Origin: a phage | Strand: one strand, 5' to 3' | DNA length: 40,032 nt | Sequence record: PZ490076.1 | Shown here: piece by piece, positions 1 through 40,032 of the stretch | Numbering within the stretch: the stretch's first letter is position 1 | How the letters are laid out: each line of letters starts with the position of its first letter | The notes under the pieces: model-generated | What the model was told of the DNA's origin: nothing | Database searches by the model: none | Seen by the model: the letters and a program-made list of their open reading frames with translations, nothing else | Translations under genes and position numbers: made by a program

Positions 1-127
1 GCGCTACTCATAGTGATTTCCGTTTAATACAGTCGTATATCCCATACCCTATTAGCCAGATGACCGGAGATAAGCATACCCAATGTCCAACACTCATAGT
101 TAACCTCTATCAATTTAAGTGGTAATC
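1..127. repeat. Window-end duplication: bases 1-127 are identical to 39906-40032 (assembly/circularisation overlap, not the phage terminal repeat)
   Basis: Direct comparison of the first and last 127 nt; gives a unit length of 39,905 bp. The junction falls inside the early gene region, not at T7-like genome termini. Confidence 0.9.
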
Positions 128-270
128 ACTCAGGCCACCATGTAGATGACCTGTAGTTTAACACTCAGTACCCACCTGTCAGCGTTATTGTCAGGCTATG
201 GTGATTAGCCACGTAGCAAGCCCCGCGCTTCATCATCTCGTAGCACCCATCGTAGAACGCCTGTTCACTG

Positions 271-447
271 CTATAAGTTATCTGGTACATGTTTACTGTC
301 CTCAGTGTGTAAGCTGTCATGTATGCGCTTGCGTCTCCTGTAGACCACTTTCAAGAGACGCATGGCCTCCTCGTGGTTTAACTGCCCGGTCTTGACCATA
401 ATCCGGGCGATGGTGACGTGGTGCTGGCAGAGACCATAAGTTACCAT
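271..447 (-). CDS. Hypothetical small early ORF, 57 aa
   Basis: Hand translation (MVTYGLCQHHVTIARIMVKTGQLNHEEAMRLLKVVYRRRKRIHDSLHTEDSKHVPDNL); GAGG 9 nt upstream; starts 15 nt after the kinase-like gene. Confidence 0.2.
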   Translation of the reverse strand: MVTYGLCQHHVTIARIMVKTGQLNHEEAMRLLKVVYRRRKRIHDSLHTEDSKHVPDNL

Positions 448-461
448 CTTGATGACCTCAC

Positions 462-965
462 CTATTGCAGCTTGGACACAAGGAAGAAACAGTCAACCAG
501 TATCAGCTTGCCATTCACAGCCCGTACATTGCGTGGGCTTATCTCAAACCGAATGTCTGACCCAAAGTTAGAGCAGGCGTCCAGCGCCATCAGCACATCC
601 ATCAGACCTTCCCTCACAGTCTCAGTCTCAGACCTGTCGTGTGCAACTTGGAATATCTCGTACCACTTGTGATACAGGTCAGCAGGCCGAGAGACTACCG
701 GAGACCGTGAGAAGCACTCGCGCAGCACCTGATAGAGTTGCCACTGGTCGTCGGCTAAATGCGCCTTGAGACCTCGCGTTGGTGGCATGTAGTCCATCTC
801 ATACGTGCCTACCTCAATCATCTTGACTTCAGGGAACAGTGGAGACTCAGGAAACCATCCCCACGCCATACACTCCTTTATCGGGTCAGAAGAGATCAGA
901 AGTACACGCTTCCCGCAATCCTTCAGGTAGCACTTAGTGAACGCGCCTTTGCCTATCAGTTTCAT
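462..965 (-). CDS. Early protein, protein-kinase-like (resembles the N-terminal kinase part of T7 gp0.7), 167 aa; first gene after the host-type early promoters
   Basis: Gly-rich loop-like IGKGAF near the N-terminus and a catalytic/activation-loop-like segment DIRFEISPRNVRAVNGKLILVDCF, comparable to T7 gp0.7 (GNGHFS ... [21 protein letters not shown]); AAAGGA RBS. Confidence 0.5.
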   Translation of the reverse strand: MKLIGKGAFTKCYLKDCGKRVLLISSDPIKECMAWGWFPESPLFPEVKMIEVGTYEMDYMPPTRGLKAHLADDQWQLYQVLRECFSRSPVVSRPADLYHKWYEIFQVAHDRSETETVREGLMDVLMALDACSNFGSDIRFEISPRNVRAVNGKLILVDCFFLVSKLQ

Positions 966-1137
966 CTTGTTTATCCTTTAGTTAGTGACTATCAGTCAGG
1001 CCGCTATAAGTTAACGACCTGTAGTTAATCACTGTCGGTGCACATTAAGAGTTTATCCAGATTGTTAAAGAGCATTCCCTTCAGTCAGAGGACTTCAGGT
1101 AGACCATTTCAGTGTTGGTCATCACCGTTGTTTCGAT

Positions 1138-1174
1138 GTGGTACAGCTTACATCCTATCGTTACATCTTGTCAA
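1138..1174 (-). promoter_or_regulatory. Host sigma70-type early promoter (T7 A2/A3-like): -35 TTGACA, 18-nt spacer, -10 TAAGCT, followed by GTACCACATCGAAAC
   Basis: Minus strand reads TTGACAAGATGTAACGATAGGATGTAAGCTGTACCACATCG, closely resembling T7 A2/A3 as I recall them (TTGACA...TAAGAT/TACGAT GTACCACATG). Confidence 0.55.
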
Positions 1175-1279
1175 CTACTTTCTGTCATCTGCCTGTTGTT
1201 CGTATGACTTATCAGGCTGTCTACTTAACCGGGATGACCCGGCGTCTTCACTATCCGGTTGTTGCCGTGTCGTGTTGAC

Positions 1280-1315
1280 GGAAGCTATTAAGCCATAGCC
1301 TAGACCTATAGTCAA
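1280..1315 (-). promoter_or_regulatory. Host sigma70-type early promoter (T7 A1-like): -35 TTGACT, 17-nt spacer, weak -10 CTTAAT
   Basis: Minus strand reads TTGACTATAGGTCTAGGCTATGGCTTAATAGC; layout parallels T7 A1 (TTGACT TAAAGTCTAACCTATAG GATACT). Downstream leader contains AAGTAGACAGCCTGATAAGTC, near-identical to the T7 early leader as recalled. Confidence 0.45.
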
Positions 1316-1426
1316 TAGGTAATTCGAAATAATATTGATTAAGCTATCGTCGGCCTCATGGTGTAAGAGGATATAGTCTTTGACTAACATGTCTTTGACC
1401 TTAAGTCTATAGCTGTGTGTCTATTA

Positions 1427-1517
1427 ACTGTAGGTCTCTGACTGTAGGCGTTGGTGTCTTATGGTTGTGACTGTAGGTATAGCAGGAGTCAATGACTGTA
1501 GGTAGTGAGACTGTAGG
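1427..1517 (-). repeat. Array of 5 short direct repeats (minus-strand CCTACAGTC) just inside the predicted left terminal repeat
   Basis: Plus-strand (G)ACTGTAGG at 1427, 1441, 1469, 1494, 1509; analogous in position to the CCTAAAG-type repeats next to the T7 terminal repeat. Confidence 0.6.
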
Positions 1518-1553
1518 TGTGGACGTAATGTTATACTATAACACTATACAGAT

Positions 1554-1737
1554 AGAGACTCAGAGACAGACCTATAGCTCCAACCTATCGTCTAACCTCC
1601 AGCCATAGCCTAGACCTATCGTTGACCTAACGTCTTGACTATCGGTCCAACCCTATGATAGACTGGCACGGGTAGGGCCTTTGGTCTGGACTTAAAGAGG
1701 GCCTATGGGGGAGACTTGAGGTTCTTGAACTGTGAGA
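1554..1737 (-). repeat. Predicted direct terminal repeat of the linear genome (single collapsed copy, about 184 bp); left genome end at 1737 on the minus strand
   Basis: Minus strand from 1737 reads TCTCACAGTTCAAGAACC...TCCCCCATAGG, resembling the T7 left terminus (TCTCACAGTGTACGG...TTCCCCCATAGGGGG). Region near 1554-1561 (GAGTCTCT ATCTGT) resembles the T7 TR end (GTGTCCCT ATCTGT). Boundaries rest on remembered T7 sequence. Confidence 0.4.
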
Positions 1738-1774
1738 TGTGGTCTCAAACTTTTGGTCCAAAACTCATCGTCAC

Positions 1775-1813
1775 TACTGTAGGCCACAGCCACTGTAGGT
1801 CAAGGACCGTAGG
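1775..1813 (-). repeat. Second short array of the same repeat (3 copies) on the right-end side of the predicted terminal repeat
   Basis: Plus-strand ACTGTAGG at 1775 and 1792, variant ACCGTAGG at 1806. Confidence 0.5.
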
Positions 1814-1976
1814 TCAGGCGACACTAGGATAGACCAGTAAGTAGGATGACCCTAAGTGAGCTTCTATTAAGGTGTTACCTAAAGTCCTTGACTACAATAG
1901 CTAAGGTCAGTAGAGTGAGTCTTTATCCACGTACTGACCTTAGGTCTTCCGCTCATGAATCGTTACCATGATTGCG

Positions 1977-2135
1977 TTAATTACACTGAGACACCAGAGA
2001 ACATACGAGAGTCTCGACCCACCCGACCCACTTACTTCCAGCAGTAACGCCAGCAGCAAGTAGAACAGCAGCAAGAAACCTGTATGTAGCTCGATTGGTC
2101 GCCAGAGCTTTAAGTACAGCTTTGGTCTTTGCCAT
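1977..2135 (-). CDS. Small hydrophobic protein, 52 aa, in the position of T7 gene 19.5
   Basis: Hand translation: MAKTKAVLKALATNRATYRFLAAVLLAAGVTAGSKWVGWVETLVCSLVSQCN; AGGAGG Shine-Dalgarno 11 nt upstream; not in the ORF track because it is under 60 aa. Confidence 0.35.
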   Translation of the reverse strand: MAKTKAVLKALATNRATYRFLAAVLLAAGVTAGSKWVGWVETLVCSLVSQCN

Positions 2136-2314
2136 ATGCTACATACCTCCTGTATCTATGGTCGGTGACTATCTGTATTGGAGGGATTATGATTAATATC
2201 ACCTCCTTCCATCGGTGCAAGCCTTAGGTAAGAACTCGGAGTCTGCCTCCTAAGGTCTTGCATAAAGTCTGCATATGTATATTCACTACAGTAATACTAT
2301 AAGTAACCGGGGGT

Positions 2315-2337
2315 CTTCCCTATAGTGATAGTTAAGT
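2315..2337 (-). promoter_or_regulatory. Phage RNAP promoter (phiOR-like), downstream of the large terminase gene
   Basis: Minus strand CTTAACTATCACTATAGGGAAGACC; matches the family consensus ACTAAACTATCACTATAGG. Confidence 0.65.
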
Positions 2338-2431
2338 CCAAACTCCTTATAAAACAGTAGGTTAGACTGGTAGTAACTATAGGTTACTAACTGCGTATTA
2401 ATTCAGTTTTCGCCTATAGTTATTCATTCAG

Positions 2432-4219
2432 CTAGTGGAACGTAACGTAGGACCCTAGTCCAAGCTCGTCGTCCGTATCGTGAGTTACCCGGACCCCATT
2501 GTCCCAGAACTCAGTGTGGATGGACTCGAAGCCTTTCCGTGGGTTCTCCATCTGTTCTTCCAGCCACTCCTCAGTGACTTCACGTTCGCCTTTGTTGGCA
2601 TCCTTCGCCATAGACTCAACGAAGAACTGTACACCGATAGCCAGCGCATCAAGTCGGTCATCGTGTGCCAATGCTCCACGTTCACGAGAGATACGTGTCA
2701 TCTGGTAGAAGAGAGAGTAGATAGGATTACGAACACCATCCTTATCAGAGGCAGACTGGTAATCTTGGACGATAGCAGCAGCGTTGATGATAAGTCGGTG
2801 AGACCCCATGATAGGCTCCAGAACGTCACAGATGCGGAGCTCCTTCTGACCCTTACTCTTCACTTCAGTTACAGCAGCAGGATGAATACGGGAAGCTACA
2901 GGCTTGAATAGCTCAAGGTACATCCCATCACCGAAGTTACCCTCAATGACGTATTCGTTGACCTTCCACTTACGACCAATCTTAGCTAAGGCTTCCAGAG
3001 TAGAGTCTTCATAGCCACCTCGCATACCGCCAACTTCCATAGCGAAGATGTAGCCGTTTAGCTGATACAGTACCGCATAACCAGTTTCATCCTTACCACG
3101 ACCACTAGGGTCAATGACTAGAATCTTCTGGGTGTACGAACTGAAGGCAGAACCTACAGTCTGATACGTGTGGTATGAGTCACCCATGAGTCCAACGTTA
3201 GGAACGTCCTCACGCTTGTTCTGAGGGTTAGGAAGCCATTGGTATACCATTGGGCTAGACGCTGGGTCCAAGTCGGCTACGATAAGGTCACGGAGCTTCA
3301 GAGGGTACTTCTCGGCATCACTCAGGTTAGGGTTAAGCATGAACTGTAGAGCGAAGCCAGCTTTACCATAGGACAGCTCACGTTCCTTCAGGTCCGTATC
3401 ATCGAATCGTACCTCATCGGTCGGACGCCAGTAGAAGGACTCAGGGTCCTCTTCCAGTTCTGCCTGAAGCATAGGAGCCAGACGGTCGCCGTAAGACTGC
3501 CAGTCCTTCTTATCGCGTGGGTAGCGAGCGGGCCAGATGGTAGTGGTGTATCCACGGCCTTCCAGCTCACGATACAAGGTCATCTCGTTCTGAGGAGTAC
3601 CTAGATAGATGATTGTACCTCCCGGCTTCAGGATAGCGTCGAACTCTTTTACAAGCTCTGACAGACGGTCTCGTGCAGCCTGAGTCGCTGAGTTGTTAGG
3701 AACCTCAACGTCATCGGCAATCAGGATGTCAGCACGACTACCAGTCAACTGACCAGTGATACCAACGGACTTAACCGAAGGTGAGTGGTCTGGCTTGGCT
3801 GGTCCAACGTCGAAGCTGATAACCGCATCTCGCTGCCCCTGCTTAGGTTTGAGTTCCTGAAGCTGAGGCATGAGGTCGATGATTCGCTTGATGAAGATGG
3901 AGTTCGCATCGGCTCGTTCCTTTGAGGCCGACACAATCATGAACTTCAAGTCTGGGTTGTTCCATAGTTTCCAGACCACGAAACCACAGGTCAGAAACGA
4001 CTTACCAATACCACGGAAAGCCTGAAGGATGAAGCGGCGATTATCCCCAGCAGCCAGCTTCTTACACATATCTATCTGGCAGCGGGTTGGAACCGGAAGG
4101 CTAAGAGCTTTCCAGAGAACGAAGATGAAGAACACGAAGTCCTCTTTCATCCTTTTTGTCACGGCCTCATTACGCTCTTGCGGCGTTAACTGCATCAATT
4201 GCCTCCTGTTCAGTATCAA
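2432..4219 (-). CDS. Terminase large subunit (T7 gp19 homolog), 595 aa
   Basis: Translation aligns with T7 gp19 from [18 protein letters not shown] onward ([53 protein letters not shown]). Confidence 0.97.
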
Positions 4220-4556
4220 ATCGACCGAGCCAGCGAGGTTGTATAGCCTTCCACTTCCCGGTCTGTTTACAATAAGACACGCCTTTCGGCAGGTCCCTGT
4301 TCCTGTTGTTTTCAGCCTTGGTCACAGCCCGAAGGTTCTCAATCCTGTTGTCTGTCCGGTTGCGGTTGATGTGGTCAATCACAAGGTCTGATTCAAGGGC
4401 GAACTCAGGGTTGTGCAGCTTGTAGATTAGACGGTGTACGAGATACTTACGGTAGTTGACCGTAGTCCTAAGATAACCGTGGTTGTCCATTGAGCCGACT
4501 TCACGTCCCTTCCTGAACAACTTACCGTCTGAATACGCAAAGTCTGTCAACATCAT
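4170..4556 (-). CDS. Free-standing HNH homing endonuclease, 128 aa, between Rz and terminase
   Basis: HNH motif in translation ([19 protein letters not shown]...[26 protein letters not shown]); start overlaps the Rz stop (ATGA); no counterpart at this position in T7. Confidence 0.85.
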
Positions 4557-4999
4557 TGCTCCTTCTCTTGCTGTAAGGCTCTCACAGTGTCTTGAAGGGC
4601 CTTAATCCACTTGTCTCCTTTCACTCCGATGGCGATAAGACGTTTAGCATCTCGTTCGTCAAGTTCGGCGTAACCATCAATGAAGCATCGACCGTCACTT
4701 TGCGTGGTTCCACTCGTAGGTTTGACTCGGACGAGCAGCCGCTTATTGTCAGACTTAAGGTCAGTAATAATCCTATCAGTGCTGCCTTCCAGCTCGGACA
4801 TTTCGTCCTGAAACCGTTTGGACACTTTGTTGACTTCAGCTTGGACAGCAAGCCTTGTATCTTCCGATGCCTTAAGATTCGAGGTGTATTCTGCATTGAC
4901 CTTAGCCTCCCACTTGTTGTTAGCGGTGTGGTAGCCACCAGCAAACATCACTGCTGCAAGTAGCCACGGAGCCGCTCTCTTAAATTTTTGAAATACCAT
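4553..4999 (-). CDS. Rz-like i-spanin (T7 gp18.5 homolog), 148 aa
   Basis: N-terminal transmembrane segment (WLLAAVMFAGGY) and strong similarity to T7 gp18.5 (EGSTDRIITDLKSDNKRLLVRVK..DERDAKRLIA..GDKWIKALQDT). Confidence 0.85.
   Translation of the reverse strand: MVFQKFKRAAPWLLAAVMFAGGYHTANNKWEAKVNAEYTSNLKASEDTRLAVQAEVNKVSKRFQDEMSELEGSTDRIITDLKSDNKRLLVRVKPTSGTTQSDGRCFIDGYAELDERDAKRLIAIGVKGDKWIKALQDTVRALQQEKEQ
4621..4896 (-). CDS. Rz1-like o-spanin lipoprotein embedded in the +1 frame of Rz (T7 gp18.7 homolog), about 91 aa from the internal Met
   Basis: Lipobox LTISGC and C-terminus similar to T7 gp18.7 (WKAALIGLLLTLSLTISGCSSES...SLMVTPNLTNEMLNV). Start codon uncertain. Confidence 0.7.
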   Translation of the reverse strand: MQNTPRILRHRKIQGLLSKLKSTKCPNGFRTKCPSWKAALIGLLLTLSLTISGCSSESNLRVEPRKVTVDASLMVTPNLTNEMLNVLSPSE

Positions 5000-5381
5000 A
5001 TGTCTCCTTTAGCATTCTGCTATGAGTTGACTTAGCCCATTCCACGACTTCCTTCAGATTCTTAGTAGGAGCATGAGTTTCTTTCTTACCTCCCATCCTA
5101 ATGTCACCATAGTACATAGTTACACCTTGACGTTTAGCAAACCTAGAGTATACGCCTTTAGGTAGTTCCCTAGAGGATACAGTGTTAGCCTTGTTTGCGC
5201 CTTTAGGTATGCACCTAAGGTTTGACAGTTCGTTATTCATAGGATTCCTGTCAATGTGGTCTATGACGTAGCCATCTGGGATAGGACCGTAGGCTTCCTC
5301 CCATAGTAATCTATGAACCCCATGAACCTTACCATTGCGAGTAACCTTCCAGTACCCACCACTTATGTAAGCGTCTTCCAT
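4980..5381 (-). CDS. Free-standing HNH homing endonuclease, 133 aa, between small terminase and Rz
   Basis: HNH motif (GKVHGVHRLLWEEAYGPIPDGYVIDHIDRNPMNNELSNLRCIPKGANKAN); strong RBS AAGGAGGT 5 nt upstream of ATG. Confidence 0.85.
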   Translation of the reverse strand: MEDAYISGGYWKVTRNGKVHGVHRLLWEEAYGPIPDGYVIDHIDRNPMNNELSNLRCIPKGANKANTVSSRELPKGVYSRFAKRQGVTMYYGDIRMGGKKETHAPTKNLKEVVEWAKSTHSRMLKETYGISKI

Positions 5382-5396
5382 ATAACCTCCTTAGTG

Positions 5397-5438
5397 TTAA
5401 CCATAAAGGCCACTACCTATAGTAATGACCTTGAGTCT
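5397..5438 (-). promoter_or_regulatory. Candidate RNase III processing site (copy A of a conserved 42-bp element), upstream of the HNH gene / downstream of gp18
   Basis: Minus strand AGACTCAAGGTCAT-N-GTGGCCTTTATGGTTAA; same element occurs at 29280-29318 and 36245-36286; resembles T7 RNase III sites (..GCCCTTTATGAT..) and sits where T7 has R18.5. Confidence 0.4.
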
Positions 5439-5443
5439 AACAC

Positions 5444-5707
5444 TTATTGAACACCATACCCTGTGTCATTATCCTCAGTCGCTGAAAGTACCTTATCGTA
5501 CTCTGCGTTCAGGGCCTCCATATCAGCCAGCGTCTTCTCGTCCACAGACACCTTACTTAACACAAAGTTGTGACGAGCAAGCAGCTTCTCAATGGCGTTG
5601 TAGAGCTGAGGTGAACGCTTAGTGTCATCCCGCAAGTCTTGCAGCATAAGTCGAGCACGCTCAGTATCAAGCATCAAGAGGAACTTCTCTAAGTCCATCT
5701 GCGTCAT
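5444..5707 (-). CDS. Terminase small subunit / DNA maturation protein A (T7 gp18 homolog), 87 aa
   Basis: Similarity to T7 gp18 (FLLMLDTERARLMLQDL...RSPQLYNAIEKLLARH). Confidence 0.85.
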   Translation of the reverse strand: MTQMDLEKFLLMLDTERARLMLQDLRDDTKRSPQLYNAIEKLLARHNFVLSKVSVDEKTLADMEALNAEYDKVLSATEDNDTGYGVQ

Positions 5708-5898
5708 GTTTTACCACCTCCTTTAATCGTTTTGTAGACTAGCACACCAATCTGGACAACGGTGTACGCGATAGCTGCAACGTAGAACCATTCGTTCAGT
5801 GTAAGTCCGAAGAAGAACCGACTGGCACCATCAGCCGCAGCGGTCCCGACGATAGGAGAGGCTTTAAGGACCTCATTCTTGAAGTCTAACTCAATCAT
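5704..5898 (-). CDS. Class II holin (T7 gp17.5 homolog), 64 aa
   Basis: Similarity to T7 gp17.5 (FFFGLTLNEWFYVAAIAYTVVQIG). Confidence 0.8.
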   Translation of the reverse strand: MIELDFKNEVLKASPIVGTAAADGASRFFFGLTLNEWFYVAAIAYTVVQIGVLVYKTIKGGGKT

Positions 5899-6031
5899 AA
5901 AACCTCCAGTTTAAAGCGGGTCGTCCGTGACCCAAAGTTGTTACATACGTTGGTTAGCGTGTAGTTAGCCTCTACCTCCGCAACTTTCTAACATCTACCC
6001 CACCAACTTAATGGCAAAATGGTTTTGTTTA

Positions 6032-9000
6032 TTACTTCTGTTCAAGAGCAGAAAGTCTGGCTTCGATTCTTTCCAGTTTTCTTCTCTGATAAGCGGCTTC
6101 AGCAAAGAAAATTCCGTCAGGCCGAACACCCCACTCCTCACCCTCTTCGTGAATAACCACCTCGGTGTATACAGGTTCTTCCGTAGTGGTGACATTACCC
6201 TCCTCGTCAGTGTGTTCAATGATTTCATTGTGCGAAAATACCGTATCGGTCATCCGTGGATACTTGTCATAGCACAGAACAGCATAACGACAATTCGTAC
6301 TGTTTTCGTCCATCAGCCCATGTGCAATGAATACATCACGAATTTGCTGAGCAATAACCCCGAAGTGAATACGAGCATCATTGCCTTTCAGTTGAACAGC
6401 ATCTAACCACTGGTACATGATGTAGTGAACGTCACTCCAGGCATCAAGGAAAGCATCATCAAAAACTACCGGCTCTGTTTTCCTCTCCCCGTTAGAAGTA
6501 ACAATAGGGTTACTTCCGAGGTATGCAGTGGTGAAACGGTTTCTAGGCCCACCAAGCGCAGTGACGTTATCGTTATAAGGCTTAACATCAGCACTCTGAA
6601 ATAGATGCTCATCTCCGTTGTAAACTATTCGCCTTGAGTCGGTGTTATTTGCACCATAAAGCGTAATCTGTGCGCCAGTCGTTGCACTGGTGCCTTCACC
6701 CCCGCAAAATATGATGCGCTGCCCTGCCGGGTTATCAGTCGGTATAGATTTTCCGATAAACCCATATTCACCTTCCATTAAAACTTCAGAGCGAATGTTA
6801 CGACTGGTGCTGGCTCTAATGGTCACATGACCTAAACCCAAATCCCCTGTAAATTCCATTGGCGCAGGAACAGTGCGAATCCCATTCGTATCAAAAAACA
6901 CGGGAACAGCTCTGTTAGGTACAGCACCATACCTGAAATCCCTTGAAACACGATTGTCTGGGCCAATCTTCATTTTGTAGCAATACAAATCTGAGGGATG
7001 ACCATCTGATTTGAATGGGTCCTTCGCTGAGTTATCTCCATATGCCCATGGGTTAAAATGGTCCTCTCCACCAAACATGTAGTAGATGTAACTATCCTTC
7101 ACAACTACCGAACCAACACCTACACCTGAGTTAACTATTCCGCCCTGATAAATCTGGTCAGTGATGTTAACCCATTCAATACCATCTGCATTCCAATTGT
7201 TTACATTCAAGCGTGCATAGAAGGTGCGAGGATAAGATGCCTTGTAACGATCATCTGGTGCACCTGCTTCCCATTCATTTTCTGCACGTTCTGAACCAAA
7301 CATAATAAGGTCATCCCCTACTTTAGCAAAAGGCAATGTAGTATGATGAACATTATGTGGAAATCTCAGTGACTCCCAAGTCTGACCTATGTCTCTACTA
7401 CGATGCAAAGAGCTACCTAGTCTATCGCTCCTAGTGCCACGGGTGATGAGGTACAATACACCATCGTAATACTTGATGCAGGGTTCTGAGGCATCTGACT
7501 CATACTCTGAAGGTATCTGACGACGAACATAGTTAGCCGGATTATCGAAAGCGTTAGGGAAGTAGAATAGTCCAACTTCGCGTGGAGCTACATCACCTTG
7601 GTGATAACCCATAACAAAGCCATTGTTATCAATAGCAGAAAAGCTATGAACTTTAGTCACACGAGGAATTAAGCCAAGATCTGTCTTACGCCATGGCGAT
7701 TTATGGAATGAAGTACCCATATGCCAGTTCTTTCCAGCGTTATTCAAATCTGAGTCCTGCTGGTTAGGTGTAAGAACCGTGAAGTTGTCCTTATCTATTA
7801 CCGTTGCAACCTTCATATCACCTGATACACCTGTTACCGCAGAGTTAGAGAAGTTAACAAAGTCACCCACGAACAGCCCGTGATCAGGTACATGGATTGT
7901 TGCATATCGCTGATTTGCTGCCTTCGTAATACCACCAGTGAGATGCAGGCTACGAGACATGGGGCGATCCCACAATGCACAATTGGTTAATGCGTTCTTG
8001 GCTAAAGTACGTGTTTCAATCATGGCAAACAGACGGTTGCGACATACACCCATACTCATACAATGATAGTTCACTGTAGGGTAATCTGGATGCAGATCAG
8101 TTAACCACTCTGGAGTAGACCATGTTTGACCATCATCACCAGACTTAACCCATGATACGTGAAGACGGCTAACACCATGACGATCGCTACCCATGTAAGG
8201 TGCATATATCACATTCTCATATACGAACGCTTTATCCTGAGGCCACGCATTGTAATAAGGGGTGTCCGTTATCTTGAACAGCTCACCCTGAACAAATTCT
8301 TCAGAGACATAATAAAGAGGTTGTCCGGGAATGCGCTCATAAACGAAACGAGTGTTGATGAAGCGACTAATGTCAGGCAGGGATGTGACCTTATATGTCT
8401 TCCCATTGCCATTAAGCCTTTGTCCAACCGGTGTGTCGTTTAATGCGCTCGTTAACGCTGCTGTATCATCAGTGACACCATCCCCTTTAGCACCCCAACC
8501 ACGGACATCTTTTTCATCAAGCCAGCGTGCTCTATGTAATTCAGGGTAGAGTATTGCCCCTTCCGGGTTTGAAATCTGACTTCTTAAAGCAGCATCACCA
8601 ACACTAACCCACGCACCTAATCCAATCCCACCGGAAGTTTCAGGAGTTGAACCAGCAGGAACGTTCTTTGGAAGCGTACCATCCCAGCGGTAATAATCAC
8701 CATCCTCTTCCCATAGCAGGACCTCGCTCCATGTTGTAACGTTGTAGCCTTTCTCGAAGGAGCGACGGGTAATATAGCCAATTAGACCAGCTTCCCTGAT
8801 ACTCTCAGCGATTCGTCGTGCTTCGTCCTCGCTATCCTTAGCGTTGCCAGCAGAGCTGCTAGCAGCATCGGCATATTCCTTCGCTAAGTCAACCGTTTGG
8901 TCTCGACCTTCTTCTGCAATATGGATAGCCTGAAGCTCTGAATTGGTCAGGTCACTAGCTGTCAACACTGAGCCATTCCTGAAGTCTACCACTAAGTCAG

Positions 9001-9226
9001 TTCCAGTCTGACGGTGAATACGAACGATGTCGAAACCTGATTGGTCAACCAACATCTCAATCATCGTTGGATTAAGGAATCGGTAATCTCGACCAACTTC
9101 CAGTACACGGTTCAGGGTAGGGTTAGAGCTATTCACCAGCGTAACAACAACAAACGTTCTGGCTAGGTAGTCGAACTCAATCCTGTACTGAGTGTTTCCT
9201 GAAGGGAATTGTGTAATCGTGGACAT
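6032..9226 (-). CDS. Tailspike with endosialidase (endo-N-acetylneuraminidase) catalytic domain and C-terminal intramolecular chaperone domain, 1064 aa (gene 17 position)
   Basis: N-terminus resembles the T7 gp17 particle-binding domain (EFDYLARTFVVVTL...DLVVDFRNGSVLTASDL); two sialidase Asp-box motifs (SGDDGQTW, SRDIGQTW); C-terminal chaperone-like tail; length equals the K1F endoNF length as I recall it. Confidence 0.85.
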   Translation of the reverse strand: MSTITQFPSGNTQYRIEFDYLARTFVVVTLVNSSNPTLNRVLEVGRDYRFLNPTMIEMLVDQSGFDIVRIHRQTGTDLVVDFRNGSVLTASDLTNSELQAIHIAEEGRDQTVDLAKEYADAASSSAGNAKDSEDEARRIAESIREAGLIGYITRRSFEKGYNVTTWSEVLLWEEDGDYYRWDGTLPKNVPAGSTPETSGGIGLGAWVSVGDAALRSQISNPEGAILYPELHRARWLDEKDVRGWGAKGDGVTDDTAALTSALNDTPVGQRLNGNGKTYKVTSLPDISRFINTRFVYERIPGQPLYYVSEEFVQGELFKITDTPYYNAWPQDKAFVYENVIYAPYMGSDRHGVSRLHVSWVKSGDDGQTWSTPEWLTDLHPDYPTVNYHCMSMGVCRNRLFAMIETRTLAKNALTNCALWDRPMSRSLHLTGGITKAANQRYATIHVPDHGLFVGDFVNFSNSAVTGVSGDMKVATVIDKDNFTVLTPNQQDSDLNNAGKNWHMGTSFHKSPWRKTDLGLIPRVTKVHSFSAIDNNGFVMGYHQGDVAPREVGLFYFPNAFDNPANYVRRQIPSEYESDASEPCIKYYDGVLYLITRGTRSDRLGSSLHRSRDIGQTWESLRFPHNVHHTTLPFAKVGDDLIMFGSERAENEWEAGAPDDRYKASYPRTFYARLNVNNWNADGIEWVNITDQIYQGGIVNSGVGVGSVVVKDSYIYYMFGGEDHFNPWAYGDNSAKDPFKSDGHPSDLYCYKMKIGPDNRVSRDFRYGAVPNRAVPVFFDTNGIRTVPAPMEFTGDLGLGHVTIRASTSRNIRSEVLMEGEYGFIGKSIPTDNPAGQRIIFCGGEGTSATTGAQITLYGANNTDSRRIVYNGDEHLFQSADVKPYNDNVTALGGPRNRFTTAYLGSNPIVTSNGERKTEPVVFDDAFLDAWSDVHYIMYQWLDAVQLKGNDARIHFGVIAQQIRDVFIAHGLMDENSTNCRYAVLCYDKYPRMTDTVFSHNEIIEHTDEEGNVTTTEEPVYTEVVIHEEGEEWGVRPDGIFFAEAAYQRRKLERIEARLSALEQK

Positions 9227-9273
9227 TATGCCTCCTGTTATGAATTAAAAGGAGACCTATGGTAGCGCCTCCA

Positions 9274-9296
9274 GTTTCCTATAGTGATAGTTTAGT
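9274..9296 (-). promoter_or_regulatory. Phage RNAP promoter (phi17-like) upstream of the tailspike gene
   Basis: Minus strand GGACTAAACTATCACTATAGGAAACTGG; the gp16 TAA stop codon lies inside the promoter. Confidence 0.7.
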
Positions 9297-12200
9297 CCTT
9301 GATGTGGATACCTTGTTCCTCAAACGTTCCCAGTAGCAACTTCTGAGTAATCGGGTCGTTAGGAACTAGTTCACGGAACGTATTATACATCCCGGTCATG
9401 TAGTCACGCTCGTTGACGCGAGTATCAGCCTTGAGGTAGCCAGCCAGGTTGTAAGCAGAAACGCCAACGTTAGCAGCATATCCGAAAGCTGGAACCTGCT
9501 CCAAGAAGTTACCAACAACATTCATCACAGGGTCACTTGTAGCTGCACCAAACGTGATGGCACGTTCAGGCTTCTCTGTAGGCGAACGAGGTAGGATAGA
9601 CGAACGGAGCATCTTAGTGTCCTCATACCCAGCTATACCCCCAAGAAGGTTAGCTACCCCAAGTGGTCCACCAAGGTGTGAACTACGTGATAGAGCTGCA
9701 TATCCAATCATCGTCGGATCTAGAGCTTGCTTGAGGTAGTCACGGTCTCGACCATCCTGCATAGCGTAAGCCTTGACATGAGCCTGAGCCATGTAGTAGA
9801 TACCAGCAAGACCCATAGACATCACAGTGGACAGGGCAGCGTCCATCGCTCGGTTGTTCTTCGTGGCGTTATAGAAGGTACGCATGGTTCGCCCATTGAT
9901 GGACTTGATGACGAAGTTCTTAAACTGAAGGACAGTCTTAGCGATAGGACCATAAGCCTTGGCGTCCATGTTGGACAGCTTATGAGGACGGAGTAACGTT
10001 TCGTCAGCGATGGTATCACCCATACGCCACAGGTCCATAGCCCTTGGGTCCTGACTGAACGCCTTCTTATCCTTGATGGTGTACTTCCCGTCTGGACCAC
10101 GAGTCACTGACTCACGGATGAGGGACTTAATGCCCTTCCACTGCTCGTCAGAGATACCAGCGGTCTTAAGCCAGCGGTCATCGAACTTACGCTTACTACC
10201 AGTCAGGCTATGCTCCACGATGTCAGACAGGAAGCCTTGACGTCCAGCATCTAACAGGTAGTTGGTCGTACCGTTGAGGACTTTAGTGAACGGAGAGCGT
10301 ACTGCAAGTTCGCCAGTGTAATACTTGGCAGTCCCCAGAGCTGTAGCTGTACCACGACCGAGGTCACTGTAAGATCGCAGACGGTCAATGACATCCTGTT
10401 TAGACGGACGGATTGAGTCATCAAGTTCCTTACCGAAGATAACATTGTGCAGGTCCTTAATCTCTGAGGCCCCAACCTTCTTGTTACGGAAGGCTAGGTC
10501 ACGGAAAATTGGGACTCCATGCAGCATTGCACGAACGTTGCCACGAGCCAGCATACCACCAATCTCCGTTAAGTTCTGAACACCCATGTAGGCATTCTTA
10601 GCGAAGAACGATAGGTCTGTCATTGTGCGCATCACGGTAGCGAAGGCTGCATCATCAGCACCATCACGTCGAGAACGACCAGTTAGAATCTTCAAGGTGT
10701 CACGTAAGGTAGATACTTCACCTTTCAACTTACCGTCATCCCCAGCCTTGTTCATCATGGTCTCAACCAAGTCCTTCATGTCCTTCGTGGTCTTTCCTGT
10801 ACCAGCCATGATAGCAATATCGCCATTAACTCGACGGTTGTAGGCTGGAAGAATCTTATCCATGTCGTACTCACGCAGCTTGTTTACACTGAAGGTCTCA
10901 CCATTAGGCAGGGTAATCTCCACGTCATTATCAAACAGGTTACGAGCCTCAAGGAAGTTGTTATTCTCCAGACCTACCAGACCGTTGATGTTCTCTTCCA
11001 TTACTGATGAACGTTCGAACTGCTCTGTATGGGAGATACCGTAAGCCTTATCGTTGGCGTACTTATCGACTGCCTTAGCCAGCTCCTCAGGAGTCATCTT
11101 AGGGTTCTCAGCCAGTAATGCATCTTCCAGTCTCTGCTTGACGTGTGGACGTGATGCATATCCTGCCAGCCATGACTGTTTGATAGCATTCTGGAGACCT
11201 TCAGCCCCACCAAGCATCTCAGTGTACATCTGCTTCATCTTACTGCTGTAGACGACAGGTACATAAGACCCTTTGAAGCGACTTCCTGGGAAGATGTTCA
11301 CAGCCTTATGGTTCCCGAACATTGCAGGGTTCTCCATCATCTCACGCTTAGAGTCCAGAACTTGCTTCATAATGTCGTGGACCTTAAGCTCTTTAGATGT
11401 AAGCTGAGCTTTAAGCTGACCTGAGGTGTCCTCGATAGCAAGAGTTACACGTTCATAGACGTCCACACGCTGAGCTGAGCGGTCACGCCAGAACTTAAGG
11501 GAATGCAACGGGTCTTCCAGAGCTTCTGTTATAGCGTCATTCAAGTCGTTGTACGCCCTGTGGTCGATGGCACGAAGGCGCTCGAACGTATCCGAAGATG
11601 TGGTCCCGATTTTGCCTGAGGCCCCTGACTGCATACCAGTTGGTGAACGCACTAAGTCAGCTGCAAGTCCACGAATCTCAGGGTTCTCTGACCGAAGCAG
11701 CTTCATGCCAATCTCAGTCAGCCCACCAAGGTTCACACCAGCAGCGGCACGTTCAGGATCAATCACTTCGTCAAAGACCTTACGTGTCTTAGGGTTCAGA
11801 GGGTTCTCACCAATCAGGATTGAACCATCCTCCAGTCGTACACTACCCGGCTCATTCGGAACGTCAGCGAACTTAACGCCTTGATGACTAAAGGTCTCCT
11901 CACCTTCTTGAATAGGTAGACGAGACAGGTCCTGACCATCAACGTTACGGGCTGTCTCACGAGCTTCCAGACGTGTGGCTGGTCCAGCGAACTCGTTAGT
12001 GTTACGCCCTAAGGCTCTGCCTAAACCATCAGCGATAGCAGTCATACCTCCGCCGAAGAGAGCACCGCCAAGGATAGCCTCAGCCACATGAGCATCGCCA
12101 CCAGCCACTGAGGTACGGGACATCTCTGATACACCAGCAAGTGCTCCAGATTGAGCAGCCACGGTGAACATCTTGTTGACCAGCTTGCCACCCTTACCAA

Positions 12201-13179
12201 TCTGCCCAGCGATAGGAACGTAGGTCAGAGGATCCACACCAGCGCCAATCACACCAGCAGCTAGCTGAGCACCAGTCCCAGCCTTGGCCTTCTCTTGGTC
12301 CAACTTCTGGTTCTCAAGCGCCAAGTTAATAAGCTCGGTCAGGTTCTGAGGGGAGCCACCAGTAATGACACCGTAATACTGAGGGAGAACTCCAGCGTTA
12401 CGAATCTGGTCCAGCTCCTCACGAGACCACTTATGGTTGTTCCAGCGGGTAGGGTTGAACACATCGCCAATGACATCAAGTGAGTCCTCGGTCTGACCAG
12501 CGCGGATAGCCATGCCGACCATAGAGTTCTTCACTTCAGCTTCTGTAGCCGCACCGAAACCGAACCACGTAGAGCGATCCTCTCGTTCCTGCATGGTCTC
12601 GCCAGTAGACTTATAGAACATCTCACCGAACGATTCGTTGGGAGCTTCAGGTGCTTGACCCTCAATGTTTAGACCAGCAGCGGTCGGAAGGTTCTCGCCC
12701 AGAGCTACTTTAGGTTTAGCCTTGAGTCCTTCCGTGAGTGCGTCAAATACGTTAGCGCTTACTGGTGGAGTCTTTGGGCTAATGCCATTGAGTGCTCGCG
12801 CGACTCCCTTCTGATAGACTTCAGGGTCGTACCGGGAGCCTGTCTCATGGAAGCTGATAGCTTGAGCCAGAGAAGACAGGGTGTCAGGGTCCGATAGGTC
12901 GAGACTCTGGGTAGCTGGAATACCAGTTGCAGCCACCACTGAGTCGATATAAGCCTTAGTTTCGTTCTCGTTAGGAGGTGCCCATCGGTTGATAATCTTC
13001 TCGATGGAGTCATAACCTTGGCGACCGTAGGACAGCAGGTTTTTACCTAAAGCTCGGACGCCAGACTCTGGACTATCGAAGGTGACGAATGAGCCATCAT
13101 CTCCAGTCATTCCTTCCCATTGGTCCTTACTTACCCGGATGTTACCCGGATTGTTATTGCGAATACCACGAGTCGCCAT
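9292..13179 (-). CDS. Internal virion protein D (T7 gp16 homolog), 1295 aa, with a divergent N-terminal domain
   Basis: Extensive collinear similarity to T7 gp16 over most of the length (e.g. RLEARETARN, SPTGMQSGASGK, MENPAIFGN, DKAYGISH, RRVNGDIAIM, LSRSS.LG.PL); the first ~130 aa (MATRGIRNNNPGNIR...) do not resemble the T7 lytic transglycosylase motif. Confidence 0.95.
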   Translation of the reverse strand: MATRGIRNNNPGNIRVSKDQWEGMTGDDGSFVTFDSPESGVRALGKNLLSYGRQGYDSIEKIINRWAPPNENETKAYIDSVVAATGIPATQSLDLSDPDTLSSLAQAISFHETGSRYDPEVYQKGVARALNGISPKTPPVSANVFDALTEGLKAKPKVALGENLPTAAGLNIEGQAPEAPNESFGEMFYKSTGETMQEREDRSTWFGFGAATEAEVKNSMVGMAIRAGQTEDSLDVIGDVFNPTRWNNHKWSREELDQIRNAGVLPQYYGVITGGSPQNLTELINLALENQKLDQEKAKAGTGAQLAAGVIGAGVDPLTYVPIAGQIGKGGKLVNKMFTVAAQSGALAGVSEMSRTSVAGGDAHVAEAILGGALFGGGMTAIADGLGRALGRNTNEFAGPATRLEARETARNVDGQDLSRLPIQEGEETFSHQGVKFADVPNEPGSVRLEDGSILIGENPLNPKTRKVFDEVIDPERAAAGVNLGGLTEIGMKLLRSENPEIRGLAADLVRSPTGMQSGASGKIGTTSSDTFERLRAIDHRAYNDLNDAITEALEDPLHSLKFWRDRSAQRVDVYERVTLAIEDTSGQLKAQLTSKELKVHDIMKQVLDSKREMMENPAMFGNHKAVNIFPGSRFKGSYVPVVYSSKMKQMYTEMLGGAEGLQNAIKQSWLAGYASRPHVKQRLEDALLAENPKMTPEELAKAVDKYANDKAYGISHTEQFERSSVMEENINGLVGLENNNFLEARNLFDNDVEITLPNGETFSVNKLREYDMDKILPAYNRRVNGDIAIMAGTGKTTKDMKDLVETMMNKAGDDGKLKGEVSTLRDTLKILTGRSRRDGADDAAFATVMRTMTDLSFFAKNAYMGVQNLTEIGGMLARGNVRAMLHGVPIFRDLAFRNKKVGASEIKDLHNVIFGKELDDSIRPSKQDVIDRLRSYSDLGRGTATALGTAKYYTGELAVRSPFTKVLNGTTNYLLDAGRQGFLSDIVEHSLTGSKRKFDDRWLKTAGISDEQWKGIKSLIRESVTRGPDGKYTIKDKKAFSQDPRAMDLWRMGDTIADETLLRPHKLSNMDAKAYGPIAKTVLQFKNFVIKSINGRTMRTFYNATKNNRAMDAALSTVMSMGLAGIYYMAQAHVKAYAMQDGRDRDYLKQALDPTMIGYAALSRSSHLGGPLGVANLLGGIAGYEDTKMLRSSILPRSPTEKPERAITFGAATSDPVMNVVGNFLEQVPAFGYAANVGVSAYNLAGYLKADTRVNERDYMTGMYNTFRELVPNDPITQKLLLGTFEEQGIHIKD

Positions 13180-13184
13180 TATTA

Positions 13185-15467
13185 TTACTCCTTACCGATT
13201 AAGGTGTTTGCGATACCCTCCAGTGAGACGTCATTATACATCCCACCGCGCTTCTCGATGTTGGCCTCTCGGTCAGCTCGACGTTTGTCACCAGCAGCTT
13301 TAGTCCCGACGATACGCGCTCGCTTGTTAGCGTCACGTTCTGCCTGAGCGTATGCGGCATCTTGTGCCTTCTGCTGTTGTTCGCGGTAGAGTTTACCTAC
13401 AAGTTCTTTATCGTAGCGAATACGAATAGTCCCCGTAGCGTCTTGGAGGAAGATAGAGCCGTTCTGTTCAACAACGGACAACTGAGAGTTCACTACCCAA
13501 GGGTTGGCCTTAATGAGCTGCTTACGAGCGGTGTCGATAATGTCTCGACCAACCTGCCACGACTCTGGGTTATCCCCGACCATAAGCTGGTGCTTGGACA
13601 CCATGCCGATTGACTTACCATCAGAACCTTCAGACTGGAACGTTACGGTGTTCTCATTCAGCCAGCGTTGAGTCTGCTGAGTTGCAGCGTCAGCGTTACC
13701 TGTACGATAGTACCATGAGTCCCAGACCTTACGAGCACTTGCGTCCAGAGACGTAGGAAGACGCGAAAGGTCCTTATTCCGAGAGTCGTTCTTCAACTCC
13801 TGCCACGCCTTGTCTGACTCAATGCGCATCTCACGGCTTTGACTTGCAGCTTGCTTATCAGCTTCAATCATCGTCTGAGGGTCCAGACCCATCTTGTCCA
13901 TCTGGTCGAACGTAGAGAACAACTGAGCTTGGTCAGGATACAGAGCAGCAAAACTTGAAGGGTCCTGAGTGTAAGCACGACGAAGAGACTCGAAGCGTTG
14001 CATCTTGTCTGGGTCGTACTGTCCACGGATGACCGCAGCCTGCCACTCACCAGCAGCGTCCTGAGTAAGAGTCTGGAAGGCATTACGGAACGGACCGTTG
14101 TTAGTGTCAGCCCTTAACAATGCAACCTTCTGGGCGTCCTTAGAAGCCTCAGGGATGTCCATCTGGTCAATCTGCTGTAGCTTAGCAGACGCATAGTTGT
14201 TCATGTCTGAACGCTTGAACTCTCCTGTAGCTTCAGAGACCGGAAGGTCCTCATAGCTGGTTGACACGTTGTCCCCAGCCAGACGTCGCTGATACACTTG
14301 GTCGATGACAAGTTGCTTGTTCTGGGTCTGGATTAACTTAGTGTTCTCCTTAGCCTGTTCAGCGGACTTACGCTTGACCGCTTCCAGCAAGCTGGCTTCG
14401 GCATTAATAAGCATCTGACGCTGAGGCGTTAGTTCTTCACCCGGCTGAAGCAGGTTGTTCTGCTCCTTGAGTTTCTGAATCTGGGCAAGGCCGATGGTGG
14501 GGTCGTCCTGAAGAATCGCAGACTGAACGCCTAACGCTAAGTCTTCCTGATACTTAGCCACCAGCTTGTACTCAGTTCCTTGTGCCTCGACAATAGCAGC
14601 GTTGAAGACATCAGGTCCTACAATCTCTTCGACTGTAGCATCCACGCCGTTAAGGGTGATTCGCTCGCCTCGTACTTGCTGTAGGAAGGTTGAGCCGCCT
14701 GACTTCTGGATTGCGTCACGGACCGTCTGGGTAATGACCTCCCGCGCTCGCTGGTCCGAGGGGATAGCAGCAGTAGTCAGTCCATCACGAAGGTAGGCCA
14801 TGAATGTCTTGCCAGACTCGGGTGAACGCATCAGGTCGCCATCGTTCAGGAATGAGTTCATCTCAATACGAGTGTTCAACATTGCTGTCTCTTCAGACTG
14901 CTTGCTGAAATACTTATTGAAAGACCCATAGATAGCGATGTTGCGGTCTGTGATGTTATCGTTGAACCCACGCTGGAAGAACTCGTCGGTAGGGTTGATA
15001 CCAGCCTCTTCAGCATAGGACTTAGCGGCGTCCTGAAGTCGCTGGTGGCGATACTCTTCCATGTCCTGACGTGTACGGAACTCACCGTTCTGAATCTTAA
15101 CGTTAATCTCGTCATCCACCGCAAAGGCAGCGTTACGACCTGTCTTGACTCGAAGTGCTTCCATAGCGTAAGGGTCGTCCTGATACAGCAGTGTACCGTT
15201 CTGGATAGCCTCACGTCTTTGCTGAGGTGTCAGCTTACGGATAATCTCGTTAGACCGCTCGTCGGCCCGTGTCTTCTCCTCGTCCTTGAACTGCTTGTAC
15301 AATCCAGTCCCGGACTCAACGAAGTTGGTTAACGCACGAGCCAGACCGGAGTCCCCAGTCGGAGCCTGAACGCTGGCTGCTTGATAGTTTACGGCGATAG
15401 CTTTACCCGGCGCTCTGCCACGACCCATAGTACGATTAGCCAGAGCTGATTCAATATTACTAGCCAT
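13185..15467 (-). CDS. Internal virion protein C (T7 gp15 homolog), 760 aa
   Basis: Similarity to T7 gp15 (ADERSNEIIRKLTPQQRREAIQNGTLLYQDDPYAMEALRVKTGRNAA). Confidence 0.9.
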   Translation of the reverse strand: MASNIESALANRTMGRGRAPGKAIAVNYQAASVQAPTGDSGLARALTNFVESGTGLYKQFKDEEKTRADERSNEIIRKLTPQQRREAIQNGTLLYQDDPYAMEALRVKTGRNAAFAVDDEINVKIQNGEFRTRQDMEEYRHQRLQDAAKSYAEEAGINPTDEFFQRGFNDNITDRNIAIYGSFNKYFSKQSEETAMLNTRIEMNSFLNDGDLMRSPESGKTFMAYLRDGLTTAAIPSDQRAREVITQTVRDAIQKSGGSTFLQQVRGERITLNGVDATVEEIVGPDVFNAAIVEAQGTEYKLVAKYQEDLALGVQSAILQDDPTIGLAQIQKLKEQNNLLQPGEELTPQRQMLINAEASLLEAVKRKSAEQAKENTKLIQTQNKQLVIDQVYQRRLAGDNVSTSYEDLPVSEATGEFKRSDMNNYASAKLQQIDQMDIPEASKDAQKVALLRADTNNGPFRNAFQTLTQDAAGEWQAAVIRGQYDPDKMQRFESLRRAYTQDPSSFAALYPDQAQLFSTFDQMDKMGLDPQTMIEADKQAASQSREMRIESDKAWQELKNDSRNKDLSRLPTSLDASARKVWDSWYYRTGNADAATQQTQRWLNENTVTFQSEGSDGKSIGMVSKHQLMVGDNPESWQVGRDIIDTARKQLIKANPWVVNSQLSVVEQNGSIFLQDATGTIRIRYDKELVGKLYREQQQKAQDAAYAQAERDANKRARIVGTKAAGDKRRADREANIEKRGGMYNDVSLEGIANTLIGKE

Positions 15468-15478
15468 TAGTCCTCCTC

Positions 15479-16066
15479 TTAGCTATGACCTGTAGGTGTG
15501 CCTTTAGAAGCACTAATTGGTGCAGCACCGCCAGAGCTGGACGCTCCAGAGATTGACTTACCAGCGGCGTAACCTTGCATCCCGGCGCTAGCAACATTAA
15601 GTGCATGGGCCAGTGGGCTGGTCTTGATGATTTTACCTTGACCACGGATAGCAGACTTGGTGTTCTCAATGTTGGCGATACGGTTCCCGAAGATAGCCGC
15701 ATAGTCGCGGTTGTAACTTTCGGTAATCCCTGCCCGCTCTTTGACGGTATCTCCTTCTACCTGACGTTCAATCCTGTCCATAGAGTTACCTTCCAGACCG
15801 GACTCAGCCACCGCAGCTCTGACCATACCCTGATTGCGGATACCGTTGAGCGTTGTCTCTGTCAGTTCAGCCATCTGCTGCTCCTTCAGGTCTCGCTCCT
15901 GCATCTTCAGGTTGGCGTCAGAGTAGTTCATCTGCTTAACCATTTCCTGAGCCTGTCGGTTCTGAGCGTCAATTGCTGCACCTTCGGCCTTGGCCTGCTG
16001 GGATGCGGACATAGTGGCCCCGGCTACAGACAGTACACCCATGCCTATGCTAATTGGCTCGCACAT
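15479..16066 (-). CDS. Internal virion protein B (T7 gp14 homolog), 195 aa
   Basis: Similarity to T7 gp14 (N-terminal MC..., LEGNSMDRIERQVEGD, NYRRDYAAIF). Confidence 0.8.
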   Translation of the reverse strand: MCEPISIGMGVLSVAGATMSASQQAKAEGAAIDAQNRQAQEMVKQMNYSDANLKMQERDLKEQQMAELTETTLNGIRNQGMVRAAVAESGLEGNSMDRIERQVEGDTVKERAGITESYNRDYAAIFGNRIANIENTKSAIRGQGKIIKTSPLAHALNVASAGMQGYAAGKSISGASSSGGAAPISASKGTPTGHS

Positions 16067-16521
16067 ACGTCCTCCTTAGAGATAGTGAATAGTTGAAAAC
16101 GCTCACCAGTTACCGGGCTGATAGTCCAATCATCATGGAACTTAGCCCCAAGCAACTTCAAGAATTTAATGTGAGACTTATTGCCTGACCACACGTAGTT
16201 CCAGATGGTCCCGTATTGGTCTAACATTAAGTCCCTGTACTCAGAGATACGCTTTATGAACTCTCGCTTCTCTTTAGGTCTCAGCTTATAGACCAGACCG
16301 GAAGTCAAGAACCATACGTTATCCCCTTGGTTCCCACCATAGGCAAACACTTCTCCTACACCGTTCGTTAAAACCACAGATGACGGAGATAGGTGCTTAA
16401 GCAGTCTTTCAGAGAGACCAACGGTTGACCCGTAGTTTGCTTTGCACTCATTAACATCATCTGCTGAAAGATGCCACAGAAAGTAGTGGACATCCGGTTC
16501 CGTAGCCTTGCGAATATACAT
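16045..16521 (-). CDS. Internal virion protein A candidate (T7 gp13 position), 158 aa
   Basis: Position between gp12 and gp14; AAGGAG RBS 7 nt upstream; sequence homology not verified from memory. Confidence 0.55.
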   Translation of the reverse strand: MYIRKATEPDVHYFLWHLSADDVNECKANYGSTVGLSERLLKHLSPSSVVLTNGVGEVFAYGGNQGDNVWFLTSGLVYKLRPKEKREFIKRISEYRDLMLDQYGTIWNYVWSGNKSHIKFLKLLGAKFHDDWTISPVTGERFQLFTISKEDVCASQLA

Positions 16522-16540
16522 AAAGTCTCCTTATAACCTT

Positions 16541-16590
16541 AAGGGCCTATAGTCCCTATAGTGATAGTTAAGGTAAATCTATAGGCCCTT
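16541..16590 (-). promoter_or_regulatory. Perfect 12-bp inverted repeat (AAGGGCCTATAG / CTATAGGCCCTT) enclosing the phi13-like promoter; candidate RNA hairpin / RNase III site (T7 R13 position)
   Basis: Plus strand 16541-16552 aagggcctatag and 16579-16590 ctataggccctt are exact reverse complements with a 26-nt loop. Confidence 0.4.
16551..16573 (-). promoter_or_regulatory. Phage RNAP promoter (phi13-like)
   Basis: Minus strand CCTTAACTATCACTATAGGGACTATAGG. Confidence 0.65.
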
Positions 16591-16597
16591 CAATAAG

Positions 16598-18955
16598 TTA
16601 GACTGAACGAGCTTTCTTAGCGTATGATGCCTCCCAGCCACACCCAACGATGGACACTGGGGTAGGATAGTCGGACTCTAAGGTTAGACTCGTGGTTAAT
16701 GCGTTACCATTCATAGCGAAGCGATACTGCCCGTCACCAATGTTTGTAGTACCGATGGTTTGCTGACCAATGGTGTACCCGTTGAAGGTATTCACGAACT
16801 CCCGCTCACCGTTTCTGACAATGAGTCTCAGAGCGCCAGTGTCTTTGTAGTTGACCCAAGCCCGACGAAGCTGTAGACGACCAGTGTCTTCAGACTGAGT
16901 GCCACTATCATCTTCAATCTTAATCAGGAACCGTGAGAACTTGTAGGACATCAGATAGGGCCGTCCGATGAACACTGTACGTCCTGACCAATCGCCGTTG
17001 AGGGTAATCACAGTAGAGATACTGGTCAAGTCCCCAAGGTCCACATAAGCACCCTGACTGTCAATCAGATAGTACCGACCGGGAGACGGAGCGTTGCCAC
17101 CATAAGCAGCACCAATGTCAACCGTAGTCTTATAGGTGTCAGCATTATATGAGCCAATTGGAATTACCATAGACACCTTGGAGTCAATGTGTAGTCTATA
17201 TGGCTCTGACGGGAAGTCAGTTGCCTCCTTGATGAACTTAAGGTGCTCAATGTCTACCCCTCCTTGATGCTGCCGAACGATGAACATGGTAGAGCCAATA
17301 GAAGCAGACGCCAGAATCTTATCAGCTTTAGGGAACTCCCAGTGCGACCAAGAGGCTTGAAGCTGTACGCCGTCCTTAAACAAGAACTTGTAGATGTAGA
17401 TACGGTTGTATGCACCTGTAGAGTTGACGCAGATGTAGTTCTCAGTCCCTGTACCTTGAATATCAAACACCCCGTTAGGGATGTAGGACAATACGTGACC
17501 GGTTGTATCATCAGCATCCTTCACATCAGACTCATCAGCTACAGCGAAGTATCGCTTAATGCTGGTGAATGACCCACGAGGAGCTGAGAAGAAGACTGAG
17601 CGTCCTACAGCGAACGGTCTGGCATTGTCGCCTAAGGCAAACTCTGAGCCTACATCAAGCTGGATAGACTTCGAGGTAAGGACCCCAGAGCTTGTCATCA
17701 CGAACTGAACCTCATCCGACCAAAGTAGTAGCTGCTCGCTAAACGGAACGGCATACTTAAGGATTGAGATTCGAGGGTGACTCACAGCTACATCAATAGG
17801 GTCAGCATCACTCAGTGTCGCCACACTCTTAGGGAAGAACGAAAAGTAGCTGGCTGAACGGCTCATGATTACGTTCTCACCCGACAAGAACCCAAGTCTG
17901 TTCCTGTAGAAGAACACATCATTAATCGCAGCATCCACGAAGCTAGGCATAGGGTTTGTGTCATCGTTACCAGAACCACGCTTGGACCAATCCAGAGTCT
18001 TGAACTCAAAGGAGCCGTCAGACTGTCTTACCAGAGCATGTGGCATTGTGGTGTTATCGAACCCAGTGACAACTCCCGGCTCCACTGTCTCCTTCCACGT
18101 CTTAGTGTTGGAGTCATACATCACGTAGTATTCATCGGCGCTACTGTTTGTTTCACCTTGAATCTTAATGATATACCCATTAGGAGCGGCAAGAGGTAGT
18201 TTAGAGATTGTCTGCACAGTGTCTAGGACTGGGCTTATTAGCTGGTTAGCGTAGCCATCCTCCGTCTCCACTGAGTTAATATCGGTCCCTGAAGGAGCTG
18301 TGATTAGCAGGAATCCAGACCCAAGGCCAAACGTGAAGGTAGGGTAGGCAGTAACAAGAAGGTCTCTCAGAGCTGCACCAATGGCTTGAGCGTCCACCTT
18401 AGGCGGGTCATTCTCGGCATCATTACCTGCTGGTAGCTTATGCGAGACCTTAACGCCACCGTTGATTCCCACCTTAAGGGTTCGACCATACTGTCCACCA
18501 CGCAGGTTAATTAAAGCTCGTGCTTTGCGGTTATAACCAGAGTGCGACTTCTCGCTTCCACCTTTGACGACAACCTTACGGTTAACGACGAACGTATAGT
18601 CTGCCACGGTAACGACACGGATGTCATCTCGTGGGTTGGAGGACTTAACGTAATCTACCGCACCTGACACTGAGTATTGATTACCACTCAAGTCAACTAC
18701 CTGAATGTTGGACCCATTGAACACGATGTAATACTGCTCATGCTCATCACGGTTAATCAGGTGGAACTTAGGGTTGCTCCCAACGTCGATGTTAAGACGT
18801 CGCTTGAAGACTGTAGGTGGACGCTTCTGGAGGCCATCACTCTCTGATGACCAGCAGTTAACCTGTGACTCGCCTTGGTCTGAGAACCTCAGTATGTCAG
18901 GCTGTTGGCTAATGCCACCCTTAAGGTTCTTGATTGATTGAGTAATTAGTGGCAT
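16598..18955 (-). CDS. Tail tubular protein B (T7 gp12 homolog), 785 aa
   Basis: N-terminus MPLITQSIKNLKGGISQQPDILRF matches T7 gp12 (MALISQSIKNLKGGISQQPDILRY). Confidence 0.95.
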   Translation of the reverse strand: MPLITQSIKNLKGGISQQPDILRFSDQGESQVNCWSSESDGLQKRPPTVFKRRLNIDVGSNPKFHLINRDEHEQYYIVFNGSNIQVVDLSGNQYSVSGAVDYVKSSNPRDDIRVVTVADYTFVVNRKVVVKGGSEKSHSGYNRKARALINLRGGQYGRTLKVGINGGVKVSHKLPAGNDAENDPPKVDAQAIGAALRDLLVTAYPTFTFGLGSGFLLITAPSGTDINSVETEDGYANQLISPVLDTVQTISKLPLAAPNGYIIKIQGETNSSADEYYVMYDSNTKTWKETVEPGVVTGFDNTTMPHALVRQSDGSFEFKTLDWSKRGSGNDDTNPMPSFVDAAINDVFFYRNRLGFLSGENVIMSRSASYFSFFPKSVATLSDADPIDVAVSHPRISILKYAVPFSEQLLLWSDEVQFVMTSSGVLTSKSIQLDVGSEFALGDNARPFAVGRSVFFSAPRGSFTSIKRYFAVADESDVKDADDTTGHVLSYIPNGVFDIQGTGTENYICVNSTGAYNRIYIYKFLFKDGVQLQASWSHWEFPKADKILASASIGSTMFIVRQHQGGVDIEHLKFIKEATDFPSEPYRLHIDSKVSMVIPIGSYNADTYKTTVDIGAAYGGNAPSPGRYYLIDSQGAYVDLGDLTSISTVITLNGDWSGRTVFIGRPYLMSYKFSRFLIKIEDDSGTQSEDTGRLQLRRAWVNYKDTGALRLIVRNGEREFVNTFNGYTIGQQTIGTTNIGDGQYRFAMNGNALTTSLTLESDYPTPVSIVGCGWEASYAKKARSV

Positions 18956-19521
18956 TAGTCTCTCCCAATGTCGGACATCATGTTGTAGCGACCAGTATCC
19001 ATCTCGTATTCCATGACCTGCTGATAGAGTTCTGCTTCCTGCTCACGAAGGTACAGTTCAGACTCTGGGCTACCGAAGAACTTAGCGTTGAACTCACGGC
19101 TAGCTTTAGTGACGATGTAGTCCCTGAAGACCACAGGCATCTCTGAGAATGGCTTCATCTCCACAAGCTCTACCGTGATAGGGTCGGTGAAAGTGGTCGA
19201 CTGAGTGGACAGGTCGTACAGGTATCCACCCATGTTGCTGTAGTAGCTGGTGGCCCCAGCGGTCATTACACGAAGGTATGACGGCAAGAATCGAATCCTA
19301 TTGTCTTGGACATCAGGTGTCAGGACAGCAGCTTCATTGATGTTAAAGTTCCAGCCTTTAGCTTGGATCTGACGATTGACACGATGCAGGATACGTTGGG
19401 CGTTCGAGACGTCAGCGTTCCCCTCGTCAAGCTGTAGGACTGCCGGTTCACCGATAGCAGCTAACATATCGTTGATAGCGTCTAAGTCATCGTTAGCATT
19501 CAGTGGAATGTATTGAGCCAT
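18955..19521 (-). CDS. Tail tubular protein A (T7 gp11 homolog), 188 aa from the corrected start
   Basis: Similarity to T7 gp11 (VNRQIQAKGWNFNI, YEMDTGRYNM); start placed at MAQYIPL with GGAGGGAG RBS rather than the upstream track start at 19551. Confidence 0.9.
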   Translation of the reverse strand: MAQYIPLNANDDLDAINDMLAAIGEPAVLQLDEGNADVSNAQRILHRVNRQIQAKGWNFNINEAAVLTPDVQDNRIRFLPSYLRVMTAGATSYYSNMGGYLYDLSTQSTTFTDPITVELVEMKPFSEMPVVFRDYIVTKASREFNAKFFGSPESELYLREQEAELYQQVMEYEMDTGRYNMMSDIGRD

Positions 19522-19637
19522 ACTCCCTCCTATCTGTCGTAAGGACTGCATGGTCCGGTTAATAATATAATCGCCCAGAAACTAACAAATAGTCCCAAGG
19601 CTGTAAGTAAGTAAAACATAATCATCCTCACTTTAAG

Positions 19638-19677
19638 CAAAAAACCCCTCAAGCACCCGAAGGCACCCAAGGGGTTT
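19638..19677 (-). terminator. Tphi-like intrinsic terminator immediately after the capsid 10B stop
   Basis: Minus strand AACCCCTTGGGTGCCTTCGGGTGCTTGAGGGGTTTTTTG: GC-rich hairpin plus T6; closely resembles T7 Tphi (..CCCCTTGGGGCC...GGGTCTTGAGGGGTTTTTTG). Confidence 0.8.
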
Positions 19678-19680
19678 CAA

Positions 19681-20855
19681 TTAGTTGTTGGACTCAGCCA
19701 GTTTAGCGGCCCTGTTCGCAGCACGAGTACGCGCAGCTTTCTGTTGAGGAGTTAGAGTCTCCTCTTCAGGTGCAGCCTCTACTGTAGCGACGTTAGGTTG
19801 GCTAAAGGTGCTTACGTCGCTAGGCTGAAAACCAGTGCGCCAGCCGCTTCAGGACGCAGACCGCCGTGACCCATAGCGTATTTACCAACAATCAGGTCGC
19901 CCTGAGCATCGACGTCACGGTCACGTTCCAGCGCCAAGTCACGCAGCTTCACAGTACCCACAGCAGAACGGTGAGAGAACAGACCCACGACGTTGTTAAT
20001 AGCGACTTTAACGTCGCCAGTAGCAGTCGCCGGGAATGCGTGTTTCTGACCTGAAGCGATAGTGATACCGTCTTCACCACGGGTCGCACCAGCACCACCC
20101 TGTACCAGATGCGGAACTTCAACAACAACGAAGCCCATCACGTTACGGATGTTACCAGTCTCTGGGTCAATCAGCGCAGCATAGTTAGCAGCGTTCGGCA
20201 TCAGAGCAGCGAGGATCGCAGAGTAGTTGTCAGGCGTGGTGTAGAAGTAACGGTCGCCAGCAGGAACGTAGTTGGAGGTCAGCTGCGCACGAGCAATGGT
20301 CAGTTGACCAATGATTGCTTCACCCAGTTTAGCCGGGGTGTCGAGGTCAGCTTTCTTACCAACTTGCAGTACGGAAGCAGTACCAAGACCAGCGATGTTC
20401 TCGTTGGATGCAGCCGGGAGGTTACACAGGATCGCAATTTCAGCCAGCACCGCACCATCAGCAGCGATAGCCAGAGCTTCGCCCAACTGGTTGGAATACT
20501 CGCCAGCAACGTCATAGTGGTTCATCGCGTCTTCAATGTCGAAAATCATCACATCGGCAGTCAGCAGGCCATCAATGGTAATATTTTTCTCGGTATGTTT
20601 GATACCTTTACGCTTATCGGACAGTCGCTCACCCGGAGCCAGATACACACCAGAGGTGCGACCCATGACCGGGAACTGAGCAGACTTACCGTTCTGAATG
20701 GTACGGACAATATGCTTGTCAGCAGTTACAGAGCGGCGAGTGAATGCTGTCAGGACTTCGCCAGCAAAGACCTTCAGGAACAACGCCAGAGCGTCGGAAC
20801 CAGATTTGCCTTTGCCTTGGTCTGTACCTACTTTCTGACCCGGAACGTTTGCCAT
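19681..20855 (-). CDS. Minor capsid protein 10B, predicted product of -1 ribosomal frameshifting at GGTTTTC near the end of 10A (adds about 44 aa)
   Basis: Slippery heptamer G GTT TTC at 19827-19833, 4 codons before the 10A stop; the -1 frame stays open for 44 codons to TAA at 19681-19683, immediately followed by the Tphi-like terminator; same arrangement as T7 10A/10B. Confidence 0.65.
19812..20855 (-). CDS. Major capsid protein 10A (T7 gp10A homolog), 347 aa
   Basis: High similarity to T7 gp10A throughout (ALFLKVF.GEVLTAF, GKSAQFPV, KHTEK.ITIDGLLTADV, AALMPNAANYAALIDPE, HRSAVGTVKLRDLALER, KYAMGHGGLRPEAAG). Confidence 0.97.
   Translation of the reverse strand: MANVPGQKVGTDQGKGKSGSDALALFLKVFAGEVLTAFTRRSVTADKHIVRTIQNGKSAQFPVMGRTSGVYLAPGERLSDKRKGIKHTEKNITIDGLLTADVMIFDIEDAMNHYDVAGEYSNQLGEALAIAADGAVLAEIAILCNLPAASNENIAGLGTASVLQVGKKADLDTPAKLGEAIIGQLTIARAQLTSNYVPAGDRYFYTTPDNYSAILAALMPNAANYAALIDPETGNIRNVMGFVVVEVPHLVQGGAGATRGEDGITIASGQKHAFPATATGDVKVAINNVVGLFSHRSAVGTVKLRDLALERDRDVDAQGDLIVGKYAMGHGGLRPEAAGALVFSLAT
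19827..19833 (-). other. Programmed -1 frameshift slippery site (GGTTTTC) in the capsid gene
   Basis: Seen in sequence; matches the T7 gene 10 frameshift heptamer as recalled. Confidence 0.6.
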
Positions 20856-20957
20856 ATGATAATTCTCCTATTCAATTGAAAGATAAAGTATATTACTTAC
20901 TGTACGCCCAATCCGTATGGACTGAAGTAATAGGGGAACCTTGAGTCTTTCTCTTGG

Positions 20958-20980
20958 TCTCCCTATAGTGATAGTTTAGT
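20958..20980 (-). promoter_or_regulatory. Phage RNAP promoter (phi10-like) upstream of the capsid gene
   Basis: Minus strand GGACTAAACTATCACTATAGGGAGACC; best match to the family consensus, +1 GGGAGA as in T7 class III promoters. Confidence 0.8.
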
Positions 20981-20981
20981 C

Positions 20982-21902
20982 CTACAGGCTTGAGGCAGCT
21001 ACCTTAGCGCGAACTTCCATCGTGTACTTAGCGTCACGCAGGTATCGCGGGTCACTCATAGCCTTAATCATGTCAGCCTTGGAGCTGAATGCTTCGGTCT
21101 GAGGAGCCTTAGGTGCGACCACAGGTTTAGCCTGAGTGGTGATGGTACGCTGAGGTTTAACACCCACAGCTTTACCCAGAGTCTTGCCAGCCAGATTCAG
21201 CAGAGCTTTGGTAGTCGCAATGTCCTTACGAACGATGGCAGCTTCCAATGCTTCACGAGTTGACGGGTCGTTGGACTCAAGGTGTGACAGGATGCGATTA
21301 AACTGTTCAGCACCACCAGCGTAGCGAACCACACCAGCAGCATACTGTTCAGCCAGAGCTTCCTGACCACGTACAAACGAATCTACGAAACGCTTGGTGT
21401 AACCTGCTTCCTGCAACTTAGCGTAGGATGCGTCAGACAGCTTACCGTCCTTGGCGTATTCAGCCTTGATAGCGGTAATTTCATCAGCAGTGACCTTGCC
21501 AGCTTCTACAGCAGAAGACACCATGTCGTCGAATGCAGCTTCGTTTTCATCAAGAGCGGTGACACTTTCAGTCAGCTCTTTCGGTGCATCACCTAGTTCG
21601 ATGAACTCAGGCTGCTCACCATCGGTCTCAGACTCTTCGCCCTCTGACTCGCGGTCTTCATCACCCTCAGTCTCTTCGACGTTCTCGTCTTCTTCGGTAG
21701 CCTCTTCGTTTTCGGCTTCCAGTTGCTTGAAGGTAATAGCGTCATCGCCATCACGAACAGCTACGTCCTGTTCAAGCATAGACTTCTGGTGTTCGTTCAG
21801 GTCCTCAACGGAACCAGTGATTGCATTAGAGCTAACGCCGAACTCGGCATAAACTGATTGAGACATTGAGTCATTCTCCTTTAAGTCGTTAATAGGCAAC
21901 AC
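20982..21902 (-). CDS. Capsid assembly (scaffolding) protein (T7 gp9 homolog), 306 aa
   Basis: Highly acidic, Glu/Asp-rich protein immediately upstream of the capsid gene, size as T7 gp9 (307 aa). Confidence 0.9.
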   Translation of the reverse strand: MLPINDLKENDSMSQSVYAEFGVSSNAITGSVEDLNEHQKSMLEQDVAVRDGDDAITFKQLEAENEEATEEDENVEETEGDEDRESEGEESETDGEQPEFIELGDAPKELTESVTALDENEAAFDDMVSSAVEAGKVTADEITAIKAEYAKDGKLSDASYAKLQEAGYTKRFVDSFVRGQEALAEQYAAGVVRYAGGAEQFNRILSHLESNDPSTREALEAAIVRKDIATTKALLNLAGKTLGKAVGVKPQRTITTQAKPVVAPKAPQTEAFSSKADMIKAMSDPRYLRDAKYTMEVRAKVAASSL

Positions 21903-21945
21903 CTGCCTCGTCTAGTTTACTCCCCTAGAGTTGGACTTACGGTGT

Positions 21946-21968
21946 TGTTCCTATAGTGATAGTTTAGG
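21946..21968 (-). promoter_or_regulatory. Phage RNAP promoter (phi9-like)
   Basis: Minus strand GCCTAAACTATCACTATAGGAACAAC; the portal TAA stop lies inside the promoter. Confidence 0.7.
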
Positions 21969-23532
21969 CTTGAGCCATGTCCTCACCAGCTCCCTGACCT
22001 ACAGCAGCGCCCATGTTAGCACCAGCAGCGCCAGCACCTTGGACAACTGCCTGTTGAGACGACTGCTCAGCCATGCGCTGAATCTTCTCGTCTTGCGTCA
22101 GGAGTAGGCCAGCGGTGTCGATACCCAGAGCGTTCAGGAGTCGTAGCTTAAGGGTCGGCAAGTTGATGTCCGGGTCCTGAGATAGCGGCTGAAGACCAGT
22201 CATCATGTTAACCGCCTGAGTTAGCTTCTCCAAGTCCTGACCACGACCTAACGCTTCCAGACCAGTGGAGACAGTAGGCTCTACCGCTTCTTTCGGAAGG
22301 TCAGGAATCATGCCAGCAGACTGAAGCTGGTTCATCAGCACACGGACGATAGGTAACTGAAGCTCTTGTGACTGTACTGAGTACACGCCACCTAAGGTCG
22401 CCTCCAGTTCGCCAGCAACATAACGAATCTCTTCAGCAGTGACACGCTCGGCATTACGCTGAACAGCACTATTAAGAAGGAAGGCCCAACCTAAACGTTG
22501 CTCGATAGCGTCAGCCACCGACTTAGCAATCGTAAAGTCCTGACCTTTCGTCAGTTGCAGGAAGTTGATGTCATCAACGCGACCAGCCACGAACTCACCT
22601 GTAGCCGCCTTGTTCAGACGTCGAGGTTGCGTGATACCGTTCGGGTTAACGAGGCCAATCACCTTGGAGGCTACCTTAGCCATTTTGGTGATAGCTTCTG
22701 TAATCGTCTCCAGCGAGTTCAGGTCTCCCAGATACTCCTCGCAGTAAGAACGACCATAGTCTTCACCATCCAGTCGAACCATTCGTACCGGGATATATGG
22801 ACATGCAGTCAGCGGGTAGGAACCATCGGTCCCTGTCACCTCAATGCCTTCCACTTCCTCGTAGCGCAGATACTCGTCGTCTTGACGGTAGATGTGCGTA
22901 TATACTTCCAGCTCTGTGTCAGGCTCATAGTCGTCTGCGTTGAGTTGAGACTTCACGTCTTCCGGTAGAGCACTAAACGCTACCTTGTCGAGAGTCACAA
23001 TCTGCAAGATATTACCGAAAGCATCACGTTGAACAACGTAGGACACTAAGCGGTACATTCGCATAGGACTGTAAGTACCCTGTTCAGGCTCTGGAATGTA
23101 GAGCAGACAGTTACCGGAGACTATAAGCTGCTTCAGAGCTTCGAACAATGGCACACGGAAACTGTTAGTCTCCATGTAGGCCATCAACACACGCTCGACC
23201 ATAGCAAGCCCTTCGTCAACACGAGCAGCAGCCTCTGAGTCCTGACTCAAGGTCTTGGCCTCATATTCGGAGACTGTCAGTCGCATCCACGGTGACTGAG
23301 GGAACAACGCCAACATCAGCTTTGCAGCCAAGTTGTTCAAGCAGCGAGCACCTACAGCTTGCCACGGAGTTGTGTACTCAGTAGACGAGTTGTCGGACTC
23401 CTTAGGAAACAGTGACGGGATAGTGACAGCAGCACAGTTCTGAGCGCGTGTCTCATATGGCTGTCTACCGTTCTTCAGTCGGTCATAGACCGCTTTGGCT
23501 CCTTCAGCAGCGAACCCTTCACGTTCAGCCAT
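21964..23532 (-). CDS. Head-tail connector / portal protein (T7 gp8 homolog), 522 aa
   Basis: Similarity to T7 gp8 (MAE...ETRAQNCA..TIPSLFPK.SDN.ST.Y.TPWQAVGAR.LNNLA.KLMLALFP, RDAFGN, CPYIP.RMVRLDGE.YGRSY.EEYLGDL). Confidence 0.95.
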   Translation of the reverse strand: MAEREGFAAEGAKAVYDRLKNGRQPYETRAQNCAAVTIPSLFPKESDNSSTEYTTPWQAVGARCLNNLAAKLMLALFPQSPWMRLTVSEYEAKTLSQDSEAAARVDEGLAMVERVLMAYMETNSFRVPLFEALKQLIVSGNCLLYIPEPEQGTYSPMRMYRLVSYVVQRDAFGNILQIVTLDKVAFSALPEDVKSQLNADDYEPDTELEVYTHIYRQDDEYLRYEEVEGIEVTGTDGSYPLTACPYIPVRMVRLDGEDYGRSYCEEYLGDLNSLETITEAITKMAKVASKVIGLVNPNGITQPRRLNKAATGEFVAGRVDDINFLQLTKGQDFTIAKSVADAIEQRLGWAFLLNSAVQRNAERVTAEEIRYVAGELEATLGGVYSVQSQELQLPIVRVLMNQLQSAGMIPDLPKEAVEPTVSTGLEALGRGQDLEKLTQAVNMMTGLQPLSQDPDINLPTLKLRLLNALGIDTAGLLLTQDEKIQRMAEQSSQQAVVQGAGAAGANMGAAVGQGAGEDMAQA

Positions 23533-23543
23533 TCGTCACCTCC

Positions 23544-23792
23544 TTAAATAGAAATACCGCCACCAGAGGTGCGAGAGACCTGAAGGCTACGCTTACCGGA
23601 ACGCTTCACTTTCTTCTCATCAGATGCGGTTGCTTCAGTATCCACATCCTCCACTTTGTCGTTCGGTACTTCCACTGGTGCTGCTGGGGTCTTAGCCTCA
23701 ACAACCTTAGGCGCGTCATCAGAGCCAAGACCAACGGTCCCTAACGTACTTTTCACCACTTTCTTGAAGGCCTTACTGATTGATTTACCCAC
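23544..23792 (-). CDS. Tail/virion protein (T7 gp7.3 homolog), 82 aa
   Basis: MGK... N-terminus and C-terminus SGKRSLQVSRTSGGGISI resemble T7 gp7.3 (..KKSLSVARSSGGGINI). Confidence 0.7.
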   Translation of the reverse strand: MGKSISKAFKKVVKSTLGTVGLGSDDAPKVVEAKTPAAPVEVPNDKVEDVDTEATASDEKKVKRSGKRSLQVSRTSGGGISI

Positions 23793-24189
23793 GATTAATC
23801 TCCTTAGTTGTTACGATGTCTACCGACCCGGAAACATGCTTGACACGAGAATACCAGCCAAGACCCCAACGCTTGCACTCTTCGTCTATGATGTGTCTGA
23901 CAGTCTCAAGAACCTTGCGGGAGGACTGCGAGTCACGACGAATAGCGACTATTGAAAGGTCAAGACCGGGAGTCGGTCGGTGCCAAGATGCGGTAGCCAG
24001 CATGTAGAGATACGCTACTGGTTGACCTGAGACATCGTAGATTGTGTACTCTTCACCATCGAACTCGTCAGCCATACGGTAAGTATGAGCCTTGAAGTCC
24101 TCAAATGACTTGAAGTTAGACTGCCCGTCTTCCCAGAGGCGACAAGCGCACATGTGGCGACCTTCGCGTGAGTTGAGATATGGTAGCAT
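23785..24189 (-). CDS. Hypothetical protein in the T7 gene 7 position, 134 aa
   Basis: Position and size only (T7 gp7 is 133 aa); homology not verified. Confidence 0.45.
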   Translation of the reverse strand: MLPYLNSREGRHMCACRLWEDGQSNFKSFEDFKAHTYRMADEFDGEEYTIYDVSGQPVAYLYMLATASWHRPTPGLDLSIVAIRRDSQSSRKVLETVRHIIDEECKRWGLGWYSRVKHVSGSVDIVTTKEINRG

Positions 24190-24193
24190 TGTC

Positions 24194-24418
24194 TTACCCC
24201 ATGTTGACGCCAGAGGCTCGCATAGCGCGGCTCACTGACGATTTATCTTTAGGTGCAGACTCCTTCTTGATCTTCAGGTCTTTGATACCTTTGGTCTCGT
24301 TGGTGTCAACATCCGATTCAGCCCCGATGTCAACTGACGCAACTTCCTCACTCAGAGGTGCTGGTTCAGGTGCTTGGACCGAAGGCTTCGGAGTGCTAAT
24401 CTTCGGACTGAAACACAT
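24194..24418 (-). CDS. Virion protein (T7 gp6.7 homolog), 74 aa
   Basis: N-terminus MCFSPKISTPK and EPAPLSEEV resemble T7 gp6.7 (MCFSPKIKTPK...EPAPLTQEV). Confidence 0.7.
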   Translation of the reverse strand: MCFSPKISTPKPSVQAPEPAPLSEEVASVDIGAESDVDTNETKGIKDLKIKKESAPKDKSSVSRAMRASGVNMG

Positions 24419-24432
24419 AGTCCCTCCTACAG

Positions 24433-24705
24433 TTAATCAAACTGAACGGTATCTTTCAGCTCACGACGCATAGCAATCGCAGAGTCGAGAGTGTCAGAAC
24501 AATACTGGAGACCCTTGATGAACCCGGCAATGAACGCATCGCTGTAGCCTTGCTGCTTGAGGAGACTGATAGCTCCCATCTTCTCAGCATAGCTTGCGTT
24601 GAACAATACGTGCAGGAACTGGATAGCAGACTGGGAGATGTTAGGGACATCAAGTCTTTCTTCCTGTAACTGCTTAACAACGTTTTCAATAGCATTAAGA
24701 GCCAT
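24433..24705 (-). CDS. Hypothetical protein in the T7 gene 6.5 position, 90 aa
   Basis: AAGAGGAGA RBS; lies directly downstream of the phi6.5-like promoter. Confidence 0.45.
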   Translation of the reverse strand: MALNAIENVVKQLQEERLDVPNISQSAIQFLHVLFNASYAEKMGAISLLKQQGYSDAFIAGFIKGLQYCSDTLDSAIAMRRELKDTVQFD

Positions 24706-24766
24706 CTTGAATCTCCTCTTTAAGTTAAGACTAAAATCTATCTTATAGTCATATCTTAGGTCCTAA

Positions 24767-24789
24767 AGTCCCTATAGTGATAGTTTAGT
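24767..24789 (-). promoter_or_regulatory. Phage RNAP promoter (phi6.5-like)
   Basis: Minus strand CACTAAACTATCACTATAGGGACTTTAGG. Confidence 0.7.
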
Positions 24790-24915
24790 GTTTCACCTAT
24801 GGATGACTGTTGGATTGATAGGATATGACTATCGGCTAGACTCAGTGTTTAGGGCGGTTGTTCGACCCGAACCACTTGTACATGTAGTAAAGGGCCAGAA
24901 GTCCGGCCCAGTATA

Positions 24916-25782
24916 TTACATGGATGGTGTCCACAGGATGACCTCCTTGGACTTAGGGTCATAGTCGGAGGCTCGACAAATACGAGCGACCTGAGCTTGG
25001 ACCAGAAGTTCCTCCTCGGTCATGCCAGCCTTAGCAGCCAGTGTAACCATGCAGTCCCACAGCGTCATGTCTTCACGCTTCGGATACTTCTTCCACTCAG
25101 TCTTAATCTGGCCTTTGTTCTTGCCAGTCTTAAGCTCACGGCTCTCCTGCACGAAGTAGTACGGCTCGTCAAGGAACACACGAGTGGTGTCCTCACCCAT
25201 TCCAGGAATACCACCGTAGCCATCTGTAGTATCACCCTTGATGGTCTGCTCCATGTGCCAGTAGTCTGCCTCAGCAGTCGTATGACTCAAGATTTCACCA
25301 GTGGTTAACCAGAAGAACTCACAGTTCGGTATGGTCTTGAAGTCCTTGTCACAGGACACCAGAACCGCATGGTCGCATCCGACAATCTGAGGTCTGGTCC
25401 CGATGATACCCATACAGTCATCACCCTCAAGCGTTGGACGCAGGAAGCTGTTGAACCGTGGGTCAGCCATCACTTCGGCTACGAACTTCTTGTAACCTAC
25501 AGGCTTGCGAGAACCCTTACGGTTAGCCTTATAGGTAGGCAAAACGTCCTTACGCCAGTTGTTATCATCAGTAAAGCACATCACAATCTTAGCGTCTTTC
25601 CACGCCTTGCGCTTCTTAACGATTTCAGCGATGGTGTTCTCAAGGATACGGCGAGCCTTCTCGTGGTCGCAGATAAGGGTCCAGATGTCATCGCCCCAGT
25701 CTGTCTCGTCCTCGGCAGCAGCCATAGAAGAGAAGACCAGATAGTCACCATCCAGCACCAGAGCTATTTTCTTCTCTGACAT
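24916..25782 (-). CDS. 5'-3' exonuclease (T7 gp6 homolog), 288 aa
   Basis: Similarity to T7 gp6 (CDKDFKTIPNC, QTIKGD.TDGY.GI, SGKNKGQ, TLWDC...AKAGMTEE). Confidence 0.9.
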   Translation of the reverse strand: MSEKKIALVLDGDYLVFSSMAAAEDETDWGDDIWTLICDHEKARRILENTIAEIVKKRKAWKDAKIVMCFTDDNNWRKDVLPTYKANRKGSRKPVGYKKFVAEVMADPRFNSFLRPTLEGDDCMGIIGTRPQIVGCDHAVLVSCDKDFKTIPNCEFFWLTTGEILSHTTAEADYWHMEQTIKGDTTDGYGGIPGMGEDTTRVFLDEPYYFVQESRELKTGKNKGQIKTEWKKYPKREDMTLWDCMVTLAAKAGMTEEELLVQAQVARICRASDYDPKSKEVILWTPSM

Positions 25783-26000
25783 TATACCTCCTCAACGATG
25801 CAAACTGAAGAGAAGGCACGTACCGTTTCGACTTCCTCGGTCATTCCATTCCAGCGGATATACGTCTCGTGTTTGATGGCTACCGTCTTTGGCATTACCC
25901 GGACGACTTTGCCTATACACATAGCGTATGACTTACCAGCTAGGCAGAAAGCAACTTTTTGACCTACCTTAAGTTCTCTGCCTGATACGTCTTGACTCAT
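25782..26000 (-). CDS. Hypothetical small protein (T7 gene 5.9 position), about 72 aa from internal Met
   Basis: GGAGG RBS 7 nt upstream of ATG; ATGA overlap with the gp5.7 stop; no similarity to T7 gp5.9 as I recall it. Confidence 0.4.
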   Translation of the reverse strand: MSQDVSGRELKVGQKVAFCLAGKSYAMCIGKVVRVMPKTVAIKHETYIRWNGMTEEVETVRAFSSVCIVEEV

Positions 26001-26206
26001 AGACAGCCTCCATGTTGGTTCAGGAACTTGGTGCCAGCAGCGGTAATCTCCCACGCACCGTTGTTACGCCCATCCATAGACAGGCAGCTTAGATGTCCAC
26101 GACTCGCAGCCTCAGCCACAAGTGCAGCGTTATTGCGCACATAGTTGGACTGGAAGGTCTTCGGGCAGGACTTAAGGGCCGCTAGGACCCGTAAGTATTC
26201 ACTCAT
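25997..26206 (-). CDS. T7 gp5.7 homolog, 69 aa
   Basis: Near-collinear match to T7 gp5.7 (KSCPKTFQSNYVRNNAALVAEAASRGHLSCL...GGAWEITAAGTKFL). Confidence 0.75.
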   Translation of the reverse strand: MSEYLRVLAALKSCPKTFQSNYVRNNAALVAEAASRGHLSCLSMDGRNNGAWEITAAGTKFLNQHGGCL

Positions 26207-26487
26207 TGCTTGACCTCGAATCGCAGGTTAGACACACCGGACTGACCTGCACCAAAGGCGTCTACCAGCTCCTCCTTGATGATCTCCTTGGTGACAATTT
26301 CAAGGGCAGACTCAGGGCCTGACTCGATTGCTGCTTTGACCATAGCCATCTGAAGCCCATCCAGCTTCTCACCATCAGCGTAGGCTTTAGTCATCTCAGC
26401 CAGTTGGCGACACACTGTCTCTTCTCTCTCTGAGCTAACAACCATCTTCAGGTCGAAACTCACGCGAATACGTTTAGTAATAGCCAT
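26203..26487 (-). CDS. T7 gp5.5 homolog (H-NS-binding protein family), about 94 aa from MAITKRIRVSFDL
   Basis: N-terminus resembles T7 gp5.5 (MAMTKKFKVSFDV); start overlaps the DNA polymerase exon-2 stop (TAATG). Confidence 0.65.
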   Translation of the reverse strand: MAITKRIRVSFDLKMVVSSEREETVCRQLAEMTKAYADGEKLDGLQMAMVKAAIESGPESALEIVTKEIIKEELVDAFGAGQSGVSNLRFEVKQ

Positions 26488-26642
26488 TAGTGACACTCCT
26501 TCCACGTTGGTCCAATCTTACCTTCGGTATCAAGGACACATTTAAAGTTATAGAACTCACCCACCTTACGCATAGCAAGTTGAGCAATCTTGACGACTTC
26601 TTCTGCAATCTCCTGAGTACGACAAGCTACTTGAATCTCATC
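26487..26642 (-). CDS. DNA polymerase, exon 2 (C-terminal 51 aa; T7 gp5 homolog)
   Basis: Translation DEIQVACRTQEIAEEVVKIAQLAMRKVGEFYNFKCVLDTEGKIGPTWKECH matches the T7 gp5 C-terminus (DEIQVGCRTEEIAQVVIETAQEAMRWVGDHWNFRCLLDTEGKMGPNWAICH); no in-frame start codon upstream. Confidence 0.8.
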   Translation of the reverse strand, partial: DEIQVACRTQEIAEEVVKIAQLAMRKVGEFYNFKCVLDTEGKIGPTWKECH

Positions 26643-27243
26643 CTTTCTGTATTCTCCTATTACTAGGAGTGTCGGACTATATCATCAGCCTTTGAGTTGA
26701 CTGTCTGGCGCTTCGGGTAACGAGGGAGTCTCACCCTCGGCCCTACTCCTTTCGGATAGTCTCTACGCCTTCCACTCTCTAATCCACTTACACGCGGCAG
26801 AGAACGTAACACCAAACTTCTCACCTAAGTGTGTTCCTGTACATCCAGTCTCCAACCAGTATTCCTTCGCGGACTCTTTACGGTCAGCGTAGCGTTCTCT
26901 GTTTGTCTTGACTGTATGCTCAGACCCTTCTAGTAACTGGAGATGCTCTGGATTACAGCATGCCCTGTTCCTACACTTGTGGTCTACTTCATACCCTTCT
27001 GGTATATCTCCGTGCTGTTCCTTCCAGACTGTCCTGTGGTACATCTCTAGGACACCGTTAGTCCTCTTTCGGAAATAACCATCAGCATTAAGTTTGTGTG
27101 ACGTAGGGATGATACAACCACTCTCTGTGGTCGCAAGGATTAACTTCTTGCCTCTCATATATCCTCCCTATGGCTTGGCTCGGTATTGCCCTAGAAGGGT
27201 TTCACCGAGTTCACCAGATTTAATGTGCACAATGAGATAGTTT
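26643..27243 (-). mobile_element. Group I intron (about 601 nt) interrupting the DNA polymerase gene, carrying an HNH endonuclease ORF
   Basis: Exon 1 ends ...AYMAWVH (U at the splice site), exon 2 resumes DEIQV (intron ends in G); possible P1 pairing between exon GUGCAU and intron GUGCAC; group I R-like (AGAGACUA) and S-like (GAUAUAGUCC) elements in the 3' part. Confidence 0.75.
26763..27158 (-). CDS. Intron-encoded HNH homing endonuclease, 131 aa
   Basis: HNH motif (EVDHKCRNRACCNPEHLQLL); GGGAGGA RBS 5 nt upstream; wholly inside the predicted intron. Confidence 0.8.
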   Translation of the reverse strand: MRGKKLILATTESGCIIPTSHKLNADGYFRKRTNGVLEMYHRTVWKEQHGDIPEGYEVDHKCRNRACCNPEHLQLLEGSEHTVKTNRERYADRKESAKEYWLETGCTGTHLGEKFGVTFSAACKWIREWKA

Positions 27244-29259
27244 ATGCACCCATGCCATGTATGCAAAGTCTCCTTCCCAGCCGTGGACATACCCGGCCTC
27301 TTCGAGCATACGTTCAGTCTCGACAATCCAGTGCTTACAGACTACCGCACCATCGCCTTGAAGTAAGGCGTTCAGTGCTGAGTGTGGAGACCGGATGTGG
27401 ATACGGCGACCGTCAAGTCCACGCAACCAACGGCGTTTCCACTTGACGATATTCTCTCCGTCAACCCACTTAGAGTCTGAGATTAACGTACTACTCACAG
27501 CTTCCCTGAGGTCTTTGATGGCTGGTGTACCCTCAATGAATTTCTTCATGAGAGCTGAACCTTCCTTCTTCCCGCCGCCTACTATCAGTCCAATCTTAGC
27601 GGCCCCTGCACCATACAGGAACGCATAGATGAACGTCTTAGCGTTGTTACGGAAAGCATCATGGTCGTGGCTCGACTTATCGCGTGGGACGTTAGGCGCT
27701 AACCCAGCGTTTACTGCGTTGGCCCAGTGGATATCACCTTCGACCACAGTCTTCGCATAGGCACCACCATCAAACGGAGCCGCTCGGTTCCCCAGACAAC
27801 GAAGCTCAAGACCTGAAGCATCCACACCCACTTGAATCCAAGGGTCTGGCTTACCATCCGTCTTGTTCCAAGCTGCACCGAAAGCACCACGGCAAATCTC
27901 ACCATACGGAGCACCGTTAGCAGGGACCTGAGCCATGTTTGGTGAACTGTGAGTCGCACGTCCGGTTACTGCCCCGCATGGGTTGATTGAACCGTGCATA
28001 CGTCCGTCTGGACCTACAAGTTTCAACCATGCGTTCTTACCTTCAGCAGCCTGACCTATGCGCTTCTGGACTACCAGATACTCACGGACCAGCTCTACGC
28101 AAGCCTGAGCCTCTGCGTCCGGTAACTTAACGTGTTCTAACGTCTCGTCATCGACTACAGGTTTCCCTGTGTCAGTGAAGTCCACAGGCTCCCAGCCACG
28201 CTCCATCAGGACTTTCGCTAAGTGGTCTCCGCTTCCCGGATTAAACTCAACGTAAGTGATTGGCGTGAACGGTGCTCCTTCCATCGTGTCTCGTGAGTCG
28301 AACTCGCAAGGCTCCAGACCTAAGCGTTGAGCTTTGTTCTTCGGCTTCTTGAATACTGACCCGACCTTAGGATACACGACTCGCGGATACTTCGGGAGGT
28401 CCTTTCCTGTCCGTGGGTGCCTGAAGAACTCCTTGCCACCCTTCGGTGCATACCAGCTACCGAAAGTCGAACGCAGCTTGTCCAACAGCTCTGCACGTTT
28501 GACGGTTAGTTCACGATATAAGCCTTCGACCATCTCGGTGTTCATCGGATAGCCGTTACGCTCCATCTTCGCACAGGTCCACGCAGCATCATGTTCCAGA
28601 CGCAACGCATAAATCTGGTCGAGAGCGAACTGTTCAGACTGGAAGTAATACTTGTCAGTCAGGAACTTCTTGAACAACGCCAGTGTGACCACAACGTCTT
28701 GAACGTTATAGTCCAGCATCTCCTGAGACGGGAACAGCCATTCGTCCCCAGCCTTATATTCGATACCTTCAGCCTTGCACTTGGCAACGTAATCGTGTTT
28801 GTACTCACCTTTCATCTCACCGAGACGATAGCCCCAAGCCTCAAGAGACTGGCGTCCCATCATCTTAGGTGGCAGACGACCAGCTTTCACTGCGCCCATG
28901 TCTGAGAACTTAATGTTTGGATACATCAAGCGTCCCAGCACCAAGGTATCAATCATCTTGTGTTTCGGGAAGTTAAAGCGTTTCCCAAAGTACAGACGCT
29001 TCAGCTTGTCAATAGCCGGGACGTCATAGTTGATACCGTTGTGGAATACCAGCATACCATCAGGTGATGCGGCAATCTCTTCCACCTTCTGTACATACTC
29101 TTTGAAGCCACCGACGATACCGACCATCGGAGCTACCCCATACTTAAGGGTCTCATTCGACTCGGCGTTAATCAGGACCCCACAGTGAAACTGGGAGACT
29201 GTATCAAGGAGACCGTTGGTCTCTATGTCAGAACCCCAGATACTCTTAAGGTCAAACAT
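27244..29259 (-). CDS. DNA polymerase, exon 1 (T7 gp5 homolog), about 672 aa
   Basis: Strong similarity to T7 gp5 (MEGAPFTPI..VEFNPGS.DH, NGAVTGRATH, DASGLELRCL, AKTFIYAFLYGAG, GDFAYMAWVH); start placed at MFDLKSIW (GGAGGA RBS), not the upstream track start at 29295. Confidence 0.9.
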
Positions 29260-29279
29260 GGTTAATCCTCCGTTTAGTC

Positions 29280-29318
29280 TAATCATAAAGGCCACTCGAT
29301 GTGAATGACCTTGAGTCT
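29280..29318 (-). promoter_or_regulatory. Candidate RNase III processing site (copy B of the conserved element), 21 nt upstream of the DNA polymerase start
   Basis: Minus strand TAGACTCAAGGTCATTCACATCGAGTGGCCTTTATGATTAGAC. Confidence 0.4.
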
Positions 29319-29322
29319 AGAC

Positions 29323-31202
<1,880 letters not shown>

Positions 31203-31249
31203 TCACTCCTTAGTCAATAATGCGGACAAAGGGACAGGACTCATGGTCC

Positions 31250-31272
31250 CATCCCTAAGGTGATAGTTTAGG
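31250..31272 (-). promoter_or_regulatory. Variant phage RNAP promoter (CACCTTAGGG instead of CACTATAGG) upstream of gene 4
   Basis: Minus strand GCCTAAACTATCACCTTAGGGATGGG; upstream half matches the consensus, the -4/-3 positions deviate. Confidence 0.4.
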
Positions 31273-31483
31273 CTTTGAAGAACTGAGCCAACTGGTCAGC
31301 TTTGGTGTCAGCTTGACGTGCCTTCATGCCAGCTTCCAGTGACGCTATTGTTAGCTTGTCAGCCAGAGTAGCAGCATCAGCCGCACTGTCAGCAGTCTTC
31401 TTTTCTACCTTTCGTTCCAGTACCGCAGCACGACGATAACCACGCACCACCAGACGACCAAGAAATTCAATAAGTTTAATCAT
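31268..31483 (-). CDS. Hypothetical protein, 71 aa (downstream of the amidase gene)
   Basis: ORF only; no similarity to T7 gp3.8 recognised. Confidence 0.4.
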   Translation of the reverse strand: MIKLIEFLGRLVVRGYRRAAVLERKVEKKTADSAADAATLADKLTIASLEAGMKARQADTKADQLAQFFKA

Positions 31484-31507
31484 TGAGTTATTCTCCTTTA
31501 GAGTTTA

Positions 31508-31966
31508 TTAACCACGGTCGGAAGTGACCAGTTCATTGGTAGACAGCCAGCGTTGCAAGTCGAAACTTGGACACGCCTTAGGTGCTACGTCATGGTGTGC
31601 TTTGATTTCTGCCTGAGGATACAGGACCTTCAGGTCAGCCAGCTTGTTGCGCAGGGAGTTCATCTGGGCTGGAGTGAAGTTAGCTTCAAACTGACCCTTA
31701 GCGTTGATTCCGCCTACAAGGCAGACGCCTACAGACCGTGAGTTCCAGTCCTTAACGTGTGACCCTACGACATTGACCGGGCGACCCTCTTCCACAGTGC
31801 CATCACGTTTGATGATAAAGTGGTAGCCTACGTCCAGCCAGCCTTGCTGCTTGTGCCACATACGGATGGTCTCTACCCCGATGTCCATATCTGGCTTGGT
31901 AGCCGAACAGTGAACGAAGATAGCGTCAGTCCGGGACCGTGGGTTGAACTGTACCTTACTTACCAT
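31508..31966 (-). CDS. N-acetylmuramoyl-L-alanine amidase / RNAP-inhibiting lysozyme (T7 gp3.5 homolog), 152 aa
   Basis: Near-identical blocks to T7 gp3.5 (DAIFVHCSATKP, HKQQGWLDVGYHFIIKRDGTVE, GVCLVGGI, FTPAQM, APKACPSFDL, NELVTSDRG). Confidence 0.95.
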   Translation of the reverse strand: MVSKVQFNPRSRTDAIFVHCSATKPDMDIGVETIRMWHKQQGWLDVGYHFIIKRDGTVEEGRPVNVVGSHVKDWNSRSVGVCLVGGINAKGQFEANFTPAQMNSLRNKLADLKVLYPQAEIKAHHDVAPKACPSFDLQRWLSTNELVTSDRG

Positions 31967-32429
31967 TGTACACCACCAATTCTACGACCACTAGATTCAG
32001 GTGCTGGGTGAAGCGCTGTGCGTCCGTGGTGTGCATCTGGAGACGCTTATGGTTGAAGACGTGTGAGTTGCTAATCTTCACGTAAACTTCTTCAGGCTTT
32101 CCGTGGACGATGAACGTCTGGCCTACACCAATCTTGTCGATGGTCAGGACTTCACGTTTAACGGTGACAGGAGGGACACTTGAGGCTGGCAGGACTTGAG
32201 GTTTATCCTCTACAATTTCCTCAAGATATGCATTTAAAACCCATGCTCCCCACATTCCGTCAGGCTGCGTGTTATGACCCGCGCTACCGTGCTTGTAGTA
32301 GCCACGCTCGGAGGATTCTACCAGGGTACTTCCAACCGTGGAAAACGGGTCTTTCGCACATTTCGTAACGATAGCACCTTTAGGCCACCCGTGGCGGTCA
32401 ACCTTAAGTCTATATTTCTGAGTCATCAC
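31956..32429 (-). CDS. Hypothetical protein, 157 aa, between the endonuclease I and amidase genes (no T7 counterpart)
   Basis: AAAGGAG RBS; start overlaps the gp3 stop; no recognisable motif. Confidence 0.5.
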   Translation of the reverse strand: MMTQKYRLKVDRHGWPKGAIVTKCAKDPFSTVGSTLVESSERGYYKHGSAGHNTQPDGMWGAWVLNAYLEEIVEDKPQVLPASSVPPVTVKREVLTIDKIGVGQTFIVHGKPEEVYVKISNSHVFNHKRLQMHTTDAQRFTQHLNLVVVELVVYNGK

Positions 32430-32878
32430 TTAACTCCTTTCTTCTTGGGGATGAGGATACCTGAAGGCAGACGTACAGTCTCCTCTCGTAGCCACTCAAC
32501 CGGGATGAACTTATCGGCATACTTATAGCCGTTCTTTTCGCACCATGCGCCATACGTGGTCGGAGACCCTTTGTATAGCTTGGAGCGGGAACTTGAGAAC
32601 ACGAACCGGATGTCTAACTCAGGGTGCTGTTCTCGTACCAGAAGGTGCTTCTTACGGTCATCACTATCGAAGATACCTTTGGTCTCCACGATGATACCGT
32701 TAGGAAGAATAAAATCTGGTGTGTACTTGTGGTCGGAAGCCGGAATCACATAGTTGATATAATGGCTTTCGTACTCCGCTTTGACGCCGTTCTGTTCCAG
32801 CCACTGCTGGTTCTTGGCTTCAAGTCCAGAGCGGTAGGCACCCACAGAGTGCCCCCGTTTTGCAGACCATTGGGCCAT
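32426..32878 (-). CDS. Endonuclease I, Holliday-junction resolvase (T7 gp3 homolog), 150 aa
   Basis: Similarity to T7 gp3 (YTPDF.LPNGI.VETKG....DDRKKHLL.REQHPELDIR.VFSSS..KLYKGSPT.YG). Confidence 0.9.
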   Translation of the reverse strand: MAQWSAKRGHSVGAYRSGLEAKNQQWLEQNGVKAEYESHYINYVIPASDHKYTPDFILPNGIIVETKGIFDSDDRKKHLLVREQHPELDIRFVFSSSRSKLYKGSPTTYGAWCEKNGYKYADKFIPVEWLREETVRLPSGILIPKKKGVK

Positions 32879-33576
32879 TAGAAGTCGTAATCGCCACCAG
32901 AGTTGGACTCGGAACCACCTTCGGAACCATCGTCACCGAAGTCATCAGACCCGAAGTCACCATCGGTTGACGCTTTGTAGCCTGTACCGAGGTCTTCATC
33001 ATCACCCCAACCACCATCGCCACCTGCACCATCGCCTTTCCACTCCTTCAGTTCTACCAGAAGGCAGGACTCAAGTTGGAGCTTAACGCTTGCACCAGTA
33101 GCAGCGTTCCACTTAAACGGCAGGACTTTAAACTTGACCTTCAGCTTTGAGCCAGCGCCAATATTCGGGACGTCACGGATTAACTTAGCATCGGTGTCGT
33201 AGAACCGTAATATGATAGGCTCTGACTTACCATCCTTCAGGTAAGACGCGAAGCATTTAAACTTCAGGGTAACAGTACCATCACCATTCTCAATCCACGG
33301 CATGTCGCCTTCTCGTGGTTCAATAGGCTTCTTGCCACGCTGAACCTGAGGCGGGTTCTTCTCGTGGTCTGCAAGTGCTTTCGCATACGCATCGTCGTGA
33401 ATCTTCTGTAAGACATCAATCATCTTACGGACCTTCGGGTTGCTCAGGTCGAATGTCAGGTTGACTTTGTGTTCACCACGCTCGTTGAACTTGGTGTCTG
33501 CTTTGTTAAGCCATGCGTAAGGCTCAACGATACCAGCTACCGGAGTGGTGAAAGTCTTCAGTTGCTCTTTAGCCAT
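32878..33576 (-). CDS. Single-stranded DNA-binding protein (T7 gp2.5 homolog), 232 aa
   Basis: Similarity to T7 gp2.5 (GGSKLKVK...WN.A.GASVKLQLES), acidic C-terminal tail ending in F. Confidence 0.9.
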   Translation of the reverse strand: MAKEQLKTFTTPVAGIVEPYAWLNKADTKFNERGEHKVNLTFDLSNPKVRKMIDVLQKIHDDAYAKALADHEKNPPQVQRGKKPIEPREGDMPWIENGDGTVTLKFKCFASYLKDGKSEPIILRFYDTDAKLIRDVPNIGAGSKLKVKFKVLPFKWNAATGASVKLQLESCLLVELKEWKGDGAGGDGGWGDDEDLGTGYKASTDGDFGSDDFGDDGSEGGSESNSGGDYDF

Positions 33577-33616
33577 TGGTGTAAATCTCCTAATTTAAAA
33601 GTTACGAACTGGACGT

Positions 33617-33639
33617 CTGTCCTACAGTGATAGTTTAGG
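33617..33639 (-). promoter_or_regulatory. Phage RNAP promoter (phi2.5-like), variant CACTGTAGG
   Basis: Minus strand GACCTAAACTATCACTGTAGGACAGACG; the gp2 TAA stop lies inside it. Confidence 0.55.
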
Positions 33640-33793
33640 TCTCAGGACGAATCCGTCCGACCACAAACCCAGCGTCCTCATACTCTTGGGACTTCAGGGT
33701 AGCCTCTTCAAGAGACTTTGCGTACACCGGAACCTCGAAGGACTGAATGTGACCCTCAAGCTCCACGATGTACTTCTTCTCTACGTCAGTCAT
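33635..33793 (-). CDS. Host RNA polymerase inhibitor (T7 gp2 homolog), 52 aa
   Basis: Hand translation [52 protein letters not shown] resembles T7 gp2 (..[35 protein letters not shown]..); below the 60-aa track cutoff. Confidence 0.6.
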
Positions 33794-33968
33794 AAACCGC
33801 GCTCCTTCCATTGGTTGTATAACGTGATGTAGTCCGGGTTGAGAGTCTTCTCATACATCTCCCGGCACCACTCACTTGGTTTTACCATATTCCACCTCTA
33901 TCGCCCAATACATTAAACGCAATAATGCACCTACTCCTGCACAGATTAATCCGAAGTACAGAATATCA

Positions 33969-34280
33969 TTAAGCATAACACTTACCTTTATGTTGGTCGA
34001 ACAGCTCCTGATAGAAGGCGGCTTTGTTCAGGTCCTTCTCCATAGTAGCCAGCTCGGACTTCTTACCAGCCCGGAGTCGATACTTCAGGACGTTACCCAT
34101 GCAGAAACCACGGAACTCACTGACAGTCATGGACCGGGCGATAATCTCAATGGATTCCACACCGTCAAAGACCTGATAGTGGGACGGCTTGCGTACACCA
34201 TCGTCTGTATTAGGCGGGTTGCTACAGCTACATACTTCAGCCCCGTTCCATATCGTACAGCCGGGAGCATGCTTAGTCAT
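33969..34280 (-). CDS. T7 gp1.7 (nucleotide kinase) homolog, short form, 103 aa
   Basis: C-terminal 70 aa nearly collinear with the T7 gp1.7 C-terminus (KPSHY..F...E.IE.IARSMTV..F.G.C.GN.LKYRLRAGKKSELA..EKDL.KA.FY.ELF..HK.KCYA); N-terminal part much shorter than T7. Confidence 0.7.
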   Translation of the reverse strand: MTKHAPGCTIWNGAEVCSCSNPPNTDDGVRKPSHYQVFDGVESIEIIARSMTVSEFRGFCMGNVLKYRLRAGKKSELATMEKDLNKAAFYQELFDQHKGKCYA

Positions 34281-34533
34281 TGAATACCTCCTTCACGAAC
34301 TCAACGAACAGGCGAACGCGAGGCCACTTAGTGTAGACCACAGGTACGTTGGTCTCACGCTTCTGGCGAGCCTCCTCCGCTTTGCTCGGAGTAATCAGAG
34401 CGAATACTGTAGGTGATAACTTAACGGCCTTCCCGAAGTAGCCCAGCTTCTCGTTGCGCTTAATGCAAGCGAACGGGTTGTTGGACAGGTGGAAGGTATC
34501 GGTATAACGGTTGAACATTAAGTTCTTAGACAT
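34273..34533 (-). CDS. Hypothetical protein, 86 aa (T7 gene 1.6 position)
   Basis: ORF directly downstream of the phi1.5/1.6-like promoter. Confidence 0.45.
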   Translation of the reverse strand: MSKNLMFNRYTDTFHLSNNPFACIKRNEKLGYFGKAVKLSPTVFALITPSKAEEARQKRETNVPVVYTKWPRVRLFVEFVKEVFND

Positions 34534-34557
34534 AGAGTCTCCTTAGGTTGTTGATGG

Positions 34558-34580
34558 TTGTCCTATAGTGATAGCTTAGG
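34558..34580 (-). promoter_or_regulatory. Phage RNAP promoter (variant, AAGCTATCACTATAGG)
   Basis: Minus strand CCCTAAGCTATCACTATAGGACAACC. Confidence 0.6.
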
Positions 34581-34616
34581 GTCAGGCTGGTTCCCCCAAA
34601 CGATAGCTTGCTAGCA

Positions 34617-34653
34617 CAAAGCAAAGAAACCCAGCAGTCCTAAGACCACTGGG
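34617..34653 (-). terminator. Intrinsic terminator downstream of the ligase gene (T7 TE position)
   Basis: Minus strand CCCAGTGGTCTTAGGACTGCTGGG (10-bp stem, 4-nt loop, two G-U pairs) followed by TTTCTTTGCTTTG. Confidence 0.6.
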
Positions 34654-34664
34654 TTGACATTTAG

Positions 34665-35768
34665 TTAGCTCTTAATGGTCGGATTGTCTTCAGTTCCACG
34701 CCAGCACTTGAAGCTAGGGTGACGAAGTGAGCCATCTGGGAACCGCTCCATGAAGAGGACTTCACACTGCCAGCCTTCGTATGGGTTGGTCTTCTCGGTC
34801 CCATCCTGAATAACCACAGGGCCACCAGCCAAGGTATAGCCACTAGATTCAGCGACTTTAGCTGTGAATTCGTCCTTCTGTTCTTCAGTCAGGCCACAGG
34901 TGTTAACCACCATGCCGTCCTCAAGTAGCACCTCGAAGCCGATGACCTTACCTTCGTTCGCCTTACCCTGAGTCCCCCACACGAGGCCACACACTGTCCC
35001 GTCTATGGTCTCCTCAGGCTTCATTTTCCACATGCCAGACTTCTTGCCACGCTTGTATTTACCAAGCGGGTCCTTGACTACCAGACCCTCGTGTCCTTCC
35101 AGACGCTTCTCTTCGTACAGGGAGCTGAGCGACTCAAGGTCATAGACCGTGTGTGACTCAGACAGAACCCAGTCGATTTCCGGGAAGTATTTCTGGAGGA
35201 GAGGGACGATAGCTTCGGCCTTCAGGCGTGTGACGCTATGAATAGGACCTTCGGCTTTTGGGTCGTTGATGACGTTAAGGTCGATGACCCCGTAGACGAC
35301 CACTCGTAGGGACTCAGGGCTAATCTGGAAGGGAACCTTGTTAGACTTCTTGGTCTCCATATCTGCCTTAGGGTTCATGTTCCACTTGTAGTTCTTGCGG
35401 TCAGACCACATGGTGCGGATAAGACCGGAAGACGTGTTGAAGTCCACGCCTTTGACCATCACCTCGCCATCAATCATTAGGCCAGAGACCTCATGTCCTG
35501 CTTGCTTCAGGAACCAGCGCCAGTCTCCACAGTTTGTTAATTCGGTAGGACTACCATGTTCTGACTTCAGATGCTGAAGCGCTGGGAGAGGTTTAGACTC
35601 ACGGCTCAACCATTGAGTCTCACCAGTAGGGAAGACCGGGAGATTCAGGCGCACACCATCGTACTTCACTTCAGCTTCCAGAGACCCGGCTGCTTCCAGT
35701 GCTTTCTTAACGCCAGACTCAGAGTAATCTACAGCGCGGTGCGGGTTAGTTTTGATAGTCGTTGTCAT
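34665..35768 (-). CDS. ATP-dependent DNA ligase (T7 gp1.3 homolog), about 367 aa
   Basis: KxDG adenylation motif (EVKYDGVR), collinear similarity to T7 ligase (IKTNP..AV, MIDGE.MVKGVDFNT.SGL.RT, EGHEGL.VKDP...YKRGKKSG.WKMKPE, DGSLRHPSF...RGTEDNP); start placed at the second ATG overlapping the gp1.2 stop. Confidence 0.9.
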   Translation of the reverse strand: MTTTIKTNPHRAVDYSESGVKKALEAAGSLEAEVKYDGVRLNLPVFPTGETQWLSRESKPLPALQHLKSEHGSPTELTNCGDWRWFLKQAGHEVSGLMIDGEVMVKGVDFNTSSGLIRTMWSDRKNYKWNMNPKADMETKKSNKVPFQISPESLRVVVYGVIDLNVINDPKAEGPIHSVTRLKAEAIVPLLQKYFPEIDWVLSESHTVYDLESLSSLYEEKRLEGHEGLVVKDPLGKYKRGKKSGMWKMKPEETIDGTVCGLVWGTQGKANEGKVIGFEVLLEDGMVVNTCGLTEEQKDEFTAKVAESSGYTLAGGPVVIQDGTEKTNPYEGWQCEVLFMERFPDGSLRHPSFKCWRGTEDNPTIKS

Positions 35769-36031
35769 TATGATTTGCTCCATGTGTCGAGTTGGTCAGC
35801 GAGACCATTGAGGAATTCTGTTGCAGTGTTGTACAGTACGTCTTCATCGTAGTGTGCGAAGGACTCAAGAGCGAATATGTTACCCGCCCGGTCCTCTACC
35901 CTGAGTCTCATACACTCTTGGCGTGACGTAAGGTCTTGAAACTCCTGAGATATGACAGCGAAGTCTAACTGATAGAGCCTGTTACACGCTGCTTTGAAAG
36001 CGTTTAGGTTGCCACTATAAAGTCGGCCCAT
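35768..36031 (-). CDS. T7 gp1.2 homolog (dGTPase inhibitor family), 87 aa
   Basis: N-terminus MGRLYSGNLNAFKAACNRLYQLDFAVI matches T7 gp1.2 (MGRLYSGNLAAFKAATNKLFQLDLAVI). Confidence 0.8.
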   Translation of the reverse strand: MGRLYSGNLNAFKAACNRLYQLDFAVISQEFQDLTSRQECMRLRVEDRAGNIFALESFAHYDEDVLYNTATEFLNGLADQLDTWSKS

Positions 36032-36036
36032 AGCGT

Positions 36037-36215
36037 TATGCTCCTACGAAATACTTCTCTTGGTTGACCATAGAGTCTTTTCCTTCAGCGTTACGGAAAG
36101 CACCCTTTACACCACCGCCACGCTTGGTCTTGTTCAGCTTGCGTCCCTTCGGAATATAATCTTCAGTCTGCTGACGTTCACGGATGCGCTCGAAGTTGAT
36201 AGTGTTCTGATACAT
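36037..36215 (-). CDS. T7 gp1.1 homolog, 59 aa
   Basis: Hand translation MYQNTINFERIRERQQTEDYIPKGRKLNKTKRGGG... contains KGRKLNKTKR as in T7 gp1.1; AGGAG RBS 7 nt upstream. Confidence 0.6.
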
Positions 36216-36244
36216 GGTGTAGCTCCTGATTGAATGAGTTAGGG

Positions 36245-36286
36245 TTAATCATGAAGGCCACGACTCTGAGTCATGACCTTGAGTCT
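36245..36286 (-). promoter_or_regulatory. Candidate RNase III processing site (copy C of the conserved element; T7 R1.1 position) between the promoter and gene 1.1
   Basis: Minus strand TAGACTCAAGGTCATGACTCAGAGTCGTGGCCTTCATGATTAA. Confidence 0.4.
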
Positions 36287-36308
36287 AATCCTATAGTGAT
36301 AGTTTAGG
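36286..36308 (-). promoter_or_regulatory. Phage RNAP promoter (phi1.1-like)
   Basis: Minus strand CCCTAAACTATCACTATAGGATTAGAC. Confidence 0.7.
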
Positions 36309-36383
36309 GTTAACCTCTTCTGCGTTGGATTAAAGTGAATACTGCTAGTGCTCCCAGCCACAAGGCCAGTAACTGTAAGTCTG

Positions 36384-36599
36384 TCATTTGGTCTGCTCCA
36401 GCTTGGACACTGCGTCTTTCAGGTATTTCTCGTGGCTAGATTCCACAAGACAGACGAGGGTCTTGAATGGGACGTTAAGCTGCTTTGACATCTCGGTAGG
36501 AATGACCGTGGTCTTCACCAGACCCTTGCCGTTGTGTTCTGTTACGGTCACGATTTGAGTCCCGCCCTTAACGCCAGCCTGCTTGTGTGCAAATTTCAT
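36384..36599 (-). CDS. Hypothetical protein, 71 aa, immediately downstream of the RNAP gene
   Basis: AGGAGAGAG RBS directly after the RNAP stop codon; no recognised homolog. Confidence 0.5.
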   Translation of the reverse strand: MKFAHKQAGVKGGTQIVTVTEHNGKGLVKTTVIPTEMSKQLNVPFKTLVCLVESSHEKYLKDAVSKLEQTK

Positions 36600-36613
36600 A
36601 ACTCTCTCTCCTG

Positions 36614-39295
36614 TTAAGCGAATGCAAAGTCTGAAGACAATATGTCCTCGATATTCAGTTTACCTTTCTTCGGTAGCTCAGGCAACTTGTCGCGCTGGCT
36701 CTCGTGAAGCTGGTATTCGAACTGCTCGTAGAAGTCAAGCAGCACATCGTTGTCGCGGTAGGTCTCGACCATCGTCTCACGGACACCACGGAACAGATAT
36801 TCAGCGTCAGCCGGGATGGTCCCGAAGCTATCGTGAATCACTGCGAATGACATCACGCCATACTTGCGGTGCGTGTGGACTACAGTCTTGCGGAGGTGGC
36901 TACCATCTTGTGAGTGGACGAAGTTCGGGCTAATTCCTGACTCCTGCTTGTGTTTGTCCAGCTCTTTCTTCGTACCTCTGTTGACGGTAGGCTGAAGGTT
37001 GAATGACCCTAAGAACATCAGGTTCAGACGAGTGGTATCCTTCTTGCGGTATTCCTGCCAGACCGGGAAACCATCAGGTGTTACCCAGTGTACCGGAAGG
37101 CAAGGCTTCAGGATTTCTCCAGTCTTCTTGTCCTTCACCTCAGCAGCCAGCAGCTTGGCAGCGCCTTGAAGCCACTTCATCGCGTCAACCGCAGCAACTA
37201 CGGTCACACTCACAGCTTCCCAAATCATCTTAGCCATGAAGCGAGACGCTTGGCTAGGCTCGGTGAACATAGCGCCAGACCCTGAGTCAATCGCTGGCAT
37301 CACGATGTCCTCGTAAACTTGGTCTGCGAAGCCGTACTCTTTCGACCCGTATGCCAGAGTCATGACTGAACGCTTAGTGACCTTACGTGACATCCCGTAT
37401 GTCAGCCACTGACGGGCCAGCTCTCGTGTCCCCAGCTTGATACGTTCGGTAATCTCACCAGTTTTCTTGTCCTCGTGAGTGACCATCTCGTTGTCAGTAC
37501 CGTTAATCAGCAGGACTTTAAGCTCCTCCTCAATGCGGTCAGACACAATGCGGTAGATGTCTTGTACCATACCGGATGGCGTCAGGTTTACTGCATGCCC
37601 ACCGATGTGGTCACGAAGCATCGCACTGAAGTGCTGAATACCAGAGCAGGACCCATCGAACGCTATCGGCAGCGAGCAGGAGTAAGACAGGCCGTGGTGC
37701 ATTACGCCAGCATACTCGAAGCAGAACGCGAGGAAACAGAACGGAGAGTCTAACTTGCCCCACCACTCAATACTATCCATCGGTGCCTTAGCAGCAGCCA
37801 TGATGTTTTCGTGGTTGTCTTCCACCCACTTGATGCGCTCCTCGAAGGTGACTTTATCGACACCCGCGCAGTTTGCACCGTGGACCTTCAGCCATTTGAA
37901 ACCGTCAGCACCAATAGGCTTGCCGACTGCCAGAGTCAGGAGACCCTTCTGCATGTCGTTACCCTGAGGGTTGAACATCGGCACAGCGTAGACGCGCCCT
38001 CGCCAATCCATGTTGTACGGGAACCAGATGGCCTTGAACTGAGAGAACTTGTTAGCTTGGTTAACGATAAAGCTCAGTGACAATCTGCGCGACTGTCTGG
38101 CCTTCTCGCGGCGATAGATACCAGCAGCAGCCTTCTTCCATGCCTTGAGTTCCTCCTCGGTCTCACCAGCATAGTCCTCAGGCTTCAGCGGCTCCATCTG
38201 AGGGATGTCATCAATAGGTGTGTTGTTCAGCTTCTCGACCATGTTCACCACGTCCAATACCTTCTTGTTCACTTTCCAAGGTGTATTCTGGATGATATTC
38301 ACAGCGTCATAGACTTCAGGCATGTATACGTCTTCATAACGTGCTACCGCAGACTTAGACCCTAAGCGAATCAATGGTAACGGTCTGCGACCTTTGGCCC
38401 AGTACCCACCGCCTACGACACCAGTCCACGGCTTAGGTGGAACGACGCAAGGCTGGTAGACTGGAGCGATACCCGCAAGGCTGAATCCTCGTTGTGCCAT
38501 CTTCTTGACCCAGAAGTCTGACAGGTGGACCATCTCTACGTCAGTCGCTGCATTGCCAGCACCGTACCGCTTAAGCTCGACCAGTTGTGTTGACTGGATG
38601 ACAATCTCGAGCATCTTGATGCCAACGTGGACAGCCTCTGTAGGACTCCAAGTCCCCCACGCATCTTCCAGTTGACCTTGCTCCAGCATGGACGCCTCGA
38701 CCGCTTGCATGTAGGCTTTCTTGTAGGACGCCCCGGCCCGCTTATTCAGGTTATCAGCTATCGCCTTCTTGAAGTGCTCTTTCTCTTTGTCACGGATGCG
38801 ACCGAAGCGGATTTCGTCCTCAAGTGTGCGACCTATCGCGGAGGCCATAGGTGTAATTGGTATCCCTTCGGGCTTGACCAGCTTGGAGAGTATGACCTTC
38901 AGTATGATAACCGCAGCGGACTCACAGGAGATGCGCATAGAGCGGTCCTTGACGGCCTTCTCTTCAGTGCTCAACATGGTGAACGCTACGCTAGGACGAG
39001 AGGTTGACAGCTTTCCGTCTGGACCTTCATGCCACTCCCTGACGGCTTGCGCAATCTTAGGGACCAGAGTCTGCATCAAAGGCTTGGCGACCTGATTGTC
39101 TGCCAGTTCCCCGCGCTCAGTCTGTCGCTCAAGGTTTTTGATGAAACGTCGCTCGCCTTCAGTGTATGCCTCATGCTCAAGCTGAAGCTGTTTAACTGCA
39201 AGGTCTTGCCCGTAGTGGTCGGCCAGCAGGTTAAACGGCTCAATGGCGTTCGACACATCAGAGAAGTCGTGTTTGTCAATAGAGATGACGCTCAT
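36614..39295 (-). CDS. Single-subunit DNA-dependent RNA polymerase (T7 gene 1 homolog), 893 aa
   Basis: Collinear with T7 RNAP including C-terminus ...DILSSDFAFA (T7 ...DILESDFAFA), RGRVYAVPMFNPQGNDM, SGIQHFSAMLRD, PNFVHSQDGSHLRKT, LIHDSFGT. Confidence 0.98.
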   Translation of the reverse strand: MSVISIDKHDFSDVSNAIEPFNLLADHYGQDLAVKQLQLEHEAYTEGERRFIKNLERQTERGELADNQVAKPLMQTLVPKIAQAVREWHEGPDGKLSTSRPSVAFTMLSTEEKAVKDRSMRISCESAAVIILKVILSKLVKPEGIPITPMASAIGRTLEDEIRFGRIRDKEKEHFKKAIADNLNKRAGASYKKAYMQAVEASMLEQGQLEDAWGTWSPTEAVHVGIKMLEIVIQSTQLVELKRYGAGNAATDVEMVHLSDFWVKKMAQRGFSLAGIAPVYQPCVVPPKPWTGVVGGGYWAKGRRPLPLIRLGSKSAVARYEDVYMPEVYDAVNIIQNTPWKVNKKVLDVVNMVEKLNNTPIDDIPQMEPLKPEDYAGETEEELKAWKKAAAGIYRREKARQSRRLSLSFIVNQANKFSQFKAIWFPYNMDWRGRVYAVPMFNPQGNDMQKGLLTLAVGKPIGADGFKWLKVHGANCAGVDKVTFEERIKWVEDNHENIMAAAKAPMDSIEWWGKLDSPFCFLAFCFEYAGVMHHGLSYSCSLPIAFDGSCSGIQHFSAMLRDHIGGHAVNLTPSGMVQDIYRIVSDRIEEELKVLLINGTDNEMVTHEDKKTGEITERIKLGTRELARQWLTYGMSRKVTKRSVMTLAYGSKEYGFADQVYEDIVMPAIDSGSGAMFTEPSQASRFMAKMIWEAVSVTVVAAVDAMKWLQGAAKLLAAEVKDKKTGEILKPCLPVHWVTPDGFPVWQEYRKKDTTRLNLMFLGSFNLQPTVNRGTKKELDKHKQESGISPNFVHSQDGSHLRKTVVHTHRKYGVMSFAVIHDSFGTIPADAEYLFRGVRETMVETYRDNDVLLDFYEQFEYQLHESQRDKLPELPKKGKLNIEDILSSDFAFA

Positions 39296-39364
39296 ACTTA
39301 AAGTCCTTGTTATTAGTCTTTCACTTAAAGTCTCTTTGGTCTTTCACTTGGAGTCTTAGACCTT

Positions 39365-39387
39365 GAGTCCTATAGTGATAGTTAAGT
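39365..39387 (-). promoter_or_regulatory. Phage RNAP promoter located directly upstream of the RNAP gene
   Basis: Minus strand GACTTAACTATCACTATAGGACTCAAGG, 70 nt upstream of the RNAP start codon. Confidence 0.6.
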
Positions 39388-39392
39388 CATAA

Positions 39393-39719
39393 TTACTTGC
39401 ATATCAGTGGGTTAGCGTGAAGATGACTGAAGTCACCGTGAGTCGTGTGCTTGATGGTTGACCGTTGGTCTATCGCCTTCCAGCCTGAGACTAAAAGTTT
39501 ACCATCGTCAGTGATCGGTCGTCCGCCATACGCCAGACACATCAGTTCGGACTTATGGCCCTCTGCCCGGAGTCGTGCCTGTAGTACACGGTCCCGCTCC
39601 TGCTGTTGACGTGCGGCGTGACTTGACGTTCCGTGACGATACCCGGTAGCCAGTAGGCTTAACATATTCATTTCTGCGTCCATAGAGTGTACCAAATTAA
39701 TCCCGTATGACTTGTTCAT
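39393..39719 (-). CDS. Hypothetical early protein, 108 aa from MNKSYG (the track gives a longer 125-aa form starting at 39770)
   Basis: ORF between the kinase-like gene and the RNAP gene; TAATG coupling with the upstream 65-aa ORF; no recognised homolog. Confidence 0.4.
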   Translation of the reverse strand: MNKSYGINLVHSMDAEMNMLSLLATGYRHGTSSHAARQQQERDRVLQARLRAEGHKSELMCLAYGGRPITDDGKLLVSGWKAIDQRSTIKHTTHGDFSHLHANPLICK

Positions 39720-39916
39720 TACAGTTTGCTCCCAAGAGTTGCTATATCCCAGACGTTCGCGAGGTTGCATATGAATCGTCCGTTAGGCTGACGTACAGTC
39801 CAGCGGACCATACGTACATAGTTGAATTTATAGACTTTACGCGCTTTGTTGATGTCTCTCACCAGCACGTAGGCGATAAGTCCATAGCCTATGGCTATCA
39901 ATATTGCGCTACTCAT
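39719..39916 (-). CDS. Hypothetical small early protein with a hydrophobic N-terminus, 65 aa
   Basis: ORF track; N-terminus MSSAILIAIGYGLIAYVLV looks membrane-anchored; start lies in the window-end overlap region. Confidence 0.35.
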   Translation of the reverse strand: MSSAILIAIGYGLIAYVLVRDINKARKVYKFNYVRMVRWTVRQPNGRFICNLANVWDIATLGSKL

Positions 39917-40032
39917 AGTGATTTCCGTTTAATACAGTCGTATATCCCATACCCTATTAGCCAGATGACCGGAGATAAGCATACCCAATGTCCAACACTC
40001 ATAGTTAACCTCTATCAATTTAAGTGGTAATC

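Follow-up and report, generated by a model that had tools for sequence, protein, structure and literature searches.

Two promiscuous kinases made early in infection, T7 gp0.7 and JSS1_004 of a Salmonella phage, disable several host defence systems (PMC13645617, PMC12345140). The use of kinases by phages as broad weapons against host defence has come to light only recently, and in the literature found, work on this role was limited to the gp0.7 family (T7 kinase and JSS1_004). The T7 kinase domain comprises 242 residues, T7 kinases possess D-P-V in place of DFG, and the G76F mutant of the T7 kinase is described as catalytically dead (PMC13645617). Homologues of gp0.7 constitute PF27024 / PHROG 2828. 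Ocr acts as a trigger for PARIS-type systems (PMC9122126, PMC10802264), and in K1F gene 0.3 is ocr. In the phage described here, the position of gene 0.3 was occupied by a gene encoding a 167-aa protein with a predicted kinase-like fold (hereafter mini-kinase), a candidate phage counter-defence or host-takeover enzyme. It belonged to PHROG 11084, a family on which no report was found in the literature, including a phage accessory-gene screen.

The early region and its first cistron

The window, i.e. the whole stretch of 40,032 nt analysed, was a circularly permuted genome of a Kayfunavirus, a K1F-like relative of T7, with the genes on the minus strand. Its first 127 nt were identical to its last 127 nt, indicating that the window is a circularly closed assembly and that the genome comprises 39,905 bp. 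The large terminase gene was located at nt 4219..2432 on the minus strand, and the gene 1 polymerase was 93% to 99% identical to those of related Kayfunavirus contigs. From the positions of these two genes, the early region extends from about nt 1320 to nt 1 and then from nt 40032 to nt 39296. The nearest record was Escherichia phage BUCT788, sharing 99.6% identity across the early 2.4 kb, and the next relatives were Kayfunavirus. The features of this region were as follows:

1287..1315, minus strand: predicted A1-like host (sigma-70) promoter, from by-eye comparison with the annotated T7 A1 and T3 A1
1145..1174, minus strand: predicted A2/A3-like host promoter, from a regex match; it closely resembles T7 A3 and T3 A2
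984..1033, minus strand: leader hairpin, homologue of the R0.3 RNase III site, from folding and alignment
974..978, minus strand: ribosome-binding site AAGGA, 8 nt 5' of the ATG, from direct sequence reading
462..965, minus strand: mini-kinase gene, 167 aa, PHROG 11084, from ATG start to TAG stop (stop included)
271..447, minus strand: gp0.35-like early gene, 58 aa, 82% identical to vB_EcoP_F gp0.35; PHROG 5058
39719..39916, minus strand: gene for a small early protein similar to that of T3 gene 0.6, 65 aa; PHROG 2385
39393..39719, minus strand: gene for an early protein of 108 aa (the ORF reaches 39770 as 125 aa); PHROG 7066, function unknown
36614..39295, minus strand: T7-type RNA polymerase (gene 1), from the ORF list; it closes the pre-polymerase early block

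The A1-like promoter comprised the -35 element TTGACT (1315-1310) and the -10 element CTTAAT (1292-1287) with a 17-nt spacer. In the A2/A3-like promoter, TTGACA (1174-1169) and TAAGCT (1150-1145) were separated by 18 nt, and the -10 element was followed by GTACCACAT, as in T7 A3 and T3 A2, with the start near nt 1137. Neither promoter was called by a generic promoter scan. The sole other minus-strand ORF of at least 30 aa in the leader, 1390..1175 (71 aa), overlapped the promoters themselves. The leader hairpin, 50 nt in length, folded at -21.8 kcal/mol (z = -4.85), a value equalled by 0/200 shuffles, and aligned with the annotated T3 R0.3 stem-loop as well as with the corresponding region of T7. 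Since the promoters and the R0.3-type hairpin lie upstream, the mini-kinase gene is the first cistron, at the exact position of gene 0.3. The initial annotation had placed the 167-aa ORF as the first early gene behind the A1- and A2/A3-like promoters, a placement on which the promoters, the hairpin, the AAGGA sequence, and the ORF list agreed. By analogy, host RNA polymerase would transcribe mini-kinase first, from these promoters, during entry of the leading genome end, and RNase III would probably cut the transcript at the hairpin just 5' of the gene. The remaining early proteins (58, 51, 65, and 108 aa) all belonged to PHROGs of unknown function, the 65-aa protein sharing 91% identity with vB_EcoP_F gp12 and 40% with T3 gp0.6.

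Replacement of the ocr cassette and distribution of the family

DNA collinearity with vB_EcoP_F extended from the terminase gene through the promoters and the hairpin, ended at the mini-kinase start codon (nt 959), and resumed exactly at the start of the gp0.35 homologue (nt 448). Between these breakpoints, vB_EcoP_F carried gp09 (81 aa), a second R0.3-type hairpin, and a Pfam-verified ocr, in place of the mini-kinase gene found here. The segment was organized similarly in vB_Eco_1RS, and in both phages the second copy of the hairpin preceded ocr. In the phage collection, K1F-type ocr (at least 80% identity) was present in about 226 records and mini-kinase (at least 83%) in about 38, with no accession shared among the best 60 of each list. 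Mini-kinase has thus replaced the ocr cassette at the gene-0.3 position in this lineage, and the two genes alternate at one slot in close relatives.

The early region had initially been described as lacking a recognizable Ocr-like protein or T3-type SAM hydrolase, a description that was upheld by tblastn, by Pfam ocr, and by acidity. When T7 Ocr, two K1F-type Ocr proteins, T3 SAMase, and the gp0.7 proteins of T7 and T3 were searched by tblastn against the whole window, the best E value was 0.6, with 2.4 as the best for T3 gp0.3 (SAMase). Pfam ocr (PF08684), which matched the Ocr proteins of sister phages at 1.5e-32 and 5.3e-29, had no match among the scanned small ORFs around gene 1, so that neither Pfam ocr nor tblastn found an Ocr or SAMase homologue among the small early ORFs. 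No ORF had an Ocr-like acidity; the most acidic ORF of the early region had a pI of 4.8 and 15% D+E, compared with about 29% D+E counted from the sequence of T7 Ocr. The most acidic protein of the whole window was a late protein of 306 aa.

Mini-kinase and Ocr share the same slot, in which each follows the R0.3 hairpin as the first cistron and immediately precedes gp0.35. They differ in that Ocr is a highly acidic DNA mimic, whereas mini-kinase is near neutral (pI 6.3), possesses an enzyme-like conserved active site, and has no sequence or structural relation to Ocr. It is plausible that the triggering of PARIS-type systems by Ocr was a selective reason to replace ocr. As to restriction sites, the window contained no EcoKI site versus 5.4 expected, and GATC and CCWGG were strongly avoided; a link between the loss of ocr and the avoidance of type I sites was rejected because the ocr-carrying vB_EcoP_F shows the same pattern. 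Of other type I systems, EcoBI had 10, EcoAI 11, and EcoR124I 7 sites in the genome.

The family is spread over many phage types. At E values up to 0.001, PHROG 11084 comprised 755 clusters at 50% identity, nearly all of stand-alone proteins of 155–190 aa. T7-like carriers were found in Kayfunavirus, Aarhusvirus, and Molineuxvirinae, and other carriers included Seuratvirus (among them the BASEL phage Bas25), Otagovirus, and Cellulophaga and Aeromonas phages. In Bas25, the mini-kinase gene opens an operon behind a long intergenic gap, and in 14 of 39 IMG/VR loci a T7-type RNA polymerase gene was located 1–4.3 kb downstream of the mini-kinase gene. In four contigs that were not T7-like, an ocr homologue preceded mini-kinase by about 1 kb on the same strand; in one of these, L044, the interval between the two genes held only a hyperacidic ORF of 116 aa along with a few short ORF predictions. 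The family is essentially restricted to phages. A pattern-seeded scan of 185,579 species genomes returned only 3 loci, all on MAG or single-cell contigs, and a cellular origin of mini-kinase was rejected on this ground.

Predicted fold and conserved residues

The protein was a full-length member of PHROG 11084 (E = 1.4e-89), with residues 1–167 aligned to profile positions 2–163 of 170. Pfam searches with mini-kinase and 56 relatives, as well as NCBIfam, returned no significant family, and phmmer and profile searches of PDB sequences with mini-kinase returned no significant kinase match. The one suggestive alignment was a profile match to casein kinase 2 (CK2) alpha, at a sub-threshold E of 0.58 with the catalytic loop in register, where afEiSPRNvav..gkLiLlD was opposite HRDVKPRNVMID...LRLID. 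With 56 relatives in the alignment, AlphaFold gave a mini-kinase model with a pLDDT of 97.1 and a pTM of 0.91. In the model, three strands with a glycine loop are followed by a helix, two strands, a hinge, and a helical bundle, and then by a short strand, the catalytic loop, two strands, and the Mg-binding loop. The model thus has a bilobal kinase fold, from which the later C-lobe helices F to I are missing.

The matches of this model to PDB structures by Foldseek were mostly of kinase fold at the top of the list, including APH(2''), corramycin phosphotransferase, RAF, CDK2, Rio2, CK2, and choline kinase. The best had an E of 1.4e-3, a probability of 0.99, a TM of 0.41, and 12% identity, E values against solved structures being marginal (1e-3 or weaker) and TM-scores low (0.4). 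Ribosome recycling factor and SAICAR synthetase appeared lower among these matches. In the viral library, the best matches outside the family were uncharacterised phage proteins of 180–240 aa, followed by A0A7L7SMK1 (E = 8.5e-5, TM 0.57), which has been named as a T7-kinase homologue (PMC13645617). On the basis of the model, mini-kinase is predicted to have a protein-kinase-like fold. The kinase-like nature claimed in the initial annotation, for which structure prediction had been proposed as a check, was therefore supported by the AlphaFold confidence and by Foldseek matches that were nearly all of kinase fold, with probabilities reaching 0.99–1.0; in the profile searches named there as the refuting test, no kinase was detected by sequence, and it was AlphaFold and Foldseek that recovered the fold.

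Conservation was counted in an alignment of 263 relatives, and four sites corresponded to the active-site elements of kinases:

936..953, minus strand: glycine-rich loop G5-K-G7-A-F9-T10, predicted to bind the ATP phosphates, from conservation
876..878, minus strand: K30, where the helix following strand 3 begins, putative ATP-binding lysine, from conservation
528..545, minus strand: catalytic-loop motif E141-I-S-P-R-N146, counterpart of HRD-x4-N, from conservation
486..494, minus strand: D158-C-F160, counterpart of the Mg-binding DFG, from conservation and the model

In the glycine-rich loop, G7 was conserved in 261, F9 in 255, and G5 in 249 of the 263 relatives, and the loop aligned with the gp0.7 loop LGNGHFS, which contains G76. 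The canonical lysine of strand 3 (VAIK) was absent: gp0.7 K93 aligned to L23, a position hydrophobic family-wide, and CK2 K68 aligned to I24, which was not conserved. By contrast with these positions, residue 30 was Lys in 260/263 and Arg in the other 3, and its conservation suggests that K30 may substitute for the strand-3 lysine in ATP binding. The pattern Asp-x4-Asn of the catalytic loop was altered in that residue 141 was Glu, never Asp, in 263/263, the Asn being kept (N146, 261/263) and S143, P144, and R145 each being present in at least 251/263; this loop aligned with HRDVKPRN of CK2 alpha (sub-threshold) and with FDMHSGN of gp0.7. The Mg-binding Asp was present as D158 (262/263), the next residue being C or V and the one after it F160 (259/263), and D158-C-F160 comes after strands 147–150 and 153–156, as in kinases. 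The chain ends nine residues after D158, and there is thus no activation loop and no substrate-binding sub-domain.

The kinase-like motifs reported earlier were therefore present family-wide, namely G5-K-G7-A-F9, K30, F-E141-I-S-P-R-N146, and D158-C-F160, and the conservation of G7, K30, E141-x4-N146, and D158 (260–263 of 263) makes mini-kinase look like an active minimal kinase-fold enzyme. These residues fit a Mg-ATP-dependent phosphotransferase. In pairwise comparison with four relatives (SH4, GA2A, ZG49, and one IMG/VR relative), the dN/dS was 0.08–0.13, and the ORF is thus under strong purifying selection.

Proposed function and alternatives

The precedent of gp0.7 and JSS1_004, the occupation of the ocr slot, and the neighbourhood of ocr in other contigs make a protein kinase that modifies host proteins or counters defence the best reading of mini-kinase. 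That it is a competent minimal kinase acting in this way, encoded by the first gene transcribed, is to our judgement about evenly balanced between true and false; we infer its catalysis, protein substrates, and counter-defence role. Like gp0.7 and JSS1_004, mini-kinase is encoded by an early gene of a T7-like phage transcribed by the host polymerase, and it shares with them a kinase-like fold, a glycine loop resembling theirs, and an acidic-x4-N catalytic loop. By analogy, we infer that their promiscuous phosphorylation is the best functional model. Entering the cell first and being transcribed first, the gene is well placed for a task that must precede exposure of the remaining genome, and mini-kinase, from the very first cistron, is expressed earlier than gp0.7.

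In the proposed mechanism, the N-lobe would consist of five strands, the glycine loop, and a helix, and the C-lobe would be reduced to a three-helix bundle, the catalytic loop, and the Mg-binding loop. Mg-ATP would most likely be bound via G5-x-G7, K30, N146, and D158, and E141, standing where kinases usually have the catalytic Asp, would serve in the transfer of the gamma-phosphate. The likeliest substrates would be host proteins, phosphorylated broadly as by T7 gp0.7, and their phosphorylation would inactivate host functions or defences while the infection is only minutes old. Against this reading stand the failure of the sequence-based methods (Pfam, NCBIfam, PDB profiles) to detect a kinase above threshold, the marginal E values and low TM-scores of the PDB matches, the change of the catalytic Asp to Glu, the missing canonical strand-3 Lys, the best PDB matches, which were small-molecule and not protein kinases, the coexistence with gp0.7 or ocr in other phages, and the loss of the last 7 residues from the allele of this phage.

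The PDB matches point to the first alternative, that mini-kinase is a small-molecule kinase acting early on a metabolite, a nucleotide-derived immune signal, an envelope sugar, or an antibiotic-like substrate, which we regard as possible though unlikely. The top matches were aminoglycoside 2''-phosphotransferases and corramycin phosphotransferase, choline and ethanolamine kinases were also matched, and the activation loop and peptide-binding helices of protein kinases are absent. A model without activation loop and substrate-binding lobe is compatible either with an unselective protein kinase that is constitutively open or with a kinase of small molecules. APH(2'') and other small-molecule kinases resemble mini-kinase in their compact bilobal ATP-binding core and were its best matches among solved structures, but they comprise about 300 aa with a helical substrate-binding sub-domain, and this C-terminal sub-domain, which binds the small substrate, is missing from mini-kinase as well. 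Furthermore, the matches of known identity in the viral library were led by the T7-kinase homologue (E = 8.5e-5, TM 0.57), with every small-molecule kinase ranking below it, and no metabolic partner genes were located nearby.

A bolder form of the protein-kinase reading, which we advance only tentatively and consider doubtful, is that PHROG 11084 represents the smallest self-sufficient kinase family known so far (about 165–175 aa), with a rewired active site and a broad counter-defence activity based on phosphorylation, beside or instead of Ocr. The rewired site may comprise a catalytic Glu and an ATP-binding Lys on the helix after strand 3. Bud32/PRPK and RIO kinases are likewise trimmed kinase folds without a normal activation loop, and Rio2 was among the Foldseek matches; they have roughly 220–290 aa and keep the catalytic Asp and the strand-3 Lys, whereas members of the mini-kinase family are smaller still by about 50 residues. 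WNK ('with no lysine') kinases are active with the ATP-binding lysine moved from strand 3 to the glycine loop; mini-kinase differs in that K30, the sole lysine kept by nearly all relatives, lies on the helix after strand 3. If this reading were true, exchanging Ocr would let the phage escape Ocr-sensing systems such as PARIS. An active family would set a lower size limit for the kinase fold with an unusual catalytic set, and phages carrying the ocr or the mini-kinase cassette would provide a near-isogenic pair for comparing protection; if inactive or irrelevant to defence, mini-kinase would simply join the small early genes that have no assigned role.

SelO and SidJ are examples of kinase-fold proteins that catalyse other reactions. 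A protein of this fold that does not phosphorylate, whether an ATP-binding or ATP-hydrolysing regulator, a pseudokinase that inhibits a host target by binding, or an enzyme of a different chemistry (e.g. AMPylation), would be consistent with the Glu in place of the catalytic Asp in 263/263, the absent strand-3 Lys, and the missing substrate-binding lobe. This explanation is nevertheless improbable for mini-kinase, as the glycine loop, K30, N146, and D158, conserved in at least 260/263, form a pattern of Mg-ATP handling, and pseudokinases usually lose such residues.

The 3' end of the mini-kinase gene carried a premature stop codon:

441..464, minus strand: premature amber TAG at 464-462 together with 7 lost codons and the old stop (EVRSSRW*), from comparison with relatives

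Codon 168 was GAG in SH4, GA2A, and ZG49 and TAG in this phage and BUCT788. In the former three, the stop codon TAA overlaps the ATG of the next gene (ATGGTAA), and thus the change from GAG to TAG gives 167 aa instead of 174 and abolishes the stop-start overlap. The exact 167-aa sequence was not among 15 billion proteins, and the members listed in the 90% cluster of mini-kinase were mostly of 174 aa. The loss of 7 residues, the uncoupling from the start codon of the next gene, and the absence of the 167-aa sequence from that collection could be taken to mean that the gene is decaying and has lost its function in this phage. We consider this quite improbable, since every conserved core residue up to L166 is present, several natural relatives stop within 2–3 residues of the same point, the near-identical BUCT788, a cultured isolate on E. 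coli E4002, has the same allele, and the gene has no frameshift or other defect. Judged from these sequences, the 167-aa form is probably functional despite its shortening.

The resemblance to the N-terminal kinase part of gp0.7 that had been proposed in the initial annotation stood for the fold and the order of motifs, but did not extend to membership of the gp0.7 family. PHROG 2828 was matched by T7 gp0.7 at an E of 1.6e-169 and by the kinase of Dickeya phage Mysterion at 1.1e-60, whereas mini-kinase matched neither PF27024 (E up to 10) nor PHROG 2828 (E up to 1). By hhalign against gp0.7, the first family alignment gave a probability of 6% (P = 0.006) with the motifs in register, and a broader family profile gave 25% (P = 8e-4) in the glycine loop only. 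The C-terminal basic shut-off (DNA-binding) domain of gp0.7 was absent from mini-kinase, as was the D-P-V motif of T7 kinases, the corresponding residues being D-C-F here and D-V-F in relatives. Mini-kinase further differs from gp0.7 in its length of 167 aa, the Glu for the catalytic Asp, and the lack of a strand-3 lysine, and the two coexist in Aarhusvirus: Mysterion possesses both mini-kinase (1057-1590) and a PHROG 2828 kinase (1910-2968), and its relatives are organized likewise. A different HMM family, the missing shut-off domain, and the presence of both genes in Dickeya phages show that mini-kinase is not a cut-down gp0.7. That it is a truncated remnant or a kinase-domain-only form of gp0.7 is highly improbable, for the similar glycine loops (IGKGAFTKCY vs LGNGHFSAAY), the catalytic loops in register by hhalign, and the T7-kinase homologue among the structural matches are outweighed by the unmatched PF27024 and PHROG 2828, which true gp0.7 homologues match at 1e-60 or better, by an hhalign probability of 6% to 25%, by a length of 155–190 aa across the 755 clusters versus 242 residues for the T7 kinase domain, by D-C-F rather than D-P-V, by a gene in the 0.3 slot and not beside gene 1, and by the carriage of both genes in Mysterion and its relatives.

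Mini-kinase therefore represents a second kinase-fold family, unrelated in sequence to gp0.7. Its coexistence with gp0.7 in Aarhusvirus and with ocr in the four contigs indicates that it is not simply interchangeable with either. When T7 gp0.7 was modelled by AlphaFold from a shallow alignment, the pLDDT was 62, with the kinase core below 50. A gp0.7-type kinase in Kayfunavirus, suggested by way of E. coli phage JSS1 (KX689784), was rejected because this phage has ocr and no kinase; the published JSS1 kinase belongs to Salmonella phage JSS1, OP185508.

Mini-kinase allele and neighbouring genes

Relative to phages SH4, GA2A, and ZG49, the mini-kinase gene of the window carries a single change, GAG to TAG, at 462-464, which makes the protein 7 residues shorter than in these phages (the part cut off lies at 441-461) and abolishes the ATGGTAA stop-start overlap between the mini-kinase and the next gene. 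This TAG allele was common only to the window and BUCT788, the closest record. In the ZG49 record (L007), a second, partial mini-kinase copy of 95 residues (95% identical) was observed at 1908-2192 and was followed by a second gp0.35 copy; the cassette has been duplicated in tandem.

In a 77-kb phage contig (L044), a hyperacidic 116-aa ORF with a Glu/Asp-rich tail, located at 7249-7599, is flanked by an ocr homologue on one side and the mini-kinase on the other, and may encode another DNA mimic. Klebsiella phages FBKp16 (Molineuxvirinae) and S16c encode a conserved protein of unknown function after the mini-kinase:

L014 4715-5620 and L011 847-1749 (other phage records): PHROG 4571, 300 aa, just before RNA polymerase

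The name JSS1 has been given to two different phages, E. coli phage KX689784 (L005, L012), a Kayfunavirus with ocr and without a kinase, and Salmonella phage OP185508. The phage of the kinase papers is the latter. At least one paper (PMC13522605) credited the E. coli record with the kinase study.

Other variable genes

Two further sets of genes varied or were inserted:

L001 (BUCT788) 5892-6155: extra 87-aa gene between the gp0.35-like and 0.6-like genes, helix-turn-helix-like N-terminus
Window 4170-4556 and 4980-5381, minus strand: two ORFs (128 and 133 aa) resembling HNH-type homing endonucleases

The 87-aa gene was missing from the corresponding place in the window (about 117-168), which makes this a second site of variation within the early region. 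Both HNH-type ORFs are insertions around the spanin gene, in the interval that separates the small from the large terminase gene, and one of them is labelled homing endonuclease in the BUCT788 record.

Restriction-site content

Palindromic restriction sites were strongly avoided across the whole window, with 18 GATC observed versus 162 expected, 5 CCWGG versus 78, and no PstI, HindIII, or KpnI site. EcoKI sites were likewise absent from the whole window (5.4 expected), while EcoP1I, EcoP15I, and BREX-type sites were commoner than expected. The comparison with the sister phage vB_EcoP_F, which has ocr, covered seven sites (GATC, CCWGG, PstI, and four type I sites), and its pattern at these matched that of the window.

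Genome ends and the early promoter region

The two ends of the window share 127 identical bases (1-127 and 39906-40032), and the window was assembled as a closed circle; the unique genome is therefore 39,905 bp, with the true terminal repeat collapsed. Near the early promoters, the following were located:

Window 1427-1518 and 1776-1813: short direct repeats of the GACTGTAGG type forming an array, upstream of the early promoters and toward the genome end
Window 1291-1312 and 1601-1622: 22-nt direct repeat AGCCATAGCCTAGACCTATAGT, copies 95% identical
Window 1175-1390, minus strand: 71-aa ORF matching PHROG 30192, overlapping the promoter region

Comparable repeat arrays lie beside the terminal repeat of T7. 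One copy of the 22-nt repeat overlaps the spacer of the A1-like promoter. The 71-aa ORF, annotated as "alpha,alpha-trehalase" in vB_EcoP_F, is probably an over-called ORF propagated by annotation.

What the first reader, a model, noticed from the sequence alone, without database searches (positions are those of the whole stretch)
1427..1813. Probable physical genome ends and terminal repeat lie inside the window (about 1554-1737), flanked by short repeat arrays
Minus-strand sequence from 1737 (TCTCACAGTTCAAGAACC...TCCCCCATAGG) resembles the T7 left terminus, and the segment around 1554-1561 resembles the end of the T7 terminal repeat. Arrays of CCTACAGTC repeats lie on both sides (1427-1517; 1775-1813), as the CCTAAAG repeats do in T7. 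The packaged linear genome would then be about 39,905 + 184 bp with the collapsed repeat here.
Basis: partly seen in the sequence, partly recalled or inferred. Interest (0 to 1): 0.4.

Follow-up and report, generated by a model that had tools for sequence, protein, structure and literature searches.

The report
T7-type terminal repeat of K1F-like phage

Summary
The observation and the interpretation both hold. The window is a circularised assembly (first 127 nt = last 127 nt; 39,905 unique bp) of a Kayfunavirus that is 99.98-100% identical to Escherichia phage BUCT788. All its genes are on the minus strand.

On the minus strand, 1737->1554 (184 nt) aligns end to end with the direct terminal repeats of T7, K1F, SH3 and SH4 (ends mapped by run-off sequencing of virion DNA) and Penshu1 (PhageTerm). 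The first base (…ACA|TCTCACAGT) falls in the same alignment column in all of them. The last base (…GAGTCTCT|ATCTGT) matches T7, SH4 and Penshu1, with K1F at -1 and the SH3 record at +4.

The rest of a T7 concatemer junction is also present:
- a T7-class large terminase (64% identical to gp19);
- a consensus phage promoter 583 nt upstream of the repeat;
- a gp19.5 homologue;
- a conserved hairpin-forming inverted repeat 185 nt before the repeat;
- ATCTGTA at the position of T7's class II pause signal;
- same-strand CCTACAGT arrays on both sides (13 copies in the window against 1.8 expected, 7 of them here).

The predicted virion DNA is about 40,089 bp. Direct proof needs reads or virion DNA. 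Novelty is nil and interest is low.

The parts
1554..1737 (-). Collapsed direct terminal repeat, 184 nt. The left physical end of the virion DNA is predicted at 1737 (TCTCACAGT...). The right physical end is predicted at 1554 (...GAGTCTCT), with uncertainty of about -1 to +4 nt.
   Evidence: Single copy in the window. It aligns column for column with the terminal repeats of T7, K1F, SH3, SH4 and Penshu1. It is 87-92% identical to the repeats at base 1 of many Kayfunavirus records.
1547..1553 (-). ATCTGTA immediately after the repeat, the positional counterpart of the T7 concatemer-junction class II pause/termination signal ATCTGTT.
   Evidence: ATCTGT is invariant at this position in all aligned relatives and in T7. 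The role of the T7 signal is taken from bioRxiv 10.64898/2026.02.12.705533 and PMC3276506.
1427..1517 (-). Left-side short-repeat array: five CCTACAGT units spaced 14-29 nt apart (counterpart of the T7 CCTAAAG array after its repeat).
   Evidence: Copy number is 4-7 in K1F, SH3, SH4 and Penshu1.
1776..1813 (-). Right-side short-repeat array: CCTACGGT, CCTACAGT, CCTACAGT, just before the repeat (counterpart of the T7 array left of its right-hand repeat).
   Evidence: Nearly invariant in relatives.
1738..1775 (-). Conserved unique sequence abutting the left-terminus cut site (...GATGAGTTTTGGACCAAAAGTTTGAGACCACA|).
   Evidence: Identical or nearly identical in K1F, SH3, SH4 and Penshu1 and in the IMG/VR and metagenome relatives. 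High in the conservation profile.
1896..1948 (-). Hairpin-forming inverted repeat with 17-nt arms (1896-1912 / 1932-1948). Its centre is 185 nt before the repeat and it starts 29 nt after the gp19.5 stop. It is a candidate counterpart of the T7 concatemer-processing hairpin.
   Evidence: (I6). The DNA fold is -11.3 kcal/mol (z = -3.26) on the minus strand and -12.8 kcal/mol (z = -4.15) on the plus strand. The arms are invariant and the loop variable in relatives. The T7 inverted repeat is centred 190 nt before its repeat.
1977..2135 (-). gp19.5-family small ORF (52 aa), the last gene before the right end.
   Evidence: phrog_2193, E = 1.7e-24. BUCT788 annotates it as 'gp19.5 family protein'.
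2313..2340 (-). Consensus phage-RNAP promoter (TTAACTATCACTATAGGGA, +1 at 2320) reading toward the junction, the counterpart of T7 phiOR.
   Evidence: It matches 22 of 28 positions of the window's own promoter consensus. It lies 583 nt before the repeat, against 549 nt for T7 phiOR.
2432..4219 (-). Large terminase subunit (T7 gp19 class). The likely true start is the ATG at 4195, following the BUCT788 annotation.
   Evidence: 64% identity to T7 gp19 over 579 aa. phrog_38, E = 7.5e-131.
5444..5707 (-). Small terminase subunit (T7 gp18 class).
   Evidence: phrog_1351, E = 1.2e-34.
1287..1316 (-). Ambiguous promoter-like element about 248 nt after the repeat. It combines TATTGACT (the same 8-mer as in the -35 region of T7 promoter A1) with a partial phage-promoter core GACTATAGG. 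It could correspond to phiOL or to A1.
   Evidence: It is only a weak match (14 of 28) to the phage promoter consensus, so the assignment is not settled.
1136..1174 (-). Early host-RNAP promoter candidate resembling T7 A3 (TTGACA, 18-nt spacer, TAAGCT, then GTACCACAT).
   Evidence: Direct comparison with T7 A3, TTGACA..TACGATGTACCACAT. The automated sigma-70 scan did not report it.
1..127 (.). Assembler overlap identical to 39906-40032. This is the arbitrary circularisation point, not a genome end.
   Evidence: The BUCT788 record has the same kind of 127-nt overlap.

Best explanation
The window is a circularised assembly of a Kayfunavirus (K1F-like, T7 group) genome. Window 1554-1737 is the single, collapsed copy of its short direct terminal repeat, that is, the concatemer junction. 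In the virion the DNA is linear and not permuted. It starts at 1737 reading down the minus strand (TCTCACAGT...), runs once round the 39,905-bp unique sequence, and ends with a second copy of the 184-nt repeat at 1554 (...GAGTCTCT). The total is about 40,089 bp.

The mechanism is inferred from T7 and T3. Replication gives head-to-tail concatemers with one repeat copy per junction. Phage RNA polymerase transcribing from the phiOR-like promoter at 2320 pauses at the ATCTGT signal just past the repeat and recruits the gp18/gp19 terminase. Terminase cuts at fixed sites. The repeat is duplicated by DNA synthesis, probably via the hairpin-forming inverted repeat about 185 nt upstream, so that every packaged genome carries a repeat at both ends.

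The CCTACAGT arrays on either side are this genus's version of T7's CCTAAAG arrays. Their function is not established even in T7.
For: Shown here:
- The assembly is circular with one repeat copy.
- The region matches 386 phage records and is 100% identical to BUCT788. The 184-mer matches bases 1-179/180 of K1F, YZ1, LS2, LS3, ECG4, Penshu1, EPr2 and others, with a second place at the other record end in many of them.
- K1F carries an exact 178-nt repeat at both record ends. Penshu1 has a PhageTerm repeat at 1-179, and its unique right end stops at ...GAGACCACA, as at window 1738.
- SH3 and SH4 repeats are annotated as 184 and 191 nt and were mapped by run-off sequencing of virion DNA (PMC4925675).
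- In the multiple alignment the repeat's first base falls in one column for all six genomes. Its last base falls in one column for the window, T7, SH4 and Penshu1.
- The large terminase is 64% identical to T7 gp19. The small terminase, the single-subunit RNAP and gp19.5 are identified.
- The phiOR-like promoter is mapped. The hairpin folds better than shuffles (z = -3.3 and -4.2), has invariant arms and a variable loop, and sits at the same offset as the T7 inverted repeat.
- ATCTGT is invariant at the repeat boundary in 11 further metagenome contigs, and one contig (L052) starts exactly at TCTCACAG.

From the literature:
- The concatemer junction is a class II pause/terminator.
- The repeats must be duplicated during processing, and a hairpin intermediate has been seen in T7 (PMC4281155).
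Against: There is no read-level or virion-DNA evidence for this particular phage; everything rests on homology. The right boundary differs by -1 (K1F record) to +4 (SH3 record) among references. The pause motif is ATCTGTA, not the ATCTGTT reported as strictly conserved for T7 RNAP, and pausing by a K1F-type RNAP is untested. The coordinate of the T7 hairpin intermediate (about nt 39,587) is my recollection of Chung, Nardone & Hinkle 1990 and was not checked against the paper. Unlike T7, the repeat itself contains no copy of the array unit.
Confidence: 0.92

Rival explanations
1. Same T7-type mechanism, but the exact right-hand cut is not at 1554. The repeat would be 183 nt (K1F-like, ending ...GAGTCTC at 1555) or up to 188 nt (SH3-record-like, ending ...CTATCT at 1550).
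For: The K1F record repeat ends 1 nt earlier and the SH3 record repeat 4 nt later at the homologous position. The SH3 paper gives 183 nt while the record annotates 184 nt.
Against: T7 (the best-characterised case), SH4 (run-off sequencing) and Penshu1 (PhageTerm) all end at the column of window 1554. Differences of 1-4 nt in deposited records may come from run-off artefacts such as untemplated A addition, which the SH3 paper itself discusses.
Confidence: 0.2
2. The genome is packaged by a headful mechanism and is circularly permuted. In that case 1554-1737 would be only a conserved non-coding regulatory or origin region, not the ends.
For: The assembly is circular, as a permuted genome would also be. 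There are no reads to check.
Against: The terminase is 64% identical to T7 gp19. Close relatives have fixed ends mapped experimentally at exactly this sequence. A circular assembly is also expected when a terminal repeat is collapsed, and here the overlap is an assembler k-mer overlap (127 nt) located elsewhere in the genome.
Confidence: 0.02
3. The resemblance to the T7 ends and the motif clusters arose by chance in an AT/GC-balanced non-coding stretch.
For: None beyond the short length of the individual motifs.
Against: CCTACAGT occurs 13 times against 1.83 expected, and 0 of 100 shuffles reached 13. TCTCACAGT occurs once on the minus strand, at 1737, and once on the plus strand, at 4580. 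The whole 184-mer is 87-92% identical to the terminal repeats of many relatives.
Confidence: 0.005

Closest known systems
Direct terminal repeat / concatemer junction of coliphage K1F and other Kayfunavirus phages (SH3, SH4, Penshu1, GA2A, CR44b)
   Same: The terminus sequences are the same (…GAGACCACA|TCTCACAGTTCAAGAACC and …GAGTCTCT|ATCTGTAT). Repeat length is similar: 178-191 nt in the references against 184 nt here. The CCTACAGT arrays lie on both sides, and the hairpin arms and gene order (gene 19, phiOR, 19.5, repeat) match. Identity is 87-92% within the repeat and higher in the unique right end.
   Different: The differences are small. This repeat has a 4-5-nt insertion (CCCGTGCC against CCCC in K1F), its left array has 5 units against 4-7 in the references, and the middle of the repeat is diverged. 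The deposited near-identical genome (BUCT788) is permuted and does not annotate the repeat.
Bacteriophage T7 160-bp terminal repeat and concatemer junction (Dunn & Studier 1983; Chung & Hinkle 1990; Zhang & Studier 2004)
   Same: The first 9 nt are identical (TCTCACAGT), and CCCCCATAGG sits at the same offset. The repeat end has the same context (TCTCTG.GTC.CT|ATCTGT). A phage promoter lies 549 nt (T7) or 583 nt (window) upstream. gp19.5 is followed by an inverted repeat 190 nt (T7) or 185 nt (window) before the repeat. Same-strand short-repeat arrays flank both sides. The terminase is 64% identical.
   Different: The array unit is CCTACAGT here against CCTAAAG in T7. T7 has three units inside its repeat and this repeat has none. 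The repeat is 184 nt against 160 nt. The seventh base of the pause motif is A, not T. The hairpin arms have a different sequence.

Membership tests
T7-type short exact direct terminal repeat (Studiervirinae concatemer junction) | The same sequence is physically present at both ends of non-permuted linear virion DNA | not testable with these tools
   Only a collapsed circular assembly is available. This needs reads or virion DNA.
T7-type short exact direct terminal repeat (Studiervirinae concatemer junction) | Both repeat boundaries are homologous to boundaries mapped experimentally in relatives | tested here: met
   The first base falls in the same column as base 1 of T7, K1F, SH3, SH4 and Penshu1. 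The last base falls in the same column as T7, SH4 and Penshu1, with K1F at -1 and SH3 at +4. The SH3 and SH4 ends were mapped by run-off sequencing.
T7-type short exact direct terminal repeat (Studiervirinae concatemer junction) | T7 gp19-class large terminase and gp18-class small terminase | tested here: met
   64% identity to T7 gp19 over 579 aa. phrog_38 and phrog_1351.
T7-type short exact direct terminal repeat (Studiervirinae concatemer junction) | A single-subunit phage RNAP, with a phage promoter transcribing across the junction (phiOR) | tested here: met
   An 893-aa RNAP matches phrog_414. A consensus promoter with +1 at 2320 points toward the repeat.
T7-type short exact direct terminal repeat (Studiervirinae concatemer junction) | A class II pause signal (H-ATCTGTT) at the right boundary of the repeat | tested here: inconclusive
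   T-ATCTGTA sits at exactly the homologous position. ATCTGT is invariant in all relatives, but the seventh base differs from the motif described as strictly conserved for T7 RNAP. Pausing by this RNAP is untested.
T7-type short exact direct terminal repeat (Studiervirinae concatemer junction) | Same-strand short-repeat arrays flanking the repeat on both sides | tested here: met
   There are 5 units on the left and 3 on the right, all on the minus strand. The motif is enriched 13 against 1.83 expected. The unit differs from T7's.
T7-type short exact direct terminal repeat (Studiervirinae concatemer junction) | A hairpin-forming inverted repeat about 190 nt left of the junction | tested here: met
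   Window inverted repeat: centre 185 nt before the repeat, z = -3.3 and -4.2, arms conserved. T7 inverted repeat: centre 190 nt before its repeat. That this T7 inverted repeat is the published hairpin is from memory.
Genus Kayfunavirus (K1F-like) | High nucleotide identity and collinearity with K1F-like genomes | tested here: met
   99.98-100% identity to BUCT788 over the whole genome. 90-96% identity to many Kayfunavirus records over 1000-2500.
Headful (pac) packaging with circular permutation | A P22/T4/Mu-type headful terminase and no fixed ends in relatives | tested here: not met
   The terminase is of the T7 gp19 class. Relatives have fixed, mapped ends.

The most novel reading that the evidence does not exclude
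The flanking octamer arrays and the conserved hairpin may be genus-specific protein-recognition elements of the packaging signal, for example for small terminase or an RNAP-terminase complex. In that case the array unit has switched from CCTAAAG (T7/T3-like) to CCTACAGT (Kayfunavirus) while the cut-site sequences TCTCACAG and ATCTGT stayed fixed. Contigs L034, L040, L048 and L057 share the same first 18 nt of the left terminus but carry CCTAAAG arrays. This suggests that the terminus and the arrays evolve as separable modules. That would give a comparative route to the still-unknown function of the T7 arrays.
Probability: 0.2. Interest if true: 0.35.

Novelty: already known. Interest (0 to 1): 0.1.

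Why it matters
The value is practical, not conceptual. The finding gives the correct start, orientation and true length (about 40,089 bp) for this genome and for the essentially identical BUCT788 record, which is deposited permuted with a 127-nt assembler overlap and no repeat annotation. It also flags a probably spurious CDS drawn across the repeat boundary. It adds nothing new to the biology of T7-group packaging.

Tried and rejected
- The K1F genome paper (Scholl & Merril 2005) could not be read by DOI or PMC id. K1F's 179-bp repeat is cited second-hand from PMC4925675.
- Two paper searches failed on the minimum term length. The full-text search for 'CCTAAAG' returned only unrelated primer hits.
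- The contig-end pile-up test in IMG/VR was uninformative. Most hits are deposited isolate genomes, and the metagenomic ones are circularised. In the metagenome scan only 1 of 11 related contigs starts exactly at the terminus, which is anecdotal support only.
- The sigma-70 and terminator scan of 900-2500 found nothing above shuffle expectation (4 against 2.4). The A3-like early promoter rests on direct comparison with T7 only.
- I first called the site at 1306 a phiOL equivalent. It matches the phage promoter consensus poorly (14 of 28) and equally resembles the -35 region of T7 A1, so I left it ambiguous.
- No covariation test of the hairpin was possible. The arms are invariant within the genus and cannot be aligned between genera.

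Full report
**What the window is.** The first and last 127 nt of the window are identical, so it is a circularised assembly with 39,905 unique bp. All long ORFs lie on the minus strand. Region 1000-2500 matches 386 phage records. It is 100% identical to Escherichia phage BUCT788 and 90-96% identical to many Kayfunavirus (K1F-like, Autographiviridae, Studiervirinae) genomes. Over the whole genome the window is 99.98-100% identical to BUCT788 apart from one indel. The BUCT788 record also carries a 127-nt end overlap, so neither assembly shows the real ends.

**Checking the observation.** The minus strand from 1737 reads TCTCACAGTTCAAGAACCTCAAGTCTCCCCCATAGG. T7 begins TCTCACAGTGTACGGACCTAAAGTTCCCCCATAGG. 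Minus 1570->1554 reads TCTGTCTCTGAGTCTCT and is followed by ATCTGTATAG. The T7 160-bp repeat ends GTCTCTCTGTGTCCCT and is followed by ATCTGTTACAG. The 184-nt segment occurs once in the window.

CCTACAGT occurs 13 times in the window against 1.83 +/- 1.26 expected, and no shuffle out of 100 reached 13. Seven of the ten minus-strand copies lie at 1427-1517 and 1776-1799, and a variant CCTACGGT lies at 1806-1813. The only correction is that the conserved unit is the 8-mer CCTACAGT, not the 9-mer.

**Are these the genome ends?** The 184-mer matches bases 1-179/180 of many linear Kayfunavirus records (K1F, YZ1, LS2, LS3, ECG4, Penshu1, EPr2 and others). Many of these have a second match at the other end of the record.
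- K1F's record carries an exact 178-nt repeat at both ends.
- Penshu1's record annotates 1-179 as a 'direct terminal repeat predicted by PhageTerm', with the right copy not duplicated. Its record therefore ends in unique sequence...TTTGAGACCACA, exactly the sequence that precedes window 1737.
- SH3 and SH4 carry annotated short direct terminal repeats of 184 and 191 nt. Their ends were determined by primer run-off sequencing on virion DNA, and the paper reports 183 and 190 bp (PMC4925675).

I reconstructed junctions (unique right end + repeat + unique left end) for T7, K1F, SH3, SH4 and Penshu1 and aligned them with the window's minus strand. The first base of the repeat falls in one alignment column for all six. 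The last base falls in one column for the window, T7, SH4 and Penshu1, with the K1F record 1 nt shorter and the SH3 record 4 nt longer.

In 11 further related metagenome contigs...CT|ATCTGT lies 176-190 nt (Kayfunavirus) or 227-229 nt (T3-like) after TCTCACAG. One contig (L052) begins exactly at TCTCACAG.

**The rest of the junction.** Reading the minus strand in phage orientation:
- The large terminase is at 4219/4195->2432. It is 64% identical to T7 gp19 and matches phrog_38.
- A consensus phage-RNAP promoter has its +1 at 2320. It matches 22 of 28 positions of the window's own consensus ..CTAAACTATCACTATAGG... It lies 583 nt before the repeat, against 549 nt for T7 phiOR.
- A gp19.5-family ORF is at 2135->1977.
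- An inverted repeat at 1948-1932 / 1912-1896 folds as DNA at -11.3 kcal/mol (z = -3.3) on the minus strand and -12.8 kcal/mol (z = -4.2) on the plus strand. Its arms are invariant and its loop variable among relatives.
- The three-unit right array is at 1813-1776.
- A highly conserved unique stretch runs up to the cut site.
- The repeat is at 1737-1554.
- ATCTGTA is at 1553-1547.
- The five-unit left array is at 1517-1427. Its copy number is 4-7 in relatives.
- An ambiguous promoter-like element lies near 1306-1316, and an A3-like early promoter near 1174.
- The first early gene is at 965->462.

T7's strongest local inverted repeat is centred 190 nt before its right-hand repeat and starts 30 nt after the gene 19.5 stop. 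The window's inverted repeat is centred 185 nt before the repeat and starts 29 nt after the gp19.5 stop. T7/T3-like relatives carry T7-type arms (GAGGGAT...ATCCCT) at that place. As I recall it, that T7 site is where the hairpin intermediate of Chung, Nardone & Hinkle (1990) maps. I could not read that paper.

**Mechanism (inferred from T7 and T3).** Concatemers carry one repeat per junction, and the repeat has to be duplicated during processing. A hairpin intermediate has been observed in T7 (PMC4281155, citing Molineux 2006 and Chung & Hinkle). [quoted passage not shown] The junction signal is a class II pause/terminator with a seven-base conserved motif. The window has every sequence component needed for this scheme. 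Two points stay open. Its pause motif ends in A rather than T, as in all Kayfunaviruses, so function with the K1F-type RNAP is inferred, not shown. The role of the flanking arrays is unknown even in T7.

**Rivals.**
- Headful or permuted packaging is contradicted by the terminase class and by the mapped fixed ends of close relatives.
- Chance resemblance is excluded.
- The only live alternative is a shift of the right-hand cut by a few bases.

**Verdict.** The predicted virion DNA is 39,905 + 184 = 40,089 bp. It starts at window 1737, reads leftward on the minus strand, and has the repeat at both ends. This is a textbook feature of the T7 group, already mapped experimentally in the same genus. 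The novelty rating is 'already known', and interest is low. The practical value lies in re-orienting and correctly annotating this genome and BUCT788.

Noticed in passing
window 1-127 and 39906-40032: The two window ends are identical over exactly 127 nt, an assembler k-mer overlap at an arbitrary circularisation point in the early region. The BUCT788 GenBank record (40,473 bp) has the same kind of 127-nt overlap.
   Followed up: yes
window about 117-168 (BUCT788 PV540240.1 31823-32315, locus L010): BUCT788 has about 441 bp that the window lacks. The segment is flanked by 52-55-nt direct repeats that are 80% identical, and it contains hypothetical CDS 31982-32245. The deletion point coincides with the window's own ends, so it could be a real deletion between repeats or an assembly collapse.
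   Followed up: partly
window 1492-1608 (+ strand); BUCT788 30383-30499: BUCT788 annotates a 38-aa hypothetical protein (XTB81143.1) on the strand opposite to all other genes. It straddles the right boundary of the terminal repeat and the CCTACAGT array, so it is very likely a spurious gene call.
   Followed up: partly
window 1601-1622 and 1291-1312: A 22-nt direct repeat with 21 of 22 positions identical (AGCCATAGCCTAGACCTAT[C/A]GT on the + strand). One copy is inside the terminal repeat. The other overlaps the promoter-like element TATTGACTATAGG about 248 nt past the repeat. K1F has a weaker second copy (18 of 22) at nt 430. Its meaning is unknown.
   Followed up: partly
window 36614-39295 (-); BUCT788 33489-35723: The RNAP ORF in the window is 893 aa, and its phrog_414 match covers aa 30-893. 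BUCT788 annotates only 744 aa, so the deposited annotation appears to be truncated at the N-terminus by about 149 aa.
   Followed up: partly
loci L034, L040 (IMG/VR) and L048, L057 (metagenome): These T3/T7-like phages share the identical first 18 nt of the left terminus (TCTCACAGTTCAAGAACC) but have CCTAAAG arrays, T7-type hairpin arms and 227-229-nt repeats. The terminus sequence is conserved across genera while the array unit differs.
   Followed up: partly
KT990215.1 (GA2A; L003, L004) and OM256482.1 (EPr2; L015): Deposited terminal-repeat annotations are inconsistent. GA2A's left repeat_region is 1-165 and its right one is 40274-40470; the record starts with an extra A, and the right copy carries an internal duplication, so no exact end repeat is found. 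EPr2 annotates the repeat at both 1-179 and 501-679.
   Followed up: no
locus L052 (ERZ1643247 NODE-5114) and L051 (OBJT01000018.1): One raw metagenome contig (L052) begins exactly at TCTCACAG, consistent with a physical end. Another related contig (L051) happens to be 40,089 bp, the length predicted here, but it is a different phage (190-nt repeat, different flank), so this is probably a coincidence.
   Followed up: partly
window 4980-5381 (-) and 26763-27158 (-): By coordinate mapping, these two ORFs correspond to the BUCT788 CDSs annotated as a homing endonuclease (between the small terminase and the spanin) and an HNH endonuclease (after the DNA polymerase). These are typical mobile insertions in T7-group genomes. 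I did not examine them.
   Followed up: no

Follow-up and report, generated by a model that had tools for sequence, protein, structure and literature searches.

The 40,032-nt stretch of DNA that we analysed (the window; PZ490076.1) is a Kayfunavirus genome, assembled as a circle and presented in reverse complement. It shares 99.9-100% identity with Escherichia phage BUCT788 and about 91-95% with K1F, and its tailspike open reading frame, at 1064 aa, is equal in length to the K1F endosialidase; judged by sequence, the phage is essentially BUCT788, a K1F-like coliphage. Gene 1 (36614..39295, minus strand) encodes a single-subunit DNA-dependent RNA polymerase (RNAP) of 893 aa whose alignment with T7 RNAP covers both proteins from end to end (E = 0). 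Allowing up to three mismatches over the whole window, we found 11 matches to the 19-mer ACTAAACTATCACTATAGG, all on the minus strand, with low coordinates 2319, 9278, 16555, 20962, 21950, 24771, 31254, 33621, 34562, 36290 and 39369. The original prediction, which had also counted eleven minus-strand copies of a phage-RNAP promoter, gave these coordinates minus 4 and so included positions +3 to +6. The sites point the same way as the genes and occupy gene boundaries that correspond by synteny to annotated promoters of the genus; K1F, EcoDS1, BUCT788 and Ro45lw have the same promoter sites at syntenic positions. All 11 are annotated as phage promoters, together with the TE and Tphi terminators, in the EcoDS1 GenBank record (EU734172), and the sites are likewise annotated in the Ro45lw and CR8 records. 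The BUCT788 record, near-identical to PZ490076.1, lacks promoter annotation, which the present analysis now supplies.

Leftmost among the phage promoters of the genome is that of gene 1 (ACTTAACTATCACTATAGGACTC, -17 to +6; 39365..39387, minus strand, as are all features in this paragraph), 75 nt before the RNAP ATG, with counterparts in K1F (2474), EcoDS1 (2244, annotated "promoter phi"), BUCT788 and Ro45lw. Downstream of gene 1 and of the small gene after it, a promoter in the phi1.1-type position (CCTAAACTATCACTATAGGATTA, 36286..36308) is syntenic with K1F 5552 and EcoDS1 6034 (annotated). The ligase gene is directly followed by a TE-like early terminator, a stem-loop with a T-run (34628..34655), at a position matching that of the TE annotated in EcoDS1, and just downstream of it lies the phi1.6-type promoter (CCTAAGCTATCACTATAGGACAA, 34558..34580), which has G at -12 and an identical sequence annotated as phi1.6 in EcoDS1 and Ro45lw. 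The phi2.5-type promoter (CCTAAACTATCACTGTAGGACAG, 33617..33639; phi2.5 in EcoDS1 and Ro45lw) has G at -3 and holds the TAA of the gene 2 homologue at -15 to -13, and the promoter before the primase/helicase gene 4 (CCTAAACTATCACCTTAGGGATG, 31250..31272; annotated in EcoDS1 at 11107) reads CCTT at -5 to -2 (C at -4, T at -3) and contains the TAA of the gene 3.7 homologue. Further along come the phi6.5-type promoter (ACTAAACTATCACTATAGGGACT, 24767..24789), an exact consensus copy annotated phi6.5 in EcoDS1 and Ro45lw; the phi9-type promoter (CCTAAACTATCACTATAGGAACA, 21946..21968; phi9 in EcoDS1), containing the TAA of gene 8 (head-tail connector); and, before the major capsid gene, the phi10-type promoter (ACTAAACTATCACTATAGGGAGA, 20958..20980; annotated in EcoDS1 and Ro45lw), whose GGGAGA at +1 to +6 is that of T7 phi10. 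About 150 nt after the capsid gene there is a Tphi-like phage-RNAP terminator, again a stem-loop with a T-run (19646..19663), and a terminator is annotated at the equivalent position in EcoDS1, Ro45lw, T7 and K11. The remaining sites are the phi13-type promoter (CCTTAACTATCACTATAGGGACT, 16551..16573; phi13 in EcoDS1); the phi17-type promoter before the endosialidase tailspike gene (ACTAAACTATCACTATAGGAAAC, 9274..9296; phi17 in EcoDS1 and Ro45lw), which contains the gene 16 TAA; and the phiOR-type promoter downstream of terminase gene 19 (ACTTAACTATCACTATAGGGAAG, 2315..2337; phiOR in EcoDS1), some 580 nt short of the collapsed terminal repeat.

Four promoters (33621, 31254, 21950 and 9278), rather than the three first proposed, contain the stop codon of the upstream open reading frame, in each case a TAA at -15 to -13. 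The TAG stop of gene 9 lies at -21 to -19 of promoter 20962; a 25-codon open reading frame, probably not a gene, likewise ends at -21 to -19 of promoter 36290. The variant copies (31254, 33621 and 34562) are as originally described, but the site at 16555, listed as strong, has two upstream mismatches, at -17 and -14.

By chance 0.01 matches to ACTAAACTATCACTATAGG would be expected against the 11 observed, and none of 100 shuffles reached 11. A scan of both strands with a 28-column position-weight matrix, the check proposed with the original prediction, returned the same 11 sites and no others, at 34.0-41.1 bits, with a wide gap to the next match (12.6 bits); no site in 50 shuffles exceeded 10.6 bits. 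Invariant in all 11 promoters are -16, -15, -13, -11 to -5, -2, -1, +1 and +2, and 10 of the 11 have A at -12. The element is of the K1F type, about 23 bp with a CACTATAGG core and ACTAT at -12 to -8, which places it in the ACTAT class of PMC11880802 Table 2. As predicted, the consensus is distinct from those of T7, T3, SP6 and K11, whose promoters we read from their own genomes, and has ACTA at -12 to -9 where T7 has CGAC; the T7-like core was also rightly recognized, although the shared TCACTATAGG extends from -8 to +2 and not from -7. The exact consensus was matched only in Kayfunavirus loci. Among relatives, differences occur at 7 of the 627 positions in the promoter 19-mers and at 976 of 6844 in the flanking 100 nt on either side, a contrast whose p-value is nominal because the three genomes compared are related and share ancestry. 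Site-specific non-consensus bases are conserved as well, which shows that selection acts on the site-specific weak variants.

The gene 1 product is identical to K1F gp1 at 882 of 893 residues (99%) and to the purified Ro45lw RNAP at 839 of 893 (94%). Its specificity loop, TTRLNLMFLGSFNLQPTV (36983..37036, minus strand), spans residues 754-771, corresponding to T7 744-761; relative to T7, R746, N748 and Q758 are kept and the changes are Q754S, R756N and I761V. The genome that carries the promoters also encodes the K1F-type loop (N748, S754, N756, Q758 and V761 in T7 numbering), the substitutions being those of the T7(K1F) graft in PMC11880802 Table 2, and Ro45lw RNAP has the same residues at 746, 748, 754, 756, 758 and 761. 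The original prediction had placed the loop differently. The segment it quoted, TVNRGTKKELDKHKQESG (residues 770-787), is correctly matched to T7 TINTNKDSEIDAHKQESG, but this stretch is T7 760-777; the glutamine of KQESG, taken for Q758, is Q774, and the residues that read bases are further upstream, in TRLNLMFLGSFNLQ. Because the segment was mis-registered, the prediction was right that R756 is changed and Q758 kept only by coincidence, and it was wrong that N748 is changed. With the numbering corrected the latter claim goes no further, and the proposed match between changed residues and changed bases breaks down at -11/-10, which differ from T7 despite an unchanged N748. Towards the N-terminus, DGKLSTSRPSV (38987..39019, minus strand) aligns with T7 93-101 (KAKRGKRPT) as the equivalent of the AT-rich recognition loop; after it come 11 inserted residues that T7 lacks. 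The function of that loop is known from the T7 structure, and we infer that its equivalent here may read -17 to -13. In a PDB search whose top matches were all T7 RNAP, no solved structure of a K1F-type RNAP came up.

Experiments on near relatives bear on what the 11 sites do. Run-off transcription in vitro by the cognate RNAP has already been shown for Ro45lw, whose purified enzyme initiates at G (+1) from the minimal promoter ACTTAACTATCACTATAGGGA (JBC 2025, PMC12272871); the gene 1 promoter described here is that same sequence from -17 to +2. Placing the K1F loop (Q754S/R756N/I761V) in T7 RNAP switches the enzyme to a promoter with ACTAT at -12 to -8 (Temme 2012, PMC3458549), on which it is active while orthogonal to the T7 promoter (PMC3458549; PMC11880802 Table 2), and K1F appears under its own name as a cluster in published specificity networks and is in standard use as an orthogonal part. 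For near-identical systems, then, the literature shows that the promoters are active, where +1 lies and that the loop determines specificity. Our own observations on the 11 sites are of sequence, statistics, synteny, conservation and loop identity, and by analogy the PZ490076.1 enzyme would be active at all of them, the three variants and the gene 1 site included, with ACTAAACTATCACTATAGGGA as the predicted template sequence for its gp1. We consider it very probable that the 11 repeats are the complete promoter set of the T7-like single-subunit RNAP that this Kayfunavirus encodes.

Taken by itself, the sequence presents just a 19-23-bp repeat that is dispersed through the genome and preserved by purifying selection, and the copies might be signals for packaging or replication, hot spots of recombination or sites bound by a DNA-binding protein of the phage; T7 sites of the phiOL/phiOR type are also tied to replication and concatemer processing. 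Such a non-promoter role is nevertheless highly improbable, given that the -8 to +2 core equals that of T7 promoters, that T7 and K11 promoter positions are matched gene for gene, that on this very sequence a 94%-identical RNAP starts transcription at the G predicted, and that recognition can be transferred by a loop graft. We give equally little credence to a new promoter specificity class, an undescribed RNAP/promoter pair with N748 and R756 both replaced. The consensus is indeed unlike those of T7, T3, K11 and SP6, and a K1F-type structure was absent from the PDB search, but consensus and loop are identical to those of K1F, EcoDS1 and Ro45lw, K1F is a published network cluster and standard part, and N748 is not replaced; identity to K1F gp1 and to the K1F promoter set refutes the idea.

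It is also unlikely, if less decidedly so, that only the eight consensus-like copies function and that 31254, 33621 and 34562 are decayed, inactive relics. These three are the lowest mismatch-based matches and are altered at -4/-3 or -12, where changes affect T7 promoter strength. At each variant position, however, K1F, EcoDS1 and Ro45lw have the same base, against 9-22% divergence in the flanks, the variants occupy the positions of the naturally weaker T7 class II promoters phi1.6, phi2.5 and phi3.8, and they still score 35 bits.

If the 11 repeats are the promoter set of the phage RNAP, the early region including gene 1 would be transcribed by host RNAP, and newly made phage RNAP would bind the 23-bp promoters in duplex form, the specificity-loop beta-hairpin contacting -12 to -7 through the major groove and the N-terminal loop reading -17 to -13, before melting the TATA segment and initiating at the leading G of GG(G/A). 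The promoter layout is T7-like: weaker, non-consensus promoters before genes 1.6, 2.5 and 4 (the DNA-metabolism region), consensus promoters before genes 6.5, 9, 10, 13 and 17, a phiOR-type site near the right end, and TE-like and Tphi-like terminators after the ligase and capsid genes; the strength classes themselves we infer. Specificity relative to T7 would come mainly from R756N (with Q754S and I761V), paired with ACTAT in place of CGACT at -12 to -8, and the R746/-7 and Q758/-8 pairings are retained from T7.

The consensus is that of K1F and Kayfunavirus, and the promoter/RNAP pair is already known as a specificity class. The finding is in this sense an ordinary one, since the K1F promoter type and loop have been annotated, engineered and biochemically tested: the pair is annotated in GenBank, serves as an orthogonal transcription part and figures in covariation studies, and in vitro characterization exists for an enzyme with 94% identity. 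The points that remain are modest ones, namely autoregulation of gene 1 and the reading of -11/-10 with N748 unchanged. The gene 1 promoter is not at the phiOL position that T7 and K11 have ahead of the host promoters, and it is conserved in Kayfunavirus and CR8. A one-residue/one-base picture of recognition is incomplete, as N748 is the same and yet -11/-10 is CT against GA in T7; a K1F-type loop that reads C at -11 and T at -10 with N748 unchanged implies that R756N, Q754S or both may re-set how residue 748 reads. We put forward only tentatively, having found no experimental study of either, that gene 1 is autocatalytic through its own promoter and that the loop reads -11/-10 in a context-dependent manner. 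Were this so, the promoter 75 nt upstream would make gene 1 a positive-feedback gene, phage RNAP could take over genome internalisation before gene 1 enters the cell, and recognition would follow a context-dependent rule unexplained by the T7 crystal contacts.

Compared with known systems, PZ490076.1 stands closest to K1F, EcoDS1, Ro45lw and BUCT788, which share its 11 sites with the same site-specific sequences; the specificity loop is the same in K1F and Ro45lw, and the TE and Tphi positions also match. Differences from these relatives are trivial: the gene 4 promoter has C at -17 where K1F has A, a loop-distal RNAP residue is R773 where K1F has K, and Ro45lw carries an additional, twelfth site ahead of gene 5 and has A as the -2 base of the site preceding its gene 1. 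With T7, represented by its class II/III promoters and by the RNAP of the PDB 1CEZ/1QLN family, the phage shares a 23-bp promoter identical from -8 to +2 (TCACTATAGG), corresponding promoter positions (genes 1.1, 1.6, 2.5, 4/3.8, 6.5, 9, 10, 13, 17 and OR), the TE and Tphi terminators and an RNAP that can be aligned along its whole length and conserves R746, N748 and Q758. The promoters differ, however, at 8 of 9 positions from -17 to -9 (8 of 10 from -17 to -8), the T7 genome holds no site within three mismatches of the PZ490076.1 consensus, T7 has 17 promoters against 11, and T7 has phiOL near its left end where PZ490076.1 instead has a promoter directly upstream of gene 1. The T7-proper (Teseptimavirus) class, with TAATACGACT at -17 to -8 and an N748/R756/Q758 loop, does not accommodate a loop in which R756 is N, nor do the T3, K11 and SP6 types (ACCCT, GGGCA and GGTGA at -12 to -8) fit, as judged from a phi10 alignment and an SP6 genome scan. 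The engineered T7(K1F) RNAP/PK1F pair (Temme 2012; Segall-Shapiro 2014) has 754S, 756N, 761V and ACTAT, as in PZ490076.1, but keeps the T7 scaffold and T7 -17 to -13 (TAATA), whereas the natural promoters have (A/C)CT(A/T)A there and their RNAP differs in its N-terminal loop. Citrobacter phage CR8 (Caroctavirus) has an identical 11-promoter layout, pre-gene-1 and phiOR-type sites included, but its consensus is AAGGAAGGTACACTATAGG and its loop has K at 748 and a 753-758 segment one residue shorter, so that, with the layout the same and both loop and -12 to -8 different, it provides a case of natural covariation.

We have found eleven matches to ACTAAACTATCACTATAGG in the window at up to 3 mismatches, where 0.01 would be expected by chance, and all lie on the minus strand (low coordinates 2319, 9278, 16555, 20962, 21950, 24771, 31254, 33621, 34562, 36290 and 39369). 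The original prediction had described eleven minus-strand promoter copies, at coordinates lower by 4 that take in +3 to +6, and both this search and a position-weight-matrix (PWM) scan of both strands, with a matrix built on -22 to +6, bear out that count. The scan recovered exactly the same 11 sites at 34-41 bits and none other near their scores, the next match reaching 12.6 bits and the shuffle maximum 10.6; the number of matches and the gap in PWM score therefore indicate that the repeat family is real, complete and far beyond chance. There is no variation among the sites at -16, -15, -13, -11 to -5, -2, -1, +1 and +2. The motif TCACTATAGG spans -8 to +2 rather than -7 to +2 as first assigned, and the stop codon of the upstream gene falls within four promoters rather than three, with TAA at -15 to -13 in 33621, 31254, 21950 and 9278; at the phi10-type site the gene 9 stop is at -21 to -19. 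Since the annotations of K11 and the Citrobacter phage CR8 likewise show stop codons overlapping promoter 5' ends, such overlap is a general habit of the T7 group. The 12.6-bit match, a degenerate promoter-like copy (CCTAAGATATGACTATAAGATAG, 24738-24765, minus strand) situated 29 bp downstream of the phi6.5-type promoter, was rejected as a twelfth promoter: of the bases that are invariant in the 11 sites it lacks C at -11 and at -7 and G at +2, and with several such positions missing it is unlikely to be a promoter. The copy is also kept in K1F (17201) and EcoDS1 (17021), and could be the relic of a duplication or belong to the leader.

When compared with promoters taken from their own genomes, namely the phi10 promoters of T7, T3, K11 and CR8 and the SP6 promoter set, the window consensus differs at -17 to -8 and has CACTA(T/A)AG in common with them, as expected from the claim that it is distinct from those of T7, T3, SP6 and K11. 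The T7 and CR8 genomes contain no site within 3 mismatches of this consensus and, among the loci compared, the exact consensus occurs only in those of Kayfunavirus. The phage RNAP itself, the product of gene 1 (36614-39295, minus strand), is 893 aa long, aligns with T7 RNAP over its entire length, and is identical to K1F gp1 at 882 of 893 positions and to the Ro45lw RNAP at 839 of 893. We note that in the record of Escherichia phage BUCT788 the RNAP is given as a CDS of 744 aa (33489-35723) and promoter annotations are absent; the RNAP start in that record looks miscalled, because the 893-aa ORF of the window is full length against both T7 and K1F. In T7 numbering the sequence of the specificity loop is T745 R746 L N748 L M F L G S754 F N756 L Q758 P T V761; it retains R746, N748 and Q758 and carries the substitutions Q754S, R756N and I761V. 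It had been proposed that N748 and R756 were changed while Q758 was kept. N748 is in fact kept in the alignment and, although the statements about R756 and Q758 are both true, they were drawn from the wrong segment: TVNRGTKKELDKHKQESG corresponds to window residues 770-787 (T7 760-777), lies beyond the residues that read bases, and the Q within it is Q774.

In the T7 complex, R746 reads -7, Q758 reads -8, R756 reads the G opposite the -9 C, and N748 reads -11 and -10. Positions -7 and -8 and their residues (R746 and Q758) are the same here as in T7, and the change of C to A at -9 accompanies R756N. At -11/-10, GA in T7 is replaced by CT with N748 unchanged, and a simple residue-base code therefore fails at these two positions; it is possible that Q754S, or a repositioning due to R756N, helps to read them. 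The promoter half from -17 to -13 is (A/C)CT(A/T)A here versus TAATA in T7. The original prediction left the N-terminal loop out of account, and where T7 has its AT-rich recognition loop (93-101, KAKRGKRPT) the RNAP here has DGKLSTSRPSV and then an 11-residue insertion. This region (38927-39019, minus strand) is strongly different from T7, with R96L and K98S in T7 numbering and the insertion inside FTMLSTEEKAVKDRSMRIS, and we infer that its alteration pairs with the different -17 to -13 half. A literature search on residue-by-base contacts found nothing; the list of base-contacting T7 residues is that from the complex of Cheetham et al. 1999, as cited in PMC11880802.

The three loop substitutions are exactly those of the T7(K1F) graft (Q754S/R756N/I761V), whose composition we took from Table 2 of PMC11880802 and whose cognate promoter has ACTAT at -12 to -8. 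Temme et al. 2012 (PMC3458549) put the K1F loop in for T7 Q744-I761 and the K1F consensus in for -12 to -7, and found the resulting T7 RNAP to be active, with 17-fold induction, and orthogonal to other promoters; the same K1F pair was used again by Segall-Shapiro et al. 2014. In a 2025 NAR study (PMC11880802), K1F forms one of nine clusters in a specificity network whose dominant determinants are residues 748, 756 and 758 together with promoter positions -12 to -8. Takatsuki et al. 2025 (PMC12272871) purified the Ro45lw RNAP, gave ACTTAACTATCACTATAGGGA as its minimal promoter, and placed +1 at G by 5'-end sequencing; from -17 to +2 that promoter is identical to window sites 2319 and 39369. For near-identical systems, the experiments proposed with the original prediction are therefore in essence already published.

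The same 11 sites are present and syntenic in K1F (nearly base for base), EcoDS1 and BUCT788, and Ro45lw has these and one more, a promoter-like site (GCTTAACTATCACTGTAGG, 12445-12463 of its locus) before the DNA polymerase gene that is not in the window, K1F or EcoDS1. All 11 are annotated as phage promoters in the EcoDS1 record (EU734172), as an unnamed 'phi' upstream of gene 1, one after gene 1.05, phi1.6, phi2.5, one before gene 4, phi6.5, phi9, phi10, phi13, phi17 and phiOR, along with the terminators TE and Tphi; the Ro45lw and CR8 records hold similar promoter annotations, and the same CTWAACTATCACTATAGG repeats are given as promoters in a genome note from 2026 on a further Kayfunavirus. 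Compared with the window, the 19-nt cores of K1F, EcoDS1 and Ro45lw show 7 differences in 627 positions (1.1%) and the +/-100-nt flanks 976 in 6844 (14.3%); since these genomes are related by descent, the p-value of this comparison is nominal. The window, K1F, EcoDS1 and Ro45lw all have G at -12 ahead of gene 1.6, G at -3 ahead of gene 2.5 and C at -4 ahead of gene 4, -3 of the last site being T in the first three and A in Ro45lw (CCTA). That such site-specific deviations are kept argues against decayed copies and for maintained weaker promoters like those of T7 class II, which is how we would read the three variant sites from their sequence.

The window, in which every long ORF is on the minus strand, is 99.9-100% identical to BUCT788 (PV540240.1); its identity to coliphage K1F and to many further genomes of Kayfunavirus is ~91-95%. 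The two ends of the window share an overlap of exactly 127 bp (1-127 and 39906-40032); the assembly is therefore circular, at ~39.9 kb, and the overlap an assembly artefact. A single copy of the direct terminal repeat of 178 bp that K1F and EcoDS1 carry is present, at ~1737-1555, which places the physical genome ends there; the window is therefore circularly permuted, with the repeat collapsed. Stem-loops with T-runs are found on the minus strand at the TE position after ligase (34655-34628) and at the Tphi position after the capsid gene (19663-19646), and the promoter and terminator layouts of T7 and K11 are parallel to this one. We also note that an HNH/homing-endonuclease ORF (26763-27158) adjoins a 691-aa DNA polymerase ORF (27220-29295, both minus strand). 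In K1F, the annotation assembles gene 5 from two segments with a homing endonuclease between them, which points to a DNA polymerase gene that is split or holds an intron; a search of the window against Rfam at gathering thresholds gave no match, including no group I intron.

A predicted full-strength phage promoter (39365-39387, minus strand) precedes the RNAP gene by 75 nt and is kept in K1F, in EcoDS1 and, with A at -2 there, in Ro45lw. CR8 also has a promoter directly before gene 1, with its own consensus, whereas T7, K11 and SP6 are without a phage promoter at this position; T7 and K11 have phiOL ahead of the host promoters, and this genome has no phiOL-type site near its left end. Through the promoter before gene 1 the RNAP may feed back positively on its own gene, or the site may be a phiOL that has been relocated; a literature search on such a promoter returned nothing relevant. 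Folding of the leaders downstream of five promoters gave one significant structure only, in the phi1.1-type leader (z = -2.43), and none in the gene-1 leader. The phi1.1-type leader (~36247-36283, minus strand) contains a long hairpin, CUCAAGGUCAUGACUCAGAGUCGUGGCCUU, which is similar to R1.1, an RNase III processing site of T7, and which has no Rfam match. The motif GACTCAAGGTC of this leader also occurs after the transcription start of the pre-gene-1 promoter (39367-39357).

Lastly, the overall interpretation holds in part, in that these are promoters whose specificity is not T7-like; the loop numbering was wrong, and the promoter is not of a new type, this promoter and RNAP type being already known. 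CR8, from another genus, has the same 11-site layout as the window but differs in having K at 748, a rearranged 753-758 and AGGTA at -12 to -8. At the level of sequence CR8 is a natural covariation control, in which the loop and promoter positions -12 to -8 differ together.

Follow-up and report, generated by a model that had tools for sequence, protein, structure and literature searches.

Phages T4 and T5 carry selfish genes (SegF/SegG and MobE in T4, the F-Tfl nickases in T5) that lie in intergenic positions between conserved essential genes and share the promoters of their neighbours. These free-standing endonucleases spread by cleaving the allele that lacks the gene, with co-conversion of the flanks and localized marker exclusion. 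The Seg enzymes belong to the GIY-YIG family, and activity has been demonstrated for SegF/SegG, MobE and F-Tfl, whereas for the two genes described here, HNH-A and HNH-B, it is predicted. F-TflVIII also turned up here as an annotation. The nearest described enzyme is I-HmuI (PDB 1U3E), an intron-encoded HNH nicking enzyme of the Bacillus phage SPO1, which shares the catalytic D-H...N...N residues and in which a beta-strand region at the N-terminus likewise precedes the beta-beta-alpha-metal core. I-HmuI is, however, encoded within an intron, is 174 aa long and has a different C-terminal DNA-binding part, whereas HNH-A and HNH-B are free-standing and about 130 aa long, and HNH-B, unlike I-HmuI, ends in a predicted AP2 domain.

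Endonuclease genes have also been described at the position studied here. ORF48 of Hafnia phage Ca is an HNH gene located between Rz and the large terminase gene, and a variant with a 397-bp deletion coexists with the complete phage (PMC8861465). Phages of the Hafnia phage Ca/Citrobacter phage CR44b type are Kayfunavirus relatives in which the endonuclease gene of this Rz/TerL slot overlaps both neighbours; in Ca the TerL ATG lies upstream of the endonuclease stop, as it does for HNH-B. Their HNH protein, which is 143-145 aa long and shares about 37-40% identity with HNH-B, nevertheless belongs to another HNH_3 lineage, and the Ca genome has no endonuclease in the gp18/Rz slot. In the Yersinia fPS podoviruses (Helsettvirus), Gp045 is annotated as 'homing endonuclease' (PMC5923468); it is a true orthologue of HNH-B, with about 66% amino acid identity, and lies directly upstream of TerL. 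Phages fPS-53, -54-ocr, -85 and -89 have an HNH-A orthologue upstream of Rz too, that is, the same two-gene arrangement. HNH homing endonuclease genes in the Rz/TerL slot are thus already published for related phages. Existing records label orthologues as homing endonucleases, and the genes are of an ordinary, known kind of mobile gene.

The window, that is, the whole stretch of 40,032 nucleotides analysed here (PZ490076.1), is 99.98% identical to Escherichia phage BUCT788 (Kayfunavirus). We propose, with a probability of about 0.85, that HNH-A and HNH-B are two independent free-standing selfish homing endonuclease genes of the I-HmuI-like HNH_3 class, placed in the two short junctions that flank the spanin genes of this K1F-like coliphage.

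Organization of the locus

All genes at this locus are on the minus strand. The holin gene (5704-5898) is followed by the small terminase gene gp18 (5444-5707; PF11123, E 3.1e-12; PHROG terminase small subunit), and directly after the gp18 stop lies a stem-loop (5390-5443, predicted folding energy −21.8 kcal/mol). The alignment shows it to be kept in all Kayfunavirus loci as far as the insertion point, and it is presumably the counterpart of the T7 R18.5 RNase III site. Next comes HNH-A (4980-5381, 133 aa), then the i-spanin gene Rz (gp18.5, 4553-4999; PHROG Rz-like spanin, E 1.5e-57), in which the o-spanin gene Rz1 (gp18.7, 4621-4896) is embedded in another frame. The Rz1 ORF contains a lipobox-like LTISGC and corresponds in both length (276 nt) and position to the 18.7 CDS of K1F. 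HNH-B, a putative free-standing endonuclease gene of the HNH_3 plus AP2 type (4170-4556, 128 aa; the GenBank start, 4553, is one codon later than 4556), precedes the T7-type large terminase gene TerL (gp19, 2432-4195; PF22530, E 5.3e-38; GenBank CDS). Both HNH ORFs that had been noticed in a sequence-only reading are thus present at the coordinates given there, on the minus strand, and Pfam and PHROG calls together with the coordinates confirm their positions in the gp18/Rz slot (slot A) and the Rz/TerL slot (slot B), with ends overlapping their neighbours.

The overlaps measure 20 nt between HNH-A and Rz (4980-4999), 4 nt between the Rz stop and the HNH-B start (ATGA) and 26 nt between HNH-B and TerL (4170-4195). 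The Shine-Dalgarno sequence and ATG of Rz are located within the 3' end of HNH-A, with AAGGAG 4-5 nt upstream of the ATG; likewise, the AGGAGG Shine-Dalgarno sequence and the ATG of TerL (4195) fall within the 3' end of HNH-B. The endonuclease ORFs themselves are separate, with ribosome-binding sites AAGGAGG and AAGGAG, respectively, and no Rfam match pointed to an intron in the region around them.

We then looked at the expression signals. The nearest upstream phage promoter core, AACTATCACTATAGG, is an exact match at 9278-9292 on the minus strand. The promoter core CTATCACTATAGG occurs in nine exact copies, eight of them this 15-mer, and the chance expectation for a 15-mer with up to 3 mismatches is 0.93. 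No further core with up to 3 mismatches was found between 9278 and 2333, and promoters proper to HNH-A or HNH-B were rejected on that basis. Since neither endonuclease gene has a phage promoter of its own, both are carried on the late transcript, which probably starts at promoter 9278-9292. This timing bears on the idea that the proteins serve as general nucleases, either for the degradation of host DNA or against a host defence. Apart from the nuclease domain itself, that proposal can draw only on the speculation made for Hafnia phage Ca (PMC8861465). Expression is late, with the lysis and packaging genes, and not early; homing enzymes with sequence specificity are built in this way, from HNH_3 and AP2; and the strict slot specificity of each lineage (see below) would be left unexplained. 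We therefore give this proposal almost no credence.

HNH-A and HNH-B resemble I-HmuI

Both proteins match Pfam HNH_3 (PF13392) far above the cut-off of 24.8 bits (HNH-A, 65.3 bits, E 3.6e-18; HNH-B, 64.1 bits, E 9e-18), and both match PHROG HNH families. Residues D41/H42, N54 and N63 of HNH-A and D61/H62, N74 and N83 of HNH-B are in register with D74/H75, N87 and N96 of I-HmuI, which we take to be, in the case of the histidine, the general base, with the adjacent aspartate, a structural asparagine and a metal-binding asparagine. Among 61 HNH-B homologues, D61, H62, N70, N74, L75, R76 and N86 never vary, and N83 is conserved in at least 90%. HNH-A and HNH-B are thus intact I-HmuI-like HNH_3 endonuclease genes that retain the beta-beta-alpha-metal catalytic residues, and the earlier proposal of two free-standing HNH homing endonuclease genes flanking Rz/Rz1 is supported, the catalytic motif being present.

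When HNH-B was used as a single sequence, the PDB search gave no matches and the Pfam AP2 match was sub-threshold (17.7 compared with 33.3 bits). The 61-sequence HNH-B profile was required to reach I-HmuI (9e-09) and the AP2 domain of WRI1 (WRI1/ERF AP2, 4e-10); PF00847 (AP2) is present in HNH-B homologues. In the AF2 model of HNH-B (pLDDT 93.7), the C-terminus is made of three strands (93-96, 101-105 and 109-113) and a helix (116-127) that match the WRI1 AP2 domain, and Foldseek returned I-HmuI as the best PDB match of the model (1u3e_M, E 4.7e-04, prob 1.00). Profile and model together assign an AP2-type DNA-binding domain to the C-terminus of HNH-B. An equivalent domain in HNH-A was considered and rejected: Pfam gave no AP2 match, the hhalign alignment of HNH-A to the HNH-B family profile ends at residue 78 (KGV) with residues 79-133 unmatched, and these C-terminal ~55 residues matched no known DNA-binding domain. 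The two genes cannot be regarded as recent duplicates either, as their similarity extends over only 72 aa, at 40% identity. The GC content of HNH-A is 42.5%, compared with 49.8% for the genome.

Distribution among relatives

K1F has neither gene, both slots being empty in the alignment, and most of about 200 close relatives lack both. Neither ORF is thus a core gene of the group, and each carries the HNH motif, which leaves standing the identification made from the letters. Of 579 matching records, only 7 span 80% or more of the 3.7-kb region. TM1 and YZ1 have HNH-A only; Cronobacter B1, BDX03P1 and P7124 have HNH-B only; and phiYIO1-1 combines HNH-B with an Endonuclease VII ORF in slot A. Elsewhere the same slots are occupied by unrelated endonucleases or a 53-aa ORF. 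Both ORFs are polymorphic for presence or absence at defined sites while the flanks are 90-100% identical. The two orthogroups are strictly slot-specific: all 58 records of HNH-A orthologues are immediately upstream of Rz, and all 29 records of HNH-B orthologues abut TerL. The figures on occupancy come mostly from GenBank phage records, since an IMG/VR scan with Rz yielded 11 loci only.

In T7, an HNH-A-like gene was found at a single place, gene 3.8, whose HNH product comes closest to HNH-A among T7 paralogues, with 34.7% identity across 76% of the query. This site is in the class II (DNA metabolism) region and not in the 18-19 region, where T7 records contain no HNH-A-like gene, in line with the T7 gene order given beforehand.

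Comparison between genera points to horizontal movement, in particular of HNH-A. In the comparison with a Teetrevirus, HNH-A is 80% identical as compared with 49% for gp18 and 46% for Rz. The signal is weaker for HNH-B across genera (66%, compared with 54% for Rz and 76% for TerL). The HNH-B of pO91, with 70% identity between flanks of 93-99%, also points to movement. The four fPS phages mentioned above belong to another genus, and in 4/4 the match to HNH-A is broken into two pieces; the copy of fPS-54-ocr is shortened to an ORF of 84 aa, which fits the expectation for a decaying copy.

These data also bear on a remark of the sequence-only reading, namely that HNH proteins encoded next to terminase genes have been implicated in packaging. 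HK97 gp74, the type of these proteins, stimulates cutting by the terminase, and on such a reading HNH-A and HNH-B would be accessory terminase subunits whose position is functional. The genes do lie in the interval from gp18 to TerL, the two terminase genes, the start of TerL is embedded in HNH-B, and the authors of the Hafnia phage Ca study raised the idea for the slot-B HNH (PMC8861465). Like HK97 gp74, HNH-A and HNH-B are HNH-superfamily proteins encoded beside terminase genes; gp74-type proteins, however, show conservation within their phage groups and act together with terminases of the cos type, whereas K1F and most close relatives are viable phages without HNH-A and HNH-B, and other relatives fill the slots with the unrelated ORFs listed above. 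Proteins of the gp74 type have a [CxxC]2 zinc site (PMC3592412). This site is missing from HNH-A and HNH-B, which have one cysteine each (C57 and C96, respectively) and whose sole Pfam HNH match is HNH_3. According to Kala et al. 2014, as quoted in PMC8861465, a packaging HNH protein needs a Terminase_1 partner in a cos phage. The HK97 case concerns Terminase_1 in long-tailed cos phages, whereas the TerL of the window matches PF22530 (T7 RNaseH-like) and, weakly, Terminase_6N, and gave no Terminase_1 match in the Pfam scan. The packaging remark is thus not supported, and we regard such a role as very improbable.

Cassettes and insertion boundaries

Alignment with K1F-type relatives devoid of the ORFs, a comparison suggested at the outset for locating the insertion boundaries, gave approximate limits for two cassettes on the minus strand. 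Cassette A (about 413 nt, approximately 4979-5391) stands in for about 66 nt of K1F-type intergenic sequence between gp18 and Rz, with the first Rz codons among them. Its left edge is at the 3' base of the stem-loop, and with it the N-terminus of Rz changes from MLEFLKR (K1F-type) to MVFQKFKR. Cassette B (about 417 nt, approximately 4142-4558) stands in for about 62 nt of the K1F-type junction between the Rz stop and the TerL start, including the first ~18 codons of TerL, and the K1F-type N-terminus MSKDLVARQALMTARMKA is exchanged for another 18-residue version. Each cassette therefore swaps about 60 bp of empty junction, and the essential gene that follows takes its ribosome-binding site, start codon and first codons from it.

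In the other loci examined that carry a slot-B endonuclease (L005, L016, L017, L020 and L021), the 3' end of Rz was divergent, as compared with 0/12 loci without one. The divergent TerL 5' allele is not strictly linked to HNH-B: L018-L020 combine HNH-B with the K1F-type allele, and in L008 slot B is empty yet the TerL 5' allele is that of the window. We thus rejected the TerL 5' allele as a clean co-conversion tract of HNH-B. The window-type allele matches the one found with the other slot-B HNH lineage.

Proposed homing and its alternatives

Homing would account for these cassettes as follows. In a mixed infection with a relative that lacks the gene, the enzyme would nick or cut the empty junction or a nearby site, and recombinational repair from the endonuclease-bearing genome would then copy the cassette and some flank into the recipient. 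The bearer genome would be immune because its replaced junction is without the target. With Rz and TerL starting inside the endonuclease genes, the fitness cost would stay low and an imprecise loss would be lethal.

Values of dN/dS were about 0.1 for HNH-A as well as for HNH-B, which points to purifying selection on both genes; selection of this strength would also fit a function beneficial to the phage. It is also in keeping with the possibility that the proteins once were homing endonucleases, have stopped homing and are kept either because the next gene starts inside them or through marker exclusion against co-infecting competitors, without self-copying. The ribosome-binding sites and start codons of Rz and TerL do lie inside the endonuclease ORFs, and the gene-deleted variant of Hafnia phage Ca was dominant in small plaques (PMC8861465). 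Dependence on the embedded start regions, however, would constrain the last ~10 codons only and not an entire ORF, the catalytic and DNA-binding residues are conserved, and spread across genera with an identity above that of the flanks argues for continuing transfer. Marker exclusion and homing being outcomes of one cleavage event, this alternative is a nuance more than a true competitor; we consider it unlikely. 

Ongoing homing, the reading that we prefer, may be extended to the slots themselves. Slot B is occupied by two HNH lineages and slot A by HNH or Endonuclease VII, and several unrelated endonuclease lineages could have landed repeatedly at the two junctions flanking the spanin genes. 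Repeated cleavage and repair would then drive the striking local mosaic structure seen in the spanin genes and in the first ~200 nt of TerL, the spanin module would be quasi-mobile through co-conversion, and each cassette, as the source of the start region for the essential gene after it, would be locked in. We put this forward tentatively, as a possibility that we would not favour at present.

Selfish genes at these positions would account for the poor alignment of the 18-19 region among K1F-like phages and for the mosaic look of Rz and of the 5' end of TerL. This has a bearing on phylogeny and taxonomy, and on engineering K1-specific phages for therapy. Deletion of the ORFs requires the start regions of Rz and TerL to be rebuilt. 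HNH-A and HNH-B might in addition offer new specificities for nicking or cutting, and they leave current understanding unchallenged.

A third HNH gene within a group I intron

A third, intron-encoded HNH gene had also been claimed for this genome, and it is real. The DNA polymerase gene contains a group I intron (26653-27253, minus strand; RF00028, E 6e-08, full model length), within which an HNH_3 ORF is located (26763-27158, E 1.9e-16). At the gathering threshold, the Rfam scan of the window gave no matches; the intron, whose score of 38.3 bits is below the gathering score of 50, surfaced only in the E-value-mode scan. It interrupts the polymerase at AWVH|DEIQ, exon 2 starting with DEIQVACRT... 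Slot variation, the conservation of HNH-A across genera above that of its flanks and this intron-encoded HNH gene together bear out the view that endonuclease genes are moving through these genomes.

Two HNH genes flank the spanin genes

Over the 3.7 kb that carry both HNH genes, the window and Escherichia phage BUCT788 (PV540240.1) are 100% identical, and the BUCT788 record, circularly permuted, matches the whole window at 99.98% identity; the nearest named relatives are the K1F-group phages (Kayfunavirus, Studiervirinae). The minus strand carries every gene. As the sequence-only reading had claimed, two HNH ORFs flank Rz/Rz1 within the terminase region, the order being holin (5704-5898), small terminase gp18 (5444-5707), HNH-A (4980-5381, 133 aa), Rz (4553-4999) with Rz1 embedded in it (4621-4896), HNH-B (4170-4556, 128 aa) and large terminase TerL (2432-4195). 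Both products matched Pfam HNH_3 far beyond the cut-off (E = 3.6e-18 for HNH-A and 9e-18 for HNH-B) as well as PHROG families of HNH endonucleases. HNH-A and Rz share 20 nt, the stop codon of Rz and the start codon of HNH-B interlock as ATGA, and HNH-B and TerL share 26 nt.

We then looked at the proteins themselves. Residues D41/H42, N54 and N63 of HNH-A align in register with D74/H75, N87 and N96 of I-HmuI, an HNH homing endonuclease of solved structure (1U3E), and D61/H62, N74 and N83 are their equivalents in HNH-B; the catalytic motif is present in both. Judging from their 40% identity over the core, the two are paralogues, a level at which recent duplication was rejected. A database search with HNH-B gave 255 homologues, most of the more distant ones combining HNH_3 with AP2; in a 61-sequence alignment D61, H62, N70, N74, L75, R76 and N86 were invariant and N83 at least 90% conserved. 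The N-terminal two-thirds of the HNH-B profile matched I-HmuI (9e-09) and the C-terminal third plant AP2/ERF domains (WRI1, 4e-10). The AlphaFold model of HNH-B was confident (pLDDT 93.7); among PDB structures I-HmuI was its best match (probability 1.00) and the AP2 domain of WRI1 came next. No match was found for the last ~55 residues of HNH-A.

Their position next to the terminase had also raised the idea of a role in packaging. Terminase-associated HNH proteins contain a [CxxC]2 zinc site (PMC3592412) and, in the statement quoted in PMC8861465, act with Terminase_1-type enzymes of long-tailed cos phages. HNH-A and HNH-B have one cysteine each, the window's terminase is of the T7 type, and most relatives lack both genes; the packaging reading is thus not supported.

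Each gene lies in an exchanged cassette

Alignment with relatives placed cassette A, the inserted stretch carrying HNH-A, at ~4979-5391 and cassette B, carrying HNH-B, at ~4142-4558, both on the minus strand. Cassette A starts precisely where the conserved stem-loop past the gp18 stop (-21.8 kcal/mol) has its 3' base, and takes the place of ~66 nt of the K1F junction, first Rz codons included; the stem-loop is the putative counterpart of the R18.5 RNase III site of T7. Cassette B replaces ~62 nt that include the stop codon of Rz and the opening ~18 codons of TerL. In each cassette the ORF is preceded by a good ribosome-binding site, and the 3' end supplies the ribosome-binding site and ATG of the next gene (Rz for A, TerL for B). 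The phage promoter core occurs nine times in the window; the scan found no copy between 9278 and 2333, so HNH-A and HNH-B would ride the late transcript.

Slot occupancy and mobility

Only 7 of the 579 matching phage records covered the region to at least 80%. Presence or absence of each gene was clean in the alignment: K1F has neither, HNH-A occurs alone in TM1 and YZ1, and HNH-B alone in Cronobacter B1, BDX03P1 and Klebsiella P7124, so these are not universal core genes. Other genes occupy the same junctions. In phage phiYIO1-1, which has HNH-B, the gp18/Rz slot is taken by an Endonuclease VII-family ORF (L003 3075-3350; PF02945, E = 4e-17). The Rz/TerL slot is filled by a different 145-aa HNH_3 protein in 101120B1-2 and two IMG/VR contigs, and in two IMG/VR contigs (L009 2944-3105; L012) by a 53-aa ORF without Pfam match; in these the TerL start is K1F-type and intact. 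In phiYIO1-1 (L003 1-486) and contig L011 (~4757-5209) an HNH gene lies directly downstream of TerL, a third landing site in the region.

Each endonuclease lineage is strictly slot-specific. HNH-A orthologues adjoin Rz in 58 of 58 records (42 Klebsiella, plus Escherichia, Yersinia and Enterobacter) and HNH-B orthologues adjoin TerL in 29 of 29 (Kayfunavirus, 20 Yersinia fPS records, Morganella); apart from BUCT788, the two occur together only in Yersinia fPS-53, -54-ocr, -85 and -89. HNH-A is 80% identical to its Teetrevirus copy, against 49% for the flanking gp18 and 46% for Rz, and HNH-B of pO91 is 70% identical between flanks of 93-99%. Both genes have a dN/dS of ~0.1, and HNH-A is AT-rich (42.5% GC vs 49.8% for the genome). 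The HNH-A orthologue of fPS-54-ocr (L024 2001-2389) is frameshifted or truncated to an 84-aa ORF, as expected of a late stage in the life cycle of a homing gene. The TerL annotation of the same phage consists of a 495-nt piece, then a gap and another ORF (L024 3207-4389), which suggests that the terminase gene itself contains a further insertion.

The flanking genes are mosaic. Besides the window, five genomes had a slot-B (Rz/TerL) endonuclease, and each of them showed a divergent Rz 3' end; none of the 12 without one did. A TerL 5' segment of ~160 nt (~3970-4130, minus strand, codons ~22-75) exists as two alleles, K1F-type and window-type, with ~25% DNA divergence; the protein is ~97% identical, and the remainder of TerL is 97-99% identical. 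The allele does not follow HNH-B strictly, and the window's type is common to genomes with the 145-aa HNH and one empty-slot genome (L008), a pattern suggestive of successive invasions or recombination. Compared with the window, Rz is 65% identical in P7124 and 74% in pO91, with adjacent holin and gp18 at 98-100% and TerL at 93-98%; the spanin gene itself is a hotspot of local mosaicism, flanked by the two endonuclease slots. In TM1 (L004 ~2543-2741) an in-frame stop (TGG to TGA) breaks Rz, annotated as two short CDSs; either this is an error of sequencing or the spanin gene has become a pseudogene.

On these comparisons, classical intronless homing best explains HNH-A and HNH-B. Expressed late, the putative enzyme would nick or cleave the empty junction site-specifically in a co-infecting relative; the bearer genome would serve as repair template, with co-conversion of the flanks, and would be immune to its own endonuclease because its junction has been replaced. 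The finding is correct but ordinary, this kind of gene being already known. HNH-A is labelled homing endonuclease in BUCT788, TM1 and IME321; For HNH-B the annotation reads "hypothetical protein" in BUCT788 and putative homing endonuclease in phiYIO1-1; in the fPS phages it is Gp045, on which the authors commented (PMC5923468). Hafnia phage Ca (Kayfunavirus) also has an HNH gene in the Rz/TerL slot, overlapping both neighbours and variably present, but it differs from HNH-B (PMC8861465).

A third HNH gene lies in a polymerase intron

An HNH_3 ORF (26763-27158, minus strand, E = 1.9e-16) lies inside a group I intron (RF00028; 26653-27253, minus strand) of the DNA polymerase gene, which bears out the earlier count of three HNH genes; no further one turned up when the other larger ORFs without annotation in the window were scanned. 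The intron match is full-length (E = 6e-08); its 38.3 bits fall below the Rfam gathering score, a shortfall for which the large ORF insert is presumably responsible. The polymerase frame halts after ...AWVH and picks up past the intron as DEIQVACRT...ECH* (split AWVH|DEIQ); the GenBank record gives a truncated polymerase CDS and leaves the intron unannotated. The intron ORF bears a zinc-loop-like CRNRACC motif.

Window bases 1-168 are 93.6% identical to the BUCT788 stretch collinear with the window's other end (~39906-40032), probably as part of a terminal repeat; in the BUCT788 record itself the same 127 bases stand at either end.

What the first reader, a model, noticed from the sequence alone, without database searches (positions are those of the whole stretch)
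6032..9226. Tailspike is an endosialidase: predicts a K1 (polysialic acid) capsule-specific host range
The gene-17-position protein has a T7 gp17-like N-terminal particle-attachment domain, then a sialidase-type region with two Asp-box motifs (SGDDGQTW and SRDIGQTW) and a long C-terminal region ending in a chaperone-like segment (...GVRPDGIFFAEAAYQRRKLERIEARLSALEQK). Its length (1064 aa) equals what I recall for the phage K1F endosialidase. This is the main host-range determinant and a capsule-degrading enzyme of potential practical interest.
Basis: partly seen in the sequence, partly recalled or inferred. Interest (0 to 1): 0.6.

Follow-up and report, generated by a model that had tools for sequence, protein, structure and literature searches.

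The report
K1F-type endosialidase tailspike, already known

Summary
The observation and the interpretation both hold. Window 6032-9226 (minus strand) is an intact 1064-aa ORF at the gene-17 position of a complete K1F-like (Kayfunavirus) T7-type phage genome.

- **Similarity.** The protein is 97.1% identical to K1F gp17 (endoNF), with 31 substitutions and no indels. It is 1060/1064 identical to the tail protein of the deposited phage BUCT788. It matches the endoNF crystal structures at E = 0 and the chaperone-domain structure 3GW6 at 6e-184.
- **Domains.** All four endosialidase Pfam domains are present, plus the T7 gp17 anchor and the Peptidase_S74 chaperone.
- **Motifs and residues.** The catalytic residues H350, R549, E581, R596 and R647 are conserved, as are the autocleavage dyad S911/K916 and the GVIAQ motif.
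- **Expression signals.** A phage-RNA-polymerase promoter copy and an AGGAGG ribosome-binding site sit directly upstream.
A TSP1/gp66-type connector domain lies at residues 156-211.
- **What differs from K1F.** Only a handful of lineage-specific substitutions, for example S848A and S809R in the stalk and E525K. These could at most fine-tune activity among K1 strains.

K1-capsule dependence is a strong inference, not shown here. Novelty: already known. Interest: low.

The parts
9277..9296 (-). Phage RNA-polymerase (T7-class) promoter copy directly upstream of the gene, overlapping the stop codon of gene 16. Its core is CTAAACTATCACTATAGG.
   Evidence: It is one of 11-12 copies of this motif, all on the minus strand, against 0.06 expected by chance. 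Its role as a promoter is inferred from the resemblance to the T7-class CACTATAGG core and from the positions of the copies between genes.
9231..9236 (-). Shine-Dalgarno sequence AGGAGG, 4 nt before the ATG.
   Evidence: Read directly from the sequence.
6032..9226 (-). Gene 17: precursor of the endosialidase tailspike (endo-N-acetylneuraminidase), 1064 aa plus stop.
   Evidence: ORF. Matches PDB endoNF at E = 0. 96.5% nucleotide and 97.1% protein identity to K1F gene 17. 99.9% nucleotide identity to BUCT788.
8867..9199 (-). Residues 10-120: T7 gp17-type N-terminal anchor that attaches the tailspike to the virion.
   Evidence: Pfam PF03906 at 1.1e-15. PDB 7boz, T7 gp17 N-terminus, at 1.9e-15.
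8594..8761 (-).
   Evidence: Pfam PF18668 at 4.3e-19. PDB matches to the G7C gp63.1 (4oj5) and CBA120 TSP3/TSP4 (5w6f, 5w6h) tailspikes.
8291..8491 (-). Residues 246-312: endosialidase N-terminal extension, which is the start of the crystallised endoNF fragment.
   Evidence: Pfam PF12218 at 8.6e-38. The 1v0e alignment starts at residue 246.
6965..8290 (-). Residues 313-754: six-bladed beta-propeller catalytic domain. It holds Asp-box 1 (window 8120-8143), Asp-box 2 (window 7376-7399) and the catalytic residues H350, R549, E581, R596 and R647.
   Evidence: Pfam PF12217 at 8.9e-219. Residues checked against K1F and the deep mutational scan (PMC13564897).
7709..7957 (-). Residues 424-506: beta-barrel domain inserted in the propeller. 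It is a polysialic acid binding site.
   Evidence: Pfam PF12195 at 2.6e-47. Its role is taken from PMC13564897.
6497..6958 (-). Residues 757-910: trimeric beta-helix stalk, which carries the third polysialic acid binding site. It holds the substitutions S809R (private to the window), S848A and S895R relative to K1F.
   Evidence: Pfam PF12219 at 5.4e-79. Substitutions.
6035..6496 (-). Residues 911-1064: C-terminal intramolecular chaperone domain, released by autoproteolysis at S911. The S911/K916 dyad and the GVIAQ motif are present.
   Evidence: PDB 3gw6 at 6.1e-184. Pfam PF13884. The K1F record annotates the mature peptide as ending at residue 910 and the chaperone domain as starting at 911. 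Dyad conserved. Dyad and GVIAQ described in PMC3742440.

Best explanation
The gene encodes the single tailspike of a K1F-like T7-type podophage. It is an orthologue of endoNF, the endo-alpha-2,8-sialidase of CAZy family GH58 (family assignment from my own knowledge).

**Inferred mechanism, step by step**
1. The phage RNA polymerase transcribes the gene late, from the promoter at 9277-9296.
2. The 1064-aa precursor trimerises, nucleated by the C-terminal chaperone domain (residues 911-1064).
3. Once the stalk has folded, the Ser911/Lys916 dyad cleaves the chain at Ser911 and the chaperone domain is released.
4. The mature trimer (residues 2-910) docks onto the tail through its T7 gp17-like N-terminal anchor.
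5. On the cell, the beta-barrel and stalk sites bind polysialic acid. The beta-propeller active site (H350, R549, E581, R596, R647) cleaves the alpha-2,8 linkages.
6. The virion thereby tunnels through the K1 capsule to the outer membrane.

**Consequence.** The phage is predicted to infect only E. coli that carry the K1 (polysialic acid) capsule.

**Shown here:** sequence, domain and residue identity, gene position, and upstream expression signals.
**Inferred from K1F work:** activity, maturation and host range.
For: - **ORF.** Intact 1064-aa ORF.
- **Structures.** E = 0 to endoNF structures 1v0e, 3gvl, 3gvj and 3gvk over residues 245-910. 6.1e-184 to the chaperone-domain structure 3gw6. 7.6e-236 to the endosialidase structure 4hiz.
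- **Pfam.** End_beta_propel at 8.9e-219, End_tail_spike at 5.4e-79, End_beta_barrel at 2.6e-47, End_N_terminal at 8.6e-38, plus Phage_T7_tail and Peptidase_S74.
- **Identity.** 96.5% nucleotide identity to K1F gene 17 and 99.9% to BUCT788. 97.1% protein identity to K1F gp17 without indels.
- **Selection.** 73 synonymous against 31 non-synonymous codon differences, which by my rough estimate gives dN/dS of about 0.13, indicating purifying selection.
- **Named residues.** Of 30 residues checked, 29 are unchanged. That set holds every catalytic, structural and host-discrimination residue named in the K1F deep mutational scan, plus S911 and K916 and three stalk residues I recalled from memory. Only S848 differs (PMC13564897).
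- **Synteny.** gp16 lies upstream; the T7-family holin gp17.5 and gp18 lie downstream.
- **Expression signals.** Promoter and AGGAGG directly upstream.
- **Whole window.** It is a K1F-like genome, 94.8% identical to K1F over 90% of 25 kb.
- **Hosts of relatives.** K1 strains.
- **Literature.** The endosialidase is essential for K1F infection and specific for K1 (PMC13564897). Its enzymatic domain is sufficient to transfer growth on K1 hosts (PMC13352976).
Against: Nothing found argues against the enzyme assignment. The caveats concern host range.

- No experiment was done here, and the host of the nearest record (E. coli E4002) has no capsule type given.
- No paper on BUCT788 is held.
- A few records with the same gene carry host labels that do not fit a K1-only range: K-12 MG1655, 'Acinetobacter phage', and IME207 with host Klebsiella pneumoniae. 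These are unverified metadata.
- There are 31 substitutions relative to K1F. They include S848A, at a residue I recall (from memory of the 2005 endoNF structure paper, not confirmed in the held literature) as a stalk polysialic acid contact.
- The K1F scan shows that even K1 strains differ in susceptibility, through capsule modification and O-antigen (PMC13564897). 'K1-specific' is therefore necessary for infection but may not be sufficient for every K1 strain.
Confidence: 0.95

Rival explanations
1. The protein is an endosialidase-fold tailspike whose lineage-specific substitutions have shifted its substrate preference or processivity. Examples would be a different tolerance of O-acetylated K1 polysialic acid, or a different host set among K1 strains. 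Host range would then differ measurably from K1F while remaining sialic-acid based.
For: - Eleven substitutions are seen only in this window and BUCT788 among 10 natural homologues, and two are private to the window: E525K and S809R.
- S809R, S848A and S895R lie in the stalk, which the K1F scan calls an adaptive 'tuning knob' for processivity and specificity.
- E525K lies two to three residues from H527 and S528, which belong to the network around catalytic E581 (PMC13564897).
- T472K and T491D lie in the beta-barrel binding domain.
Against: - All residues explicitly tied to catalysis, binding-site tuning or host discrimination in the scan are unchanged.
- None of the substituted positions is discussed in that paper.
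- Single substitutions never re-targeted K1F to other capsule types (PMC13564897).
- 97% identity with a strong synonymous excess fits neutral drift under purifying selection.
Confidence: 0.04
2. The gene is non-functional or not expressed: a decaying copy, an assembly chimera, or a binding-only lectin-like tailspike without catalysis.
For: Only that no expression or activity data exist for this sequence. The window's ends show an assembler-type 127-nt overlap, so it is an assembly product.
Against: - Uninterrupted full-length ORF, collinear with K1F without indels.
- Catalytic residues and the cleavage dyad are intact.
- Promoter and a strong ribosome-binding site are present.
- The synonymous to non-synonymous ratio is 73:31.
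- An independently deposited isolate genome, BUCT788, has the same gene at 99.9% identity.
- It is the only tailspike gene in the genome, so the phage could not adsorb without it.
Confidence: 0.01

Closest known systems
Endosialidase endoNF, gp17 of Escherichia phage K1F (CAJ29390.1 / AAZ73001.1; PDB 1V0E, 1V0F, 3GVJ-L, 3JU4, 3GW6)
   Same: - Same length (1064 aa), no indels, 97.1% identity.
- Same six-domain order.
- Same Asp-boxes, catalytic residues, S911/K916 cleavage dyad and GVIAQ motif.
- Same position between gene 16 and gene 17.5.
   Different: - 31 substitutions, spread over all domains, with 95.5-98.7% identity per domain.
- Notable ones are S848A, S809R and S895R in the stalk, E525K near the catalytic network, and T472K and T491D in the beta-barrel.
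- None is at a residue shown to matter.
Tail protein XTB81135.1 of Escherichia phage BUCT788 (PV540240.1)
   Same: 1060/1064 residues identical and 99.9% nucleotide identity. The whole window is 99.9% identical to this genome over the 25 kb compared, with the same two HNH insertions downstream.
   Different: Four residues differ: K525 against E, R809 against S, I839 against M, and R895 against S. The deposited record calls it only 'tail protein'.
Other endosialidases: a deposited endosialidase structure (PDB 4HIZ, phage phi92 from memory) and the endosialidase module of phage IME207 (Shuimuvirus)
   Same: Same catalytic fold. 4HIZ matches at 7.6e-236 over residues 246-908. IME207 carries a close copy (92.9% nucleotide identity) of the same enzyme and chaperone domain.
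   Different: They have different N-terminal attachment modules and sit in unrelated phage backbones. IME207 diverges completely before about residue 100 and becomes near-identical only after about residue 275. This shows the enzyme is a mobile module.
[quoted passage not shown]
   Same: Ser-Lys dyad with the lysine five residues after the serine, the GVIAQ trimerisation motif, and autocleavage after trimer folding (3gud at 3.1e-13; PMC3742440).
   Different: They are attached to unrelated N-terminal passenger domains.
Branched dual-tailspike systems (KP32, K11, K1-5, G7C)
   Same: They share the T7 gp17-type anchor. They also share a small domain after the anchor that resembles domains found in G7C gp63.1 and the CBA120 tailspikes.
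   Different: There is no second tailspike gene in the window. Gene 17 is followed directly by holin gene 17.5. The literature classes K1F as a single-tailspike, anchor-only system (PMC13352976).

Membership tests
Phage endosialidase (endo-N-acetylneuraminidase; CAZy GH58, family number from my own knowledge) | Beta-propeller catalytic domain matching the endosialidase profile and the solved endoNF structure | tested here: met
   Pfam PF12217 at 8.9e-219, covering profile positions 1-366 of 367. PDB 1v0e and 3gvl at E = 0.
Phage endosialidase (endo-N-acetylneuraminidase; CAZy GH58, family number from my own knowledge) | Two Asp-box motifs (S-x-D-x-G-x-T-W) in the propeller | tested here: met
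   SGDDGQTW at residues 362-369 and SRDIGQTW at residues 610-617. 0.0064 expected per shuffled protein.
Phage endosialidase (endo-N-acetylneuraminidase; CAZy GH58, family number from my own knowledge) | Catalytic and substrate-coordinating residues H350, R549, E581, R596 and R647 | tested here: met
   All five are identical to K1F. Their roles are taken from PMC13564897.
Phage endosialidase (endo-N-acetylneuraminidase; CAZy GH58, family number from my own knowledge) | Inserted beta-barrel (polysialic acid binding) domain and C-terminal trimeric stalk domain | tested here: met
   PF12195 at 2.6e-47 (residues 424-506) and PF12219 at 5.4e-79 (residues 757-910).
Phage endosialidase (endo-N-acetylneuraminidase; CAZy GH58, family number from my own knowledge) | [quoted passage not shown] | not testable with these tools
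   This needs an enzyme assay. It is inferred from 97% identity to the biochemically characterised endoNF.
Intramolecular chaperone / Peptidase S74 C-terminal domain | Profile and structure match to the chaperone domain | tested here: met
   PDB 3gw6 at 6.1e-184 (residues 790-1064) and 3gud at 3.1e-13. PF13884 at 5.6e-09, 36.6 bits against a cut-off of 22.
Intramolecular chaperone / Peptidase S74 C-terminal domain | Ser-Lys catalytic dyad at the cleavage site, and the GVIAQ trimerisation motif | tested here: met
   S911 and K916 are conserved. HFGVIAQQ is present at residues 954-961. The motifs are as described in PMC3742440. The K1F record places the mature end at residue 910.
Intramolecular chaperone / Peptidase S74 C-terminal domain | Autoproteolytic release of the domain after trimer folding | not testable with these tools
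   This needs protein expression, SDS-PAGE and an S911A control.
T7 gp17-type tail fibre/tailspike (virion anchor) | N-terminal anchor domain homologous to T7 gp17, and a gene placed between gene 16 and gene 17.5 | tested here: met
   PF03906 at 1.1e-15. PDB 7boz at 1.9e-15. gp16 lies upstream and the T7-family holin downstream.
Genus Kayfunavirus (K1F-like Studiervirinae) | Genome-wide nucleotide similarity and collinearity with K1F | tested here: met
   94.8% identity over 90% of the 25-kb half compared with K1F, and 99.9% to BUCT788. The other 15 kb is 92-96% identical to several Kayfunavirus records.
Branched dual-tailspike system (anchor, branching domain and a second tailspike) | A second tailspike gene with a docking peptide, next to the first | tested here: not met
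   No further large ORF lies between gene 17 and the holin. The downstream ORFs are holin, gp18, HNH, spanin, HNH and terminase. K1F is classed as a single-tailspike system (PMC13352976).

The most novel reading that the evidence does not exclude
The substitutions specific to this phage lineage may tune how tightly the tailspike holds polysialic acid. The candidates are S848A, S809R and S895R in the stalk binding region, E525K next to the H527/S528 catalytic network, and T472K and T491D in the beta-barrel. If they do, this phage would have a measurably different host set or efficiency among K1 strains than K1F, for example on O-acetylated capsules. It would then be a natural example of the 'stalk tuning knob' proposed from deep mutational scanning.
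Probability: 0.12. Interest if true: 0.25.

Novelty: already known. Interest (0 to 1): 0.08.

Why it matters
The practical value is modest. The gene lets the phage be labelled with confidence as dependent on the K1 capsule. That is relevant for phage therapy or diagnostics against neonatal-meningitis, urinary-tract and avian pathogenic E. coli K1 strains. It also corrects the uninformative 'tail protein' label on the nearly identical deposited gene. The enzyme class is already used as a reagent to remove polysialic acid from neural and tumour cells, but this variant adds nothing known beyond endoNF. No open question becomes testable because of it.

Tried and rejected
1. **Terminator or structured RNA downstream of the gene (window 5895-6034).** The consensus scan found nothing there. 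The RNA fold is no better than shuffles (z = -0.40). Rejected.
2. **Sigma-70 promoters around the gene.** Five were found against 6.8 expected, so no signal. The relevant promoter is the phage-polymerase type.
3. **Branching domain implying a second tailspike.** Rejected. The domain at residues 156-211 matches the TSP1/gp66 N-terminal connector family, there is no second tailspike gene, and K1F is described as a single-tailspike system (PMC13352976).
4. **Literature support for S848 as a stalk polysialic acid contact.** No held paper mentions it. The deep mutational scan's supplementary tables are not held. The idea therefore rests on my memory only.
5. **A paper on BUCT788, to learn its host's capsule type.** None is held. 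The K1F genome paper (PMC1317022) is not held either.
6. **Plus-strand ORFs overlapping the gene (6011-6406, 8159-8443, 8352-8549).** These are mechanical ORFs antisense to a strongly conserved gene. They were not pursued.
7. **Structure prediction.** Not run, because crystal structures of a 97%-identical protein already exist.
Full report
**1. The observation**

The window has an uninterrupted ORF at 6032..9226 on the minus strand.

Both Asp-boxes are present. SGDDGQTW lies at residues 362-369 (window 8120-8143) and SRDIGQTW at residues 610-617 (window 7376-7399). In 20,000 composition-preserving shuffles of the protein, the Asp-box pattern occurs 0.0064 times per sequence. Two copies are therefore not chance.

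**2. What it is**

*Match to solved structures.* A sequence search against all solved structures gives these matches:
- E = 0 (about 1530 bits) to the K1F endosialidase endoNF (1v0e, 1v0f, 3gvj, 3gvk, 3gvl, 3ju4) over residues 245-910.
- 6.1e-184 to the endoNF C-terminal chaperone-domain structure 3gw6 (residues 790-1064).
- 7.6e-236 to a second endosialidase structure (4hiz).
- 1.9e-15 to the N-terminus of T7 gp17 (7boz, residues 6-115).

*Match to Pfam.* Seven families match above their curated cut-offs and give the full architecture:

| Residues | Pfam family |
|---|---|
| 10-120 | Phage_T7_tail |
| 156-211 | Tail_spike_N |
| 246-312 | End_N_terminal |
| 313-754 | End_beta_propel |
| 424-506 (inserted in the propeller) | End_beta_barrel |
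| 757-910 | End_tail_spike |
| 916-971 | Peptidase_S74 |

PHROGs places the whole protein in a tail-spike family at E = 0.

*Match to phage records.* The gene is 99.9% identical to the 'tail protein' gene of Escherichia phage BUCT788. It is 96.5% identical to gene 17 of phage K1F in all four K1F records. Thirty phage records cover at least 80% of it.

*Comparison with K1F gp17.* The K1F record annotates gene 17 as the endosialidase precursor. It puts the mature peptide at residues 2-910 and the chaperone domain at 911-1064. The protein here has the same length as K1F gp17 and aligns without gaps. It differs at 31 residues, which is 97.1% identity. It is 1060/1064 identical to the BUCT788 protein. 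Codon differences from K1F are 73 synonymous and 31 non-synonymous. By my rough estimate that is a dN/dS near 0.13, meaning purifying selection.

**3. Functional residues**

A 2026 deep mutational scan of the K1F tailspike (PMC13564897) names several groups of residues:
- H350, R549, E581, R596 and R647 as catalytic or substrate-coordinating.
- Q330, K585, N699, D331, H527 and S528 as a supporting network.
- R866 and D994 as a contact between stalk and chaperone domain.
- R812 and Y821 as stalk tuning residues.
- G730, N732, G742, S460, S468, G504, E373, N386 and Y387 as residues that discriminate between hosts.

All of these are unchanged here.

The autocleavage serine-lysine dyad (S911 and K916, the lysine five residues after the serine) and the GVIAQ trimerisation motif are also present. 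Both are described for endosialidase chaperone domains in PMC3742440.

The only residue on my checklist that differs is S848, which is alanine here. I recall S848 as a stalk polysialic acid contact, but I could not confirm that from the held literature.

**4. Surroundings**

The whole window is a K1F-like genome of the genus Kayfunavirus, read on the reverse strand.
- One 25-kb half is 99.9% identical to BUCT788. It is 94.8% identical to K1F over 90% of its length.
- The other 15 kb matches many Kayfunavirus records at 92-96%.

Gene 17 sits where it should.
- The gp16 orthologue (1295 aa, ORF 9292-13179) lies upstream.
- Downstream come the T7-family holin 17.5, gp18, spanin 18.5 and terminase 19.
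- No second tailspike gene exists. This agrees with the published description of K1F as a single-tailspike, anchor-only system (PMC13352976).

The expression signals are clear.
- Directly upstream, overlapping the gene 16 stop codon, is one of 11 minus-strand copies of CTAAACTATCACTATAGG. The chance expectation is 0.06, and none of 100 shuffles reached 11. I read this motif as the phage RNA-polymerase promoter, by analogy with the T7-class CACTATAGG core.
- An AGGAGG ribosome-binding site lies 4 nt before the ATG.
- The downstream intergenic region has no terminator or unusual fold.

**5. Mechanism**

The steps below are inferred from K1F work. The sequence basis for each was shown above.
1. 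Late transcription by the phage polymerase produces the 1064-aa precursor.
2. The C-terminal domain nucleates trimerisation and folding of the stalk.
3. The Ser911/Lys916 dyad cleaves at Ser911 and the chaperone domain leaves.
4. The mature trimer attaches to the tail through the gp17-type anchor.
5. The beta-barrel and stalk sites bind alpha-2,8 polysialic acid, and the propeller active site cleaves it. This lets the virion pass through the K1 capsule.

Three lines of evidence support K1-dependent host range.
- The enzyme is essential for K1F infection and is specific for K1. No single mutant in the scan reached K5 or Klebsiella capsules (PMC13564897).
- Transplanting the K1F enzymatic domain into Klebsiella phage KP32 conferred growth on E. 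coli K1 (PMC13352976).
- Relatives carrying this gene were isolated on K1 strains.

Three caveats apply.
- The capsule type of the BUCT788 host E4002 is not stated.
- A few records carry odd host labels.
- Susceptibility varies even among K1 strains (PMC13564897).

**6. What differs from K1F**

I aligned ten natural homologues.
- Eleven substitutions occur only in this window and BUCT788: K270R, T472K, T491D, A530S, T531A, P577S, G600S, N712S, T728A, S848A and G931S.
- Two are private to the window: E525K and S809R.

S809R, S848A and S895R lie in the stalk, which the scan describes as a tuning knob. E525K is close to H527 and S528. None of these positions is discussed in the scan paper, and its data tables are not held. 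These changes could fine-tune activity among K1 strains. Nothing suggests a change of substrate.

**7. Comparison with the known, and verdict**

Every membership feature testable from sequence is met for four groupings:
- the endosialidase family;
- the S74 chaperone domain;
- the gp17-type anchor;
- the genus Kayfunavirus.

Only the biochemical features could not be tested. The branched dual-tailspike architecture was considered and is not met.

Its single omission is the TSP1/gp66-type connector domain at residues 156-211.

The protein is one of the best-characterised phage depolymerases, and an almost identical gene is already public. The finding is therefore already known and of low interest (0.08).

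Noticed in passing
window 1-127 and 39906-40032: The two ends of the window are an exact 127-nt direct repeat. K1F's physical right end maps to about window position 1555. The window is therefore a circularly permuted, reverse-complemented complete genome. The overlap looks like an assembler (k = 127) artefact rather than the biological terminal repeat. The unique length would be 39,905 bp.
   Followed up: partly
window 4170-4556 (-) and 4980-5381 (-): Two HNH_3 homing-endonuclease ORFs (Pfam 9e-18 and 3.6e-18) flank the spanin gene 18.5, between gene 18 and terminase gene 19. K1F has neither at these positions. BUCT788 has both, one of them labelled only 'hypothetical protein'.
   Followed up: partly
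window 2319, 9278, 16555, 20962, 21950, 24771, 31254, 33621, 34562, 36290, 39369 (all minus strand), plus a degenerate copy at 24741: Eleven to twelve copies of CTAAACTATCACTATAGG occur against 0.06 expected. This is the phage RNA-polymerase promoter set of the genome. Two copies sit in tandem, 29 nt apart (24741 and 24770).
   Followed up: partly
L009 (Salmonella phage IME207, KX523699.2) 1242-4172, against window 6032-8703: A phage of an unrelated genus (Shuimuvirus, host field Klebsiella pneumoniae) carries the same endosialidase and chaperone domain at 92.9% nucleotide identity, on a different N-terminus. Protein similarity rises gradually from about residue 100 and is complete from about residue 275. 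This indicates recent exchange of the enzyme module between phage groups.
   Followed up: partly
one search hit table (PV615262.1, MZ311862.1): Near-identical endosialidase genes (95-96%) occur in a record named 'Acinetobacter phage vB_Aba_01KA' and in a phage whose host is given as E. coli K-12 MG1655, which has no K1 capsule. These are probably mislabelled or contaminated records, but they conflict with a K1-only host range.
   Followed up: no
window 8594-8761 (-), residues 156-211: A TSP1/gp66-type tailspike N-terminal domain lies between the T7-type anchor and the enzyme. It is shared with the G7C gp63.1 and CBA120 tailspikes. PDB 9vvr, an 843-aa tail spike, shares residues 1-265 at 4.5e-181 but has a different C-terminal part. 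This places a module junction near the conserved GAKGDGVTDD motif at about residues 245-254.
   Followed up: partly
window 5391-5440 and 36239-36288; also 1395, 5425, 29305, 36273: A 50-nt repeat (82% identical) lies just upstream of the first HNH gene and just downstream of the promoter at 36289. It contains a 15-21-nt element, ATGACCTTGAGTCTA (plus strand), present four times in the genome. It may be a conserved transcript leader or a processing site.
   Followed up: no
window 462-965 (-): A 167-aa ORF in the early region has no Pfam match. It is annotated 'hypothetical protein' in BUCT788.
   Followed up: no

What the first reader, a model, noticed from the sequence alone, without database searches (positions are those of the whole stretch)
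16541..16590. Perfect 12-bp inverted repeat enclosing a late promoter between gp12 and gp13
AAGGGCCTATAG and CTATAGGCCCTT are exact reverse complements separated by 26 nt that contain the promoter core; the repeat arms themselves carry a second CTATAGG core motif. In read-through RNA this forms a 12-bp stem with a 26-nt loop, a possible processing site (T7 has R13 here) or a structure modulating promoter use.
Basis: seen in the sequence. Interest (0 to 1): 0.4.

Follow-up and report, generated by a model that had tools for sequence, protein, structure and literature searches.

The report
R13-type RNA hairpin wrapping promoter phi13
The inverted repeat is real and is most likely the K1F-group version of the RNase III processing hairpin "R13" that T7 and T3 carry around their gene-13 promoter, so it is an unannotated variant of a known element, not a new kind of element.

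Summary
The window is a Kayfunavirus (K1F-like) genome, 100% identical to phage BUCT788 over the 2.4-kb region queried, with genes on the minus strand.

**Observation.** It is exact. The arms are 16579-16590 and 16541-16552, 12/12 complementary, with a 26-nt spacer. They sit in the 76-nt gap between gene 12 (tail tubular B) and gene 13. The spacer holds positions -22 to +4 of the K1F-type promoter phi13 (+1 = 16556).

**Chance.** About 0.1 such repeat is expected per shuffled genome. Phi13 is the only one of the 11 phage promoters enclosed by a hairpin (21 spanning pairs, z = -4.8).

**Known counterparts.** The T3 and phiYeO3-12 records annotate an "RNase III site R13" stem-loop over phi13 at this junction. 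T7 also has R13, a weak site.

**Comparison.**
- In T7-, T3-, K11-type and CR8 lineages the 5' arm pairs with the promoter core (-7 to +7). Six of 14 pairs show compensatory changes.
- In Kayfunavirus the 5' arm pairs with a copy of the core placed at +5 to +16.
- Only the central 9 bp are invariant. The perfect 12 bp occur in 6 of 18 variants.

**Mechanism (inferred).** Only read-through RNA can fold the hairpin. Host RNase III cleavage is plausible but untested.

Verdict: new member, a slight architectural variant, of a known kind. Interest is low to moderate.

The parts
16579..16590 (-). 5' arm of the hairpin (RNA sense AAGGGCCUAUAG), promoter positions -34..-23. It begins 8 nt after the gene 12 stop codon.
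   Evidence: The inner 9 nt are invariant in 18 Kayfunavirus-type variants.
16541..16552 (-). 3' arm (CUAUAGGCCCUU), positions +5..+16 of the phi13 transcript. It repeats the promoter core ACTATAGG directly downstream of it.
   Evidence: All 12 columns are invariant in alignment A2.
16551..16573 (-). Phage-RNAP promoter phi13, -17..+6, with inferred start G at 16556. Most of it forms the 26-nt loop (16553-16578).
   Evidence: 16/16 match to the genome's promoter consensus. The same position is annotated as phi13 in EcoDS1 and as a K1F-consensus promoter in ASO2B. The +1 is assigned by analogy with T7-type promoters.
16593..16604 (-). Predicted 5' strand of the lower helices: AGUCU 16604-16600 and CUUAU 16597-16593, or alternatively UAACU 16600-16596. 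It includes the gene 12 stop codon UAA (16600-16598).
   Evidence: MFE fold. The RNAalifold consensus picks UAACU/GGUUA. There are no compensatory changes, so this remains a prediction.
16524..16538 (-). Predicted 3' strand of the lower helices: GGUUA 16538-16534, AUAAG 16534-16530 and AGACU 16528-16524. It overlaps the gene 13 Shine-Dalgarno AAGGAG (16532-16527).
   Evidence: The predicted probability that the SD is paired is 0.72 in the window and 0.29-0.86 across all 18 variants.
16598..18955 (-). Gene 12 (tail tubular protein B), the upstream cistron whose mRNA would end in the hairpin.
16045..16521 (-). Gene 13 (internal virion protein A), first cistron downstream of phi13 and the hairpin.
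19646..19663 (-). T-phi-like terminator between gene 10 and gene 11. Transcripts reaching the hairpin must read through it, because there is no phage promoter between 20963 (phi10) and 16556 (phi13).
   Evidence: The position matches the terminator annotated in EcoDS1.

Best explanation
This is the Kayfunavirus counterpart of the T7/T3 'R13' element, an RNA hairpin built around the gene-13 promoter. RNA made from upstream late promoters (phi6.5, phi9, phi10) that reads through the T-phi-like terminator and genes 11-12 contains both arms. It folds into a 12-bp upper stem with a 26-nt loop, which is the promoter sequence itself. One or two short imperfect lower helices involve the gene 12 stop codon and the gene 13 ribosome-binding site, giving about 17-22 stacked base pairs. 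Host RNase III most likely cuts this structure near the base of the upper stem. That would separate a gene 11-12 mRNA ending in a protective 3' hairpin from a gene 13-onward mRNA whose 5' end lies close to that of phi13-initiated RNA. RNA started at phi13 (+1 = 16556) begins inside the loop, lacks the 5' arm, is unstructured and escapes processing. Shown here: the repeat, the predicted fold, its uniqueness among the genome's 11 promoters, its conservation, and its positional equivalence to annotated R13 sites. Inferred: cleavage by RNase III and its consequences.
For: (1) Same locus as known sites: T3 'stem_loop, RNase III recognition site R13' 25443-25480 overlaps promoter phi13 25457-25479; phiYeO3-12 has the same arrangement; T7 R13 is listed as a weak RNase III site. 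(2) T7 and T3 fold the same way around phi13. (3) Representatives from the 79 Studiervirinae loci almost all show a hairpin whose 5' arm lies between the gene 12 stop and phi13. In T7-, T3-, K11-type, CR8 and L085 lineages the arm matches promoter -7..+7 in 12-14 of 14 positions (P <= 0.008 by shuffling). Six of 14 pairs change on both sides, a level reached by 0/500 shuffles. (4) In the window phi13 is the only one of 11 promoters enclosed by a helix: 21 spanning pairs and z = -4.8, with 14 pairs at z = -1.6 for the next best and 0-5 pairs for the other nine. (5) The junction is present once in each of 221 phage records, with 203 at 90% identity or more. The arms stay constant although the promoter specificity region inside the loop differs in some lineages (L019, L025, L027). 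(6) Helix maintenance by different pairs: Ro103C3lw loses a basal G-C but gains GUCUC/GGGAC at the top (my pairing), and the L021-type forms 13 + 5 bp. (7) The length meets the 11-bp minimum between cleavage site and loop, and internal loops giving 3' hairpins are typical of T7 sites (PMC1540722). (8) The phi13-initiated RNA is unstructured (z = +0.98).
Against: No cleavage data exist for any Kayfunavirus. The curated EcoDS1 and K1F records annotate no RNase III sites, and no paper in the library links Kayfunavirus with RNase III. Within the Kayfunavirus-type set there are zero compensatory pairs; the core is simply invariant, which would equally fit a DNA-level constraint. The outer three pairs are broken in 12 of 18 variants. 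Twelve base pairs is short for E. coli RNase III, and the lower helices are only predictions with two competing registers. If cleavage were at the stem base, the presumptive proximal-box position 2 would be a G-C pair, which inhibits binding in the model substrate. The T7 homologue is itself a weak site. No Rfam family matches the region.
Confidence: 0.6

Rival explanations
1. The hairpin is a functional RNA structure that is not cleaved. It acts as a 3'-protective or RNase III-binding-only element. Alternatively it is a translational gate: in read-through RNA the lower helices sequester the gene 13 Shine-Dalgarno, so gene 13 is translated mainly from phi13-initiated RNA.
For: The MFE fold pairs AUAAG and AGACU, which overlap AAGGAG, with the 3' end of gene 12. 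The predicted probability that the SD is paired is 0.29-0.86 across 18 variants, whereas the phi13-initiated leader is open. RNase III can bind without cutting at some motifs (PMC1540722). T7 R13 is only weakly cut.
Against: The lower-helix partners differ between variants and show no compensatory change. A 10-nt insertion in several lineages moves the SD away from the hairpin. A ribosome terminating at the gene 12 UAA, 8 nt before the 5' arm, would open the lower helices anyway (inference).
Confidence: 0.17
2. The repeat has no function of its own. It is a by-product of promoter-core sequence: CTATAG is self-complementary, and the core ACTATAGG is duplicated in tandem at +4..+11. It persists through linkage with an essential promoter.
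For: Both arms contain the palindromic CTATAG. The 3' arm is a direct repeat of the promoter core. The phi6.5 initial transcribed sequence GGGACTTTAGGACCTAAG resembles that of phi13. There is no within-clade covariation.
Against: The GC-rich extension GGCC/GGCC is not promoter-derived, yet it is invariant across phages whose gp13 is only 63-66% identical. None of the other 10 promoters has such flanks. A promoter-embracing hairpin recurs in every sampled lineage with different sequences and compensatory changes.
Confidence: 0.1
3. The element acts at the DNA level. It could be a cruciform or a protein-binding palindrome that tunes phi13 activity. It could also be a hairpin in single-stranded replication intermediates; such palindromes, including T7 RNase III sites, can trigger the Lamassu/DdmABC defence.
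For: The single-stranded DNA fold gives -11.7 kcal/mol with z = -3.2. PMC11707656 shows that T7 RNase III-site palindromes are sensed as DNA hairpins by DdmABC. The invariant arms are compatible with a DNA constraint.
Against: In sister lineages G-U wobble pairs are frequent in the stem (GU is the commonest pair at two positions). These pair in RNA on the sense strand only and would be A-C mismatches on the other DNA strand, which points to an RNA-level structure. I know of no site-specific DNA-binding regulator in T7-like phages. The 26-nt spacer disfavours cruciform extrusion (general knowledge).
Confidence: 0.06
4. It is a terminator or pause hairpin for the phage RNA polymerase that stops read-through transcription ahead of phi13.
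For: A stable hairpin lies at the end of gene 12.
Against: No U-tract follows the stem (AAGGUUAUAAGG), and the terminator scan finds nothing there. The real T-phi-like terminator is at 19646-19663.
Confidence: 0.03

Closest known systems
RNase III site R13 of T3 and phiYeO3-12 (annotated stem-loops) and of T7
   Same: It lies in the gene 12/gene 13 intergenic region. The 5' arm lies between the gene 12 stop and promoter phi13, and the promoter sits inside the hairpin. The hairpin can therefore form only in read-through RNA.
   Different: In T7 and T3 the 3' arm is the promoter core itself (-8..+7) and the loop is 8-18 nt. Here the 5' arm matches the core poorly (9/14, P = 0.58). Instead it pairs with a separate copy of the core plus GCCCTT at +5..+16, so the whole promoter through +4 becomes a 26-nt loop. 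Cleavage is documented for T7 only.
Canonical T7 RNase III substrates such as R1.1
   Same: The predicted architecture has an upper stem, an asymmetric internal loop and a lower stem totalling about two helical turns. There are UA steps near the top of the stem and A-U pairs at the base of the upper stem.
   Different: The loop is large (26 nt) rather than a tetraloop. The top of the stem has UA/UA rather than the canonical UA/UG distal box. A G-C pair sits at the presumptive proximal-box position 2. The lower helix is not supported by covariation.
Promoter-flanking hairpins at the same junction in Dickeya phage Ninurta and in the Shigella phage A7 / Berlin-like group
   Same: Both arms lie outside the promoter: ACCCUAUG/CAUAGGGU in Ninurta and a short CCCC/GGGG in the A7-like group. 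In Ninurta the 3' arm again resembles the promoter core.
   Different: The stems are shorter (8 bp, 4-5 bp), the sequences are unrelated, and these are different genera. None is characterised.
Phage palindromes sensed by Lamassu/DdmABC (PMC11707656)
   Same: These are T7-type RNase III-site palindromes able to form hairpins in single-stranded DNA.
   Different: That work concerns a host defence trigger in Vibrio cholerae. Nothing here tests it.

Membership tests
T7-group RNase III processing site R13 | Located in the intergenic region between gene 12 (tail tubular B) and gene 13 (internal virion protein A) | tested here: met
   compared with T3, phiYeO3-12 and T7.
T7-group RNase III processing site R13 | The hairpin overlaps promoter phi13, with the 5' arm upstream of the promoter, so only read-through RNA can fold it | tested here: met
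   The 5' arm is at -34..-23 and +1 lies inside the loop. The phi13-initiated RNA is unstructured.
T7-group RNase III processing site R13 | The 3' arm is the promoter core/initial transcribed sequence (-8..+7), as in the annotated T3 stem-loop | tested here: not met
   Only 9/14 pairs with its own core (P = 0.58), against 12-14/14 in T7-, T3-, K11-type, CR8 and L085 lineages. The partner is +5..+16 instead.
T7-group RNase III processing site R13 | The helix is maintained in evolution by compensatory change | tested here: inconclusive
   Family level: 6/14 pairs are compensatory, reached by 0/500 shuffles. Within Kayfunavirus: 0 compensatory pairs and a 9-bp invariant core. Lineage-specific re-registering of the helix does occur.
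E. coli RNase III substrate | A double helix of at least 11 bp between cleavage site and loop, typically about two turns, often with an internal loop that limits cleavage to one strand | tested here: inconclusive
   A 12-bp perfect stem plus predicted 5 + 5 bp lower helices across internal loops. The criteria come from PMC1540722. The lower helices are unverified.
E. coli RNase III substrate | Favourable distal and proximal box sequences and absence of antideterminant pairs | tested here: inconclusive
   UA/UA steps at the stem top and A-U pairs at the base fit. A G-C pair at presumptive proximal-box position 2 does not fit (one search rules applied by eye), and that pair is a mismatch in 12/18 relatives. 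The cleavage site is unknown, so box positions are guesses.
E. coli RNase III substrate | Cleavage by RNase III in vitro, or rnc-dependent ends in vivo | not testable with these tools
   No transcript-end data are available. No paper in the library links Kayfunavirus with RNase III.
T7-type single-subunit RNAP promoter (K1F specificity) | A 23-bp match to the genome's own promoter consensus, in the correct orientation upstream of a gene | tested here: met
   TAACTATCACTATAGG matches 16/16. There are 11 such sites, all on the minus strand, against 0.2 expected. The site is annotated as phi13 in EcoDS1 and as a K1F-consensus promoter in ASO2B.
Intrinsic / class I phage terminator | A G+C-rich hairpin followed immediately by a U-run | tested here: not met
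   No U-run follows the stem, and the scan reports nothing at 16520-16600.
Rfam RNA families | A match to any curated covariance model | tested here: not met
   The only hit in 15000-18000 is a chance-level snoRNA match elsewhere (E = 6.9).

The most novel reading that the evidence does not exclude
Across Studiervirinae the gene-13 promoter is kept inside an RNA hairpin whose 5' arm must co-evolve either with the promoter core or, in Kayfunavirus, Ninurta-like and Berlin-like phages, with a decoy copy of the core placed just downstream. On this reading the element is more than a weak RNase III site. It would be a conserved discriminator between read-through and promoter-initiated RNA, gating gene 13-16 translation or stability through the lower helix that covers the ribosome-binding site. 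The relocated 3' arm would free the promoter to change specificity without breaking the hairpin.
Probability: 0.15. Interest if true: 0.45.

Novelty: new member of a known kind. Interest (0 to 1): 0.25.

Why it matters
If confirmed, it extends the T7 paradigm of RNase III sites coupled to late promoters to the K1F group, which includes phages used for therapy and engineering. It would supply a missing annotation for more than 200 sequenced genomes. It also matters for refactoring: editing or swapping phi13 in these phages would break or alter an RNA structure at the gene 12/13 boundary. The two-architecture comparison, promoter core as 3' arm versus a downstream copy, is a small but clean example of an RNA structure constrained by an overlapping DNA signal. 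It does not open a new question.

Tried and rejected
- **Rfam scan** of 15000-18000 at permissive threshold: nothing relevant.
- **T7 GenBank and RefSeq records:** they list phi13 but carry no R13 feature. The 13a and phiA1122 records also lack it. I could not verify the R13 cleavage coordinate I recall from Dunn and Studier 1983 (27281), so nothing rests on it.
- **Papers not held:** the K1F genome paper and the T7 refactoring paper. Literature searches for K1F or Kayfunavirus plus RNase III found nothing specific.
- **Pattern scan** of viral contigs for GGCCTATAG-N15-40-CTATAGGCC: it returned the same Kayfunavirus junctions plus five unrelated hits, such as a collagen-like repeat and other palindromes. 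This gave no extra diversity.
- **Within-clade covariation** on 18 variants: uninformative, because the core is invariant.
- **Second overlapping promoter** in the 3' arm: rejected, because only -6..-1 match the consensus.
- **Terminator reading:** rejected, because there is no U-tract.
- **5'-terminal hairpin** on the phi13 transcript: rejected, with z = +0.98.

Full report
**Identity of the window**

A 2.4-kb query around the finding is 100% identical to Escherichia phage BUCT788 and 96-98% identical to many Kayfunavirus (K1F-like) phages. All genes and all phage promoters lie on the minus strand. The finding is therefore described below in minus-strand (RNA-sense) orientation.

**Checking the observation**

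- The repeat finder reports arms 16541-16552 and 16579-16590, 12 nt, 100% complementary, 26 nt apart.
- In RNA sense the junction reads: gene 12 stop UAA (16600-16598), CUUAUUG, 5' arm AAGGGCCUAUAG (16590-16579), 26-nt spacer, 3' arm CUAUAGGCCCUU (16552-16541), AAGGUUAUAAGGAGACUUU, then the gene 13 AUG (16521).
- Gene 12 is tail tubular protein B and gene 13 is internal virion protein A.
- The spacer carries the K1F-type promoter. TAACTATCACTATAGG matches 16/16, one of 11 such sites, all on the minus strand, against 0.2 expected by chance.
- EcoDS1 annotates the same position as phi13, and ASO2B annotates it as a promoter similar to the K1F consensus.
- With +1 at 16556, the 5' arm is -34..-23, the loop is -22..+4 and the 3' arm is +5..+16.
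- Perfect inverted repeats of at least 12 bp with a loop of at most 60 nt occur twice in the window. Dinucleotide-shuffled genomes give 0.095 on average.

**Structure**

- Read-through RNA across the junction folds at -28.6 kcal/mol (z = -3.4). No shuffle out of 200 does as well.
- The fold has three parts: the 12-bp stem, an asymmetric internal loop, and two 5-bp lower helices.
- The lower helices are CUUAU/AUAAG and AGUCU/AGACU. They involve the gene 12 stop codon and the gene 13 Shine-Dalgarno.
- A competing lower helix, UAACU/GGUUA, is chosen when the sequence is truncated and by RNAalifold.
- The RNA that starts at phi13 lacks the 5' arm and is unstructured (z = +0.98).
- I folded -50..+41 around each of the 11 promoters. 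Only phi13 is strongly enclosed, with 21 pairs joining the region upstream of -24 to the region from -8 onward (z = -4.8). The next best promoter has 14 such pairs (z = -1.6), and the other nine have 0-5.

**What is known at this locus**

- The T3 RefSeq record annotates "stem_loop 25443..25480, RNase III recognition site R13", overlapping "promoter phi13 25457..25479". phiYeO3-12 has the equivalent pair of features.
- T7 papers list R13 among the ten RNase III sites, describe it as weak, and note that pairing a cleavage site with a promoter is common in T7.
- In T3 the hairpin is GUCUCCCUGCGGUGA / UCACUAAAGGGAGAC. In T7 it is UUCUCCCUGUGGUGG / CCACUAUAGGGAGAA.
- In both phages the 5' arm lies just after gene 12, and the 3' arm is the promoter core plus the first transcribed bases.

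**Comparative evidence**

I fetched 24 close relatives and then 79 Studiervirinae loci through gp13.

*Lineages where the 5' arm pairs with the promoter core*
- This applies to T7-, T3-, K11-type, Citrobacter phage CR8 and L085 lineages.
- The sequence between the gene 12 stop and phi13 is complementary to promoter -7..+7 in 12-14 of 14 positions (P <= 0.008 against shuffled arms).
- On an arm-to-arm alignment, 6 of 14 pairs show changes on both sides. This is reached by 0 of 500 shuffles, and slid registers give 0-2. One caveat: the registers were chosen as the best match for each sequence.
- G-U is the commonest pair at two positions. This favours an RNA-level structure over a DNA-level one.

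*Lineages where the partner lies downstream of +1*
- In the window, the 5' arm matches its own promoter core in only 9/14 positions (P = 0.58) but matches +5..+16 in 12/12.
- Dickeya phage Ninurta has ACCCUAUG/CAUAGGGU. L056 and the Shigella A7/Berlin-like group also use downstream partners.
- A promoter-embracing hairpin is thus a family-wide feature with two architectures. Kayfunavirus has the one in which both arms flank the promoter.
- The 5' arm's CCUAUAG can still pair with the core CUAUAGG. This explains why the "core motif" appears in the arms.
- The 3' arm is not a second promoter, because only -6..-1 match the consensus.

**Conservation within the K1F group**

- The 83-nt junction occurs in 221 phage records, almost always once per genome (223 places in all). 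Of these, 109 are at least 99% identical and 203 are at least 90% identical.
- None of the 30 sampled records annotates a stem-loop there. The curated EcoDS1 record annotates phi13 but no RNase III sites.
- In 18 distinct variants the inner 9 bp (GGCCUAUAG/CUAUAGGCC) are invariant. One variant has an A-U to G-U change. The three outer pairs are intact in only 6 of 18. No pair shows a compensatory change.
- Within-clade data are therefore neutral on whether the structure is selected.
- Two observations nevertheless argue for selection on the helix:
  - The arms stay constant while the specificity region of the promoter in the loop has been replaced in some lineages (L019, L025, L027).
  - The helix is re-registered rather than lost in divergent members. 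Ro103C3lw loses a basal G-C but gains GUCUC/GGGAC at the top, again giving 12 bp (my pairing). The L021-type variants form 13 + 5 bp.

**Mechanism**

- There is no phage promoter between phi10 (+1 at 20963) and phi13. A T-phi-like terminator lies at 19646-19663. As in T7, RNA reaching the junction is therefore terminator read-through.
- That RNA can fold the hairpin. RNA started at phi13 cannot.
[quoted passage not shown] Natural substrates span about two turns, short helices can stack coaxially, and internal loops restrict cutting to one strand, leaving protective 3' hairpins.
- The element meets the length minimum and has the upper-stem / internal-loop / lower-stem layout. The lower helices are only predictions.
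- The sequence boxes are ambiguous. A-U pairs at the stem base and UA steps at the top fit the rules. A G-C pair at presumptive proximal-box position 2 does not, and that pair is a mismatch in 12 of 18 relatives.
- I put the positional and evolutionary equivalence to R13 at about 0.8, and actual RNase III cleavage at about 0.5-0.6.

**Rivals**

- A non-cleaved structural or translational role through SD occlusion is possible but lacks covariation.
- A functionless by-product of promoter-core duplication is hard to reconcile with the invariant GGCC extension, the uniqueness among 11 promoters and the family-wide recurrence.
- A DNA-level role is disfavoured by the G-U pairs in sister lineages. 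Such palindromes can, however, be sensed by Lamassu/DdmABC.
- A terminator is excluded, because no U-tract follows the stem.

**Verdict**

- The element is best filed as an unannotated Kayfunavirus member of the R13 class, with a shifted 3' arm.
- It is not categorically new. Interest is 0.25.

Noticed in passing
window 1901-1912 / 1932-1943: The only other perfect 12-bp inverted repeat in the genome (CTAAGGTCAGTA / TACTGACCTTAG, 19-nt loop). It lies about 35 nt downstream of the small ORF 1977..2135(-), which sits at the gene 19.5 position near the right genome end. It could be a 3' stabilising hairpin or another processing site.
   Followed up: partly
window 2374-2383 / 2413-2422: A 10-bp inverted repeat, TAACTATAGG / CCTATAGTTA (29-nt loop), lies between the gene 19 stop (2432) and promoter phiOR (+1 at 2320). 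Like the phi13 arms it carries the CTATAGG core motif, but it lies wholly upstream of the promoter.
   Followed up: no
window ~36230-36260 (minus strand), just downstream of promoter +1 36291: A strong 12-bp hairpin, AAGGUCAUGACUC...GAGUCGUGGCCUU (fold z = -3.2), lies in the early region. It is a candidate counterpart of the T7 R1.1-type RNase III sites and is present in both read-through and promoter-initiated RNA.
   Followed up: no
window ~31228-31255 (minus strand), transcript of promoter +1 31255: The transcript begins with an 11-bp hairpin (GGGAUGGGACC...GGUCCUGUCCC). It is reminiscent of the 5'-terminal stem-loops on some T7 late mRNAs.
   Followed up: no
window 24755-24772 versus 16539-16556 (minus strand): The initial transcribed sequences of phi6.5 (GGGACTTTAGGACCTAAG) and phi13 (GGGACTATAGGCCCTTAAG) are similar out to about +18. 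This suggests a shared promoter-cassette origin for the 3' arm.
   Followed up: no
window 18909-18918 / 18949-18958: A 10-bp perfect inverted repeat (CTAATGCCAC / GTGGCATTAG, 30-nt loop) sits at the gene 11 stop / gene 12 start overlap (18955).
   Followed up: no
L019, L025, L027 (about 1430-1470); L141, L142: Some close relatives carry a different promoter specificity region (for example ACTATTACACCCTCACTATAGGGA or ATATTTAACACTCACTATAGGGA) inside arms that are otherwise the same. This implies RNAP/promoter specificity switches within the group while the flanking hairpin arms were kept.
   Followed up: partly
L001 (T7) 135-200: In T7 the 5' arm UCUCCC-U-GUGGU can pair with the promoter core (15 bp) or, alternatively, with ACUACGGGAGG downstream of +1 (6 + 5 bp by my pairing). 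L081 has a 12-bp version of the downstream option. T7-like phages may therefore already hold both architectures as alternative conformers.
   Followed up: partly

What the first reader, a model, noticed from the sequence alone, without database searches (positions are those of the whole stretch)
19681..19840. Programmed -1 frameshift producing an extended capsid protein (10B)
The heptamer GGTTTTC lies 4 codons before the 10A stop. In the -1 frame the reading frame continues for 44 codons (QPSDVSTFSQPNVATVEAAPEEETLTPQQKAARTRAANRAAKLAESNN) and ends exactly at the Tphi-like terminator hairpin. The heptamer and position match the T7 10A/10B arrangement, so the capsid probably contains a minor C-terminally extended species.
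Basis: partly seen in the sequence, partly recalled or inferred. Interest (0 to 1): 0.45.

Follow-up and report, generated by a model that had tools for sequence, protein, structure and literature searches.

The report
Capsid gene frameshift making minor capsid protein
The capsid gene of this T7-like (K1F-type) coliphage carries the same slippery sequence as phage T7, which lets some ribosomes slip back one base and add a 44-residue tail to the coat protein; this is real but already described for phage K1F and T7, so it is ordinary.

Summary
The window is a Kayfunavirus, 99.9% identical to Escherichia phage BUCT788. Its capsid gene 10A (20855..19812, 347 aa) contains the only GGTTTTC in the 40 kb. 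It lies in the T7 phase (G GTT TTC, 19833..19827), four codons before the stop. The -1 frame then runs 48 codons, a net gain of 44 (391 aa, about 40.9 kDa). It stops 3 nt before a Tphi-like terminator.

This is not chance. P is about 0.01 for the open frame. The tail is homologous to T7 10B. pN/pS is 0.16-0.47 in the -1 frame and above 1 in the other two frames. The three synonymous sites of the heptamer are invariant in 29 distinct relatives. Relatives that encode the same residues without the heptamer use four Val, three Leu and two Phe codons.

Published work on K1F (95% identical here) describes this -1 frameshift "adding 44 triplets". That work fused GFP and adhesins to gene10b and displayed them on virions. 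GenBank records of this genus that I examined do not annotate the join. A candidate stimulatory hairpin 5 nt downstream remains unproven.

The parts
19812..20855 (-). Gene 10A, major capsid protein, 347 aa including its TAA stop (19814..19812)
   Evidence: ORF list. Pfam Gp10A-like E=5e-103. 100% identical to the 'major head protein' CDS of phage BUCT788.
19827..19833 (-). Slippery heptamer G GTT TTC (Val342-Phe343), site of the -1 shift
   Evidence: Only copy in the window, and in phase. Same heptamer and phase as T7 and K1F. L3/V3/F3 synonymous sites are invariant in 29 distinct heptamer-bearing relatives. Named as the T7 shift site in PMC5009743 and PMC1635266.
19681..19827 (-). 10B-specific coding sequence in the -1 frame: 48 codons (QPSDV...AESNN) plus TAA at 19683..19681. 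The -1 frame is open from 19848.
   Evidence: Translation. No ATG/GTG/TTG in this frame: no ORF of 30 aa or more is listed here on the minus strand. PHROG 12582 'head protein' 4.4e-12.
19693..19764 (-). Conserved block of the tail, EETLTPQQKAARTRAANRAAKLAE, shared with T7 10B. Most of it is predicted as a single basic alpha-helix.
   Evidence: pN/pS 0.16-0.47 in the -1 frame against 1.2-3.3 in the other frames, versus L010, L033 and T7. AlphaFold2 single-sequence model: helix at residues 29-49 of the 50-aa peptide, block pLDDT 87-91; the first 28 residues have no secondary structure.
19786..19821 (-). Candidate frameshift-stimulating hairpin. 8-bp stem AGCGACGU (19821..19814) / ACGUCGCU (19793..19786), 20-nt loop, 5-nt spacer after the heptamer. 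The 10A stop lies in the stem/loop junction.
   Evidence: Present in the MFE of the 57-nt and 211-nt folds. 98.6% of cells paired in 9 distinct K1F-type sequences, with one-sided changes only (A-U to G-U, C-G to U-G) and no compensatory pair. Not significant on its own (z=-1.7). Unproven.
19639..19677 (-). Tphi-like intrinsic terminator: hairpin AAACCCCUUGGGUGCC-UUCG-GGUGCUUGAGGGGUUU plus T-run. The CCCC at 19674..19671 is the counterpart of the T7 element reported to influence gene 10 frameshifting.
   Evidence: Fold. The terminator scan found the inner part of the stem plus the T-run. Aligned with T7 Tphi, which is annotated in NC_001604. Role of CCCC in T7: PMC5009743.

Best explanation
This is the Kayfunavirus orthologue of the T7 gene 10A/10B programmed -1 ribosomal frameshift.

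Most ribosomes decode ...Leu-Val-Phe-Ser-Leu-Ala-Thr-stop and make the 347-aa major capsid protein. A minority slip back one base, with tRNA-Val on GUU in the P site and tRNA-Phe on UUC in the A site (G GUU UUC becomes GGU UUU). They then read CAG CCU AGC... for 48 codons and stop 3 nt before the late terminator. The product is a 391-aa minor capsid protein, 10B, which co-assembles into the head.

Its extra 48 residues are a flexible Pro/Ser/Thr/Glu-rich linker followed by one conserved basic helix, most likely exposed on the capsid surface.

What is shown here: the site, its phase, the open frame, homology to T7 10B, purifying selection in the -1 frame, and synonymous-site conservation of the heptamer.

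What is taken from the literature on close relatives: the product is made and built into virions (K1F g10b fusions), a -1 shift occurs at TTTTC (Kvp1 mass spectrometry), and T7 gives about 10% 10B in native context but under 1% with the bare heptamer.

What is inferred: production and level in this phage, which 3' element stimulates the shift (the local 8-bp hairpin and/or the terminator CCCC), and the function of the tail.
For: - Heptamer unique in the window and in phase.
- Identical heptamer and phase in T7, whose record carries a joined 10B CDS.
- The -1 frame is open for 55 codons; P(48 open) is about 0.01, and 0.2% of -1 runs are this long.
- The tail is homologous to T7 10B, with pN/pS 0.16-0.47 in the -1 frame against more than 1 in both other frames. 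pS of 0.63-0.92 shows synonymous sites are near saturation while the residues are kept.
- In 29 distinct relatives with the heptamer (capsid identity 70-100%), CTG/GTG-GTT-TTC never varies at the three relevant third positions, although neighbouring Ala/Gly/Pro/Arg codons do. In 26 relatives with the same residues but no heptamer, Val uses 4 codons, Leu 3 and Phe 2.
- A -1 ORF of 40 codons or more follows 28 of 29 heptamer-bearing sequences and 12 of 26 others (Fisher p=3e-5, not corrected for phylogeny). Seven of those 12 carry other candidate shift sites: C GTT TTC, G GTT TTT or A AAG.
- Literature: K1F gene 10 '-1 translational frameshift... addition of 44 triplets', and g10b::gfp gives stable fluorescent phage (PMC6277420). 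Adhesins displayed on K1F gene10b (PMC13370021). Kvp1 10B proven by MS (PMC2579914). T7 site G_GU U_UUC (PMC5009743). About 10% in T7 (PMC1635266).
Against: - There is no direct protein evidence for this phage.
- None of the Kayfunavirus records I examined annotates a joined 10B CDS.
- One close relative, L009 (a 39,300-bp IMG/VR contig, probably phage vB_EcoP_F), keeps the heptamer but has a 1-nt deletion that truncates the tail. This is either a sequencing error or a sign the tail is dispensable.
- Within the closely related K1F-type group there are too few substitutions to show codon-position bias: 13 variable sites, 3:4:6.
- The bare heptamer gives under 1% shifting in T7 constructs, so the level here depends on stimulators I could not verify.
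- The local hairpin has no compensatory changes and is absent from the MFE of K1F itself.
Confidence: 0.9

Rival explanations
1. The frameshift happens, but only at a low level set by the heptamer alone. The tail is a dispensable passenger rather than a selected function.
For: The bare T7 heptamer gives under 1% (PMC1635266). L009 (probably vB_EcoP_F) has the tail knocked out of frame by a 1-nt deletion. Relatives with non-slippery codons and no extension exist. The local hairpin is not statistically supported.
Against: Purifying selection acts on the tail in the -1 frame across lineages as far apart as T7. The three synonymous positions of the heptamer are strictly conserved in 29 distinct sequences. 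The -1 ORF is kept open in 28 of 29 heptamer-bearing sequences, even where the extension module differs.
Confidence: 0.07
2. The extended protein arises from transcriptional slippage by the phage RNA polymerase on the T-run, giving mRNAs with one base missing, and not from ribosomal slippage.
For: The outcome would be the same 10B protein. Sequence analysis alone cannot tell the two mechanisms apart.
Against: The run is only four T. By established knowledge, polymerase slippage needs homopolymer runs of roughly 7-9 or more. In T7 the same heptamer is treated as a ribosomal shift site (PMC5009743). Conservation extends to the G upstream and the C downstream of the T-run, that is, to the codon-anticodon re-pairing pattern and not merely run length.
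Confidence: 0.02
3. The -1 ORF is translated separately as a small protein, or is not translated at all. The heptamer is then a by-product of coding Leu-Val-Phe, and the open frame is chance or a constraint from RNA or the terminator.
For: Automated annotation sometimes calls such tails as separate small 'head' or 'minor capsid' ORFs: PHROG 12582 and 20538, and a 77-aa 'minor capsid' ORF in phage SH2 (PMC4925675).
Against: The 55-codon -1 frame contains no ATG, GTG or TTG, and no ORF of 30 aa or more is listed there (sequence). pN/pS is below 0.5 only in the -1 frame. The same residues are encoded by non-slippery codons in relatives that lack an extension. P(open frame) is about 0.01.
Confidence: 0.01

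Closest known systems
Phage K1F gene 10 / gene10b (type species of Kayfunavirus)
   Same: Orthologous. About 95% nucleotide identity over the capsid region. Same heptamer at the same distance (19 nt) from the stop. Same 44 extra codons. A near-identical tail (QPSGVSTFSQPNVATVAAAPEEETLTPQQKAARTRAANRADKLAESNN) and the same terminator. The frameshift and the minor capsid protein are described and used for display in PMC6277420 and PMC13370021.
   Different: Four amino-acid differences in the tail, and a different 10A C-terminus (SLAT against SPAE). The window has a perfect 8-9-bp local stem where K1F has a mismatch. The window also has an extra small ORF between the terminator and gene 11 that K1F lacks.
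Phage T7 gene 10A/10B -1 frameshift (Condron, Atkins and Gesteland 1991)
   Same: Same heptamer and phase, 3-4 codons before the 10A stop. Homologous C-terminal block (EETLTPaQeAARTRAANkA). The extension ends just before Tphi, whose CCCC is present in both (PMC5009743).
   Different: The T7 tail is 57 codons after the shift (53 beyond the stop), with a different, longer linker and C-terminus. Capsid identity is 70%. The shift-site-to-CCCC distance is about 150 nt here, against roughly 180 nt by my count in T7; the review says 'over 200'. The sequence just 3' of the heptamer is unrelated.
Kluyvera phage Kvp1 10A/10B
   Same: A -1 shift at TTTTC(A) on a Phe codon, proven by mass spectrometry of the 43.6-kDa band (PMC2579914).
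   Different: A different genus. The Kvp1 sequence was not examined here.
T3 / phiYeO3-12-type capsid frameshift with Ig-like extension
   Same: A -1 frameshift near the 3' end of the homologous capsid gene produces a C-terminally extended minor capsid protein.
   Different: The shift occurs at lysyl codons. N NNA AAG sites sit two codons before the stop in the relatives I examined (PMC2579914). The extension is a Big_2 Ig-like domain of about 88 codons (Pfam 5.8e-15; PMC5009743). The window has neither.

Membership tests
T7-type gene 10A/10B programmed -1 ribosomal frameshift | The host gene is the T7-family major capsid protein (gp10A). | tested here: met
   Pfam PF21703 Gp10A-like, E=5e-103, profile positions 1-279 of 279. 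70% identity to T7 10A.
T7-type gene 10A/10B programmed -1 ribosomal frameshift | The heptamer G GUU UUC lies in the zero-frame phase X XXY YYZ, a few codons before the 10A stop. | tested here: met
   19833..19827 (-), in phase, 19 nt before the stop codon; T7 has 16 nt.
T7-type gene 10A/10B programmed -1 ribosomal frameshift | The -1 frame is open past the 10A stop and encodes a tail homologous to T7 10B. | tested here: met
   48 codons after the shift. Conserved block EETLTPxQxAARTRAAN aligned with T7, L010 and L033. PHROG 12582 4.4e-12.
T7-type gene 10A/10B programmed -1 ribosomal frameshift | The tail evolves as protein-coding sequence in the -1 frame. | tested here: met
   NG86 pN/pS of 0.25, 0.47 and 0.16 (-1 frame) against 3.3/1.6/2.3 and 1.7/1.2/1.7 in the other frames. 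Underpowered within the close K1F-type group.
T7-type gene 10A/10B programmed -1 ribosomal frameshift | The slippery site is conserved beyond what the amino-acid sequence requires. | tested here: met
   Third positions of Leu/Val/Phe are invariant in 29 distinct heptamer-bearing relatives. Relatives with the same residues but no heptamer use 3/4/2 codons.
T7-type gene 10A/10B programmed -1 ribosomal frameshift | A distal 3' stimulator: CCCC in the Tphi terminator downstream of the extension. | tested here: inconclusive
   The Tphi-like hairpin with CCCC is present at 19674..19671. Its effect on shifting cannot be tested computationally. L010 has CCC only.
T7-type gene 10A/10B programmed -1 ribosomal frameshift | A 10B protein is made (about 10% in T7) and incorporated into virions. 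| not testable with these tools
   Shown for relatives only: K1F g10b::gfp virions (PMC6277420), Kvp1 MS (PMC2579914), T7 about 10% (PMC1635266).
T3-type capsid frameshift with Ig-like extension | A shift at a lysyl A AAG site, and a Big_2 / Ig-like domain in the extension. | tested here: not met
   No A AAG site in the last 20 codons of the window's 10A. No Pfam domain in the tail. The model shows a linker plus one helix.
dnaX-type -1 frameshift cassette (upstream Shine-Dalgarno plus close 3' stem-loop) | An SD-like element about 10 nt upstream and a stable stem-loop 5-9 nt downstream of the shift site. | tested here: inconclusive
   No GGAGG/AGGA/GAGG in the 20 nt upstream (GAAGCGGCTGGCGCACTG). 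An 8-bp hairpin sits 5 nt downstream. It is 98.6% paired in 9 sequences but has no compensatory changes and z=-1.7.

The most novel reading that the evidence does not exclude
[quoted passage not shown] Behind it, unrelated surface modules have been exchanged by recombination. Four module types were seen:
- the T7-type linker plus basic helix, as in this window;
- an 88-codon domain of PHROG 7473 with no Pfam match, in other Kayfunaviruses;
- a Big_2 domain, in L028;
- behind a G GUU UUU variant, an extension of at least 399 codons.

In the K1F-type lineage the stimulator would be a local 8-bp hairpin 5 nt downstream, rather than or in addition to the unexplained distal terminator element of T7. 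If so, Kayfunaviruses would give a simpler system for solving the long-standing T7 long-range stimulation puzzle.
Probability: 0.3. Interest if true: 0.35.

Novelty: already known. Interest (0 to 1): 0.12.

Why it matters
The main value is for annotation. The GenBank record of this phage (BUCT788) and the other Kayfunavirus records I examined list only the 347-aa capsid CDS. Some call that CDS 'minor capsid protein'. None carries the joined 10B CDS, although the frameshift is conserved, under selection, and already exploited experimentally in K1F as a low-copy display site.

For phage engineering, the data indicate that this phage should tolerate C-terminal fusions at 19684 (just before the 10B stop), as K1F does. 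The comparative series of heptamer-bearing and synonymous non-slippery relatives, with swapped extension modules, is a useful natural data set on how capsid decoration modules are acquired. It does not change what is known about the mechanism.

Tried and rejected
- tblastn of the 53-aa junction-plus-tail peptide against the phage collection found nothing. The likely cause is the low-complexity filter on a short Ala/Glu-rich query. I replaced it with direct comparison of fetched loci.
- Pfam has no family for the tail. Rfam has no family in 19500..20000.
- The primary Condron 1991 papers and Sipley 1991 are not held. The T7 stimulator facts therefore rest on the 2016 review.
- The 'minor capsid protein' labels in several records looked like existing 10B annotation. 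They are in fact the plain 1044-nt CDS.
- The codon-position test within the close K1F-type group is underpowered: 13 variable sites.
- I compared fold z-scores of the 70 nt after the shift site between heptamer and non-heptamer relatives. The comparison is confounded, because in relatives without an extension the terminator hairpin falls inside the window. It was discarded as a test.
- A long-range helix in the 211-nt MFE pairs the slippery region with GGCUGAG near the 10B stop. I considered it and set it aside. It includes the shift site itself, and GCUGC-type motifs are frequent in this Ala-rich region.
- Separate initiation of the tail was rejected because the frame has no start codon.

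Full report
**What the window is.** The window is a T7-like podovirus genome read on the reverse strand. A 25-kb stretch is 99.9% identical to Escherichia phage BUCT788 (PV540240), and the next-best matches are K1F-like phages, genus Kayfunavirus. The genes around the finding lie on the minus strand:
- scaffold protein, 21902..20982;
- major capsid protein, 20855..19812 (347 aa; Pfam Gp10A-like, E=5e-103);
- tail tubular proteins gp11 and gp12 downstream.

**The observation.** On the minus strand the capsid gene ends ...GCA CTG GTT TTC AGC CTA GCG ACG TAA.
- The heptamer GGTTTTC occupies 19833..19827 in the phase G GTT TTC, four codons before the stop.
- From the C of TTC the -1 frame reads QPSDVSTFSQPNVATVEAAPEEETLTPQQKAARTRAANRAAKLAESNN. 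That is 48 codons, 44 of them beyond the 10A stop, and it ends at TAA 19683..19681.
- The predicted 10B is 391 aa / 40.9 kDa, against 347 aa / 36.2 kDa for 10A.
- Three bases later a long hairpin (AAACCCCUUGGGUGCC-UUCG-GGUGCUUGAGGGGUUU) and a T-run form a terminator that aligns with T7 Tphi.
Two points need clarifying: the feature is on the minus strand, and '44' is the net gain while the quoted peptide has 48 residues.

**Is it more than chance?**
- GGTTTTC occurs exactly once on both strands of the 40-kb window together, where about 2.2 per strand are expected from composition. [quoted passage not shown]
- In the -1 frame of the window's own long genes, 9.1% of codons are stops. Forty-eight open codons therefore have P of about 0.01. 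Only 0.2% of -1 open runs reach the 55 codons seen here.
- The frame contains no ATG, GTG or TTG, so it cannot be an independent gene.

**Comparative evidence.** I fetched T7, K1F, four other annotated phages and 78 IMG/VR loci encoding related capsid proteins. Four classes appear:
- (i) G GTT TTC followed by a short T7-type tail of 42-53 codons: the window, K1F, P7124, PRF-SP2, T7, L010, L033 and others.
- (ii) G GTT TTC followed by a domain of about 88 codons. In other Kayfunaviruses this is PHROG 7473, with no Pfam match. In L028 it is Big_2.
- (iii) N NNA AAG two codons before the stop, followed by a Big_2 Ig-like domain. This is the T3-type 'lysyl' shift noted in PMC2579914 and PMC5009743.
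- (iv) The same Leu-Val-Phe residues encoded by GTC/GTA/GTG TTC, with no conserved extension and the terminator directly after the stop.

Among sequences that keep the (L/V)VF residues, a -1 ORF of 40 codons or more follows 28 of 29 heptamer-bearing sequences and 12 of 26 without the heptamer (Fisher p=3e-5, not corrected for phylogeny). Seven of those 12 carry another candidate shift site.

In the 29 distinct heptamer-bearing sequences, whose capsid identity to the window ranges from 70 to 100%, the third positions of the Leu, Val and Phe codons never vary. The third positions of the preceding Arg, Pro, Ala, Ala, Gly and Ala codons do vary. In the 26 sequences without the heptamer, Val uses four codons, Leu three and Phe two. 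This is the signature of selection on the nucleotide sequence of the shift site.

**The tail is coding in the -1 frame.** I compared the conserved block (EETLTPQQKAARTRAANRAAKLAE in the window) with L010, L033 and T7.
- pN/pS was 0.25, 0.47 and 0.16 in the -1 frame.
- pN/pS was 1.2-3.3 in the other two frames of the same nucleotides.
- pS was 0.63-0.92, so synonymous sites are close to saturation while the residues are kept.
- The tail matches PHROG 12582 'head protein' at E=4.4e-12.
- A single-sequence AlphaFold2 model gives an unstructured first 28 residues and one helix over residues 29-49 (block pLDDT 87-91). The helix coincides with the conserved block.
- Within the closely related K1F-type group there is too little variation for a codon-position test.

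**Mechanism.** The most likely mechanism is the T7 one. It is a tandem -1 slip with tRNA-Val and tRNA-Phe re-pairing from GUU UUC to GGU UUU. The review PMC5009743 lists G_GU as the X_XX part of the T7 gene 10 site.

In T7 about 10% of translations give 10B, but the bare heptamer in front of a foreign sequence gives under 1% (PMC1635266). A CCCC in the Tphi terminator contributes in an unexplained long-range way (PMC5009743). The window has the corresponding CCCC at 19674..19671, about 150 nt from the shift site.

The window also has an 8-bp hairpin, AGCGACGU/ACGUCGCU with a 20-nt loop, beginning 5 nt after the heptamer. That is the usual spacing for a stimulatory structure.
- Across nine distinct K1F-type sequences it is 98.6% paired.
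- The 5' arm varies only by changes that give G-U pairs, with one mismatch in K1F.
- There are no compensatory double changes.
- The hairpin alone is not more stable than shuffled sequence (z=-1.7).
- Hairpins starting 4-6 nt after the heptamer are also predicted in T7, L010/L033 and the long-extension Kayfunaviruses. My control comparison was confounded by the terminator.

I therefore list the hairpin as a candidate only.

**Rivals.**
- Transcriptional slippage is unlikely on a run of four T. It also would not explain conservation of the flanking G and C.
- Separate translation of the tail is excluded by the lack of a start codon.
- 'Real but neutral' is contradicted by the selection signals. 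It draws some support from L009, a 39,300-bp IMG/VR contig that is probably phage vB_EcoP_F. There a 1-nt deletion in the 10A TAA moves the tail to the +1 frame while leaving it otherwise intact. This is either a recent loss or a sequencing error.

**Comparison with what is known.** This is not new.
[quoted passage not shown] K1F is about 95% identical here, with the same heptamer, spacing and tail length.
- In that paper, GFP fused to the end of gene10b gave stable fluorescent phage, whereas a fusion to the 10A end, which interrupts 10B, could not be isolated.
- PMC13370021 (2026) uses the same locus to display Ig-like adhesins on a subset of capsid subunits.
- Kvp1 10B was proven by mass spectrometry.
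- What is missing is annotation. The records for BUCT788, K1F (both records), P7124, PRF-SP2 and ASO2B list only the 1044-nt CDS. Some label it 'minor capsid protein' or '10A'.

**Verdict.** The feature is the already known T7/K1F 10A/10B frameshift in a new isolate. Interest is low. The residual value lies in correcting annotation and in the comparative picture of a conserved shift site followed by exchangeable capsid-surface modules.

Noticed in passing
window 19625..19530 (-): A small unannotated ORF lies between the Tphi-like terminator and gene 11: MIMFYLLTALGLFVSFWAIILLTGPCSPYDR, 29-31 aa, with one hydrophobic helix and GAGGA just upstream of the ATGs. It is present in BUCT788 (unannotated), L009, L010 (80%), L011 and L085 (52%), and absent from K1F, P7124 and PRF-SP2. 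No PHROG match.
   Followed up: partly
L009:2216-2285 (a 39,300-bp IMG/VR contig, probably phage vB_EcoP_F): The heptamer is intact, but a 1-nt deletion in the 10A stop (TAA to TAG) puts the otherwise intact 43-codon tail in the +1 frame. The -1 product would stop after 11 codons. This is either a sequencing error or a natural loss of the 10B tail.
   Followed up: partly
L013-L023, L070, L074, L075 (Kayfunavirus contigs), about 90 codons after the capsid stop: The same G GTT TTC heptamer is followed by an unrelated -1 extension of about 88 codons (...DVTDWSLLEVTTPDGVSYSRRTNSLYFKA...VRSFNVSFTN). It matches PHROG 7473 'unknown function' (1.9e-36) and no Pfam family. It is probably an unclassified beta-rich decoration domain.
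   Followed up: partly
L044 and L056 (IMG/VR 3300034349_000001 and 3300034127_000003), downstream of the capsid stop: A G GTT TTT variant of the site is followed by a -1 ORF of at least 399 codons that runs off the locus. It comprises a Big_2 domain (5.4e-11) and then about 300 residues with no Pfam hit. By eye these carry GDS / GTNN / DGTH motifs reminiscent of SGNH hydrolases, suggesting a possible capsid-displayed enzyme made by frameshifting. The hydrolase idea was not tested.
   Followed up: no
L011 (IMG/VR 2974604219_000001), after the capsid stop: The 88-codon-type extension is truncated and fused in frame to the small hydrophobic ORF seen in the window (...EVTTPEWFFLLKVRMIMFYLLTALGLFVSFWAIILLTGPCSPYDR). 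The terminator appears to be deleted.
   Followed up: no
L026, L027 (IMG/VR): C GTT TTC (Leu encoded by CTC) precedes a 91-codon -1 extension of the PHROG 7473-like type. The first position of the heptamer is therefore not strictly required for keeping an extension.
   Followed up: no
L036, L042, L055 (IMG/VR): In relatives without a slippery site, the -1 frame after the capsid stop stays open through the terminator region into gene 11 (217-225 codons). This looks like coincidental frame continuity, and it shows that ORF length alone is a poor criterion.
   Followed up: no
window 19551..18955 (-): The mechanical ORF for gene 11 starts at an upstream ATG (MQSLRQIGGSMAQYIPL..., 198 aa). Homologues and the BUCT788 annotation start at MAQYIPL (19521; 188 aa), preceded by GGAGGGAG.
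   Followed up: no
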